Positions 1-64,000 are shown, numbered from the stretch's first letter. The stretch: DNA of 64,000 nucleotides from Cenococcum geophilum (GCA_050273025.1 CP158635.1:16554001-16618000); one strand, 5' to 3'. Numbers and translations: made by a program. Notes: generated by a model from the letters alone, not told the origin.

Positions 1-272
1 GGTATAAAGGGTAGTTCTTATAATTTAAGTCACTTATTTTAAGCTTTTTGGGGCTTCTAGTCAGCTCGTTAAGAAAGCGATTGCTAATACTACATAGAAG
101 CGTACGCGGGGCATATAATTTTATATTGTCGTCGCCTGCGCCACCGGTATAGATAGTAATAATGTCAAAGTTATAGCTCCTAGTCGCAAGTAAGTCTTTC
201 TTTATATTAAATTCTATAGCTGTAAACTTACCTATAGAATGTAGTAAAAATTGGATCTAGGTAGTTAACCAT
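1..272 (-). pseudogene. 5' part of a BTB/POZ-like gene (runs off the window edge), RIP-degraded
   Basis: ATG at 272(-): MVNYLDPIFTTFYR, a GTAAGT..TAG intron, then DIITIYTGGAGDDNIKLYAPRTLLCSISNRFLNEL, which resembles the BTB start pattern (itl.VG....f..h..lLc..S..F). Confidence 0.4.
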
Positions 273-370
273 TTTCGGGCTAATGTATATACTTTTAGGT
301 ATATTCTTGTAGCAGAATCCCTAAGGATCTCTATATTATTAACAAGCTAATAAAATAGGAATGGCTATAA

Positions 371-460
371 CCACCTCGCTTACTTACCTACTTACCCACT
401 TACCTACTTACCTGCCTCACCCACCTTATCTACCTTATCTACCTCACTCGCCTTACCTAC
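371..460 (+). repeat. Degenerate 8-9-bp tandem array (CCACCTCAY-like), copy 1 of 6
   Basis: ccacctcgc ttacttacc tacttacc cacttacc ... tgcctcacc caccttatc taccttatc tacctcact. Confidence 0.8.
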
Positions 461-1067
461 CCCTCTACCCGAGATAATAAGCACGGTAAGCTTTATAATT
501 TAGTTTCCGAAGCTTGTTTGACGGGCCTTATAAGGGTTAGCTCCTCCAAGCTGGTGAGGGTTTTCTCTTAGGTAGTCGCGGACCACGACTATGCCGCGTA
601 TAGGCTAGGATTGCACGAGCTGGGCCAGATTAGCTAGATCCCTTATAGCTAAGATTATCCCCTGTTTATAAGCGCAGACTTTATCTAACCTATATTATAT
701 TGACGCCGGCCCCCTGCCAAAGCTTTTCTATACTTTATGAAGTACCTCTACCGCATATCAGACGTGGTGGCGCAGAGTAGGACATTAAGGGAGAATCGGT
801 GATTGTGTACTATTACCTAACACTAAGCGACGCCCGTTAATCACACTATTTTATATTGCTAGACGTTTTTTAGCTGTTTATATCGTTGCTCCTATGCTAG
901 GGGTTTATAACATTTGTCTAATGACCTGTATTACTTATTTATAAAAATATTATAAGGGAAGCTCTTATTAAACAATTAAATACTTAAGGGGCAGCTACCG
1001 AATATATAACGCCACGCTCGGTACCCAACTAGCTCTTAGCAATTTTATCAACCTTTTGATTTACAGA

Positions 1068-1930
1068 ATGGCTTTCCAACCATCTTCTAATGATAGTAAT
1101 GCACCTACGTATGTTACCGATGTAGAGAATGTTATCAGTTATTAATATTAGCAAGTATTTTAATATCTCCTTGCCCCCCTAAATCCTCTAAGCGACCCCC
1201 TAACTTATTCGTTATGGGATATATCTATTAACGGCTTGATTACGCGGAACTTCTTATACCCTAACGTTAGTGGGAATAGTAAGGCATCTAGTTAAACTTC
1301 TAAAAATCAAGATTAAGAGTTATATGCTCCCACTCTATATATGGAAAGTCTGGAGGATGAGTTAGCGGTTGAAAGGGTATATATACCCCTATAAAGTGTT
1401 TTCCTTATTTAATAAGCGGTAACCGCAGAAGGAAAGGGTAGCCTTATAGTAAAGGGTGGAGAAACTAGAGAGTATAGAGGCGGAGCTTGCAGCTTTACGG
1501 GTATATATACCCTCCGAACTATTTTTTTAATTTGGTTAATAGAGTGGCAACTATAGAAACGAGGTAAAACCCTAAAGTAAAGGGTTAAAATAATAGAGGA
1601 CGCCATAAAACCATTAGTTAAGGTTATGTTTAGAATGCATCTTAAGGGAGATAAGGTATAATATATCCTCCTAGCGTAATATGAACTATCTAACCCAAAA
1701 GTCTAGGTTGCTGTAAGTCTTATTAAATGCTATAACAGTCTGTTAAAAGACAAGCGGTAAGTTTTGGTAAATAGTAGGTATTTGAGCAGCTATTATTCCT
1801 ATTGGATTATAGGACGCTAGGAGTTAGTCTTTAAATTGCTTTAGCGAATAAATAGTAGATAGGTTGTACTTGTATTAGCGACTATTGCTTTTACCTTAAG
1901 AGAATGCCTTAGTGGCAGCATTTAGTCCTA
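1068..1930 (+). pseudogene. Hypothetical protein pseudogene
   Basis: Frame MAFQPSSNDSNAPTYVTDVENVISY... is continuous if TAA/TAG are read as RIPed Gln/Trp codons; no family recognised. Confidence 0.35.
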
Positions 1931-1959
1931 ATAATCTATTTGAGGTATAAGAGTGTTAT

Positions 1960-4900
1960 ACGGCTTGGCTAATCGTCGTAGTTGCGCATTGCGTAAACTG
2001 CCCTTTTACGGTTTGGCGCGCCCTTGTCTTTCGACCTAACATTAACACCCCAAGCTCCATCGCGCTTCCCGCTACCGCCGTCTCCCCCCTAAACTTTCCC
2101 TTATCTCTTCCCTGGCCGCATTGCTTTATAAAGCTAATTAATGACATTTACTACCCTAACTACCACTTTAAGATTTTATACTAATAATACTTGTAGGCGC
2201 ATAGCGGTCTCTCGAATAATCCCTTCTCTCCTACTCCTACGGCCCCTCTCCTCTAAATTTTCTCTATACGTTTTGCTCTAGCTTTACCTTTATTGCTCTT
2301 AACCATTTTGGTTAAATACGCGCCTTAGTTATTATTATGCTCTTCTAGAATTAGGGTTTTGCTATTAGGCCTGACTTTTCGGCATTAGCTTTAGTTACTC
2401 TGGGGAGGGCTAGAAACTAAGCTATACAGAAGCTAGAGCACAAATTCGGCGCTAGAGCTACGAAAGATAGCCAGTCTTAGCGGCTATATTAATAATGTGG
2501 CTATACAGTACTAATATTTCCAGCTTGATAATTAATGCGCCTCTATTTTGACCAGCACATGCGTAAAAGGAGCGTAGGCTGCCGCTACCTTGCTGCTCGC
2601 ACAGAGTTCGATAGCTGTGTTGGCTGCCGTTGACCGATCTCCTAGCCAGCCTTAGCAACCCATTAAAGTCTGCCTCGTTCTTTCGCATACGTCCTAATGG
2701 GTTATGTTTTGCCAAACTCAACGGAAATTGTCCCTGGACGGATGGCGGGCGCTATAGGCAGTCGTCGACCTACTAGCTCTGTCCCTTGCGGCATTTAAAT
2801 AGATCTTGTATCTATAGCGCCGTGTTTACCCTCCCTGTTATAACAAGAAGATTGGCATATGAGAGTAGTATCGGATCTACTGTCCACCTCTTAGACCACG
2901 GAGGATCTAAAGCATTTATCTAGCTGAAATGTCTGGAAGTCTATTGTTTGGGATTATTACTTGTAGAACGGACTTCCCCTTATAATTGGTTGGACGGTAC
3001 CTGTATTAGCCCTTTTACTAGCCCGTTATTTTTTTAGTCCCTGTATAGTATGAACCAAGATTCCCTGTTTATGAGGCGGAGTAAGAGAAGTGGGTGTATT
3101 AGTGTTAGCTAAACTTATACCGGTGGCTGTGAGACGCTAAAGGGGGGCTCCGTAGCTGAAAATTTGATAGGGGCATTGTCTCTATTTAAACCATTATGTT
3201 CCCTCCTATATTATGTTCCATACTCCTTACATCTGCGTCTTAGTATCTGCCTAGGCTTTAATTTCCGCCATTAATTGTATACCTTTAAGCTTTCGTCTTT
3301 GAACTATCTCTCCTAGTTTCCGTTTAGCAAGTCTCCCTATTAAAGAGCCTATGTACCTCCTTTTATTGCTCTAAAAGTAGATTACGGCCTGGCTCTAAAG
3401 GTGACTAAAGGAGACGGTACGATTTAGAGCTTAGAACGTAGGCATATGTTAAATACCTAGATAATTAAACACGCTAAGTTGTTCTAACTTTAGAAACAGG
3501 ATAAGTACCCCTTTACAACGCTTAGCCTATATGTTATGCCCTTAAGCAACTAGATTTGTCCGTTTCTTAAAAATCCAAATAATAACACTTCTTATTGCGA
3601 CTTGGCTTTATTATATATGGAGTAAAGTAAGCACTATACAAAACATTTAAAAGACTTATGCTAATACCTTTAGGTAACGAAGCGGTTTATTGCTTTCATT
3701 ATCTTCTAACCTATTCTCCTACTTACTAAACGGCGCATGAATATCTAGCCTTTCCTTAACTACCGTATCTAAAACTTCAATATCTACCTTAAAGCGGCCA
3801 CTATCTCCGGCTGGAAACTCGGGAAAGCGATAATGTATAATACTGGACAACCCAGAGACGATTATACTACTTTGTAGTTATTCTTCTGGGATAATACTGC
3901 CGCGCGGTACCCTTTGCAGTTTAGTATACACTATTGGAAAATATAAAGTTACTAGGGATTCCAAGCTCACATTACCGTAATTTATTAAATTAAAAACAGC
4001 AGCGAATTTGAATATAGGGGATAAGTAGAGCTAGTTAATTTACAACAATTTTTACGCCTACTTATTGTTTTATATATATTAGCGCTTAATAAAAATAAGA
4101 TCTACCCTGCGCTAGGCCCCCTATATTTGCCGTATCGCGATTATCTAGACGAACGCTAAGAGCTATAATAAAAGACAAATCTCCATATTTTATAGGGCAA
4201 TCCTTAATATTAAACCCAGCCCTCCTAGCAATATTTTTGCTCTAAGGTATAAATGATCTAGTTATGCTGCCAGAATAAGACTTAGCCCGCTTTACGTATA
4301 TATCTAGTAGTAATGTCCTATGACCGCGGGCCTAATAAGTCCTGAGTACGGCAAGTGTATTAACTTTAAATTTACTCCCTTTAAAGTACCTATACTGAGT
4401 TAGTTAAAAGTATTGGACTTCTATATAACACATACTCGGATTTTACAGCTTTGGTTTACATACGGTATAACTTAAGCGCCCCTATATCTCTGTCTTTACT
4501 TAGGCTTTAAACGTCTTCTTTAAGGTATTTAAGATAAGCTGTTAACTTTATTAGCGAATTATTTAATATTAAGTGAGGTTTGCGTATACCTTCATCGCTA
4601 TTAGATAAGGACTCTTCTTTTAAGCCGCTTACTATTGCGATACTAACAATGACCCTACCGTCCTTTCTTGCGCGGAGGCATCTCTAGGGAAGGGTTTTTG
4701 GAAACTCTTCTTGTTCACTTAGATTATAAAAATCCTCTGAAATAAAAATTGGATTATGGTTTAAGAATGCGTTAAGAATTTGAAGCTTGAAGTATCTTAG
4801 GGGGCCCCTGGGGCATTTATTGTAGCTTAGCCGCTGTAATTAAAATACTAGGGAATTGGAGAGCCCTCCTATATAAACAAGTGGCAGATCTTGTAGATTA

Positions 4901-5340
4901 TCTAACGTAGCTAGGCGAACACTGCTAGAGTAGAGCGTTCTGTCTATGGCGACCTTAAGAGCGCATTCTATGATCCTTAAGAACCCCCCGGCATCCTCTG
5001 TGTTGTAGCCTTCTTTATAAATATCTGTATGTGCTTTAAAGCTTTCCGCTATAACCTATATCCTAAGTAGAGGAGTTTTATTACTGATTTCACCACGAGT
5101 GCACCGAATAAGCTTTAAAAGACTTGTTATAAGGCCCTGCGCCTCTTGGGGGTTCTTTTCATTTAGTATCCCTATTAAAAGGTTATATATTTCCCCTAGT
5201 TGACACTTGAAGAGCTAGTAAGAGAACTGTTTGTGATTAGTATTTAAGAGACTGTCTTTAGATGCTATGGCCTGCGCCTTTATAATGGAATGTTAGTTTA
5301 TGCTTAAACTACTACTTTAACTGCTGGACGTACCATTCTT
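1960..5340 (-). pseudogene. Large multi-exon hypothetical gene(s), RIP-degraded
   Basis: Long protein-like reads on the minus strand (e.g. VIAESFKAHTDIYKEGYNTEDAGGFLRIIECALKVAIDR; HYRFPEFPAGDSGRFKVDIEVLDTVVKERLD) interrupted mainly by RIP-type stops; no family recognised; may be more than one gene. Confidence 0.35.
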
Positions 5341-5779
5341 CCTTTTAGGTTGTAAAATAGTTGGACTTTGGAGGGGTAAGGTAACAGACTATAAACTTAA
5401 GAATAGTTATTAGTGTGACCTTATTAACTATAAGTTATTATAAGTGTGGAATGGTTTGCTAGCGGAGTAGCTAATGCTTCGGTGTAGGATGCGTTAGGTT
5501 ATACACGTCTCCTTTATGTCTCCTTTTATTCTTACTTGTCCCGACTGATATACCCTAATCTTCCTAGCAATTACCGCACTCTATAACTGCTATAACAGTC
5601 CCGTAATCGCATCTACGGTTATGGCTAGGAATTTTAATAAAGTAGATTAGATTTAGCGATTAGTCTTTATAGGTATAATGAGGAGCTGCCTAGCCTTAGG
5701 TATATTAGTGTGCCCAAACTTTACAGCCTCCTTGAACGTCCTCCGCACTACCTATTTTAGGGCACGTCTTCCTCTACCT

Positions 5780-7000
5780 CTAATAGGAGTAAAATAATAC
5801 GCATTAAAAATCTAAGATTATCTAAGATTATCCTTTAAAATTAACTCCCCGTCTTTCTCTAAGACTAACTCCCTGTCTTCCTCTGAGACTAACTCCCCGT
5901 CTTCCTCTAAGGCTATCTTCCCATCTTCTCCTATGAGGAACTTTAATAGATCCGACCCCTAATGCCACTCCCCTTAAGGAATCTAACAATCTATAATAAA
6001 AAGGTTATTTATTAGTTCCTCTAAAAGGATACTAATCGTATAATAGTCTAAGCCATTTCTAGGTAAAGTAAAGGTTAACAGTTTACCGCGTAATCCCTAG
6101 CACTTAACCTATTTTAAGAGGTTAATTACTAACTAAAGCTGTTATATAGTTCCTGGTTTATAGCTGCCTCGATTAGTATTATCTATTCTATTAATATAAT
6201 ACCTGGTAGCATTCTTTGCTCGATTAAGGAGAGTCTTTGCCTCTTCTTTCTATACATAATGACCCCCGCCCAAGTATTTGGATGTAGCTTTGGCGACCGT
6301 CACAATTGACATATATCTACTGCTATAACCACCAATCCTAGGCAATAATTCTTAATTAATAACAATAACTGGTATCTCTGTTTAAGTAACGATTGAAGGC
6401 GGATAGTGCGGAGTAGGAGAGGAAGCTTAAGATGGAGCTGGCGTAGGAGGTAGAGTAGGAAGTAGAGTAGGAGACGCAGAATTACACGAATTAGATGTGA
6501 TCAACTTGACCATTATGCCACTTAGGTAGTTAAAGCATACTAGGAGAACGAGTGCACCTTATTAATCCTTAAGCTAGTACCGATCTTGTTCTACGGCCCT
6601 AATCGTGTTCGTGTCCGTGTCCCTGCGGAGCCAGTATAAGGCGTAGAGAATAGCCCTGCGTATGCCCTAGAATAGTGGTAAGATATAGCTCTCGTGCCGA
6701 GTTTGAGTCAACATACCTTAATAGGGCAGTATAAGTTTATAGGTAACATAACCTGTAATAGAGTATTATTAACCACAAGGGTGAAAAATAGGGGCGATAC
6801 TACGATTCTTATGACCTTACCCAACTTCCTTTTCTCCATACACCTTATCGTAAATGGTCCCCAAGCGTCTGGCGGAATGATCCTTCCCTTCCTATCCTCT
6901 AAATAGAATTCGTAATTCAGAATGGCATTATAAGTTCGTGGATTTTTAAACCCTTTTAACATGGTATTTTGCAGCGTCTAAATATAGTAAACGTAAGCAC
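5780..7000 (-). pseudogene. Hypothetical gene with a possible fungal ubiquitin-like domain and acidic 8-aa repeats
   Basis: ORF 6708-6962 (FKNPRTYNAILNYEFYLEDRKGRIIPPDAWGPF) resembles fungal ubiquitin-like domains (y.L.d..G.iI.P..W). The 3' end has 24-bp repeats at ~5843-5930 encoding EEDGELVS-like units. Confidence 0.3.
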
Positions 7001-8099
7001 CAGAAATGTTTAGCTAGTCATACCTTATATATAAGGCACAAGATGATTGGACAAAGGAAATAATTGCCGTACTAGTCAATAAAAGAAAACATTAACGACT
7101 ATTCCGCATCAGTAGGGCCCGGTAAGGCTTATAGCGTGCCTGAGTCCTTAGGAGCCCCCGCAGAAGCAATGTACGTTAGAGAGGATTCTAAAGGCATCCT
7201 ATTAGAGGCATAAAGGCTAGGAGGCTATTGAAAAGGAAGAGCAGTTTTCATTTTCTGTTGGAGCTAATGGAGTGTTACTTAACCTAACAGAATAAATCTA
7301 AGGTCGAGGAACTCTCTATTATATCTAAATTCAACCCTATCTGACGGCAAGTGTAATTATAGGCTAAGCCGGCTAACCCTTCCCCTTTTCGTACATATTA
7401 AAAGTAAGCTACTATTCTACTAAGACATCTAACACCCCCGTCCGATCTACGCATTCTAGAAAAGCTACAATCGGTAAATATTATAGCTCCTTATAGGGAA
7501 TGCAAGGATGCAGAGGCGGGCTTATATACTTATTACGGTTAACACACTACGTTTGGTAATCCGGGTTTACGGAGACACGTTACCCCACCTAGACGCTTTG
7601 CACGCGAGAAGGGCTGGTATCTTAGATCCTAGTAGTTTTATAGGCTTAGCTCGCAAATTAATAACGATAGAAAAAGTAGACTAAGAACTGGTATGCTATA
7701 TAATAACAGTGTTAAGCTAGCCTTTGTAAAGCCATAATAGGCCCACTCCTTAGGCCTTACCCAATTTAATAATATAAATACACCTACTATAATGACAGTA
7801 AAGAAACAACCCATATAACCAGTAATAAGAAAAACCTGCGGCTATTATAAATAAACGAACTTCGGAGACTCCGTAAAATAGATATTTTAAGTAGTGGCAG
7901 AACAGCTGAATATCACTACGGGCACGGAAATCAGAACTGTAATACCAGCAAGGACAAAAGTAGGATCTATGTAGTATTAGGCCTAATACTATAGAAATAG
8001 GGTAAATATTGTAAGTATAGGAGAATGCAAGGTAGGAAAAATTAGCGAGGCGTTGGGGCAATGGGGTAACTTGTGGTTGATATGCACCTCCAGCCGCCG

Positions 8100-8720
8100 G
8101 GGTATAATTCTCTATATACCCCTAAGTTTCCATCCTCCCCTTACGATGCTATTAAAATTTAGACATATCCGATTAGGAACTTCCCTCTCCGGAAGCCAAC
8201 GCCAGCTTCCCCGGCGAAGAGATAGTAAGCACTTCTTTCCTTTTCTTAGAGCTTAGTGCCGCAGAGGTGAAGCCGTGCTAAACTTGGTAGTTATTAAAGT
8301 AACCTATTAATCTTTGTTAAGGCGTTAAAGGTCTCTATACTTTCTCTTAAATAGGTATCCCCTCTTATAGGGGATTGCAATCGCCGAAGGCTTATGGGCA
8401 TTGCGGTGGCGTCCTACTGTATAAAAACAGGTACAAAAGAGAGTGTCTGTAGGGGTACTTGAGGTTATGCGAAGGACGCCACTGAGAACGCTAATATAGC
8501 CATAGCTATATTAGCGCTCTTAGTAGCGCCCTTTACTCTTAAACTAGGTTAACTTTATACCTCGCTGCAAACCTGTCCCTCTTCTTACTTAGAGAAATAC
8601 AAAGTTCGTTAAATATGTTTATGCCCCTAATCCCCCTAAACGACGGCGATCACCAAAAGGAGAATCCACTACTGCGATCACTGCTGCAATTTACCGACTA
8701 GTATATAAATAAACCACTAG
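8100..8720 (-). pseudogene. Paralogue A of an unknown gene containing a long palindrome
   Basis: 8148-8350 aligns by eye with 12439-12640, and 8400-8565 with 12737-12945; minus-strand read HGFTSAALSSKKRKEVLTISSPGKLALAS. Confidence 0.4.
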
Positions 8721-10395
8721 AAGACCTCTAGAGTTAATACTAAACCCTAAAAGCAATTAAAAGTAAGCAGCTATATAGCTCGCACCTTTCTGCACCTGCT
8801 AACCCTATAGGCATCCCGTACCTTACGTTTAACCGTATACACCTCCACCGCCTATTCAATCCGCAGCCTTCCTACTCGCTAGTCACAGCTTATCCGTACC
8901 CAATTAGTCTTCTACGGGCATTTAATATAGAGGAGTGGGATTGATAACGAAAAATGCCCTAAAACCTACCGTGATATTTTGAAAAGGGTAACTTAGCTGA
9001 ACTGCCCCTTAATACATCTGAACGCTATACGGAGTACTCTCGCGCAATATAAATAGGCTTTTCGCGCAGCCCGTTAAAGGAGTTATCTATAATACTCTCT
9101 ACCAACTATTAGCCGCTGTAGCAATATTATGGCTTCTTGTTACTAGAAACAGCCTTCCCACCTACTAGAACTACTGCTTTACTACATCGGCCAGAGAGCC
9201 TAATTTTTAGACTTTTCCTCCGGTTTATGACTTTAAGAGCGACTAGGAGGTGTTGGCAGTAATAATTAAGTCGTACTAGGTAAGGTCTTCTTCCCTAACC
9301 CTAAACGCTTTGTATTTATACTTTACAGCAAGCTACGACATTTCAATTATACGGCTTATTATCTGCTATTGCAACAATCCCTAAAAACTTCTCTAATGTC
9401 CCGAGCGCGGTAATTAAGAGCGCCGTAGAATACAATTTAAATATACCGCAGCACTATTTGCTATACGTATTTGGATGACAGCAAAATTCCAGCGGCGAAA
9501 AGGAAAATGCAATTTGCCGTTATTTTCTAAAGTAGGCCTTTAAACAGAAGAAGTGAAAAGCGTAGATTAGTACTAGTGGGAAGCCTATACTATTAGCTAT
9601 TGGAAACTAGGGTGGACTTACCTAAAGTCCATAAGAAGGCAATTTTATTATATAGTGGGAGCAATACCAAACAACCAGAGGGCTAATAAACACTTTCACC
9701 TAAGCCTATGTTCGGATGGTTCTTATCTATGAGTATTTCATCTATATATTGTTATATATCTACTCTCTTCTAGTGCTTAGAGCATACTTTAAAGTGTATC
9801 TGGCTTATTTAAGTACTATTGTCGTCTAATGAATTGGCCGCGAGACCTCCTTTGGTGACCTCCTGACAATAAGCATACCAGCTATGCGTATTTGCCCCGC
9901 TTTATGCAGTTGCGTTCGTCTTACAGCGGCTTTAAGCTATCCCTAACCTTTATTGCTTATTGATTATCTTACACTCCGTCACTATCTAGAGCATGACTAG
10001 AAGTAAGCGGTATTCGTCCGTTTACAGCCTCCGAATATGCATTATGGCACCCTCCTATTTATAGTCTCGGCTTAACGCCTTACACATAGGCATTTACCAG
10101 TCTTTGTTATCTGTAGCAACTATATTATACCGCATGCTCCTGTTAGGAAACTATAAGATAGTATACGTATCCGCAATACCAGGTTGGAGATAGGGGCCGT
10201 ATTTAGTTAATTTAGCCTAACCCGCACACGCATAAATAGGCTCTTTAAACCCTCCTTAGCATCTAGCTTTAATTATACAAGACCTTTATCTCTGTCGCCT
10301 TGAAAATTATCTTGTCATTCTACCGAAATCACTATTACCCCTCCTAACACGATAGATTCCACCGCAAACGAATAGGCATTAGGCGTTGCAAGCTA

Positions 10396-10882
10396 TGAGA
10401 AGTTTATTGCGTCTAAAAATTACAGAATATTTAAGGACGAAGAGATTCCATCCCTAAAAGTAGGGCCCCTACTTATCTAATATAGAGGATAAAATCCTAA
10501 TGTCGTAGATTACAGAGGTGTTTAATATAAATTTTACCACCTATCTTGTGGATATAGAGGTGACCCTTTAAGAAACCAAGTATCGAGCGACCCTCACTAT
10601 TGATAAAATATATATAAGCCAAGGTGCGGAGCTCTTGGTTAATATAATAGAGGGTTCCACTTTTAATATTCCTATAGAACCTACATTACGAAAAGCTTAT
10701 CTCGCTGGTTTTACGGCATGCGGCTAAACCCTGTAGAGGGTTTATAAGAGGCAACTTAAGAACATATATTCCGAAGGGAGACTATATAGGGAAGTGGCAG
10801 TCTAGTATTCGGTGGGTTTCCTTACGGTGTTAACAGTTGGTAGATACTTTGCCTTCCAGAGCTATATGGCGGGGAACTATTA
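10396..10882 (+). pseudogene. Hypothetical protein pseudogene
   Basis: MRSLLRLKITEYLRTKRFHP...ETKYRATLTIDKIYISQGAELLVNIIEG reads through RIP stops; no family recognised. Confidence 0.3.
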
Positions 10883-12399
10883 ATAGATAGATATCGCATA
10901 GATACTCAAACTAAACCTTCTGCTAATAGCCTATATTTCGCCCGCTGCAATTTAGTTACTTAATATTCTTTATTTAACGTCAACTAGCCTAGTAGCGGCG
11001 CAGAGCAGGTCTCTAATTAGATTACCTCCCCGCTGCCTCATGGCCTGTATATCATTCCATCGCCGCCTTTTCGGTAAAGGTCAGTCTATTTAATGCTAGC
11101 ATCTATTATCTAGTCAGCCCTACTATTATTATATATGATTATATTTAAGCCCACTATAAGCGTACCCACCATCTCCGCTATATAGGAAGATCGCTTCCCG
11201 CCCTAGAAGGCAAACTTACTTCAGGGAGTTGTATACCTCGAGGGACGAACTGCTTGCCCATTCTTAAATTGTCGCCATAAAAAAGCTCCTTTAACGCACA
11301 GCGCTGTCTCGTGTAAGCTTCAACCATACTGCTTAAACGGGCGAGGAAATATAAATAGGGCAAAGATTAAGCGCACTATATAGAACCTTAGCAGCAGTTT
11401 AGAGCTTTGAAGATGTTTTCTGCAAAGTGAAAGCAAGCAGTAAAGAGAAACTCAATATAGCCGCAAAGATGTCCACTATAGCCAGCGCTCCTTTAACGAA
11501 GAATGTACCTAAACTAATTAGACGAAGTTTATGCACCCCACTATATCATTGAAGTAGCATACTAAAGGGCCGATCGCGATCCCTGCTAGCGCATAATGAC
11601 TTATTAGATTATAGGATTAAATGAAGCTACCGTATAACAGCCTTACTGAAAAAGAGGAGCTCCTAAAAAGAGGGTAAGATCTAATTACCGTTAAGCAGGT
11701 TAATATCTAGGCATTGCTATACCACTAGCAGTAACTTCAGAACACTACGGTAATATAATAACGCTATATTGCATTTGACGGCTTACGTCCTGCGCTCCTA
11801 ATAGCTAGGGTATGGCGATATTGGGTTCTAGTTCAATAGCATTTTTATACTAAAGTAAAGCTAACGTCTTAAGCCTCTATGCCTATCAAAGTCCCTCATT
11901 AGCTACTTAAGTCCTCTATTACAGTTAACTAGGACGGCCTAGCTTCCGCTATTAAAGACAGTATCTTCTTCCATACTCCGTATTAATCTTTTTAGTATCC
12001 GTTTTACTTAAGCAATTCCGTCCAACTAACGAAATCGTCCATCCCATCTATTCTTAGTAATTCCGTCCAATTATTTATTAACTCCAAGTTCTATAACTCC
12101 CAGTAACCATCTAACTATAGCCCATTCTAGGTAAACTGCATAAATACCAAAGAATTGCATAGCTTTGAGGGATTAGGGTAAAAGGCTAATATTTTCTCTA
12201 TTTATAAAACAGTTAGAGTGCAGGACACATGTATAGAATAGCTCCTAACCTTAATAGACTTGGGTTCAGCAAATATTATACGGAAAATCTCTTTACGTTT
12301 ACTTTCAAACCTCCAGTTCTAGTTGTTATTGATACCCTTTTTTAAAGCCATTTAATACGCTGCCTTATATAGAAAGCTAAGATATTAAAGAGAGGGTAA

Positions 12400-13800
12400 A
12401 GGCTAAGGGAATTTTAGAGCGGGAAGAGGGATAGGTTTGCTATTAAGATTCAGACACATCCGATCGAGAATTTCCCTCCTAGAAGCCAATATTAGTTTCC
12501 CTAGAGAAGAGATAGTAAGTACTTATTTCCTTTTTTTGGAGCTAAGTACCGCAGAGGTAAAACTATATTAGACTTAGTGGTTATTAAAGCGACCTATTGA
12601 TTTTTATTAAGGCGTAAAATATCTCTATACTTCCTCTTAAATAGGTATCTTATAGGTTAAAAGATCAATATAAAGTATCCCGAGCGTGGCTTACATAACT
12701 CTAAGGATGTTGTGGTCGCTCTCACAGGGGATTATATTACGGTGGCGTCCTACCGGGGAAGGGTTGATAGAAGTGTGGGAACGGTCCAAAAGTTAGTAGG
12801 CCACTACGCCCAACGCGGAGTCTCCGTAGGGATACTCGGTTGTGTAAAAGGCGCCACTAAGAGCGCTAATATAGCCATGGCTATATTAGCGCTCTTAGTG
12901 GCGCCTTCGCTCTTAACCGGGTTAACTCTCTACCTTACTACGTCGCAAGGGGAGGATATAGAGAATTGTGCCCTAGCGGCTAAAGGTGCACATAAATACA
13001 ACTAAAGGACTTCTCCTAAACGTATACATTCCATCTCTGCCAGAGTATATTATAGAGCAAATAACCAATATAGTATTCCTAGGCGGTTGGGTCCCTAAAG
13101 ACGGAGAGAACATTTCTAAGGTAGATAGGGCTTCTTTATATAAATTTAAAGAGTTTTCAGAGCCGGAGCTAGGAAAAGTTAAAGTAAGGCTATTATCCGC
13201 ATGATTACTAAGCGAAATTAACAAAGTTATAGGTTATTAAGATAATTGGTGCTTATTTTAGCCCATACTCTAAGCTCAGAAGTTATACAACTTAATATTT
13301 AGACTATCTCCGCTGGACAAGTAACCATAGTACTAAGATCCTGGCATAATTTGAGCATAATAGACGCTAGGTCCGGTATAAGAGCTAGTCTAATCGTATT
13401 CTATATATATAGGATAGAGGATCAGCTCTAGATGGTTTAGGGAAGCGTATAATAAAGCTTGACCAAGATTTCATAAAAGTGGTTCGCGGTGCGGTTTGGA
13501 CTAGTATATATATGGGTTTTAGAACCTTGACAGCCGGGCACTTTAGTAGGCCTACAGCTGCGGCGGCGATTAGGGCTTTAAGTGCTTGTTTGTACCCTTT
13601 TATTTAAACTAGTATATAGGTGGGTTTTAGAATCTTAATAACTAGGTACTTCGTTAGGCCTAAAGCTGCGGCGGCGCTTAGGACTTGGATTTCTTATATT
13701 TACCCTTTTATATACTTAGGAGACCTAAAGCTCTAAATAGTGGCTAGCCTTAAATCTCAAGAACTAAGTACTCGGATTAGCAAGCTATTTCCCCACCCTA
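12400..13800 (-). pseudogene. Paralogue B of an unknown gene containing the palindrome and a 36-aa N-terminal duplication
   Basis: Homologous to 8100-8565; includes ORF 12973-13224 and a 108-bp tandem duplication (13501-13608/13609-13716) reading SPKRRRSFRPNEVPSY / SPNRRRSCRPTKVPGC on the minus strand. Confidence 0.4.
12848..12907. repeat. Perfect 60-bp palindrome
   Basis: aaggcgccactaagagcgctaatatagcca|tggctatattagcgctcttagtggcgcctt; an imperfect copy lies at ~8469-8536. Confidence 0.95.
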
Positions 13801-14129
13801 TCTCTATACTTGTTAAGAAATAAATCTTATTCTTCCCTAGAATATAATATCCGTAAATAAAGTTCATTATTTAACGCCTACGGTAATAAAACTTCAACCT
13901 TCGCCTATTTTCACTACCCGCAATACTAACAACGTCCCCACATTTCTCAACGCCTAGAGTATAGTTAGAGAGCGAAGTAATATATACCCCCGTAGGGACC
14001 TTATCCGTATTATATACGCTCTAAGTTCTATAAACTTTTAGGTGCATAACCTTTTATGCATTTTCCACTAGTGTATATACATGCATGCCTATAACTAGCT
14101 GAACTCCCTATTGGAAATTGGGTAGTGGA

Positions 14130-15290
14130 GCATCCTTATATTTTTAGGAAGTTGTTGTGGTTTATAAGCTATATCTATAACTTAGCTTCTAAGATAAGTC
14201 TTCTGTAGGACGCCACAAACAGCGTTATAATAATCTCACCATATTACACGCCCCTCTTTTTTGCAGAGATATTAGATAACCTATCTATAAATTAGCCTAG
14301 ATATCCTAGATCAGTCCATCTTCTCATTAGAATCACCTTTGATCCTCTTCCTAGATTATTAGTATCTCCTTTAACCCTCTTCCTAAAGCAGCTATTATAA
14401 CTCTTTTATTACAGCCATTACCACTGCTGCCACCGCCTCCGCCTCCGCCTCCTCCGCCTCCTCCTCCTCCTCCTCCTCCTCCTCCTCCTCATCCTCTTTA
14501 GGATAGCGATAGTTTAGAATTTAAGGATAAAACCTAGGAACTATAGAAACCGGCCATATTTGTACAGCAAAAACTGTTGCGGGAGATCGGCATCTATAAA
14601 AAAAGCGAGGTTATACCACTTTAGGAGGTTGCCGAGCGTGTAACTAAGTACCTATCTATAAATAGTCCCAGGCTTAAGGTAGAGACTCTTTTAAAGGGAC
14701 CTAAAAAAACTAGAAAGGAAAGGGACTCCACTCTTAAGAAGCTCGAAATATATTTGGAGGTATAGGGCGTAGAGGCTCTTATAGAGGAGGTCAAAAAAAT
14801 TACCAAAGATTCTCTAAAGGGTAGAAATGACACTAATGCACATTGCTTTAGCCCGAATATTATTTAAGAACTTCAGTTAATGGCAAATATAGATAGTAGG
14901 GTTACGGTTGGCAAAGACGGGGAGCCTTTCTCTAGCGTGCTTAAAGCTTTCTCTGGCCTTCCAGAGACTTACATTCTCAATCTCTTCCTAGACAAGGAAA
15001 GAGACGATCTTCGTTTTATTAACTATTCTATTTCTAAAGCCAAGTGGTTTTAAGGTTTAAAGAAAGTAGATTTCCTAAAGGAAGATCAGCATCTATCCAC
15101 TAAGGATGCAGACGTGTAGGAGGGTAGGGAGACAGCGAGCTTGCTAAACAAAGATTTCTCGCTGTCCACTGGAAATGAAGCCGTATAGGAGGGTAGTGGA
15201 GCTGAAATGGGGGGAGACGGTTTCACAGTTCTAACTATGGTGGAGTAACTAGGTAAGAGTTTTAGGAACAAAATTGCGGGTTAGCAATAA
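14130..15290 (+). pseudogene. Hypothetical protein with a poly-Pro tract and a possible degenerate C2H2 finger
   Basis: (CCT/CCG)n at 14430-14490 gives a poly-Pro read. At ~14164, YKLYL*LSF*DKSSVGRHKQRY de-RIPs to C-x2-C...H-x3-H/C. Downstream read LKKLEIYLEV*GVEALIEEVKK. Confidence 0.3.
14430..14490 (+). repeat. (CCT/CCG)n trinucleotide microsatellite
   Basis: ccgcctccgcctccgcctcctccgcctcctcctcctcctcctcc... Confidence 0.95.
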
Positions 15291-15629
15291 TGTTAAGGGT
15301 TAATAAATAGTGAACAACTAAGTCCTGCACATTTCTTATATATAATTGGCAGTAATATATTCCTCCTATAGGTTTAAAGCCTTTAATATATACAAATTAC
15401 CTAATCTCCTATATTTAAGGTACTTTATCTATTAGCCAACTTATACAGAAATTGCCGGGAAAAGGTGCTTACTAAATAGTCCAAACAGTTTACTGGAGTA
15501 CCGTACCAAGGACAGTCTTTTCCGGGAATTACCTAACTTTTCTTACCATTTGCAAGACAAGTTGGGCATTGCCTTAAAGGAACCTAAATATAAAATATTA
15601 GCTATACTGTCGGGAATAAGGCAAGCGGT

Positions 15630-15690
15630 TATCACGTGACGCCGCGGCACTAGCGTGGCGAGGAGTCTTAAGCTCCTCACCCTTCCTCAT
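15630..15690 (+). repeat. ~60-bp dispersed element (CACGTG box plus short hairpin), copy 1
   Basis: tatcacgtgacgccgcggcactagcgtggcgaggagtcttaagctcctcaccc matches 23781-23835. Confidence 0.85.
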
Positions 15691-16679
15691 TCTAATTAAA
15701 TAAGATTTATTACCCAACATCACTATAACCCTACTCGAGTAGTCGTTATTAGTAAGTCACCCTGTGTGACCAACATATACCTTAGATTAGATTAGCGAGT
15801 TCCGTTTACCGTTATAGCTTTAGAGAGAATTTAAATAGAGGAATCCCAACTAAAGTCCTAACTCTAGTTAAGATTCTCCACAGAGATTTAATTGGGGGTG
15901 CTAAAAGATATAGTGGGTATATAGTAGCAGACGCGAACGCTTTAAGCTAGAGGTAGGAGGAGTTGGAAAGAGGATTAATGGGATAGTAGGCAAAAGGAAG
16001 GAAACTCATCGGATATTTATACTTGCTTTCAGCCCTAATTAGACATATATAAACTCGCATTATCCAATCTGGTCTCACTGCACCCCGCTATATATACGGC
16101 ATATCGTGGATACCTGTCACTAAAGGGTGCACCTATACTCTAGTGGCTAGGCAGTAACCCGCATTTCAATTAGAGACATGCACAGTATACACAGCTAAAA
16201 ATCTGCTTTATATTAGGGTGTAAAAAAGGGAACCGCCTTTCGACTATTAGAGACATTTTAAATTAACGGCGTATTATATAAACTATGCCTAAGTCCGTGG
16301 AAAAATTTAACCAATCCGTGATAAGCTTATAAGCACAAAAATGAGGGGATTATAAGCGCCAATAGAATAGAAAGAGTGTATATTATAGGAGACTAGTGTA
16401 ACAAGGCAACCGGGGCAAAAAGCGGTAAAGATGACAAGGTAGGGCTAAATGACCAAATTAACGAGTAGGTTAGGACGAACTTGCATTCTCAACCTCGCAT
16501 TAGGTGTAATAAGTTCTATATACCATTAAATCTCCCTATCTTACCTTTAAAGGTTCATTAATATCTCACCATACCCTCCCAGAACCCAAGTCAACTTCCC
16601 TAAAGGGAGCATTCTAGGAAAGTGCATACTACGAGTCTAGATATAATAACTCATAAACATATTTGACGAAGGACACTAC

Positions 16680-17330
16680 GCTAAACTATTTCGAATTTTC
16701 AAAACGTGCTAAGGCCTTTACCAAAGCGTTTTCTACAATATAGGCAATAACCACTATATTTAGAGCTGTTCCACTTTATAATACAGTTATAGCAGAATGA
16801 ATAGCCTATAATAGTTAGACTTTTCTTAAAATCATCTAAATATATATAGGAACTTACCGCAAGGGGTAAGAATTTAATAAATAGCATTATTAGCTCTTCT
16901 CTAGCAGATTAAATAGTCAATTCTAAAAATCTTAGGTGCATTCTACACTCCTTAGTAGAAATGATCCCAGCGAGGGCAGTTAAACTGTTTAACCATTATC
17001 CCCAACTCATCCTTAGCTTCTAGGCCACTACTAAAAATACATTCGCCACAGACAATCTGTAATAAATTAGTTAGTCTGTTAAAATAGTCATTAGCTCTAA
17101 GGAGTTGCTTATACAGCAGTAGCGTTCCAAAACAAACATACGCGCGCTATCGTTCTCCCCTTTACTAAGAATATTTATACAAATAGCGCAATGCTTAGTA
17201 TTGTCAGTTAGATCAATAACCTGCTGCCACTAAATAGATATAGCGCTCGCTAAAGTTAAGTTAGCAGAGAGAGTTTTTTTAATATATTGATCCGATAACT
17301 CGACATTAAATACGACATCTACCCATAATT
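16680..17330 (-). pseudogene. Double RING-finger protein (putative E3 ligase) pseudogene
   Basis: Exon reads KHCAICINIL...ERYCC / IVCGECIF...FNCPRW and ILTPCG / (H)SFCYNCIIKW...YCLYCRKRF give two RING-type Cys patterns separated by GT-AG introns. Confidence 0.7.
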
Positions 17331-17718
17331 AGAAAATCGAAAATCGAGATAAATATTAGATATCACCTCGAGAGGATATCTTTCTAGCGGTCTTTGTTTT
17401 GGTTTTATATACACGACCTAGAAATTTGCCATTCGCAGGTGCTTTTCTGTAAGAGTATATCTGGGTGCGTTTACGTCTAACTAACATACTATCCAATTTA
17501 AGGGTGAAGGCCGACGCCATAATGCAAAAAAGTGAGATATATAAGGAAAAAGAATTAAACAAAGCTTATAGTACCAAGGCAATTAAAGGAATGTATAAAT
17601 ATAACCAGGTTTACCTTTCACTCCTAAAGAAGACGCATATGCAAGGGTACATACCTAGTTTAGAATTATCTATCACCTTTATTAAGCTACTGGGTCGTTA
17701 AAGAGCCGTTTAAAAAAG

Positions 17719-17766
17719 CCTACCTAATCCACCTAACTAACCTAATCCATCTAATCCACCTAATTC
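17719..17766 (+). repeat. 9-bp tandem array, copy 2 of 6
   Basis: ctacctaat ccacctaac taacctaat ccatctaat ccacctaat. Confidence 0.8.
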
Positions 17767-17775
17767 ATTCTTTAG

Positions 17776-18960
17776 ATGACGAGGCGTATAAGATCGCGTT
17801 AGTAGTTCCTTAGGGAGTGACGAGTAACCCTGCCCTTGCCACCGCAGCTATTTAGAAACTCTTTAAAAGGTAGGAGATAGTTTCTTATTAGGGGCATTTT
17901 TCTACGGGGTTATTATAGTAGGGATACGGCGCGTTATAAGAGGATTTTATAGTAACTTGTATCCTTTTACTATCACAACAAATCCCCTTACACCTCATCT
18001 TATTAAAATGCTAAAAGAAATATCATAGCCGTAGGTGGTTACATCACTAATCTACATCGCAGCGTTTCTCTTATGTTTTACACTTACACTCCTAGTTATC
18101 TGCAAAAAGGCGAACTTAAACGCTGGTATTGTTACATTAATTATAGGAGGCCAACTCTATTGTTATATCTTGCAGGAACTAACAGAAGCATAGTTTAACT
18201 CCCCCTCTCTTTAGGTGCGGGATAGTTCGTAGCTTTAATTACATGGCTTAGGAATCCCAGATCCAAATAACTTAAACTCTCTACCTAGTAAGGTCTAAAG
18301 TGCCGCTGCGGGAGCCTAAAGCCTTATCAGCGTAGCTTATAGTGCTATTACTAGTGCTATAGGTGCGGTACAAAGTTCTATAAATAATATGGTGCCAAAG
18401 AACTGCAGTTTGGGCACGGAAAATTACACTATTGCATTTAACAACCATGCCAATTATAGGAGCCTGCCACTTAACCTTACGAATGTTCTGCCCGAAGCCT
18501 TTATAAAGATCCTAAGCAATTAACTTAAGAAACTTTAAGTTGTGGATAACGCATTAACACAAGTAACTTCTGCGAATATTATATACTGCTTAATTCCAGG
18601 TTTAGTTTTAGTCGTAATTCTAAGCTTAATATTTTTTTTATCTATATTTAAGCCTCTATCTTACTTCGAGGCTCGTCTTTAGGCCCTCAGTATTCAACTA
18701 AAAAGAATCCTTCGTGCACTATATTATTTAGTTTACTATATCCCCTTTTTAATTCCAGCTATTGTTTTGCAAATTTTACTATTTAAAACCAAACACCTCC
18801 CCAATTATATTAAGGCGGAGAGGGGGGAGGTTAGTAGATATTGCTTAAAAGCTCTATATTATGTTATAGTCATAGTCTTGTTAACCCTCTTTACGCCATT
18901 CTCAACTTTAGACGTAAGTTACCTCTCCAATCTCCAAGGGTTTCATACATTGACAGGTAC
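17776..18960 (+). pseudogene. Multi-pass membrane protein (SUR7/PalI-like layout) pseudogene
   Basis: N-terminal hydrophobic helix (LIYIAAFLLCFTLTLLVI), extracellular loop with VPKNCSLGT...LPLNL, then several hydrophobic helices (GLVLVVILSLIFFLSIF; LILLVYYIPFLIPAIVL; YYVIVIVLLTLF). Confidence 0.5.
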
Positions 18961-19689
18961 TACTAGTACTAAAAGCGTAGCTTTAAAAAGAAAGCAGGAG
19001 GGGGGTGTCCGGGAATTATATATTTAGTGCAGACGTGTTTAAATCTATACAGTTTTCTTAAAGGTGGCACTAGGAGGAATAGAAATATATTAACCCTTCT
19101 TACGGGTTTTTAGCAATGATTATACTACGTTTACATTATACAATCCATTTAAAGATTTAAATTACAGGCGGGTCGCATTAGAGGGATATAGGATAAAATA
19201 ACAGACCAATAACTAATACCTAGACATTTAAAGGCAGATAGGCTAGCTCTTAGCACTCGGTGTATATATTTACACTACACATCCTAGAGTATTAAGCTTC
19301 GTCTAAGCTTTCTGCGTAATAACTGCTTGGTTTTTTATATTATAGAGAGTCTCCGGCCCCCAGGTATAGGCAAAACAAGCAGTATAGAAATCCTTACTTA
19401 GTAAGGTCCCATTAAACCAAAATTGGAAACCTATCGTAGCTATCTAGCTATCGTAAGTTGGTACTATTTAGTTGACCTCCAGGGAGGTAAGATTATTATA
19501 AATGAGGCAAAACCCTTTAGCGCATTTATTAATACTAAATAGGAACCATTAGTTGCATATATTGTTTAAGGCAGCATTATAGTCACTAAGTAGCGGAAGG
19601 CCGGGTATAATATAGCTTTAGATAAAACCCATATCCACAGTAAGCGGGGCGGCGGTGGTGGAAGGAAGGAGGGAGATAATAGGGAGGAT

Positions 19690-21060
19690 AATGATGGATA
19701 TATATATAATGTTATAACTTATTCCAATTTCTTAAATATAAAACTTATTTGGATATTATACTTAATTATTTAAGGTCGTATTAGACCTTAGGAGAGAATT
19801 TAGAAACTGCCATAAGGCATAATATAACTGGAAGGGATAGGAGCGCTAAAATACGGAGCTAGAGTTAGGGATCCTTAGTTAAGGACATTACAATCAGCAG
19901 TGCGGAGAACGCCTAATAGTGAACCTCTTAACCCTTCCTTCCCTGGCCATCTCCTAGAGACTATTAACCACGCGCACGCCTATAACTATTAATAGCTACT
20001 ACTAACCGATACCAAAGCTACTTTAGGCCCCTGGAAATACCTATTATATTAAGGAAATACTTCCTTCTAAAAATTAATAGCCTTATATAATTACTCTCTT
20101 AAAATTACTACTTAACCTAGAAAGCAGATTTACTATAAAGGACCTAATTCATTAATGAATTGTAAAGATAATTACCTATATAAAGCATACTTCTTCCATT
20201 TCTGTAAATTTTACTAGTAATACCTAGTAAATACATCTTCCGCAATTACAGAATGGATATCCTTCGGGAACAGTTTTATAGTTACGATAATCCCAAGACA
20301 CGTTTTACCCTATATTATTAATTGGATACAACTTACTATAAAGGTGCTCTTAACGCAATAGAACCTAATATCTGCTGCGATTTATACTCCCGCCTCTACA
20401 GCGATGCGGACTAAAAAGATGCGCTTATACTTATAGACGATGCTATTTGTAATAAACTGCTTATAGGCATAACTAATAAGAAGATTGTATTAACCCTTAA
20501 CCTAATACCTAGTTAACAGCTTGCAACTTTAATTTTCTGGCTTAAAGAGTTATATTGTATAAGAGTCCTTAACTGTATAAGCAAGTGGGAGTTAGGAAGA
20601 GCAACTGCGATTCTTAAGGTGCGGAATCTAAGTCGTTATTATTATCCATATTTAGTTGCGGTCGATCCATTATTTAAACAATATAATAGCTGTAAAGATA
20701 TATATTCTCTAGGGGAAACTTAATAGATCGCGGATTGTAAGGTTTATACTATCTATTAGTAATGTAAGTCAGATAAGAATAAGTGCCCAATTTATACACC
20801 TCTAAAGAACATTATCTCTTATTAATCGTCGGATCACCTTATAGCAATTAAGCCTACACGTATAATGGTACTTAGCATTATCTCTTAGCCGAATAATTTA
20901 ATTCGTTACGCCCTGGTACTCTTTAAAGAGGACGGGCCGATGTATTAGTATAAGGTGTAGGTATTGGAAAGTTATTTTGGTAATATATTTGCAGATAATC
21001 TTAAAGTTTTTAACTCTCTTCCAGTTAATTCACGATTCTATAAAGTGTAGTCTATAAGTA
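19690..21060 (+). pseudogene. Tandem paralogue 1: unknown protein with a C-terminal RING-like Cys cluster
   Basis: 20030-21060 aligns with 21755-22790; C-terminal read SCKDIYSLGE..IADC...KCPI(C)TP. Confidence 0.5.
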
Positions 21061-21482
21061 GATTCCTACTTAAATAGCTAGTATATCCTTTAATGGCAAT
21101 TATAAAAGACTGCATTTATAACAGGCTCGTACAAATTCCTCTGAGACAAAGCTTGTAGATTACTACTATACAAAGATACTAAGCTAAAGAGAAGAAGAGG
21201 AGGAAGGCCTTTAGGGGTTGACGTAAATATAAAGGGGTCGCTAAGGTGCTAAGTAGTAAGCGAGCCAATAGTGATTTTCCATACCCAGCATAGAAAATCC
21301 TAATTAGTTGGCAGACATCAGGGTCGGCGAAATTTAGTAGGTAACGCGCCCTAGTACTATTACAGCATTAATATAGAGGATCTTAAGTATATAAGCTAGT
21401 ATAAAGAAAAAATAATTAGTTTCTTATTAACTTAAAGTAACAATTTATGTTAATATATCTACACAGCCTAGATATAGATAAG

Positions 21483-22800
21483 ATGGTATATAAGAGAAAA
21501 TACGATTTAGATTTAGATTCTGTGGTGAGTTTCGCAGTAGAGCGGATAACTACTGCAGTTCTAGAATATCCTTAGGCTAATGTATAACTATATAATTATC
21601 GGGATATAGATACGCGTTTAATTATCGCGAAGATATTCCTGGTCTCTATAGAGTATATCCGCTAGTATATACTTGAACCTATTTAGATATATATAATAAC
21701 ATCACAACTAGCAGTCCTAGCCGTCGACCTCGCTTACGCCAATGCTTTAGGTACCTAGAAATACCCATTACACCAATAAAATGCTCCCCTCTGAAAATTG
21801 AGGGCCTTACGCAATTGTTTCCTCGGAATTACCACTTACTCTAAAAAGTAGATTTACTATAAAAGACCTAACTTATTAGTTAATCGCTAAGATATTAAAG
21901 CATACTTCTTCTATTTCTATGGATTTTACAAGTAACACCTAATAAATATATCTTCACTAGCTCCAGAATAGATATCCTTAAAGAAGAGTTTTACAGCTGC
22001 GATAACCCAAATACGCGCTTTCGCCTATATTATCAATTAAATGCAGTTTATCGTAGGGATGTCCTTAGGGATATGGAGCATAATGCTTGCTATAATTTAT
22101 ACTCCCGTCTCTACACTAATTTAGACAAAAAAGAGGCACTTGCACTTATGGATAATGCTACTCGCACTAAATTATTTACGCGGATGGCTAATAATAAGGC
22201 TAGGATATCAGCCTTTAACCTAATAAACAACCAGAATTTCTTAACTACATTGCGCTGGCTTGAAGAGCCACTTTATATAGGACTCTTAAAGGATATGGGC
22301 CAGGCAGAGTTAGAAAGAGCAATTTCAATCATAACTATCCGCAATAAAAGAGGAGGGAAGCAGCTAGCTCCTTCGCCATTAATTGCGACCGGTTTATCAT
22401 CTAAAATATACGCTTAGTGCAAAGATATTTATAGCATAGGGGAATCTATATGGTCTGCAGACTGTTACATTTATTCCTTCTATAAGCGGTGCAGACCTAA
22501 TAACGATAAGAATGAGTGTCCCGTCTGTACACCTCCGAAAAATGTTATCCTTTACCAGTTATAGAAACACCTTAAAGCACAGACCGGCAGAATAATAATA
22601 ATCGGCCTTATATCTTGGCCAATATCCTTAATTCGCTACGTCCTAGTAACCTTTAAAGGCAACGGGCAGGCGTATTGGTATAAGGTGCAGGAAATTGAAT
22701 TTTGTATAGGCAGGGAGAATTTTAGGGCATCGCTAGATAAGTTTAGAGCTGTTCCAATTAATTTATAATTCCGTTAGGTGCAATCTACAAACAAATAAGC
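21483..22800 (+). pseudogene. Tandem paralogue 2: unknown protein with a C-terminal RING-like Cys cluster
   Basis: Contains ORF 22073-22417, followed by CKDIYSIGESIWSADC...KRC...NECPVCTPP and RYVLVTFKGNGQAYWYKVQEIE. Confidence 0.55.
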
Positions 22801-23780
22801 GAATAAAGGACGAAATTAAACCCTATAAGTATCTAAAATTCCTATTTAACTAGCTAGTACATCATTTAGCTTTAAATAAAGTAATTAATACTACATTAGT
22901 ATAAATAGTCCTAGGTAAGCAAGCAGTATGAAGAAAATCCATTAATTTTCTTATTGCCTTTAGAAGAGGTACACTATCCCTTATAACGGTAGCGTCCTAC
23001 TACTAAGTAATTATGCACTAATAAAATAATAATTGAAACATCTTAACTTAATCCAATTAGTTCGATAATTGTAGGATATATTTTACAGTTGTAAGGGATA
23101 ACGCATCCACGTGCCAGGCCATCCCTTCGTGCGGCAGAAGTCACTTTTCGTATTAGGCGCTTTTGGCGCTTTTGCTTAGATTAGCATGCTATAGGTACCC
23201 TAGCTAGCGCGATTTTATTAGTAATCCCCACCAAAACATGTCGATATTGCGATGCCGACAAAATGTTATAGAAGGCCACCACTAAAAACACCAATATATA
23301 TTTAAGGAAGTTAAGCAAGAAGTCGTAATATATAACGCCATATCTATAGATTTCTGCCCTTCTTCTATTAACCAGCTGCTAATTATATAGGAAAATCCTC
23401 TATTAAAGTTTACTAAATTACTGCCAGGCGGTATAAGGACAACATTTTACTGATAATTTAAGGATTAAATAGACGGCAATAATATTAAAGCTTTTTAATT
23501 AACTATACTAAATATTATATAGGCTTCCTGGCCACTTCGCTGCTATTTACCAAGCGTCAATAAGGCGCCGGCATTCTTGCCGCTAAGTAACCGCACTAAC
23601 CAGAGGCTTTAACACTAAGCTATATACGGTATAGAGCCTCTAGATAGGCTTATAGGCGTATATATACAAAAAGTATAAGAAACGGTTACCATATAAAGGG
23701 ATAGGTTAGATAGTATATATTAGGAATAAAGGTAAATGGTCACCATATAAGGCATATTGCCGTCATGTATAATAAGTTGC

Positions 23781-23840
23781 TATCACGTGCCGCCGCGGCA
23801 CTAGCGTAGTAAGGAACCTTAAGTTCCTTACCCCTTTCTT
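23781..23840 (+). repeat. ~60-bp dispersed element, copy 2
   Basis: tatcacgtgccgccgcggcactagcgtagtaaggaaccttaagttccttaccc. Confidence 0.85.
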
Positions 23841-24667
23841 AGAATTATTAAAAAGAAGAACAATTATTATACTATCTATGAACCGTAGCTATGTAATATC
23901 CCCTTATATAACCAACAGTACGTAAAAAAACATAATATTCAGATTCTAAAGTGTATCACTGTACTTATAGAGAGTTTATATAAATATTTAAGCGCCATTT
24001 ACTTCTTTAACCTTCCTTTTTAATGCTTGTATTAGCCTTTATTTAGCAACGAATCCTCCCGTAAATCCTCCCCAGTATTCTCTATTTCGGCTTCACCTCT
24101 ATCTAGTCTATTATTTAGGGGATCTCTAGAAAGGTATAATGGCGTAGAGGCTAAGTTATATAAAGGTGGAGACGAAGCTACAGTGGGCGTTTCCGGTATA
24201 TCTTCGGCCCAGTAAAAGGCCTAGTAGCCTATTTAAGAAATGCGAACCCATATATAACAACAACAAACTTGCCTTGGTGTTGTGTTTTAGATAAGGATAA
24301 TAACATACATATTTAGATCTTTAAGAGGATAAAGATTTAAGCAAGTAGGATAATTGTGATTATCCTGATGTAGAAAGACAAGAATATGCTTACTAAAACT
24401 CCTATTAAAGAAATTTGATATTTTAAGGAGAATGACTCCATATAATTCTAATAAAGGGTTTATATAATAGGGGGGTAAGACTAATAAGACCGATAAGACC
24501 GGTAACACATCACTTTTCGGCTAAAAGTGAAAAAATAATGTTCGACCATTATGACCTGGCCTCATGCTAGAACCTTTTAGTATAACGCGCTAATCCTTAC
24601 ACCCTAGCAGAGAACAATTTAAAATAATCTGCGAAACATTAACTCTATTAGCGGAACAATACTTAAA

Positions 24668-25183
24668 ATACAACTTCTTACTATAGCTTCCGTAGCTATC
24701 CTAGCTATCACTCCTATTATACAAGCTACTTAAGCTAAAATCTACAATAAATGCTCATTTAAAATCTACCTTTAGTTAGTTACTGCGGACCATTCATCTA
24801 ATATAATTACTCTTTAGCCCGCCAATATCTATAATAAGACATACCAAGTGCCTAGTCGTGGCGGCGTGTTGTTAAAACTTTTAATTACGGAAATAACTAC
24901 GGACTCTACCCCTATTACCCAATTTAAATACACTCTAGCAGGAGGTAAAATTTGGTACGATATATTAAATATCAATTATGTAACTAACTCCTACCCTTTT
25001 TAGCCCTACGGACTGTATATATAGAGTGGCCTAGGCTGCCTAACTCGTAGCTATATTGCTAGCGTACCTATTTACGTAGGCGCATATAATAACCCAAACA
25101 ATAATGAAAATACTCTCTCTTGCGGTGGGAATTCTAACATATCACTCTATCTATGCACTGAGACTCTTCCGCTTTCGTACTAG
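24668..25183 (+). pseudogene. Secreted BYS1-like (thaumatin-related) protein pseudogene
   Basis: One 172-codon frame: signal peptide (M>I)QLLTIASVAILAITPIIQA, then IYNKCSFKIYL(W), GGVLLKL, PITQFKYTLAGGKIWYDI, AYNNPNN..TLSCGGNSNISLYLC. Confidence 0.7.
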
Positions 25184-25675
25184 TAAGCAGGATACTTTAG
25201 CAATTATCTAGTCCTACGTTTCTTTACTAATCTTTATTACGGAACCATCTTAAATATCTTGCCAAGAAAACGTAAATTAAATTCACTGTTTAGTTACCCT
25301 TAATATAGGAATCAATTATAGCTTAATATATGCTTTTTATAGCAGAAAATATAAATCTTTTATAGCTAGAAAATCTTACTCTATATTTATTTATTAATTA
25401 CTCGGCCTAAACTAAAACTAAAACTCACCTCTACTTAGGGCTAATTATATAATAAGTCACTAAGCAAACAGGCGCAATCTAGAGACTTACTTAGTGGGTA
25501 AACTCGCTAGTCCCAGAGCTAGTATAGTACTAGCAATATATTTAGGCCCAACTATTTTATAGTAGCCATCACTTTTATATATCTATACCGAATACAAATA
25601 ATCGGCGTATATAGGTGGGCTAGCTGCAAATATCAAGTTTTACCTTTACCTTACTCTTACTGTATTACTTTAACC

Positions 25676-27141
25676 ATAGCAGCGAGCATTATTATAGCGC
25701 TTTTATCCATCTTTCATCTTGCTCAGTCGCACCTCTTTATAGGCAATCCGCCGCCTTTCCAGTAGAGTAAATTTACCGATACTACGCAATTAGTTATGCT
25801 AATGAATGGGATTAAGATTTATAGCCAGCAGCCTTTCCCGTATAAGGGGCACTATATTGGCAATAACGAAGCTACTAACAAACCAGGAGTTATATAGCGG
25901 GCTAGGCAGAACGTCACCTTCCAGTATAATAAACTAGTGGTGAGACTTAATATACATTTACTAACACTTAGTGTTAGACTGTTTAATTTTATAAACACTA
26001 TAGGCCCTACCATAAACCAAATAGAGGGAGCCGCTTACAGTGGCGGTTTATATTAAATTTCATTCTCCTACAATTAAGGTATAACGTAGGTTGTAGTTTA
26101 GAACTTTAAGGGAAATTGCCCCTAGGTTAGAAAGGGTAAAGAGGGGACAGTAACCAATCATTATAATATTAACCAAGACTACTATTTTATAGTCCCCGAA
26201 GATTTTCCTTTAAAAGATAACGTTATTATCACATAATGAGGCCTTTATTTCTACCATACTTAAATTAGTAATAATAATTCTAGGACCTAGATTAATGACA
26301 CTGGAAATCGAGAATTCTATATATCATACTCTCCCGTTAAGATAATAGGGGTTAAAGCGTCCGTTTTAGTCACACCTTAGGGTTCACCGCTACTAATTAC
26401 TAATCTCTAAGCTGATCCTTCCGCTCTTCCTATAAATGATTAAATTTAGGCAAGCTGTTATACAGATGATTCGACAGCTATTATCTACCCAGATATATAT
26501 AAAGGATATAACCCGGTTATACGAGCGCCAAAGGCGCTAAATCTTATACCCTTTCCAAGAGGGGAAAATCTTATTTACGCCTCTAATAATTTAAATACAG
26601 TGAAGGCGCTTTAAAGAGGGCTTTAAAGTAGGGCATTTCAGAGTGGAGTTTAAAGTAAGACTATCCCCTAGATTCTCTAAGGGCTATACTTACTACCATA
26701 AATTCATATAGGTAATGCGTGTCCGCAGGCATCACAGGGAGAGGCTTCGCCGCTAGTTCCCTTGTTATCTTTATCTCTTCCTTTACTATCGTCTTCTACC
26801 TTCCCCCCCGATACACCTTCCCGCCTATTATTAGAGTTAATCTTTCCTCACTTAGTACCTTTAGTCCTTCCTCTTTTAAAATCTTTAGCTTTTGCTTTTA
26901 CCTCTAAGCAACAAGGCTTCTTAACTTCATCCATATTAAGTATTTAGGTTATAGGTACTTCTACTTCTAACTCTTCTTTACCTACTAGTAGATTGTGTTT
27001 ATAATCAATAGACTCTAATATAATCTCCCCTAGCACGTTATAGACGAGTAGTATTTCTACAGTAACTACCGTACCATCCAGTTCGGACACGGTCGTGACG
27101 TTAACTATTACTACTATTTTAAGCGCTGCGACTCGTTCACT
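25676..27141 (+). pseudogene. AA11-like lytic polysaccharide monooxygenase with a Ser/Thr-rich tail, pseudogene
   Basis: Signal peptide ending AQS followed by His1 (HLFIGNPPP); QQPFP(C)KG; GAA(H)SGGL(C)(Q)ISFSY; NFKGNCP; (W)INDTGNREFYIS(C)SPV; S/T-rich C-terminus; two or more introns. Confidence 0.75.
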
Positions 27142-28868
27142 TATTAAGATTTTCTATATAAACCTAGACTCGCCATATCCCTTCTATATAGCAATTTATT
27201 AGTCTTTATAAAAATATGGATAAGGTAAGGGGATTTTAGAACATTCTATCATTAAATACTACCTCGTTTTTATTTAAAGCGTTTTAGTGTAGACAACGGC
27301 TAGGGTTTTAGTTATAGGGGGAAATTAAACTAAGCTAACTTGCTACGTTTTTACACTATAACAGAATATTCTATTAAACTTTCCGCTATTAGGCAGTTTA
27401 CTACCGTATTGCTTACTACTAGTTTCTGTTACCTATACCTACCTTATATATATAAGGTCCCTCCCTAAGTAGCGCAAAACCCCCCATTATTATGGCACTG
27501 GCAGAACTTAGCAGAACTTCGCACTAGCAAGTTACTACAGATTGCCGCATATTACGGTCACGTGACGCGAAGATATTATAAAACATTAAGCGGCGCTACT
27601 CTTCTTCTTCTTTCCTTTTCCTAGCTTTAGATTCTTGTTTATAGACAATCCAATCGTATAGGCTTACGCGTCCCTCTTACCGTGCTTATGCCTCGATTGA
27701 CTAAGTCGCTAACACCTATGCTGTAATAAATCCATTGTTTACGCATCTTAACTCTCTCCCCCGCGATTCTATCAAGTTATAATTATAGTAGTAGTATTCT
27801 CTAGATATTTCCCTTTAGGAAACCAGTATGCAGCCTAAAAAATACAATGCTTTTAATTATGCTGTTAGTCGTTCTTTTTAAAGTGTTACAGCTTAAATAA
27901 ATGCCTCTAAACCGAAGCTTAAACAAATGCTGTATTACGAAGATACTAAGCTAAGGAGAAGGAAAAGGGGTCGCTAGGACCGATGTAAACAAATATATAG
28001 GTTAGCAGAATTTAGCAAAATTTAGCAGGTAATGTATAATAGCGCCGTTACACAAAGCATCTAAAATTGTATTAGCTTTACACCCCTGCTAAACCACAAC
28101 TCTCTACAAAATTTTAAGTTTTAGAGTATTTAATTAATAGAACTATTACAGTCCTAAGCTTTTAAAGACACTTAGCTCTTAAAAATATACATTCCGGATT
28201 TATCCGTAAAAAGGGGCCTATAGGGTGTCTTGGTATAAGAATTTAGCGCGCTTATATAGTACAGTATTAGATGCTTAGCTAGCCGTATTGTTTTCTACGC
28301 TATACCAAACAGGCTCCTAGGTATGGCGCTCTTCTAGAAACGTCTTTAAAAGGTCATATACTGGCTATTTTTGGCAGCTAAGCGTTACTAGCTGTCTCTT
28401 ATACCGGCTCAGCGGCTGCCTTTAGTGCCTTTCCTATTACTATAGTCGTAGACCTAAATACGTGGCGCACTCTCTGCAAACCGGCCAGTTTAAAAGAGGG
28501 ACCTGCTATAAGCGAAGCCTAGCGACGTAAATACCACCCTCCTTTATATTCGTCTTTATTGCGGAGTCTATTATATTGATAAAGCGTCCGCGATCTCTTA
28601 GGTCGCACGTTTAGCGGTTTTTTATCTTCCCACGGGCGTAGTTGCCTTATCGCTGCAGGGTATTCCAACCGGTGTTTATGCCTTATTAGCAGTAGGGAAT
28701 AAATTAACGCTTAACTTTCGCATGCTATCTTATTACATTTAATGCGATTTTGACTTCAATTAAATATAGTATTAAGGTTATGTGATTTAAGCCCTTCTAA
28801 CTCGCTTCCTAAGTAACGGTTGTTTGAAACTCTCGTGTAAGGCTAAGCTTATTATTACTATTACCGTT

Positions 28869-30345
28869 ATAGACCACGTCCGCGCCTAGGTTAATGCCAC
28901 CCTATTATCTCTAGAGAACTTTGAAGAACCTACACGTTAAATTTCCCTTTAATCTCATCTTAAACAAATACGTCGCTTTTTAAACTCCTATTAATAAGTC
29001 CGCCCTAGACCTGACCTATCATCGTAATTATCCGTGGTTAACTCTTTTGAGATAAACTCTATTACTGACGCCTCTTCTATTACTTTACTTAACTTAAGGA
29101 GAAAATTAAAAGCAATAGGTTTGTTAATAAAGTGTAAAGGCTTATAAAGTCCCGAGCGAACCTAGCACGTCTTACTTAAATAAGGGAGACCTTCTATTCG
29201 CATCTAATAACCAGATAGCATAAGTCAGATTATTCCGTCGCAGGAACTTTAAGATATACTTTCCGAAAACTTTTCTAATAAATTCGTTCTAATATACTTC
29301 AAGGTACGCTACTATAGGCCTTTCTTTTACTCTAATGTGCTGGAAGCTAACCGGCGTCTAGTCTAGCGCCGCCTCCGCCAAGCTGACCCCATAGCTTTTA
29401 AAAACGATATTCGCTCCTATATGTTCGACCGATTAAATAAAACACAATTGGGTCAGGCAGAAATAGATAGGCTAGAGTCTCTCTAAAGTCACGTGCAACG
29501 TATTTACATAAGGGCGAAATGATGCAACAATAATAATAAAGACGAGAATACTTAGGCAAGAGTTATCTAGGACGCCCTAGAGGCGGTAGTTAAGGAGGAT
29601 AATATCACTTCCCTAGAAATCAACAGCGTATAAGTTTTACCACCGTTATTTAGTCTTTAATCCATATTGCTAACGTCTAAGCTATATAGTCAATCTTAGA
29701 ATATCCATTCCGATTTCCTATCTATAGGCACTTCTGGGCTAACCATATCAAAAAAGGCGGACTTTATAATTGCATTTAACCAAGATAACAATGACGACGT
29801 TCGCAGAGTCTACGAGAATTTCAGGTATAATAATAATGGTGCCACACTTAGCCCAATGACGGACGCATACACTTCTAGGGTTGCTCTTATATATACTATA
29901 GAGCTAAAGGAGGCCGGAGGGAAAGCTATAGAGGCCGAGATGTAGCTTACAGTCTACTATATAGCTATACTATAGAAAATTTAGGAACTGATTAACATAA
30001 GATAAAGAACACTAATAAATAAAGAGGAGGTTAAGAAGCTGGTGCTATTAGTAGTAGGATAGACTGTTATCGGGCATAAATAGTCATTATATATTTCTAG
30101 CTTGTTGCCTAATAATAGTATTATACGCCATACCTCCTCTCTCTCTTTAAAATCTCCTTGCTTTTAGCTAATACTTTATTTATTAGATGTGCTAGGGTCC
30201 CTTTGACGGGTTATAGGCTAGTATATCCACCCACCACAGCATACTCCTCCTTCTTAACTTGTTGAAACGTGTTGCTGTTATGGCTTCCAGTAAGCTATGG
30301 CCTATAATGTGAGAGATATTTGATGGGGACGAGGTTTGGGGATAG
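28869..30345 (+). pseudogene. Fungal PD-(D/E)XK nuclease-like protein pseudogene
   Basis: SKKADFIIAF ... LSPMTDAYTSRVALIYTIELKEAGGKAIEAEM(Q)L ... VVG(W)TVIGHK(W)SLY: the K-x-D / E-x-K / EA..QL / GH.W pattern of the fungal PDDEXK_12-type family; also EDENT(W) upstream; introns present. Confidence 0.75.
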
Positions 30346-30409
30346 AGACATTATTTTAGAGAGCTAGACAATAATGAGATATAAATTAAAGGGAGGAATA
30401 CGATTGACG

Positions 30410-31397
30410 ACCGTTATAAATATTGTAAAAAGTCTTTACCTGTATCTTCTATTTCTATATAACTTGTAATATCGGACTTTTATACTTTAGCACTTTGTAG
30501 ACGTCTGCCTTACCTTTATATAAATGCATTCAACTCTATTGAAGTAAAGTCTTGCCGCCGCAGTTCTTTTCTAAACTACTATATATTCTATTCTAAGTTT
30601 ACCCGCGATTACTAGAAGGACAGATCTTTTAGTGCCTACTATACTAAATTAGCTGTATTACCGCGTATATGTAGCTCTAAGCCGCCGTAGGTTACACAAC
30701 CTTTCTAACTCCTTTAATGGCGGCGGCGGGTTCTTACTTTCGGAAAGACGGGAGATAAATAGTCTAGACTAGTTTAATAAATAACTATACATCAACCTGT
30801 GGTGCAATAGAAAAATTAATTTACTGAGCTACTATTTTATTTTGCCTAACTAATAAACCTTGCTTTCCAGTTCTTTAAAAATGGTGGACTAAGTGTCTTT
30901 AATAAGCCCTTTATATTCCTTGAGGCATTCTCTAGTAAACGTAATATTGCCTGCAAACCTATACTAGTGTTAGCTCTAGTCTATATAAGTACGCCTTTAA
31001 CATACAACGCAATATCTATCATCTTTATTACAATAGTAGATGTATATATTTTTAAAGTACGTATAAAGCCAAAGATATCCTAGCCTATATACTTGAATGT
31101 GGCCCAGTTATAAGCACCTAATTGAGCCGCCTAACTGATCTATTTATTAAGCTCTTTATAACACTTGCTATAACTTTATAGAGGGAGCTCTAGTGCTGTA
31201 AATTCGGCATTTGTTATAGTTAATATCTAGGTAAGCTTTTCCAATGCCGTATTAAGGGCTTTAAGCGGTTCTATAAGTTTAGGTATAGGGCTTTAGCTTA
31301 AAAGGCCTCTGGCCATAAAGTGCAGCGATTAACTTAACTAAAGAGTAGATGTTACTAGGTCCGCTAGATTAGAAGTATTTTTTATTAAACCTGTCAT
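30410..31397 (-). pseudogene. HeLo-like N-terminal domain protein (fungal STAND N-term type), no NACHT seen
   Basis: MTGLIKNTSNLADLVTSTL..., FTALELPL.S(C)SKCYKEL, NWATFKYIG.DIFGFIRTLKIYTSTIVI, intron, TRECLKEYKGLIKDT: matches the Helo_like_N pattern (LELPL..C..AC.EF...DWA...YMG.DI.GF...L..YKSTI). Confidence 0.7.
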
Positions 31398-32899
31398 TTT
31401 ATCGCTTGTCGTATTAAGATAGGGTATAACTTACTAGATTTACCGCGTCAAGCTGTATATATAAAGCACGCTCTTATCTTTAGTCATTGTATTATTTAGG
31501 CCAGACTGCCGCAAAAATGAGTTATACTAGGTATAGAGATAGTAAGTATAGGAGCCACGAGGATAGCTAGTGGGGTTAAGTAGGGTTATAGTATAGATCT
31601 ATGCCTATTAAGAGCGAATAGGAATGTATATATATAGCGTAAACGACATTCTATAGGCTAGATAATTGAAAGATAGACCTATCCTAAGAATGCTATGGCT
31701 GCAGTATAAATGGACCTTTTTTATGTATTACCAAGTTGTGATAATAAATTAAGCAGCTCTAGGAAGCGATGCCGAAATATAAAGTAGTAGAAGAGTTGTA
31801 GGTTATATGATTGTGTTTTTTAGGTATAGCTGCAGCAAAAACTTATTTAGTAGATTTAAAGTAAAAAATATATCGTAACTACCTATATACTACACGAATA
31901 ATTAAAAGCCCCTTTTATAGCCTATCCTAAGTTGGCCTAATTAGAAAGCCTACCGGGCGCTACTCCATTATAGCTTAAGGCCGGTATATACTAAGGGTCT
32001 TACTACTTTTCGTTATAAAAGGTTTTAAAGGTTACAAATTATGCCGACTTAAAACCTAAATTGGTACTCTTTACTAACGTAATACCTTAGTAATAGTAAG
32101 GTATAAGCCTAGGTATATGATTGCTATTACCTAAGTGATCTAGTTAGCTGTTCCCTTAATTTTGGTTATAAAGTGCCTTTTATCATTCTTCGAAAAGATT
32201 GGAGGATATTAGTATTGTAAAGCGACACTGTTCTTTTAACTTAGACGAATTACTAGATAAACCAGCGTGGTCTAAACAGGTGTATTTAAACAAGAGGATC
32301 CTTACGTAAAACTATTATATAGTAGAGTATTACATAACTAGACGCCCCTTACAGCTAGGCGTTCCCCTTTATTAATAGTTCTCTTAATCCACTCGCGAGT
32401 TTCTTAAAACTGTATAGATGTCGAAACCATTGTCCCGCGTTGTTTAAGTAGTACGTCTTAGCTTAATCGGCTGTAATCTAGATTGACGCTTTAAGACGCT
32501 TTAAGAATAAGGAGGAAAGGAAGGTCGTAAGCTATAATACTACGTTTTAATAGTTAAAGGAATAACAAATGCTATCGTACTAAGTTTGGACTTTCTCTGT
32601 AACCTTAGGGCTAGCATTATAAATGGGATTGTGGTAGTCTTAATAAGGGTCGTCCAGGCTAGTGATAAAACGCCTAAGACCGGCGGCCGACAGCGGGAGG
32701 AAAAACTACGAAAGTAGGATGCTTCGAGGCATTGTATGATAAATTTACTGTTGCTAAAGTAAGAGACGTCTATAAGGAGATTGTTTACACAATCGGTGCA
32801 TTTATAAATCTCCTAAGTTAGAGAGACAGCGCGTCTTTAAACCATGACGTAGTAAGGTGGCTTTGTTAAGCCACCTAGGGTCAGCCGCGCTGCGCCACA

Positions 32900-33301
32900 C
32901 CCTTTAAGCTAAACTTTTAATTAACATATTCCTTACCCCGGTAGAGAGTTTCTATACTTATAATATTAGATCCTTACTCCTCCCCACTATTATTATAGTC
33001 CTTTTTATACATAAATTAGATCATTCTCTTAACGGTGCCGAAATTAAACTCGTTAATACTTATAATATTAGTCGCCGCCTCCTACCCATTAGTTAGTTCC
33101 TAGTTAGGGTTAATTCCACTAGATATTTAGTCAGCTTTTACCTGAAAGTCTTTATTATAGGCGACTATAAGTATGGGAGATTGGGTGCATATAATCACTT
33201 TATAGACTTTAAACTCTAGTCCTTGGCATATAAGTTTTAAGTCGCTATTTCTCACTATCTATAAGCTGCGCTAAGCTGAGTGGAATACTTTTGGATAACA
33301 T
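32900..33301 (-). pseudogene. BTB/POZ domain protein pseudogene (3' end not resolved)
   Basis: MLSKSIPLSLAQLIDSEK.SDLKLICQGLEFKV(H)KVIICTQSPIL...DFQ / EAATNIISINEFNFGTVKRMI.FMYKKDY. Confidence 0.8.
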
Positions 33302-34109
33302 ATTTCGTTAGTTTTCTTTCCTGGTTCTAGTTTCGACTGCGTCTTAAGTAATGTTTAAGGGAGTAATTTGGGTCCATTCCTTCTCTTAAATATAGGTAAC
33401 TAAATTAAAGAAGGAAGCTTGGAGAGGGATTATAGATTAAGCAATTACTCTAATTATATATAGCTGAAAGGGTGTTAACCTGCTTTCGTTTAAGTGGCTC
33501 TAATAAAAGAAATGTAAATATAGAGTGATTTCTATTACGTTTGGAGATCCTTTAGGGTCTACGGTTCTTTTACTACCCTCTATTACCCTCTATAAGGAAT
33601 GGGCTTAGAGAATTAGGTGTAACATGTGACGGCCTAAGGAACTTAGTAAATATAACCTAGTAAGGCCCTTTAAAACAATACGGCCTAAATTAAAGAGTGG
33701 AGTCCAGTCTGGGAATAAGTTATGTTTTATAGAATACGCTAGAAACAATCCTAAGCGGGGCCTAAACTAGACTTATGTAACTCTTAAGTATGGGAACCTA
33801 GAAGTCGGCTATATTTACCTAGTTATAATTTAGCGACGTTTCGGCTAAGCCTACTATCTTAGGCACCGCTGAATTTCGGTTACTAATAGGGTCGCTAAAG
33901 AGATCGAATTAAAAGCGTGGCGAAGTACAAGAATAAAAGGGGTTCTATTTTAAGTTAATAACGCATCCTTAGTTATACTGTTTTTAGCTCTTCTACGATT
34001 ATAACATTCACTTATAACGTTGGCTTTAATCTTATAGGCCTAAGTGCTTAGAGACCATTGTTTAGTCTTGCTACCTAGTATAGCTATGTTGGATATTACT
34101 TAGGAACAA

Positions 34110-34934
34110 ATAGACTTTTCTACACTACCACCAGACTCGGAACCTATTAACAATACCCGTCTCCGCCGCTTTCTCGTTCTCTTTGCAATTAAGCTACTAA
34201 AGTATTTCTATTAACGTAACGGAACTATTCTCGTACTCTCTTTTAATATTTACGTTAAATATAGCCCTCTTTAATACCTTTCTAAAGCACGCACCATGCA
34301 ATTCCTAACCTAGAATACTTTAATTCCGGTCCTAAAAGTTCTCTACTCTTTCACGCATAAAGATTGGACTTATATTGTAATGGAGAGGATTTATAGAGAA
34401 ATAGTAGGATATAGGTAGGTAGCACGGAGCTCCGAGTCGAAGGCAAAGATCCTCTCCCAAGTCAAAGATATAGTTCAAGAGATGCGAAAAATACCTCCTT
34501 AAGGTATGGATGTTGCAAATGTCGACGGCGGGCCTCTAAACAATTGCCGGCTCCTAGGTCCCTCCTTGCGGTATAAACCCTTTAAATGTATTTAAGATTT
34601 TTATAAGCATTTACGACAAGGGCTAGAGTTTAATCCGAAATTCAAACTAGAGTTAAGATAGCTTATAGCCAAACATGACGGGCCCTAGCTTCCGCCTGTT
34701 TTCATATATAGTAATTTAAGCAGCTTAAATATTCTTATACGTGGAGATAAAGTTGTTGGAATTGTTAATTAGGAGACCGCTGGGTGGTTCCTACCGTACT
34801 GGGAGTATATTATGGCATATCAGGTCAATCCACAAAACTCCTTTTAGCGAGATGAGGTCGATAAATTTCTTGATCCTATGCCCGAGGAACTAGCTATAAA
34901 GAAAATTCGTCAGCAATATTTCGGAGATTTCTAA
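34110..34934 (+). pseudogene. Aminoglycoside-phosphotransferase (APH)-like kinase pseudogene
   Basis: Single 275-codon frame: (E)ARTMQFL..NTLIPV(P)KV, YIVMERI, VF(THGD)LSSLNILIRGDKVVGIV(DW)ETAGWF(P)PYWEY; catalytic motifs altered by RIP-type transitions. Confidence 0.85.
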
Positions 34935-35015
34935 ATGCTCTGCTTTTAAAGGACCTCTTTCTCTTTTCCTAGGGTGAATAAGGATGAATTCTAATAATCT
35001 TATTATAATAAATAT

Positions 35016-35672
35016 TCAGGGAATCGTCTCTATACCGTCCATTAAGTTATAAGTTGGGGTCTTATTTATATCAAAGTCGCCCTGACTATTGAAACGATGC
35101 TAATCCTTCTTTCTCTAACAATACGTTATTGCCCCGTCTCGCACTTAATTTCACTCTATTACGCTAGTGCCCAAGGCTTTTCCATTAACCTTTAGCCCCT
35201 TAAGTGCCTCTTTTATCCATATTACACAATTCTAACCTAAATCTCCTTATCTGATAGGGTTGTTATATAACACATTTACGAGCCGATCCCTATCCTCTAC
35301 TTTACTAATTATAACACAGATAAGCAGCATGCTAGTCGGAGTAAGAGAGGTATTACGCTCTTTATAGTACCACTCTATTTCCCCAATCTATATCAGCCTT
35401 TCCTTTACGTAATATCGTGTGCCTATTCCGCCTTCGGCTTCGGTTTTCGGCCTAATTAGTAGAGCCCAGTGATACCTAGTTATTAATATAGTGTTAGCCA
35501 TAATATAATACCGCTATAGAATGGCCTTTAATCCTGCCTTTACGCTTGCTTATATTACACCTAAGAGAAGTAAGGGCTCCGGCGTTACTTACTTATCTTC
35601 TCCATCTGGCATAATAGGATCACCGCCGCGAGCGTAAAGGGCGACATAAAGACAATCCTTGTTGGAAGGCAT
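35016..35672 (-). pseudogene. DUF6914-like protein (His...Cys, permuted papain-like motifs) pseudogene
   Basis: MPSNKDCLYVALYARGG...EDK / YHWALLI(G)PK...(W)NCVIWIKEAL...TPTYNLMDGIETIP*; one intron. Confidence 0.65.
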
Positions 35673-35909
35673 TATGTTATATTTATAGAATGTTGTCTAA
35701 AGTAGTTGAGCCGCTACCTTACTTTAATGTTTACCAGCTAATATAGGGTAAAGTATCTATAAGTAGATAAGATATAATACGGGATTAGCGTAGACCGGTA
35801 CCGAAAGTTAAGGACTTAGCCAATAAAGGAGTAAGCCTTGGCAAAAAGGCAATGAGATAGTTTAGTTGGGGTGTTTTGCTCCCCGGCATAAGGTAACAGC
35901 GAACTACTA

Positions 35910-36392
35910 CAGTAATGTACACGACTAGCTTCCACCCCCCCTCTAAAAAAAAATATTATTTCGCTTCGGTACGCGGGCTTGCTAGCAATTATAGCGAATG
36001 CCCATACTTAGCTATAAGAACTTTACTTCTAGCAAACTTCGCGATTGGCCTTCCTCTATAGTATCATAATCTTTATTAAATATCGTGAGGTTTCCACCAG
36101 TACGATATCACTAAATTTTATCGGCAATTGCAGGAACAGCTTTATATTCGCGTTTTGGCGGCATAGTAGGGGGGCGCGCAGTTAAAGGGGAGGGGAGGGC
36201 GCGTACGTCCTTAGTTTGGTTCTCCTGGCTAACTAAGGCGATTCTCCAGGGCAACCAAAAAGGTCCTTACGTGCAGGCATATGCGTTCGCTACAATTACT
36301 ATATACAGTTAGTGGCGATTTAGCGAGCCCGCGTACCAAAGCGAAATAATTTTTTTTTTTAGAGGGGTGGAAGCTGGTCGTGCACATCACTA
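35910..36392. mobile_element. Tc1/mariner-type MITE (~75-bp TIRs, TA TSD)
   Basis: Left ta|cagtaatgtacacgactagcttccacccc...gcgggcttgcta; right tagcgagcccgcg...ggggtggaagctggtcgtgcacatcacta|ta; no transposase inside; 483 bp. Confidence 0.85.
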
Positions 36393-36449
36393 TACTCTAA
36401 GTATACGTTATAGTATAATGCAGGATTAAGGATATTTGCTATATAAGCG

Positions 36450-37200
36450 CACGGTATCTAAGCCATAATGCGATATTATTATCTCTTTAGCTACTTCCAT
36501 CAAAGTCTTACACAATAGCTCTTTTGCTACTATAGTGCTCATTACTTTACTTAGAGACAGCCCTTAAAAATCCCCCAAATACCCTTATTCCGTATGCTGC
36601 TTAGCTCACTTCTTAGCCTAGTAAGCCTTTTGCCTTAACTTCTTCCATTTTTACCTTTAATTATATATTTACTAGAAGCACCTAGCTTGCGTATAAGCAC
36701 TCTATAGCTTGGGCTGTATTAGGTTTTAGCTCCATATTTACAGCGGTGCAGTCGCTTTCTTTTTAGTTAGAATTAGAAATACTATCTATTGTATTTAAAC
36801 CCTCTGCTTCCTTAAACACCTTATTATACTCTTGGTCGCTCGCTTTTAACTTAGACGCGAAATTTAACGGACTTTCGCCTGCGTTTATAGCAATATTTAG
36901 GTAGTTAGGGCTAACAAAATTCATTAAAACTGTGTCGCCTTGGCTAGGCTGAGTATTACGTTCCTTTCGGCGTCTTTAATGTAGTAGAACCGCGGCTTAT
37001 TAGGGGATAAATGGTAGAGGTAAAGGCGAGGGGGTAGTCTTTAGCTTAACAGGTTGAAGACCGGGGGAGTGACAAAGCGCATTATTAGAGTCGTAGTATA
37101 AGCTAGATATAGAAGGACACAGAAACGTAAAATGTAGTCGGTTAGGAGGTATAAGTAGGAGAGGGGATCTTAGGAGTATTCGCTCATTAAGATTGGCTTA
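36450..37200 (-). pseudogene. Hypothetical gene fragment with a TQPSQGDTVL motif
   Basis: SPGLQPVKLKTTPSP...RRRKERNTQPSQGDTVLMNFVSPNYLNIAINAGESPL resembles an N-terminal motif of some fungal C2H2-finger proteins; no finger recognised here. Confidence 0.4.
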
Positions 37201-38229
37201 TTGTTCGCTTAGGTATAAACGTCCTATCTCCTTTACAAAGTAGATCGTAGCTTTGACCGCGCTAACGTCTAGGAAACGCCACCTTGACAAGGGTATGGCC
37301 GGTGCGGGTCAGCTACCTCCCTATTTGTAGTGGCAACATCTAATTAAGTCTGCTTTGATTACCGTTACATATCGCTTATAACCACACTTACGTAACCCAA
37401 AAAGTATTCGTCCAGCCCGCTATTGTTGTATAACGCTAGTGTTGTAATAACTTAAGCGGTAGGGATTCTCCTTAAGCAGCGGCAATAAGATAAACCTAAT
37501 GTTAGACGTCATTGTCTAGGCACCTATTTCGCACCTATCTAGGGGTTTGTGTATATATATATGTTAATTAGAAGTCCGTACGCAGATTTTAGGTGAGGAA
37601 AACTTGTATAAAGATTAATCTATAAAGAAAATAAGGCTATATATACACGGTAGTCCTATAGCGAAGGAACACTATTTCGCGCGATAAGAACAATCTCCGT
37701 AACTTAAGCATAATGGCAACGATATAATCGTAATTTTTAGGTAGGAGAGGTCTTTAACATTTACAAATAGCTATAGTATAAAGTATATGCAGAACTGTAG
37801 CAAATATTAATATATATAAAGAGATTGAGTTACTAAAAGTCAAAGTACCCCTTATGTATCCCGGCTTGGTGTGTCTCGCTTCGCAGTAGGGGACGTTAAT
37901 AAGTACAATGTTAGTAAGATCAGGGGCCAGTCTACCAGGTTTAAGGCAATTTGGTAATATAAATTATAGCTGCTAAAGCGGATCCCTATTAGGCCCACAC
38001 GGACTACGCCTTATATACATATAGGAAGAAAACTCCATCTAAGAAAACCCCGTATTCCATCTCTCCACTATTAGACCCCACCTATATAGTACCTACGGGT
38101 TGCCTATCCTCTATATCCTTACCTTTAGTCTCTTTAGGGACCGCTACTACTTACAGACACGCTAGTATTTTAAATTTTTGCTCTACTACTATAATGCTCT
38201 TAAGGGGCGCCTGTTGCTATCCGCCCCCT

Positions 38230-38660
38230 TACCTTCTACCGCTATTCTTCCTAGCTAGAAGGTATATAAATAAGGGCTAATTGAGACGCCTTTTGGTATT
38301 AGGGGCCTTCGCAGCCTTTTAAGAGGCGCTGATTTAGTAAGTGTTCCCTTTAACGGGTTCTTTTCAGCCGTACTAGGGCTGAAGTCTAATAATATCTTTT
38401 GGGCTAGCGAATGACGACGCTACTATATAAATGGTTAGCTTTATATACAGGAGGGTGAGAAAGTATATTACCACTTCTTCTACAGGAGGAGGCTAGGAGG
38501 TACGTAGCGTGGAAGTATACACATAGTATTTACCCTGCCTATAAATAAGAATATATATATTCGCACCGTACTGCGCGCCAATTTCATGGGCTCTCCGAAG
38601 GAAATTGTTCCGACGTTTACGGAACGATTCCTGGACTACTCTTTTCTTTTCGTCTGCCAT
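38230..38660 (-). pseudogene. MADS-box (SRF-type) mini-gene 1
   Basis: MADEKKRVVQESFRKRRNNFLRRAHEIGAQYGANIYILIYRQGKYYVYTSTLRTS(W)PPPVEEV, then an intron. Confidence 0.8.
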
Positions 38661-38918
38661 AATTTTTGGGGTTAATGCTAGGATTAGGCACTTGCTTCTT
38701 TATAAATTTTTGCCTGCCTAGCCTAGGACGGCTTTACACCCTATACCTGGGTATAAGCTAAGGAAACCAGATACTGCTGCCCTTAGGAAATTGCGGGCAT
38801 TATCTCTTACACTTCGCTGCCTTTAGATTTAGCTTATAATGTCTTTAATGCTATATTAAGTAATGCTACATTTAAGTTCTACTCCGCGCCGCGTAAAGGT
38901 GAAAAAATGCGACTTATA

Positions 38919-40650
38919 ATGAACGTTACCACATAGTATGCGGCTGTAGTAGTGGGCGGCTTTACGCTTCTGCTGCTATACCGCGTAATCTCTCGTATTA
39001 TACGTTTTCTCTATACCTTATCTACCTTCTTCCTTTTAAAATATCTTGTTTATCCTTATATTTGGCGAGGAAATACTATACCTAGAAGGCCGACCTGAAT
39101 TTTTCTTTTAAGCGTCACCTTATACGTTATTACCAACGTTTTATATATAACTATTGGAGTTAGATCCTTTGCTCAGATCGGAACACGCGCTGGTATAATG
39201 TCCCTTGCTAATATAATCCCGGTCATAGCGGGATCGCTTAGCATAGTCGCTAATTACCTTGGCGTTTCCGTGCAAACGTAATATAAAATCCATGCATGTA
39301 TAGGAACAGTCACTTTTCTACAAGGGTTAGTCTATACGGTCACTTCATTTATAAATCGACAACCATTTATGCTTAATACATCGGGAATTTGGGGGCTTGT
39401 TGTACGTTTAGCCCGCCTCTAAACTATCGCCCGAAAGCAAATTGACTTTTAACGCCAGGGAGGCTTATTATTGACATTAATATACCTTCTTTCTACTCAT
39501 TTTATTCAGAGGGCTGTTTACGAATTTTTCTTTTAGTTCTATACGCTTCTCTCTAAGATCTTTATCTTCGCTCTTTGGCTTTATATTAAGGGGAACCAGA
39601 CAGCAGAATTATATCTACTTATTAGGGCATCTGTATGGGCTTCCTCCATAGCCTTAAAATGGATCTTCTGCTTATACTAGAACTTTTCTTAAAATAGATC
39701 TCAAACCAAAGCAGAAGTAATATAAGAAAGTGGAGCCCTTTATATCTTAGTTTATATACCTAGACCCTAAAAAGTAAAAGCTGGCCAATATATTTACCTT
39801 TCTATTCCTAAAGCTAGCTTCTAGTCTATCTTCCAACGTTACCCTTTTGTAATATTAGGCTAGGATAGTAACTCAGATCGATTAAAAATACATTTACTTA
39901 TTAAACCCCGGCGAGGGTTTACTAGAAAGCTCACGAGTTATACAGATACTTTAATATCGGCATTTATTGACGGGCCATACGGGGTTAGATATGATTTTAG
40001 CAATTTTGGAACGGTACTAATGTTCATAACTGGTATTGGAGTTGCTAGCCACCTGGTATATATTAATAAGCTTATCCAAGGCTATAGACGTTGCGAAGTT
40101 AAAACGAGGCGGATAGTACTTATATAGGAGCTAGATGCAGATGGTACATTTGCCTTAGGTTAGACTGGATTAAGTGCTAATACTATTAAACTAGGTCAGC
40201 AATTATAAGTAAAACCATTTATAAATCAATTACTAATAGATAATACTAAGGAATACGTAAGTAGCACTCCGTATATATAAGAGCAAACCTAAGTAAGTCG
40301 ATAGAATATTAAGGTTAAGATATATCTTCCTTGGATAGAGGAACCTGAAAAAGAATATAGTAAGAGAATTAAGGCAATACAAGGGAGGCTGGATATTGCA
40401 AATATTCTAAAAGAGAAATTAGCAGTACTTAATGGAAAAACAGTAATATTAGGTAGCAAGTCCACGTTAAGCCTATGCTAAAGCTGCTAATTTTGTGTCT
40501 AGTTAGTGCAAGAATAGATATTTGGGATAAAATTCGGGATTATGTTTCTTATAACCTTTATTAGGATTTATGCCTGGTTGACTTGGAATTTCAGCCTCTA
40601 AATAGCCGTTCAAAACAGCTCGATTTCTCTTGTAAAGGGCTCCCTAAGTA
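38919..40650 (+). pseudogene. Ferric reductase / NADPH-oxidase-like membrane flavoprotein pseudogene
   Basis: TM region with RAGIMSLAN, KIHACIG; FAD-binding KAGQYIYLSIPKASF(W)SIFQR(H)PF; FIDGPYG; NAD-binding FGTVLMFITGIGVASHL; KTRRIVLI(W); several introns. Confidence 0.85.
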
Positions 40651-41094
40651 AATTAGTAGCAAGTACTGCAGAGTCTTAGTAGACAGATATAAAGAAATAG
40701 GGATTATATAGCAAGTGCTTGGAGGATTTCTTTATTAGGCTCTCGTGACTATTATCTTTATTTTTATAGAAATGGCTATAGTATTTATGGCTTAGATAAG
40801 AGAAATCGGGTATAGATAGCGTCCGTTCTAAAGTATACCGCTACTGTATCTGTATATTATTATGTAAGTGGGAATTTATAAACGCTCTAGAAAACAAGAA
40901 TCCCAATAAATAATTTACGTTCTACTTAAGATGTGTTAAAATAAGCGAAATAACTACTATATTCGTGCTATATATAGCGAAACGTAACACCTTTCCAGCT
41001 AGCAATCGTCTAAAAGCACCTAGGTATTAATACCAACATTAACGCACCTAAGGATAACGTTACTGCAACTAAGCGAAGGAGGGATCGGAATAAT

Positions 41095-41180
41095 TTAACT
41101 TACCCATCTCATCTACCTTATCCACCTCATCCACCTCATCCATCCGGTTTAATCACTTTATCTACTTTATTACCCACTTA
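41095..41180 (+). repeat. 9-bp tandem array, copy 3 of 6
   Basis: ccatctcat ctaccttat ccacctcat ccacctcat ccatcc. Confidence 0.8.
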
Positions 41181-41230
41181 GGCAACCCTTAGAAAGAGAC
41201 GCCCTCTAGAACGAAACGCCTTTTACTATT

Positions 41231-42200
41231 ATGCAATATAAGCAGGTTGCAGGTAGGTTATATATTACCTTTATTAGTAGATCTTAATAAATAATATATT
41301 ATGCTAATGCCTTTATTAGTGGAGTATAATAGATTATACAAATAACAGTCTTTAAATTCACCCTATAAATGTAATTTAAGAAGCATTCTATAAAGATATA
41401 CGTTCTTAGCATAGCCTGAGTTCCTATAAGGGCGAGCCTAAGCTTTATTCCTTAGATTAACTCTTACACCTAAGCCTTAATCTTAGTAATATCCGTCTAT
41501 AAACTTTCCACTTATACACACAACTGCAAATCTATACGGTATTTAGCGACTAAGTAGCGATATAGGAAAACTATCTAGCGACCGTATATAACAACCAGAC
41601 CTATTACTATAGTAACGGCAAATATTAAAAAGTGCGGCTTATGGCGCACAGAAATTGATGTTGAAGATTTAAAAGCTGGGTAAGTGGCCGATGCCGAGCC
41701 TACAGATAAGGGAGATAAACTTAGAGCAAATTCCCTAGTTATTTATAGATATCCTAACGGAATTTCCAAAGGGGTTATATTACGCCATTTTAGTTTAGGT
41801 AAGATAATAGCGCTAGGTATATTTATAGTACCTATAACCAGGTAGCCATTGCTATTAAGGGTAGTAGTTATATCCGGATAGAGAGCTCCCGTTTTAGAGG
41901 TGAGCTATGTCCAGGTTATATAGTGAAGTGAAGTTTTAAATATAGTCCTAGTTATATTTAGTAGGACTTTCTAGAAATTCTAGAAACGCTACTTACTTTA
42001 TTGACTGGGAATCTAAACAACTACAAATTACTTACACAGCGACTATACATAGAAAGGTAATTAGTTTGAATAGCATTGCGGCAAAAATTCTAAAAAATGC
42101 TTGTATATTTAGATTGAATAGATATAATGCGGTAGTTATATTTATGCTAAAGAATAAGCAGAAGTAGAGAGTAACTAACCTGCCTTAGTCTGGAGATGCT
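41231..42200 (+). pseudogene. Hypothetical gene, RIP-degraded
   Basis: ATG plus a short exon and GTAGGT intron; read KSAAYGAQKLMLKI.KLGKWPMPSLQIREINLEQIP; no family recognised. Confidence 0.3.
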
Positions 42201-42450
42201 CTAAGTAGAGTTTAGATCTGCCGCGAATAGCTGATGTCTAGGCCCTCCTAAATGAGAGGTCACTATAAAAGTGATCCCTAACCGATTCTTCCTTTTCTAT
42301 AAGCCTAGCATAAAATGGTAGCCAGCAAGTATAGAATGGTCTGAATGTTGACATTGCGAGGACTCTATATATTAGGGCGACTTTGCGGCCAAATCTAATA
42401 AATATATTAGTAAGAAAGCTATATTTAGCAATAGGCCCTCTTTTTTAAAA

Positions 42451-43719
42451 ATGGCAAAAACCAGAGCTAAGAAAATAGCTCGCTCCCAACCAAAGGATAA
42501 GGATGGAAAAGCTAAGGTTGTTTAGCAGCAAAATAAAATTAAAGCTCTAAAACTTCAATTAGCGGCTGTAAAGGAGAAGAAGAGTGCAGGGGAGGGTAGC
42601 GAGCAGAGTGAAGAGGATAAAAGAAAAATTAAAGAATTGGATAAAAAGTTACAGGAGTTGACGGAGGATTACTAAATGGAATTAGGTGATAAAAATAGTA
42701 AAAACGGCGCAGGCTCTAAGGACGTAGATAAAGGGCCTATAGAGTCTATAGAGCCTAATAGAGAGAGAGAGGCGCTTTTTATTCTATAAGAGCTATAGGA
42801 TATAGACCCCTAGGGCGTAAAACAAACGCCTATAAAATAAGAGTATATAGGGTTAGAGCCTGCTATAAAAAGCAAGTTATAGGATCCAGTCTACAGGGAG
42901 CCACTTTATATCGCCGCGGATACGCAATTTAATTATAATACTCCTTATAGGGCCACCGTTGCATAGGCAGATAATTAAAAGGAAGTCATTAACTGCTACG
43001 GTTCGCGTAATGCGTCTATCTATAGAATTATAAAAGGGGAAGTAGAGGGGGATTACGCATTTCCTCCTGAGGAAAAATATACTAACCCTAATTTTAGACT
43101 TGGGGACGTAAGAAGACCAGATAGGAAATTTCTATACACTAAAATTACTTACTTTTGCGTAGTCGCGTAGAAATCCGAGTACCCAGAAGACCCTAGAGAA
43201 GATTTAAATTTAATTCATTAGAATGAAGCGATAAGGCTAGTAAAACGTTTTCCCTCTACGTATATTCTAGTTGACTAGGGCACGGACAATAGACCAAAGC
43301 GGTGTTGGGAGACTAGAGCAACCGTTTAAAACAGGTAGGGCACTAAATGAGCTAATAAATCGATTTATAAAGCAGCTTGGGAAGCTAAAGAAAGACTTAA
43401 GGAGTACTTAACTGGTACACGCCCGGCTAAAGATAGATCTCCTACACCTGGTATTCTCTACCTAATGTCTCGGCAGTTCCGCGAAATTTTAGGCACTCTG
43501 GCTCCGACTAGAACTCTAACTAGAACTCTAGCTCCGACTAAAACTCCGGCTCTGGCCGTAGGGGCAGCTAATATAGCCACTATCCTTAAAGAGTTCAAGA
43601 AACTCTACTGTAAGCTATCTAAGGTTAATAGTTTTAACAAACTTAACGCTGCGAGCAAGGTAGAATAAATTGACGCGTGGAAGATAAAAAAGGCAAGGTA
43701 TACAGCAATAGCTGTCTAA
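42451..43719 (+). pseudogene. Hypothetical protein pseudogene (coiled-coil N-terminus plus conserved-looking core)
   Basis: One 423-codon frame MAKTRAKK...INCYGSRNASIYRI...RFPSTYILVD(W)...CWETRATV.NR(W)G..ANKSIYKAA...DRSPTPG; stops only at RIP-type codons. Confidence 0.6.
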
Positions 43720-43987
43720 TTTTCCTCCAATAGTTCTTTATTTTATTTTTTCTTATATAGCTTAAAAATAAAAGATAAAAAAATAAACTTAGAAGGGGGG
43801 CGTTTTCTTATTTGAATTTTATTTGTTTTATAGCTCTCCTTTATTATACTTTCTCTTCTTTATTTATAAAATAACTATACTATAAACGAAACTACTCTTT
43901 GGTGTTATTTATATCACAAGCCTTACGTTTAAAATCTTACCTCCTATTAAATGCGAGATTTTTTATAAACTTAAATTCCTATAGGGC

Positions 43988-44502
43988 ATTGCCACGATTT
44001 GCAAGAAGCATAGGAAATCTCTATAGGTCTTTATTTATAGTGCCTTAACATAAACCATATTTTAGTTTAGCGTATTCTTTACAGCTAGTCATTTTGACGC
44101 ATTAAACTAACCCACTTAATCCGCCTAATCTACCTAATCTACCTAATCTACCCGATCTACCTAAGCCATCTAAGCCACCTAGTCCTTTCGATCCTTCTAG
44201 GTAGTAATGCCTACGCTTTCCTATTGCATCTTACGCTAATCGATATAGATTTTAAGGCGGTAGGAAAGTACCGCTAGGGAACGAGTCCTTTTTCCGTTAA
44301 TGCCTCCATGGCAAGGCGTACTTAGTGAGGCTCAATCTATTAAATACTAAAGAATTATAATAGATCGGCGAAGAATGACTAAGGTAAGCCCAGTGATATT
44401 AGCGGTTGGGTTAGCATTTTCTTATTAGTTTAACCTAACCTAACCGCTGATATTACTAGGTAGACCTCGCGACTCTAAGCTGAAGCTAAATTGTGCCCTA
44501 CT
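43988..44502 (+). repeat. Direct repeat copy 1 (upstream cassette with 9-bp array and hAT-type insertion)
   Basis: Aligns with 46203-46642 apart from a ~76-bp insertion; 9-bp array copy 4 at ~44107-44181. Confidence 0.9.
44391..44458. mobile_element. 68-bp hAT-type mini-element with 8-bp TSD
   Basis: TIRs cagtgatattagcggttgggttag / ctaacctaaccgctgatattacta; TSD ggtaagcc (44383-90) and ggtagacc (44459-66); empty site ggtaggcc at 46598-46605. Confidence 0.8.
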
Positions 44503-44659
44503 GTCCTTGAGTTTTAAATTAATCTAATATTTCTTTTCTTTTACTTTAATTTTTATTTTATTTATTATATTTTAAATAACCCCTAAGGCTTTAACAACCT
44601 TTCTTACCCTTATTAAATTTATTGCATAGGTTTCGGGTACAAGCTCCTCCTCTAAAAAA

Positions 44660-45740
44660 ATATATTTTTTAATTTCCATTCCACCTTCTTTAATCTTAAT
44701 TTCACCTTCTTTGATATTGAGTTCGGCGAGCTCTCCCGCAACTGCTGCCGATGGCAACGACACAAAACTCCATGTTGTCACGGTTGGGAAGCTGACTTGG
44801 CGATTTATCCTGGATACCATAACGGCAAATATAGGAGATGTTGTTTATTTCTAATTCTTCCCGCCTAACTATTCCGTAGTTCGCGCCGAGTATAAATGTA
44901 AGTCTAAATTGTATTGGTTCTCTCTATACCTTTGTTACTAAACCGATGTAAAAAAGACCCGTGTGTTCCTTATGAGATGATAAGGCCGTAAAAAACTAGC
45001 TTCTTCTCTAGGTTTCACCTAATAGATATAGTATCCAACGAGGTAAAAACGTCTGTTTTCCATTTTTGACATATCCACTTTATTTAATCGGTAATTTATA
45101 TTTTAATAGCCGCCGTTATAGAACCTTACCATTAATAATACCGCGCTAATATTCTTCTACTATTCAGCTCTTAGATTGTGCATTTAATAAGGAATAGTAG
45201 GAGTTATAAATCCTGTAAGGGGATAAATTATTTACTATTTCCCCCCCTCCACCTTTTTTACTTTATTGTTATTGTTATTTCTATTGCTATTTTTGGAAGC
45301 CGTATGTATCTCATCTTAGATTAGCCTACTAAAAGTAGATGTAGAACAAGACCGAAACCATTGCCGTGTAGAGGGCGTATGCTAAAAATTTAACCTTTAT
45401 GCTAAATCCTGGCGAACCATTCCCAGCTAAAGCCTTGAGCGTGGTCACCTTAACTCAGGCGCCTACGTTAACCTCCCCGTCAACTGCGACAACTAGCAGC
45501 GCCTTATTGTCTGCAACTTTAGTTCTATATTTACCTTCCTAAGGCCTTTCCAGTGTAGTAGTGGTAGGAATAGTCGTTGGCGCTATAGTGGCACTTACGC
45601 TCCTAGGCGCCTTGTTCGTCTACATTAGTAGAAAAAGATTATCTAGTTTGGATAGGGTGGCACCCCCTTAAGAATTGGAAGTGAGTGGACGTGGTATTAT
45701 ATCACCCATGTTATATCTGGCGTACCGTAATAAAATCTGA
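44660..45740 (+). pseudogene. Cupredoxin-like extracellular serine-rich membrane protein pseudogene
   Basis: LHVVTVGK...TANIGDVVYF(Q)FFPPN(H)SVVRAEY / PCVPYE..FFSGF / NLTINNT.IFFY(C)SA..(S)CI..GIVGVINP; MLNPGEPFP; TM VVVVGIVVGAIVALTLLGALFVYI; GT-AG introns. Confidence 0.8.
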
Positions 45741-46202
45741 TTTTTTAATTGTAACTGGATCTCAAGTATTAAACTAGCTTAATTATAACACGAAATCTAT
45801 TATTGTTTCACTCCGCTTCGTTATAAAAAACTTACTAGTATTATAAAAATTTAATACGCGTAACTAGATATAATTTATTATCTCGGTCAAGGGCGGTCGT
45901 CTTAGTATAAAACTAATTCAACTACGGAACTAATGCTTAAAAGTCTTAATAATAATGTCTTGCTGGTCTGTAAAGCGTTTTAAAATATGGGCATTAAACA
46001 TATATTATACCATTTTTAGATTTGTATAACCCCGTAGGTATATATAGGAGTCCCTATACTATTCTTCACTTTTATTAACCGGAAAATACTAGGTCTAGAA
46101 CTTATATATTAATTGATCTAAGAAACAGAGACTATAATTCACTTATAGTGTTATGGCTAGGAATTTCTCTCCAATGCGAATACAAGATTTAGTTAGAGAC
46201 TT

Positions 46203-46642
46203 ATTGCTATAATTTGTAAAAAGCATAGAAAATCTCTATAGGTCTTCATTCACAGTGCCTTAACATTAATTACGTTTTGGCTTAGCGTATTCTTTATAGC
46301 TAGTCATTTTAGCGCGTTAAACTAACTTATCTAATCTACCTAATCTACCTAATCTACCTAATCTACCTAATTTACCTAAGCTACCTAAGCTACCTAGTCC
46401 TTTTAATCCTTCTAAGTAGTAATACCTGCGCTTTCTTATTACGCCTCACGCTAATCAATATGGATTTTAAGACGGTGGGATAGTACCGCTAAGGAACGAG
46501 TCTTTTTTCCGTTAACGCCTCTATAGTAAGGCGTACTTAGTGAGGCTTAATCTATTAAATACTAAAGAACTATAATGGATCGGCGAAGAATAACTGAGGT
46601 AGGCCTTAGCGACTCTAAGCTAAAGCTAAATCGTGCCCTACT
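46203..46642 (+). repeat. Direct repeat copy 2 (contains 9-bp array copy 5 at ~46322-46399)
   Basis: Aligns with 43988-44502; differences are almost all C/T or G/A. Confidence 0.9.
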
Positions 46643-46719
46643 TACAGCTTACTTTAGCAATTAAAAACCCTTATATTTAGCTTCGTAGCAAGGCTTATAT
46701 AACTGCGGAGTTAACGAGG

Positions 46720-48090
46720 TATATATTAAAGCTCTATAATAGTAGTATAAATACCTATTTAAGAAGTCTATCTATTTATTAATCCTCTAGCTTAAGACAT
46801 TTCGCTATGGGTTGTATAAACTTAAGGACTTAGAACCCAGACCGTTTGATAGCGAATATCCCTATAACTGCTTTTATCCCATTACTGACCGAAAATCTTC
46901 CTCTAGAATATAAGTAGACGATATACTTCGTTTTTAAATATTTTATAGATACATACCTGAGCGTTTTAAGTTATCGTTTTGAAATCCATATCTGCGACGG
47001 CCAGATATCTCAACCAGCCGATATCACAACCCAAAAATTCGTAGTAGACCTAATCTGCCTGGCCCTAAAGCTTTAGGGGGCAAAAGTCACCGTTTAGTTT
47101 ATATTATACTCGAATCTAGTCTTAATAGATGATGAATCGACTATAGCGCTTGGCCTTATAGACGATATGTTGTCCTACGCGAGCTTTACGGATCTTCGTA
47201 ACCTATAAACAGATCGCGGGGGAGAGCTTAGGGATAAACAGAATGAAGGAGGCCTTTAGGGCACAAGTCGTAAGGGAGAGCTTAAGGGCAAAGAGGATGA
47301 TAAAATTGTCTCTCTTATTAACAAAGCCATCGTTAAAGGCACACAATTAAAATCTAGAGGGGTTAACAGTGAGACTATCGTGGCCAACATCCGCTAAGTG
47401 CTGTACTTAGTACGTTATCGCTACCACAAAGGTTGGAACCTCGATGATTATATAACAAAGCGTCACGATTTATAAAAAGACGCGCAACGGCATAAATCTT
47501 AAGATAAGGCGTTTGTTCTCCCAGCTCGGTTTAAGTCTATTTTTGCTAGCGCTACGCAATCCTTTTAGGCAGCCACGGAAACAGCTATAGTCCCAACAGA
47601 GTATATTATCTTCGTCCCTAAGGCCATTATATAATCAGCGATATCAATTATTAAACTCGCGGCCAAGAGTATAGTTAGCCCTATTAAAGAGTATAACGAA
47701 CTATATAATACCAATAGGACTTAATAGGATCTTTTTAGGATATCTACGGTTCCGATCGGCGGTAAACTAGGTTAACTATCAAAATGGTAGGGTATAGATG
47801 ACTTGCTATTAGGAGACCTGGACTTTGTAAATTGCACCCCAGTTAGTTATAAAATTCAAACAAACGGCCCTAGATACGATCTTCTGCCTAAGATAATCTT
47901 AGGCGCAGTTAATAAATCACTTAATCGTAGTAAGAAGCTGCAACTCTATAGGGATAAACTTTGCTAGATTCCATCTAAAGAGGATATAAAAAAGTTCCTT
48001 AAGTTTACAGGGGGAGAGTGTACCGGCTTGTCAAAACATTGAGGGCACTATAATAGTTTAGATAGTGATATTAATGTTATTTAGTAGTTT
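46720..48090 (+). pseudogene. Hypothetical protein pseudogene
   Basis: Reads DDESTIALGLIDDMLSYASFTDLRNL...LVRYRYHKGWNLDDYITKRHDL; no family recognised. Confidence 0.4.
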
Positions 48091-48129
48091 TATTATTTAT
48101 CTGCTCTATAGTAGGGATAGTAAATGTAT

Positions 48130-49550
48130 TATTACCTACCTTTACTATATTACCTATGCTTAATTCTGCTATCAATGCCTCCGGCGGGGTTCTGCCGCGA
48201 ATACTCCTAAGATATCTACTCGTATGCTTTCCTTTCTTCGCTATTTGATTTGAAATTGGCTGTTTCAGTAACTAGTGGCTAGAAGTTTAGCTATACTCAT
48301 AAGCGTATCTAGATGCACCAGGCCCTATACGTTAATTCTTATCTTTACCACCTCTATATTTAACCTTTAAGCCTCCTTCTTTTGTCCTTGCTTATAGAAT
48401 ATAAATGCTAAGCTACTTATACTGCTAATAGTGTCTAAATAGTCATTACTAAAAATCTCTCTCTTTATCTTAACTACTTATTTCTACAGCTCCTCCGCTT
48501 CTAGAAGTTGGTTCTTTATATAGTATTTAAAACTTAGCTCTTTTATACTTTTTAGAGTATCGGGATGCTGTAGGCCTAGAATTCTCTTTCTTATCTCTAT
48601 TACTTAAGTTTCCAGCTTATTGGCTTCCGTTCGCCGTTTTTAATAATAATAGACTTCCGCTAAGACGGCCATTATACTTAATATCTATAAATAGTATTGG
48701 CCTAATACCCTATTACTAGTCTCCAGTAACTATAGCAGTAGCTCTTTAGTATTGGTTAGCCGTTTCTACTCAATATAGATATAAGCTAGGTAGATTTTGC
48801 TTTCTAAAGTATCCCTATATTCCGGCCCTCTTAGTTTCCCAATTATCTCTACTAGCCGCACCTAGTACTTTTTAGCCTCTATAATTCGGCCGGTTTTGAA
48901 ATATATCTCTACTAGAAGAGAAATAAGCTCTATCTTTTCTTTCATTCTATTGTACTCTGCTATATCTTTTTTATAAACTCTATAATACTAACGCTAGCAT
49001 ACCTTTAGTAAGCAAGCTTTATATAACCAGTTAATACAACACTATAGCTAGACGATATTATCTCCGCTAGGCAACTTCCCGAAGTATATATAGTAGTGTT
49101 CTTTAGTGCCAATTCCAGTAACATCTTAGATAAGATACTTCTTAGGTATCTAGTCGAAATCGGAGGCCTTTATAGATATTAAAATAAAAGACGGCCCAAA
49201 AATAGATAAAAGGGTCTTAAAGATAACACCTAAGCGTTAATAAAACTTAAGTTTAAGAGTTACACGTTAGGGATAAAGATATATTTAACTTAGCTAGATA
49301 TAAAGTGAATTAATAAATCCTTAAGGTTTAAAGCCTTTATAGGCGGCAGATATAATATATTAATAGTATCGATTTCAGCTATAGCCTAGCCGGGGTTGGC
49401 TCCTCGATAAAGCTTACGTACTGCCTTAAGTATACCTAGCTCGACTAATACTAGGGATAATCTTGTATTTAAATACGCAGGGCTTTTATAAATAAATTAG
49501 TGAACCTACCGCAGCATTTATAAAATTTAGCAGTCTGCGTTTTTAGGTCA
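48130..49550 (-). pseudogene. TPR-repeat (kinesin-light-chain type) protein pseudogene
   Basis: Repeated ~42-aa units: LRGPEYRDTLES, RVLGQYYL.IL, KRILGLQHPDTLKS, EIFSNDYLDTISS, GLVHLDTLMS; the N-terminal domain was not identified. Confidence 0.75.
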
Positions 49551-49651
49551 TAAGGACGTAAAATGGTAAATAAAAGAAATTGAATGAATTAATACAAGCA
49601 TAGAAATAATATTTATTTCAACTAGTCTAGCCATACAATATATCTGCAAAT

Positions 49652-50026
49652 TTATCTCTTTATTCCCTTATACTTTAGCCTAAAATCAGCCGGAGTTCTT
49701 TTTTTGGGTATTAGGAAGCTTTAATTCTGCATTTCATTAGTATATACTATATTAAGAGGGTAAGTAAGGCATATAATATACTCTTTAGACGGCGGCTAGG
49801 AAGGCTTATCTCTAAATAAATACAAGTGGTATCTCCCACTATTATATACAAGAAGGTAGACATACGCATTACTTATCTTTCCTAACTCGTCCGCCTTTCT
49901 AAAAAGTGTTTCTCTTTGTCAGCGGATCGCCTCCCTGCTAATATACTTATTTAAATTAAATAAGCCAGTCCCTTCTCCCTAAGTCTCATTTTCTTCTATA
50001 GTCCCGCTGTTATTACTAGCTTTTAT
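49652..50026 (-). pseudogene. MADS-box (SRF-type) mini-gene 2
   Basis: EAIR(R)QRETLFRKADELGKISNAYVYLLVYNSGRYHLYLFRDKPS(W)PPSKEYI, intron, ...IPKKRTPADF. Confidence 0.75.
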
Positions 50027-50291
50027 CGGTTATGTCTAATAAAGGGAGGTACGGAAGTAGTAGATACCTGTCTCGAGTTAATAGTTATAGAGTAGTATTA
50101 TAATGACTAAATATATAATGGGCGATTATGTTAATAATAAAGTCGGTAAACCCTTTCCTATTTAGTAAATCCCTTAACTTTATGCCTACTATTAAGGGTG
50201 ACAATAAGGTATACGCTAATATTATTTAGTAAGCGGTATTAGCACCTAGAAGGCAAGTAATGCACCTATGACTTTCCCTATATTAATAAAT

Positions 50292-52650
50292 ATGAAGATA
50301 GCAATAAATCTTATTGTGGGTCTTCTGCTTCTTCTTGTCCCTTACTTCTTCTTAGGTTATAATAACGTTAAAGTAACGTTATTTACGGCCATAATAATTG
50401 CACGGGCTCCTAGGTGGTAAAATACTACTATGAAAAAAACATCTTTAACACTACCTGGCGACTTTGCTGCTCATTCTTTGCTATAGATTGTAACCCAAGA
50501 AACACAGACCAATAAGTTGACTTCCGAAGATGGTATTTATACTGTTGCTAGCTTATTAGACAGTTCTATAGATTTTCAAAGCTCTTCTATCCTCCCTAAG
50601 AGCACTAGCCTCGTAGGGCTTTAAACCGTCACAACCTCTTCTAATATTGGACCCTATTATTCTTATATAAGCACTAGAATAGACTTGAGTTTAGTATCTA
50701 CTACCTTACCATTAATAGTAACAATAATTACAAATATATATAGACTTCTACTTTTAAAGAGCTATTTAGTCCTCTCTATAACCACTAGTCTTATAGGACC
50801 TTAAAGCAGTACTATAATTTATATCGAGGTCGAATCTTAGCTTTCCCTTACTAGTAGTAGGATAGGTATAACTCTAACACCTACTAACCTTAAATGGATA
50901 GTGATGAGTATAGCAAATCTAAACGGATTATTACGTTTAGAAAGCTTTTTAATTCTCTTAGAGGGCACTAGCTTTATTGTCTCTTAAAGCCTCAGTATAA
51001 CTTATATAAAAGCCTTATCCTAGCTCTCTCTTATACGGACTAGGAATGACTTAACTTTAATATCCATTAATTCCGTAGGGGTAATTATAACTACTGCAGA
51101 AATTTTAAATAGTGTTTAAACTTTAAACAGTCTTCCGATTCCCTTAAAGAGTAATAGCCCTATAAAACCTTAAAGCGCTACTGTAGCTTATACTAAAGCC
51201 AATCCCTAGACCTCTCTTATAAGCACTATGACGGATCTAACTTTAAAATCCGTTAACTCCCTAGGGACGGTTATAACTATTACACAACCCTCTAACGGAC
51301 TATTGCGCTCTATAGCACTGCCGTTTATATCGGATTTAAGCTAGATATCTAAGTTAATATACACTTCTCCAGATTCCCTTAATGGGGCTTCCTAGTCTGT
51401 AAGCTTAATTCCAAGTTTAAACAGATATTTAAGTATTTCAACCACCCTTTCTAAATCCACATAGCTGCTCTCTTCCCTATTAACACAGCCTGTAAACGGG
51501 GAGAGCCTTATAATAGCTAGCAATACTTTTACGTTTAGCTATACCGTACCTACCCTAAATTCTATAAACCATGTATTTATTTTAGCCCCTACTAATACCA
51601 TAGCCATCTTAGTTCTAACTCGCAACATACTTATCTTAGTTCCTATTAGTACTAAAACCGTCTTAGTTCTTACTAGCACTATATTTATTTTAGTTTCTAC
51701 TAGCACTATATCTACCTTAGTTCCTACTAGCACTATATCCATTTTAATTCCTACTAGGGTTACATCTTCCTTAGTTTCTAATAGCATCGTATCTATCTTA
51801 ATTCTTACCAGCACTATATCCATTTTAGTTCTAACCAATACTATATCCATCTTAAATCCTATAAGCTCTGCTATTGGACTTTTATATATATCTCTAGATC
51901 CTACGGCCTCTATTTCTGCCTCTATCTCTTCTTTTTATGTTATAAAAGTTATAGCTACTATACATGCGCTTATACGGATAATTCTAACTTCCCTAATAAC
52001 GCTATGGTCACTTGGACAATTTTTAAGCGCTTCAGACATCGCTCCTAGTTCCTTAATTTCCTTAAGTTCCGCAATTCCAGCTAAAGAAATAGCTGCGGTT
52101 TTACTACTAGGTTTAACTAGACAGGACTAGATGGACTGGAGCAGCACGACAAATTTTATACTGGCTACCTTAATAATAGATTTAGGGTTCTTAAGTGCTT
52201 AGCTTCTTAGTATCTTTCCTATATTAACTTCGGAAATTATTCTATTAAGTATAGCTATAGGTGGGAGCTACTCCGGAGCTTAGACAAGCTCGTAGATCTT
52301 AGATAAACCTAGTGCGCTAGTTACTTTTTTCCGTACTATTGTTTCCTCTAATAATAAGTATTACACTACTTCTACTACTACGCAGACACAAGTGCCAAAT
52401 GACGGCACTCTATTTAGTAATTCTTTATAGAGTTATGTAGTAAAGGCTAAGAGTATTAGGGTTAGTCTTAGTACAATCGCTAGGATACTAGCCTTCGCAG
52501 CCGCGATTGTGTTACTGCTAAGGCAATATAGGCGGCGCTAACAGGGCACAATAAATATAAGAAGGCCGGTTATTTCTCGCCCTTTTCCAATCTAGGGATA
52601 CGTTTTAGCTCTATTATTTAACACTATATAATATATACGGGAGTTTAGAT
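50292..52650 (+). pseudogene. Large Ser/Thr-rich (mucin-like) type I membrane protein pseudogene
   Basis: N-terminal hydrophobic segment MKIAINLIVGLLLLLV; long S/T-rich body; 10-aa repeats; TM STIARILAFAAAIVLLL followed by RQYRRR and VISRPFP. Confidence 0.65.
51570..51865 (+). repeat. 30-bp coding tandem repeat (~10 units)
   Basis: ttagttcctactagcactatatccatt-type units, also visible as the repetitive antisense ORF 51539-51850. Confidence 0.85.
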
Positions 52651-53904
52651 ATATTATTTGTCGTTCTCTAATATATAAGCTAGCGTAAAGTACCGAAGTA
52701 AGTTAATAGTACTTCCGTTTTGGTAAATAAGATTATAGCGGCTTGTTTATAACGTATTAATAGGCGCATCCCTTATAGTGAGTTAGGTTATAGTAATAGA
52801 TTAGTATTACTAGAGGCCCAATTAACTTATCTATTAAATTTTAGGTGGCAACTGCTTCTTAAGGTGCTATGTTTACGTTTATATTAGAGGCAGGTACTAT
52901 TTTCTACTGCTATATTCTAAGACTAACTTTTATAATATACAAATTACTACTCTCCCTAGTATTCTTTTTTCCGACCGCTTTTGGGCTTTGGAACTGTATA
53001 TTAAATAGAATGCCTACTGTGCTTATTACTGCAAATTAAGGGGGAGGGAATCCTGTATAGAATTTTGGCCTACCGCTTTACTGGGATTGTAAGGTACCTT
53101 TTAACAATACCTAACCTTATTTTACAGCGGGAGGTAGAACTAGCATCTCTTATTTATATTTTTAAAATAATTTAGAAGCTAATAGTTATAGATTCTACGT
53201 CATATGGTTTAGTAGTTCCTTAACTAGCCTTTTCTCTATAAGTTATGGGGATAGCTATTAGATATAGAACTACTACGCCTCTTATAGTCACTCCGTAAAT
53301 CTTAGAATTATTTCCTCTTTCTTTAATTGACTGCTATGTATATGGCCATCTTTCTGATGGGACTGGCGCAATCGGTTAATTTAACGCCTTAACTCCGCCG
53401 GAAAATCCGTATATTATTCTTATTGACTTAATAAGCTGTAGTTCTACTATTAGTATATCCTCTTAATCATATAAAACAACCTCCCTTAAATAGTTTTATT
53501 ATAAAATTCTCTCGTAAAACGTGATTGCATATTACTTATAATTTATATAGTCTTAATCTACAGCTACGGCAGAATTGTATATATGAATATATCGACCTAA
53601 ATTAGGTTATCTTATCACCGACTTAGCTACCTCTATTAACTTAGTCATTAACTTAGTCATTGACTCAGTTACCTACCCCTTATTTCCATTACCACCCCCC
53701 TCCCCCCTTCTCGTTCTCATTTCCTACACCTTTCTTATATATATATAGAGGCTCTTAGAGTCATATTTAATAGATAGAGTCCTCATTCTTTTCTTATAAT
53801 TAGTGCACGGACATCTAATCAACAGAATGTTAAAATATCCGGGGACACCAAATTTAGTAATCAGAGGCTCTGCGATGCCCTTAGCTTTTTTAGGGTAGTA
53901 GTTA

Positions 53905-54008
53905 ATATAGGGGGTAAGGATGGTGTAGGGGGTAAGGATGATATAGGGGATGGGGGTAGTATAGGGGGTAAGAATGATATAGGGGATAGGGGTGGTACAA
54001 GGGATAAA
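53905..54008 (+). repeat. 18-bp G-rich tandem repeat (~5-6 units), probably inside a degraded gene
   Basis: ggggtaaggatggtgtag ggggtaaggatgatatag gggatgggggtagtatag ggggtaagaatgatatag. Confidence 0.8.
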
Positions 54009-54329
54009 AGAAGTTTAGTTGTTATCTTAGTTACCTTTATTACCCTATTTAACTACCCTCTCCGCAATTATAGATACTTAGATGGCTGAGAATTTGTAGT
54101 TTATAGCCATGCCGATATGTATTATCTTAGCTGCTAATATCGCCTTAATTGGAGTTTTTTTACGCTCGTAATTTCTTCCCTAGTAGCCACCTCGTCCCCT
54201 TAGTTAGCTTGTTTAAGCTTAATCTATACTCTTTATAGCTGCAATAACCCTTATCCCAAAGTACCTGCTCTAAGTGCAGATACTATATACTCCTAGAGGT
54301 AGTCTTTACAAGGCGTTTTAGCTAGGTTT

Positions 54330-54790
54330 AAAAACAAAAGGCATATCTATTATTGAGAGTAACTTCCTTAAAATTCAAAGTTCCCCTATCTTCTCCCCAG
54401 ATCGACTACGAAAGGCCGTAAACGACCTATTGTCTGAATAGCACAACGGCCCCCCCCTATTAATCTAGATTACAGAGGATAAGGAATAGGAAGTTGAAGA
54501 AATCCTAGTAGTTAAAAAGGACCGTAATATCTTAAAATACCGTGCAAGCTAGGTAGGCCATGATGAAGACCTAGAATAGTATCCTGTATCTGATTTTAAG
54601 TATTCCCCCTATAAGCTATGGGATTTCCACCTAGCCTAACTAGACCTCCCCAGACCACCACGCAAACTAGAAAACTGGATTAAATGCTAGGAAGAAGGGT
54701 TGGATAATTACGATAATTTAGACGATAATAAGGAGCTCGGACAACACCTAAGGGCAGGCTTTTTTAAGAGGGGGGGGTGATATAACTATA
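54330..54790 (+). mobile_element. Ty3/gypsy (chromovirus) 3' remnant: integrase tail, chromodomain, PPT and LTR start
   Basis: PIFSPDRLRKAVNDLL..., KE(W)EVEEILVVKKDRNILKYRAS(W)VGHDEDLE(W)YPVSDFKYSPYKLWDFH; PPT aagaggggggggtga ending at 54780, then tataac (TG>TA). Confidence 0.85.
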
Positions 54791-54799
54791 CTAGGGCGC

Positions 54800-54861
54800 A
54801 AGGCAGATAAGGCAGATGAGGTAGGTAAGGTAGGTGAGGTAGGTAAGGTAGATAAGGTAGT
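54800..54861 (-). repeat. 9-bp tandem array, copy 6 of 6 (reverse orientation)
   Basis: Reverse complement reads ctaccttat ctaccttac ctacctcac ctaccttac ctacctcat ctgccttat ctgccttgc. Confidence 0.8.
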
Positions 54862-54964
54862 TAAATATATATAGTAATAGTGTTATTAGTTTCTAGTGCC
54901 TTAGATATATTTAGATAAACGTTAAAGATTTAATTATATTACCTGCGTAGGATTTTCAATCCTA

Positions 54965-56682
54965 ATGCCACATTCCTTTTTTATATGTTTAATTCTGATA
55001 TAATTTGCAGGATTAAGAAAATAATACTGTTTAACGACTTCTTTAATCTCGTTTGAGATCGAGCGAACACAATAGAAGTCTTAATATTAATATTTCGCCA
55101 TTGGCTATTAAGTCTTTCTCTTCCTTTAATCCTCCGCTTAATCTCATGACGTTGTTATACTCTACCCGTAAACATCGATATGTTACACTTAGACGGCTTC
55201 TATAAACTCTATAAGGTTATAAGTATCTTAGACTATAAGAATCTCACGCTTGCGTTATATATAAAAGGTAAGGATAGCACGGTAAACAGACTAATACTCG
55301 CGTTAGAGGCATATAGGGAGAGAAAGAACCCTATGCGTTACTTAAGACCCTACTTTACTAATCCCAAGGGCCTTCTTAACGCAATAGCCGAGAGCAACGT
55401 ATATATATTAGGTTCTCGCGCTACAGACTACTTTATGCCTGGCTCTACTAAGCCACACTCTAATTTCGACTTCTATGTCTAAGCAGATATTAAAGGCATT
55501 TTTAGAATGCTTAGTGAGATGAAGTTAAGCCATAGTGTACAGTGGACCTCTCCAATGTGGTCGCTAGTCCGAAAATTAAGCTTCCAAAAATTTAAGATAG
55601 ATATAAGAGTGTTGCAACATATATCTAAGTCTAAAGAATTTAATGCCCTAATAGAAAAGTATCCTTAAGAAAAGGTTCATTCTATAGAATATAGCGAGGG
55701 CCTAAATATATTCGCTGGGTATACCTTTAATAGAACCGCGTTCTTATTTAACCAAGATATATTTAGTTAGAACAACTATTGGGATAGAGACGTAGATGAA
55801 ATAGACTTACCTAATTCTGTTCATAAGACTACGGAAGATAAGGAGCATGACGCTTACATTTAGTTGCGGCAGTTCTTCGCCAATCTTTACTATTATCGAT
55901 ATAACTATAACCTACAAGGATTACACAAGACGATCTGGGTCTTACATAATAGGAAGGGATTATGGCATCTAGGGACGTCACTAACCTTTTCCTTTTAGCA
56001 CGAACATGACTATAATAGGCTAGACAAATACGACCGAGGCAGTAAAACACTTAAGGTAATTAAAGGAAAGAGCGTAAAGAGTGGGGTTTATATGCAATTA
56101 ATGTTTAACACAGCCGTCCCTTAGTTAACTCCTTTCTATAACATCCTCTAATTTTATTTAAGTTAAGTTTAATGTTTTATTTCTAGGCTTAGAGCGGTAT
56201 ATTTGTACCCCAAACCCTCTTAGCGGAAGGAGGCATATACTTAGTTATGTAGAGTGGAGACCCTATATATCCAGGCGGCCAGAGAGAAGTATAAGGTTTG
56301 AGGATATCAATATGTGAAGAATTAGGCGGCGCCAGAACTCCGCAGAATAGGGGATAATAAATCCCTATTTATACCATTTCCGCGGAGAGAAGGATGGTCG
56401 GCTAAAATACTAAAGCAGTTCCGGGATAATTTGCAGGTCATAACTTAGTGGCAGAAGGAGACCCGGCTCGATCCTCTGCTAGGATTATATTAGATACTCC
56501 TAGAAAACCGTCAGGGGGTAGACATTAAGGCCATATGGTAGAATACCAGAAATTCGGGATACACATGCGACAGCCAATATCTCCTTTAGCAATTCTACAC
56601 TAACTGTCTTAATAAATATAGCATCTTACCTAAGCTCGGTATTATAGACTCCCATATCTAAGCTAAGTATTATAAAGAATAA
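54965..56682 (+). pseudogene. Putative nucleotidyltransferase-fold protein pseudogene
   Basis: ORF 55180-55482 ends VYI(S)GSRATDYFMPGSTKPHS(D)FDFYV (GS...DxD). The same frame continues to MQLM..., ILNFYLS.V.CFIS.LRAVYLYP, AAREKYKV(R)GYQY. The start codon is uncertain. Confidence 0.5.
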
Positions 56683-56807
56683 TAGTCATAGGGCCTTAAG
56701 CACCCCTAAAGCTACTTATAAGACTGTAGAGCCTCTTATAATTCGATAGAGTTCTTATTCTTAATCTTCTATTTAATATTAAAGTATTAGAGCTTGGGTC
56801 TATCTAT

Positions 56808-57079
56808 TATTAGCCACAGAGGTAGCTTTTAACCGTATTACAATTGTCTTTAATGCCTAGTACCCTATATAAAGACTACCCTAGTGCTTACCCTCGTATT
56901 TTGTATATCTTAGTACGTATCTCTATTGCCTATACCTCCCTCCTTTCCTATTCTAGTATCTTCCTTATGTATATATAGACCCTCAAGAGCTACCTTAAAT
57001 AGAACAGATCACTTATACAATTCTATATCTCTACCTACCAGCTAGCTTAAGTTATTTCGTGATACCTGCCTAGCTGAAA
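56808..57079 (+). repeat. Copia 5' LTR
   Basis: Aligns without gaps to 62038-62309. Confidence 0.95.
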
Positions 57080-57239
57080 GTTATAAGCCCGGTAACCTTC
57101 TAAGCACCAGGGAGATCTTAGTGGCCAGACGACTACCACTAAGCCTCTTTGAGCATAGTTCGTCACGAAATATCGCGTGCCTTACGCGTAAGCGCGTCTC
57201 TTTACGCAACCTTAAAAGAACCTCAAAACAAGAGCTACT

Positions 57240-60200
57240 ATGGCAACTAAGGACTCTACGAACCCTCTTTTACTAACCTAGAAAGACTGGCCTATATAGT
57301 TTCAATTTATCCGTCAAGAAGCAAGTTTTGCGAAGATTTAGGACTATGTTGACCCAGATAAGACGGAGAACGAAATTAAGCAAAATACTGAGCCAGCCAT
57401 ACCTTCGATAGTAGCAGCTCCTACAGCACCTATAGCAGCACCTACAGACCCTACAGCACTAGTAGCGGACCCTATAGCTCTAGCAGCAACTCCAGCGTCT
57501 ACTGGAACAGCTATACCTAGGTCATCGAGTTAACAAGAATAACAACCTCAGCAATCTCTAGAGATATAGAGAATGCTCTTCGAGCTTTATAAGCTACAAC
57601 GATAGGACTACCTAAAGCGGAAAGAGAAGCTCCATACGTTCGCAGCACTTTTGTATACCACTATAGGCACTAACTTCTTAGGGTATCTTAAGAACCTTAC
57701 CACACCATATTTGATTGTAAGACAGTTAAGGAAGGTAGCAAAGCCATCTCAAGCTACGCTACAGTAGATGGTATTAGACGATCTCAAAAAAAGGAAACAA
57801 GGGCCTAAACATCAGACTCTGGAATCATAGCTTTAGCTTTATATCACCATTATATAGAACGGCGAAGAGCTAGAGGAAGGGCTGATAGAGGTAATGGAAA
57901 GCAGTGTTATACAAGCCTTTGTCCAGGACTGTAAGGAGATCTATCCAGCTCTGTATTATGCCTTCATCTAGAAGGTAGCGAAGAGGTCAGAGAAGCTTAA
58001 AATGTCGACGATGATTGAGAAATTTAACCTCCTCTACAAGCATCCAAATATGGGACGTAACGCCCATACTACACTATCAGGGCAGCCGTCTGCAGATCCT
58101 ACAACGTCTACCACCCTAGCACCTTCTTAATCACCTGAAACAAAGTGCTTTGCTTGTGGTTTACCCCATAAGTTAAGGAATTGCAAGCAGCTATTTCAGT
58201 CTCTCTAAGGTCCGAACTTTGTACCAAATAACAAGTGTCTACGGAGGTGTCAGGAATAGCTCAAGGTCCCGACAAACAAGCAGTATTATAACAAAAGAGT
58301 CAAGCAGATCGAGAAGGAAGGCCCTAGGTCAAGGACGTCTTTAGCCTCTGCTGAAAAGATTGAGGATCTAGACAGGCCCCGAGCTACAGCAGCTGCTATA
58401 ACAACATCCTACTCATCGTTATCATCGCAGGAATATCCGGATCTGTCTTTGATTAACGCCTGGGGGTATAACACTATAGCAGACACCCACTTCTGCAACA
58501 ACATTAGATACTTCCGTGACCTTAAGCCATACATGTCCATAGCAACGGCTGGAGATTCTGGAGCAGAAATCCATAGATACGGTGATATTAACTTGGCCAT
58601 TGAGGTGGGCGAACAACGTCTAACTCGGTATCTAACATTGAGGAACATAGCGTACGCTCCGTATTTTCATACCAATCTGATATCCGCAGCAAAGCTCCGT
58701 AGGGTTAGAGTAATTATAGACCAATCTACGAACCATCTGCGCTATAAAGATGACGGAAGCCTATTTAGCAACCTTATAGAATACGGAGGTCTCTACCTTA
58801 TTAATGCCATCGCCTACGTACTACCTACTCCTACTGCCTACGCTACGTCCACCAGATTCTTTAAGACCTTAGCATATGACAAAGTATAGCATTAGCGCTT
58901 ACTACACTGCGATATAGAGTTAGTGGATTATCTGCCGACTGCGGCAGATAGGGTCAAGGTGGTCAAGACGGACAGAGGAAGAACTCCGTATGGTGTACCA
59001 CTTTGTAAACTATATATTTTCGGAAAGATAACATAGCAGACATCTCGCAGAATATCCGCAAAGGGAACCTACCCTTTTGAACGTGTACACTTTGATGTTA
59101 TTATAGAAGAAGACGGGTTTAATGGAGATACATATATAGCTCATTTTTGGTGTGACTACACGAAGTACCATCGTGCCTTTCCTATTAAGAACTATAAGCA
59201 AGAGACGCTGTTTCCACTCTTCGAATCGATAATAGCATTTGCGAAGAAATTTGATGCTCAAGGTATCCGCATTTAGCATATAGATAAGGAGCAAGGTGTA
59301 GGCGCCAGGGTAAAGAACCTTATCCAGCTTGACGGAGGTGTTATTGAGCAATCGACACTAGATACTCCTGCTTAAAATGGACCTATAGAGAGGTCAGGGA
59401 GAGCCATTTCCGAACGAGTAAGGACTGCTGTCATTGAAGTAAAGTTACCCGTGGATCTGTGGCCCGAGTTCGTGCTCCTTATAGTGTTCCTACTTAATCG
59501 AACTCCCATTAAGTCCATCGACTGGAAGACCCTATTTGAGATGCTGTATAAACGGAAGCTATGGCTAGCAGGGCTTTGTATAGCCGGATTTTTAACCTAC
59601 GTGCTTATTAAATACGGCATTCCTAGGAAGGTAAAGTTTGAGCTATGAGCCTAAATAGGCTATCTCGTTAGTATGGAAGCGTCAAATATCTATAGGATAT
59701 AGATACCAACCACCAACCGCATTATCCGATCTCGTGATGTACGAATTGATAAGTTAAAGAGATATTAATCTCCCGAAACACCAAAATACCTTATTATCTC
59801 GCAGGCTTAAAAGGACCGTTTTTAGCAAGTCTAGGACCTACTAGATAATCTTTAAGATGGCAGTAAAGACTAGATAGAGAACTTTGACAAAGAACTAGAT
59901 ATAAGACTGCCGCATTTAGCAAGTATTGACGTTACTCCTATATTAAAAAGCATTTAGATCTTAATAGAAGAACTCCGTTAGCTACCTACCCCGGAGCTAA
60001 CTCTAGAACCGTCTATACTATTAGCGTCTTCGGCGCCTTAGCAATTACCATCTACGGTGGCATCTACGCCACAGATATTATCTACTACTTAGTTATCTTC
60101 TGAAGTCACCGAACCACCGTTCGTAGACCCTACACCTCGTTCCGAACCTCAGACGACAGCAGGCTTATTGTTAGGGGGTAAGAGACGTTCTGGCCGTAAA

Positions 60201-61940
60201 AAGCGGCCTATGGCAAAGAAGAAAGATATGCTAAATCAGGATCTACGATGACAAGCCTTTACGGTTCAAAACAGTGACGGTGATAATATCATTAATCCAG
60301 ATACGACACTATTGGCTTACGCGTTCTATACTGCTGCTACGAAGACGTACGGATATTGAGACGACTTTCCACCACTACCAAAGTCATGGAAAGAGATGCT
60401 TAATTATAGGTACGCTACGGAGTTTAAAGTAGCTGCTCACACTGAGATAAAGGCCTTAATGGGAAAACACACCTAGGACAAGGTACGACTAGTTAAGAAG
60501 GTTTATTGACTTTCTACTATGTGGGTCTTTACGTACAAGGAAGATTTGGACGGCTTTATTATAAGATTTAAAGCTTGTCTGGTCGTCCGTGGAGACCTTT
60601 AAGCAGTCTTATAAGAGGAGGTCAAAGCTATTACGGCAGCCTATTGGACCTTCCGTCTGCTCTGCGCTCTTATCGCCAGCTTCGACCTGGACGTTATACA
60701 GATTGACGCCGTTAACGCCTTCGTCAATGCTTTAATTGACGATAAGGTCTACCTTATTCCCCCTGAGGGTGTAGACCTACCACCTAGATTCTCTCTCTGT
60801 CTAAGAAAGGCAATGTACGGACTACGGAAATCTCCAAAATTGTAGTTTTTGGAAATGTCTGCTGCTCTGTAAAGTATGGGTTTAAAAGCGGTACCGGATA
60901 AGCTATGTCTTTATATACACCCTACTAAACCTATCTTTATATTCTTTTACGTCGACGATATCCTAATTGTAGGACACCTGAGCTGTCGATAGCAGATAGA
61001 GGACATCCTAAAGCAGCTACAAAATTGATTCGAGATCCGCAAAATACCTCAATTCACGTCATTCCTAAATACTCGTGTCGTGCGAGATCGACAAAAGGGA
61101 AAGCTCTAGCTCTGTCTAGATCAGTATCTCGAGAAGCTAGTCTCGGTATACCATCTAGAATATCTAAAGCCATTAGCTACACTATTATCGGGCCAGGAAT
61201 TGACACCATACGAAGGAGAAGCTACGCCGAATTAGATAAAAGGATATTAACGCCATATAGGTTCTGCAACGTATCCTGCATCTACTACACGACTAGACGT
61301 CGCTTTTTCTGTTAGTAAGCTGGCTGAGTTCTTACAAAATCCGTTACTAGCTTATCTTGCGGAGATTAACAGATTGCTTACCTATCTCTATGATACCAGA
61401 TACCTCGCTCTCGAGTTCTCTACTATTACGCCGTATGAGATAAACTAGGTTCTAAAAGCTGCTTTTAATGCTAGCTTTACTAACAATACTCCAACACGTC
61501 GGAGCTCATAGGGCTTCTTAATAAGCTTATTTAATAGGCCTATAGCATAGCAGGCAACTAGACAAAAGGCAGTGACTAAGTCTACTACAGAGGCAGAACT
61601 CCTAGCTCTCTTATACGTCGGTGGGGAGGTCGAGTATATGGTGCGGATATTTAAGGCCATTAGATTCGACCCAGAACAGGACGTTATTATCAATTGTGAC
61701 AATTAGCAGTTAGTACGGATCGTGATAAAAGAGACTCCTACGGTATCTACAAAGCTCCGATACGTAGATATCCATCAATTCTGGCTTCGCCAAGAGGTCT
61801 AAAATGGAAGCTTCGTCGTACAGTGGGTACTGACGAGCGAAATAGCTGCAGATGGACTAACTAAAGCTCTCTTAAAGCAAAATCATCAAAAATTCGTCGA
61901 TGTAGTAGGGCTCCGCGATATTAGACATCTGGTAAATTAA
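57240..61940 (+). pseudogene. Copia gag-pol polyprotein (single 1566-codon frame, many RIP stops)
   Basis: MATKDSTNPL..KDWPI(W)FQFIRQEA..(W)DYVDPDK; Zn knuckle CFACGLPHKLRNC; protease WGYNTIADTHFC; integrase PFERVHFDVI and NGPIERSG; RT FFYVDDILIVG; RNase H KAVTKSTTEAELLAL, KLRYVDIHQFWLRQ. ORFs 58449 and 59451 are in this frame. Confidence 0.95.
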
Positions 61941-62037
61941 CACTTAGATAGTAGTAAAGCTTACCACTAGGTTATCTATCCCGACTGCCTAATCCGGTAA
62001 TCCAGCTCTACCGCTCTACGTTAGATCTAAGGGGGTA

Positions 62038-62309
62038 TATTGGCCACGGAGGTAGCTTTCAACCGTATTACAATTGTCTTTAATGCCTAGTACCCTATAT
62101 AAAGACTACCCTAGTGCTTACCCTCGTATTTCGTATATCTTAGTACGTATCTCTATTACCTATACCTCCCTCCTTTCCTATTCTAGCATCTTCCTCGTGT
62201 ATATATAGACCCTTAAGAGCCACCTTAAATAGAACAGATCACTTGTACAATTCTATATCTCTACCTACCAGCCAGCTTAAGTTATTTCGTAATACCTACC
62301 TGGCTAAAA
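62038..62309 (+). repeat. Copia 3' LTR
   Basis: Aligns without gaps to 56808-57079. Confidence 0.95.
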
Positions 62310-63044
62310 TCTATCGCAGTTATATAAGGGGATATTGATTTTAACCGTATGATTGGGAGACGCAGGGCTATAAGGTCACTCTAGGGCTAGTTCTTAATGG
62401 TTTTGCTAGTACCTAGCACTTAAATCTACTAAGGATTTGCCCTAAAGTGACCAGATATCCCTGACCGCAAGCCTATAGCTACAAAACTATCTAACTATAG
62501 TAGTCGCACTAAGGCGGGTTTTTAGCGGTTTTGCTAGTTCCTAGCACCTGCTAAAGAATTGCCTTAAAGCGCTATCTATATATAATGCATACTAAGTGTA
62601 AGGGATAGCGGGTAGGAAAAGCGAATTAGCTACGTAGTGACTGCGTTTAATATTCGCGAATATTGCAGGAGGTCTTAGTATTGTGCGTTACTAAGATGGA
62701 CACTGCTAAGCAATATATAGACGCTAGTATATATTCTTTTCTAAGTTTTTATATATAGTTGCACGGGACAATATTTAAATTATCTTGTAAAGCCTGCTAT
62801 ACCTTATATGGATTAATACTAATTATTATATATATCTACATACTTAGAGACTCCTAAGTTAAACTAGATAGTTAATATTATACTAAAGTAAGACAGTAGT
62901 AAAACAAGTCCGATTTAGGTCGACAATATATAAATCGCCTTAAGCAGCTCTAGAATTAAACTTTGATTGATTTAAGGCATTCTACCTAGGAGCGTATAGA
63001 ATTTTTTTTGGAAGAACGCGGAATTTATAGTAAATCATGAAAAG

Positions 63045-63985
63045 ATATACGCTAGGTAGTTGTACGAGCTGGATAATTATGCGAACTAGGTAACCGTGTA
63101 AGCTAGGTGGATAAGCGTAGCGCCCTCTAAACGTGTAGCCAGGATTTTAACGGATTTAGTGGCTGCGGCTTCGGTCCTACAAGCTGGGCGCTTATAGGAG
63201 CTAGGGGATCCTACGAGCTAGGTGATTGTACGAGTAGGGTGTTTAACCTAGCGCCTTCTAATTAACGCCTAGCGTGCAAATAGAATATTAATGGGTTTAG
63301 CAACTCCGGCTTCGATCCTGCGAGCTAGGCGATCCTACGAGCTGGGTAATCGTGCGAGCTAGGTAATCGTGCGAGCTAGGTAATCGTGCGAGCTGGATGC
63401 TCGTGGGAGCTAGGTAATCCTATAAGCTAGGTAATCTTGCGAGCTAGGTGATCCCGCGAGCTAGGTAATCCCGCGAGCTAGGTAATCCCGCGAGCTAGGT
63501 AATCCCGCGAGCTAGGTAATCCCGCAAGCTAGGTGATCCCGCGAGCTAGGTGATCCCGCGAGCTAGGTAATCCTACGAGCTAGGTGATCCCACAAGCTAG
63601 GTGATTCTATAAGCTAGGTAATTCCACGAGCTAGGTAATCCCGCGAGCTAGGTAATCTTGCGAGCTAGGTGATTCTACGAGCTAGGTGATCTTGCGAGCT
63701 AGGTGATTGTGCGAGCTAGGTAATTATGCGAACTAGGTGCTCGTGGGAGCCAGCCGATCCTATAAGCTAGGCGATTGTGTAAGCTGGGTGCCCGTAGGAG
63801 CTGGCCGATCCTACGAACTAGGTGGTCGTGCGAGCTAAGTGCTCGTGGGAGCTAGGCGCTTATAGGAGATTGTAAAAGCTAAGTAATCGTGATTTAGTGC
63901 CCTTTATTAACGCTTAGCTGCAAGCTAGTTAATCCTATAAGCTAGGTAATCGCGCGAGCTAGGCGATTATACGAGCTAGGTAATA
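63045..63985 (+). repeat. 17-bp minisatellite (consensus ~GCGAGCT(A/G)GGT(A/G)ATCCC)
   Basis: gcgagctaggtaatccc repeated head-to-tail, most homogeneous at ~63440-63570, with degenerate units on both sides. Confidence 0.95.
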
Positions 63986-64000
63986 ATAGGGTCTAAGTGT

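Follow-up and report, generated by a model that had tools for sequence, protein, structure and literature searches.

A stretch of 64,000 nucleotides from Cenococcum geophilum (GCA_050273025.1, CP158635.1:16554001-16618000), here called the window, contains about 57 kb of gene-like DNA whose reading frames are filled with stops, and it raises the question of what this DNA is, where it ends, and whether it was multiplied before or after it was inactivated. A preliminary description of the sequence proposed roughly 25 genes killed as a unit through repeat-induced point mutation (RIP), as well as, as an unproven label, a dead Starship-like giant mobile element; sliding-window RIP indices, searches of the flanks for DUF3435 and DUF3723 genes, and a look for un-RIPed syntenic copies were suggested as checks. 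The window corresponds to C1:16,554,001-16,618,000 in an assembly of 178 Mb in 7 contigs, and positions given without a contig are C1 positions minus 16,554,000. The locus is a real, well-bounded, dead Starship, identified by six copies, its anatomy, its TTAC insertions and its mutation pattern. With a probability of about 0.93, it is a Starship probably of the Phoenix family, which seems to have multiplied while largely intact and was then killed by RIP copy by copy.

The RIP signal extends well beyond the region originally described. In the window, TpA/ApT ranges from 1.23 to 1.81 and the composite RIP index is above 0 in all 64 1-kb bins; from -48 kb to 102 kb the composite index is above 0 in 75 of 75 2-kb bins. 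The gene-bearing host DNA on both sides gave values below 0 in 11/11 (left) and 6/6 (right) 2-kb bins, and long open frames reappear there. The mutated block therefore measures about 149 kb, not 57 kb. The limits proposed earlier had to be given up, since the block reaches 43.7 kb before the window and 35.3 kb after it, and the right limit at 56,800 is merely the start of a nested copia LTR element. Stop-free frames of at least 150 codons number 2 in the 56.8 kb of cargo, whereas the host flanks have 16 in one stretch of 24 kb and 4 in another of 12 kb. The RIP, the host genes of the flanks and the fungal proteins related to the captain point to a filamentous ascomycete as host.

The nature of the mutations was established by comparison with a second copy of the same DNA, designated copy B, the window lying in copy A. 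In 1-56,800, A and B differ by 4,506 transitions, 1 transversion and no gap, which left the reading frames preserved but filled with stops. Among the changes with an unchanged neighbour in this region, 72% are in CpA (or TpG on the other strand), 14% in CpG, 11% in CpT and 3% in CpC. RIP is marked by C:G to T:A changes in duplicated DNA, with a bias towards CpA, and the proposal of RIP across 1-56,800 was borne out. Over the whole element the two copies, the closest pair, form a single alignment of 143,064 columns. It contains 11,259 transitions, 1 transversion and one 34-nt gap, and the transitions are evenly spread, at 340-452 per 5 kb in 28/28 full bins.

The description of the block as mostly non-repetitive holds inside the window only. 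In the genome as a whole, copies B and D cover 56,800 of the 56,800 positions, copy C 56,127 and copy E 31,272. At least six full-length copies of 143-174 kb have been identified, each in a different flank and four of them (A-D) on one chromosome; the six sum to about 0.91 Mb, or 0.5% of the genome. The view that the block was multi-copy and mutated as a unit is thus upheld by the full-length copies and by the even A-B transitions. These results also bear on a leakage of RIP from neighbouring repeats into single-copy host genes, as might be imagined for a block with nested repeats in a repeat-rich genome. Against such leakage, the block itself is multi-copy, the transitions show the evenness described above, and at the outer ends of the copia element that surrounds the block the signal falls off over about 1 kb at most. 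The full-length copies refute this explanation, the least credible of those considered.

The ends of the element were identified outside the window, where it splits a host copia element. This copia is 5.6 kb long with 201-bp LTRs and is found uninterrupted at many other places in the genome. Here it is broken at one point, which interrupts its reading frame, and the 143,030 bp in the gap are bordered by GTAAT on both sides; in 2/2 uninterrupted copies of the host copia (paralogous sites in the same genome) a single GTAAT is present at the insertion point. A 201-bp direct repeat bounding the RIP block was considered as the element's termini and rejected, being the LTR pair of the host copia. 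The sequence GTAA[T/A], which reads TTAC on the captain strand, lies immediately outside 12/12 ends of the six paired copies. Of the further 3'-end loci, 14 were compared, including that of copy H, and the repeat was present at 10 of the 13 that aligned; the remaining locus (L099) failed to align and was excluded from the count. At additional 5' ends it was present in four of six. An 11-bp terminal inverted repeat is offset, with one arm flush at the 3' end and the other 10 nt inside the 5' end, and in copy A the two arms differ by two mismatches, both transitions. On the minus strand, TTAC is followed by 10 nt and the 11-bp arm; captain and cargo come next, and after them the inverted arm, a single base and TTAC. 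The terminus not seen in the window has hereby been located, as sharp ends with TTAC direct repeats common to independent insertions.

The relations among the copies were read from transversions and nested insertions. A and D differ in 1-56,800 by 4,838 transitions and 6 transversions; copy E is older, with 0.35-0.4% transversions. The nested copia, for which D retains the empty site, and an insert of about 170 bp are common to A and B and absent from C and D. The copies are mosaics by transversions: C tracks E at 46-56 kb and D tracks E at -39 to -29 kb. In the former interval, C and E differ by 1 transversion in 3,043 columns and 0 in 5,000, compared to 55 in 4,935 and 5 in 5,000 for A and C. 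A seventh close captain, at C4:17.6 Mb, is split up by insertions.

Had an accessory region undergone ordinary segmental duplication and then RIP, such mosaics would be accounted for, and so would the full-length collinearity of the closest copies, which extends to their nested transposons. A duplication of this kind does not account for a similarity that ends at the same base at six loci in unrelated flanks, with TTAC at each junction, nor for the splitting of a copia reading frame or the captain at the 5' end. The exact termini common to six loci refute a segmental duplication, which we consider very improbable.

The element is not limited to this assembly, as a collinear and equally mutated copy was identified on a 184-kb metagenome contig (L095), the longest aligned piece of which, 12.4 kb, has 1,300 transitions and 118 transversions. 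In four other samples, contigs covered the host flank at the left junction of copy A (4/4), and matches on the element side were confined to short pieces, in which about 8-12% of the letters differed. Among the matches listed for these samples, neither a junction-spanning contig nor an empty-site join of the host flanks was found; a contig skipping the 170-bp insert was among those listed in three of the four.

The captain was identified in the flank search at the element's 5' end, 1.2 kb from the end and outside the window. It is directed inwards; the scan left out the approximately 1.1 kb between its domain and the end. The DUF3435 match is full-length (E 6e-54) and is the sole Pfam hit of this gene (E 4.8e-55). 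With the captain, the DUF3723 gene and the TTAC termini all present just outside the window, the Starship label of the preliminary description is supported. In each of the six copies the captain domain span contains 17-36 stops, and eight codons, including two in a probable intron, read as stops in every one of the six. Tyrosine recombinases have the catalytic scheme R-K-H-R-H-Y. Five putative catalytic-motif positions, chosen by eye from an alignment with homologues and this scheme, are each intact in at least one of the six copies, and no copy has them all.

For the assignment to a family, six homologue identifiers were looked up in Table S4 of PMC11162782. Two were absent from that table, the two closest captain hits not being among the six, and the 4/4 found there are classified as family 1 (fam01), Phoenix, at 29-34% identity to the captain. 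Membership of the Phoenix family is thus probable, as judged from these homologues. A preprint on the Tangerine family (10.1101/2025.11.25.690456) describes, in the part available, a family confined to Lecanoromycetes and gives no reason to alter this call.

The cargo was analysed by Pfam searches on 85 chosen segments in 1-56,800, not on all six frames; the segments were picked by a stop-density screen and stops were read as X. A further 23 segments were scanned for the cargo beyond the window. The features are collected in the table.

Table. Features of the Starship in copy A, its flanks and its other full-length copies
Feature	Position	Strand	Evidence or remark
Whole Starship, copy A	C1:16,510,270-16,653,299 (-43,730 to 99,299)	-	143,030 bp; both ends; the window is its middle, 1..64000
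Copy B	C1:1.93-2.08 Mb		143,064 bp; both ends
Copy C	C1:11.24-11.40 Mb		151,616 bp; both ends
Copy D	C1:24.89-25.05 Mb		153,656 bp; both ends
Copy E	C2:10.12-10.26 Mb		143,955 bp; both ends
Copy H	C4:9.93-10.10 Mb		173,532 bp; both ends; middle left out of comparison
Split host copia	C1 ~16,506,570-16,510,269 and 16,653,300-16,655,228		both sides of element
Blm10/PA200-like gene	near -22 kb		outside window
RIP-mutated cargo region of the preliminary description	1..56807	.	RIP index and copy alignments
RING-finger-like fragment	16654..16908	-	E 0.006, below Pfam cut-off
Bys1-family gene	24776..25180	+	E 3e-12; interrupted by stops
PD-(D/E)XK nuclease PDDEXK_12	29661..30164	+	E 2e-11
BTB/POZ gene	32902..33450	-	E 4e-5
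MADS-box (SRF-TF) gene	38376..38822	-	E 9e-5, below Pfam cut-off; head to head with ferric reductase
Ferric reductase FRE	38787..40277	+	FAD_binding_8 E 7e-8; Ferric_reduct E 1e-3 (below cut-off)
TPR_10/TPR_12 repeats	48328..49149	-	E 3e-19
Second MADS-box (SRF-TF) fragment	49830..49915	-	E 0.004, weak
Nested copia	56808..62309	+	272-bp LTRs; TCTAT 5-bp target duplication; RVT_2 E 6e-26
17-bp tandem array	63029..64000	.	part of element; just upstream of DUF3723 gene; also in B, C, D, E and L095
DUF3723 gene	C1 16,618,932-16,619,942 (from 64,932)	+	E 2.5e-52; 0.9 kb past right edge of window
DXD glycosyltransferase	79-81 kb		outside window
Ankyrin repeats	90 kb		outside window
Two nucleoside deoxyribosyltransferase-like genes and C2H2 finger			outside window
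Captain DUF3435 (PF11917) domain	C1 16,650,656-16,652,143 (96,656-98,143)	-	1,156 bp from 5' end

Compared to the approximately 25 genes proposed, six genes received Pfam support at E<1e-4 (Bys1, PDDEXK_12, BTB, MADS, FRE and TPR), in addition to the weaker second MADS and RING matches. The figure of 25 is plausible; a kinase-like frame at about 34.3-35.0 kb and several other long gene-like frames gave no Pfam match. A filter on frames free of stops common to all copies recovered few cargo frames of any length, since RIP has almost saturated the stop-forming codons. A coding model based on purine/pyrimidine classes, with the flanks as training set, was also tried; it proved too weak and missed the captain frame. 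The ferric-reductase-like gene, through its FAD-binding part, and the TPR gene of the preliminary description were recovered as Pfam matches. The HeLo-like gene was not: no patatin, NACHT, NB-ARC or HeLo match was found in any of the segments scanned, among them those upstream of the TPR repeats, where a NACHT, NB-ARC or HeLo part was looked for. The two outer parts of the stretch at 28.45-32.9 kb around the PDDEXK_12 gene recur elsewhere in the genome. The DUF3723 gene that had been missing was identified by the search beyond the right edge, so that the 143 kb include the cargo expected of a Starship, with DUF3723, FRE, and TPR and ankyrin repeats.

The order of amplification and RIP was inferred from the changes that the copies share. 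Derived sites confined to A and B amount to 156, and those confined to A and D to 215. The resulting ratio is 0.73, and about 0.67 is predicted from the rates of the individual copies, so that no clear excess of RIP changes is common to A and B. When four copies were fitted with a beta-binomial model, which is an extrapolation, about 124 CpA+TpG per kb were obtained before the A-D split, close to the 129-132 per kb of the host flanks, the copies today having 48-71 per kb. These counts, together with the DUF3723 protein described below, suggest that the copies split while still largely unmutated, before most RIP. Residual TpA was estimated at 84 per kb (about 70 allowing for double counting), above the 57 of the host, so that part of the RIP may be older.

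At least the DUF3723 gene exists in an unmutated form, as shown by a stop-free DUF3723 protein from a metagenome (P0017), which is 72-78% identical to each of the five copies tested. It equals at least one copy at 293 of 329 residues, and 35 of the remaining 36 are reachable by transitions alone, giving identity or transition-only agreement at 328/329 aligned residues. Opposite the codons that are stops in some copy, the protein has Q, R or W in 16/16 cases. The suggested look for un-RIPed syntenic copies yielded no intact copy: the two metagenome loci found with this protein are both RIP-mutated, and a protein search for an intact captain of this lineage returned 14 proteins, of which the best is 42% identical.

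A different order of events has to be weighed here, in which the last copies came from a Starship that was already dead, the captain of another element having moved it in trans. The captain stops common to all six copies fit such a history, as does the residual TpA above host level; such a captain could come from the many other DUF3435 genes of the genome, one of which (C3:7.97 Mb) has a single stop in its matched span. The all-copy captain stops can be explained by RIP saturation, some earlier RIP also being possible. The near-host CpA+TpG level before the split, the A-B sites with no clear shared RIP excess, and the survival of each of the five motif positions in at least one copy speak against a dead element having been copied, and we regard this order as unlikely.

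For the Starship that multiplied while largely intact, the following course is envisaged. The captain would excise the element and insert it at a short TTAC-type site, as published for Hephaestus. Between jumps the element would have acquired smaller transposons, and its copies would have exchanged segments with one another. Copy gain may have proceeded by excision from one chromatid after replication, or by reassortment in crosses. Once several copies were present in one nucleus, RIP in at least one sexual cycle would have mutated every copy separately, inactivating the captain along with the cargo. The copies appear to have accumulated before the element was damaged, for which a clonal phase is the simplest setting, because four near-identical copies are located on one chromosome. 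A more specific version, in which the 143-kb Starship gained copies within one genome during vegetative growth and with no round of RIP between them, may be true with even odds; the four one-chromosome copies with almost no transversions, the transposon inserts acquired between jumps and the segment exchange were taken in its favour.

Among the known systems, the Phoenix-family Starships (type element Phoenix of Macrophomina phaseolina; PMC9156397, PMC11162782) are similar in their 5' DUF3435 captain, the classified homologues of the present captain being of family 1, in their DUF3723 and FRE cargo, and in their repeat, the core being TTAC here and TTTACA in Phoenix. Insertion into other transposons, which PMC11162782 describes as frequent for the Phoenix family, and the presence of several copies per genome are also shared. 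The element differs from these Starships in its at least six full-length copies of 143-174 kb and many further ends in one genome, all of them dead, in a captain only 29-34% identical to classified homologues, and in Blm10-like and Bys1 genes among its cargo. Its terminal repeat was not found among the supplement entries of PMC11162782 examined, a set to which Table S13 possibly does not belong. In its available text, PMC9156397 defines Starships by three features, all of which are found here, and lists DUF3723 and FRE among the known auxiliary genes; its Table 1 gives up to 0-5 copies per isolate (Defiant 0-5, Phoenix 0-3).

Hephaestus of Paecilomyces variotii (10.1101/2022.08.04.502770) also has a TTAC repeat at its ends. 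According to the sections available, the captain moves such elements and excision is traceless, and a laboratory cross with two Hephaestus copies led to RIP over the whole element, whose cargo lost its function. The same action of RIP on a doubled element is recorded here in nature. Hephaestus differs in its target, TTAC(N7)A, the final A of which is present at 1/4 junctions read here, and in being active and of family 2, whereas the classified homologues here are of family 1.

For non-functional, RIP-mutated copies, the term 'derelict' is recommended in PMC11162782, in which Starships are described as low-copy, and it applies to the copies found here. The derelict regions of M. phaseolina in the part of PMC9156397 and PMC11162782 seen are without a captain; in the present element, captain, both ends and empty target are still readable. 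In the accessible text of PMC12289983, RIP in Verticillium Starship regions is weak, the opposite of the state here, and in that of PMC12910237, on a repeat-expanded, RIP-rich fungal genome, the word 'Starship' occurs only in the reference list. In the literature searched, mostly without subscription papers, neither this element nor a Starship with six full-length copies killed by RIP was found described. Multi-copy and RIP-killed Starships have already been published; the record here is unusually clean for amplification followed by RIP.

The element type and its death by RIP are known, and it is the copy number, the size and the cleanness of the record that are above the ordinary. With 11,259 RIP-type changes and a single transversion over 143 kb, the closest pair constitutes a ready data set for the context and strand bias of RIP in repeats of great length. 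The nested insertions, through their order, and the little RIP common to the copies bear on how a giant cut-and-paste element gains copies. RIP-dead Starships escape protein-based annotation and can make up a real share of fungal genome growth. If copies were gained in vegetative growth, Starships, which are mostly regarded as cut-and-paste elements of low copy number, could multiply in the manner of ordinary selfish transposons, with each family adding nearly a megabase until a sexual phase allows RIP to kill its copies together.

The cargo of Starship copy A contains several repeats and small elements (see table). For the nested repeat, the outer two parts were found again at at least four other loci, where they are linked by a shorter middle. 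The PD-(D/E)XK nuclease is located in the extra middle piece that is present in the window's repeat. Copy E was found to be without the region from about 28 to 37.6 kb (window coordinates).

Repeats and small elements in the window
Feature	Window position	Remarks
Stretch with near-perfect 60-bp palindrome and inverted ends	7,978-8,640	palindrome at 8,472-8,533
Related stretch with near-perfect 60-bp palindrome and inverted ends	12,438-13,000	palindrome at 12,848-12,907
Nested repeat	28,453-32,922	
490-bp element	35,908-36,394	inverted ends of about 75 bp
27-bp repeat	51,574-51,861	9-residue coding unit; minus strand
17-bp tandem array	63,029-64,000	a short way upstream of the DUF3723 gene

The two stretches carrying palindromes are mutually related, and they are probably two copies of one small fold-back or MITE-like element. 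A relative of the 490-bp element was identified 36 kb upstream of the window start. The cargo also contains tandem paralogues at 20,021-20,969 and 21,745-22,699 (67% alike) and at 43,988-44,390 and 46,203-46,605 (85% alike), and the segment at 1,250-1,864 has an inverted paralogue 14 kb upstream of the window start. The 17-bp array is retained, with differing length, in copies B, C, D and E and in the collinear copy on the 184-kb metagenome contig (L095). The long frame around the 27-bp repeat gave no Pfam match.

At the element ends, the 3' end of copy D (locus L023, near C1:25,047,691) is a variant, the first 11 bases of which are separated from those of the other copies by transversions. 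A variant end at another locus, L098, partly resembles it, and in run X5, obtained from another sample, a contig carries the identical four letters at the same point. The host copia retrotransposon, which is split by copy A, has the 5-bp target duplication ATTAC (L006:2,566-2,570 and L014:7,229-7,233), the same word as the Starship repeat; this match is probably due to chance. On the captain strand, a C is present eleven bases before the junction in five of the six captain-end flanks (copies A-E and H), which in a very small sample of six sequences might possibly reflect an additional target preference.

In the whole genome, at least 165 matches to DUF3435 and at least 86 to DUF3723 were identified, with stops being abundant in nearly all of them. 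The DUF3435 gene at C3:7,969,165-7,970,527 has one stop within the matched span and may be intact. The stop-filled DUF3435 and DUF3723 matches across the genome thus indicate the presence of many further dead Starship lineages.
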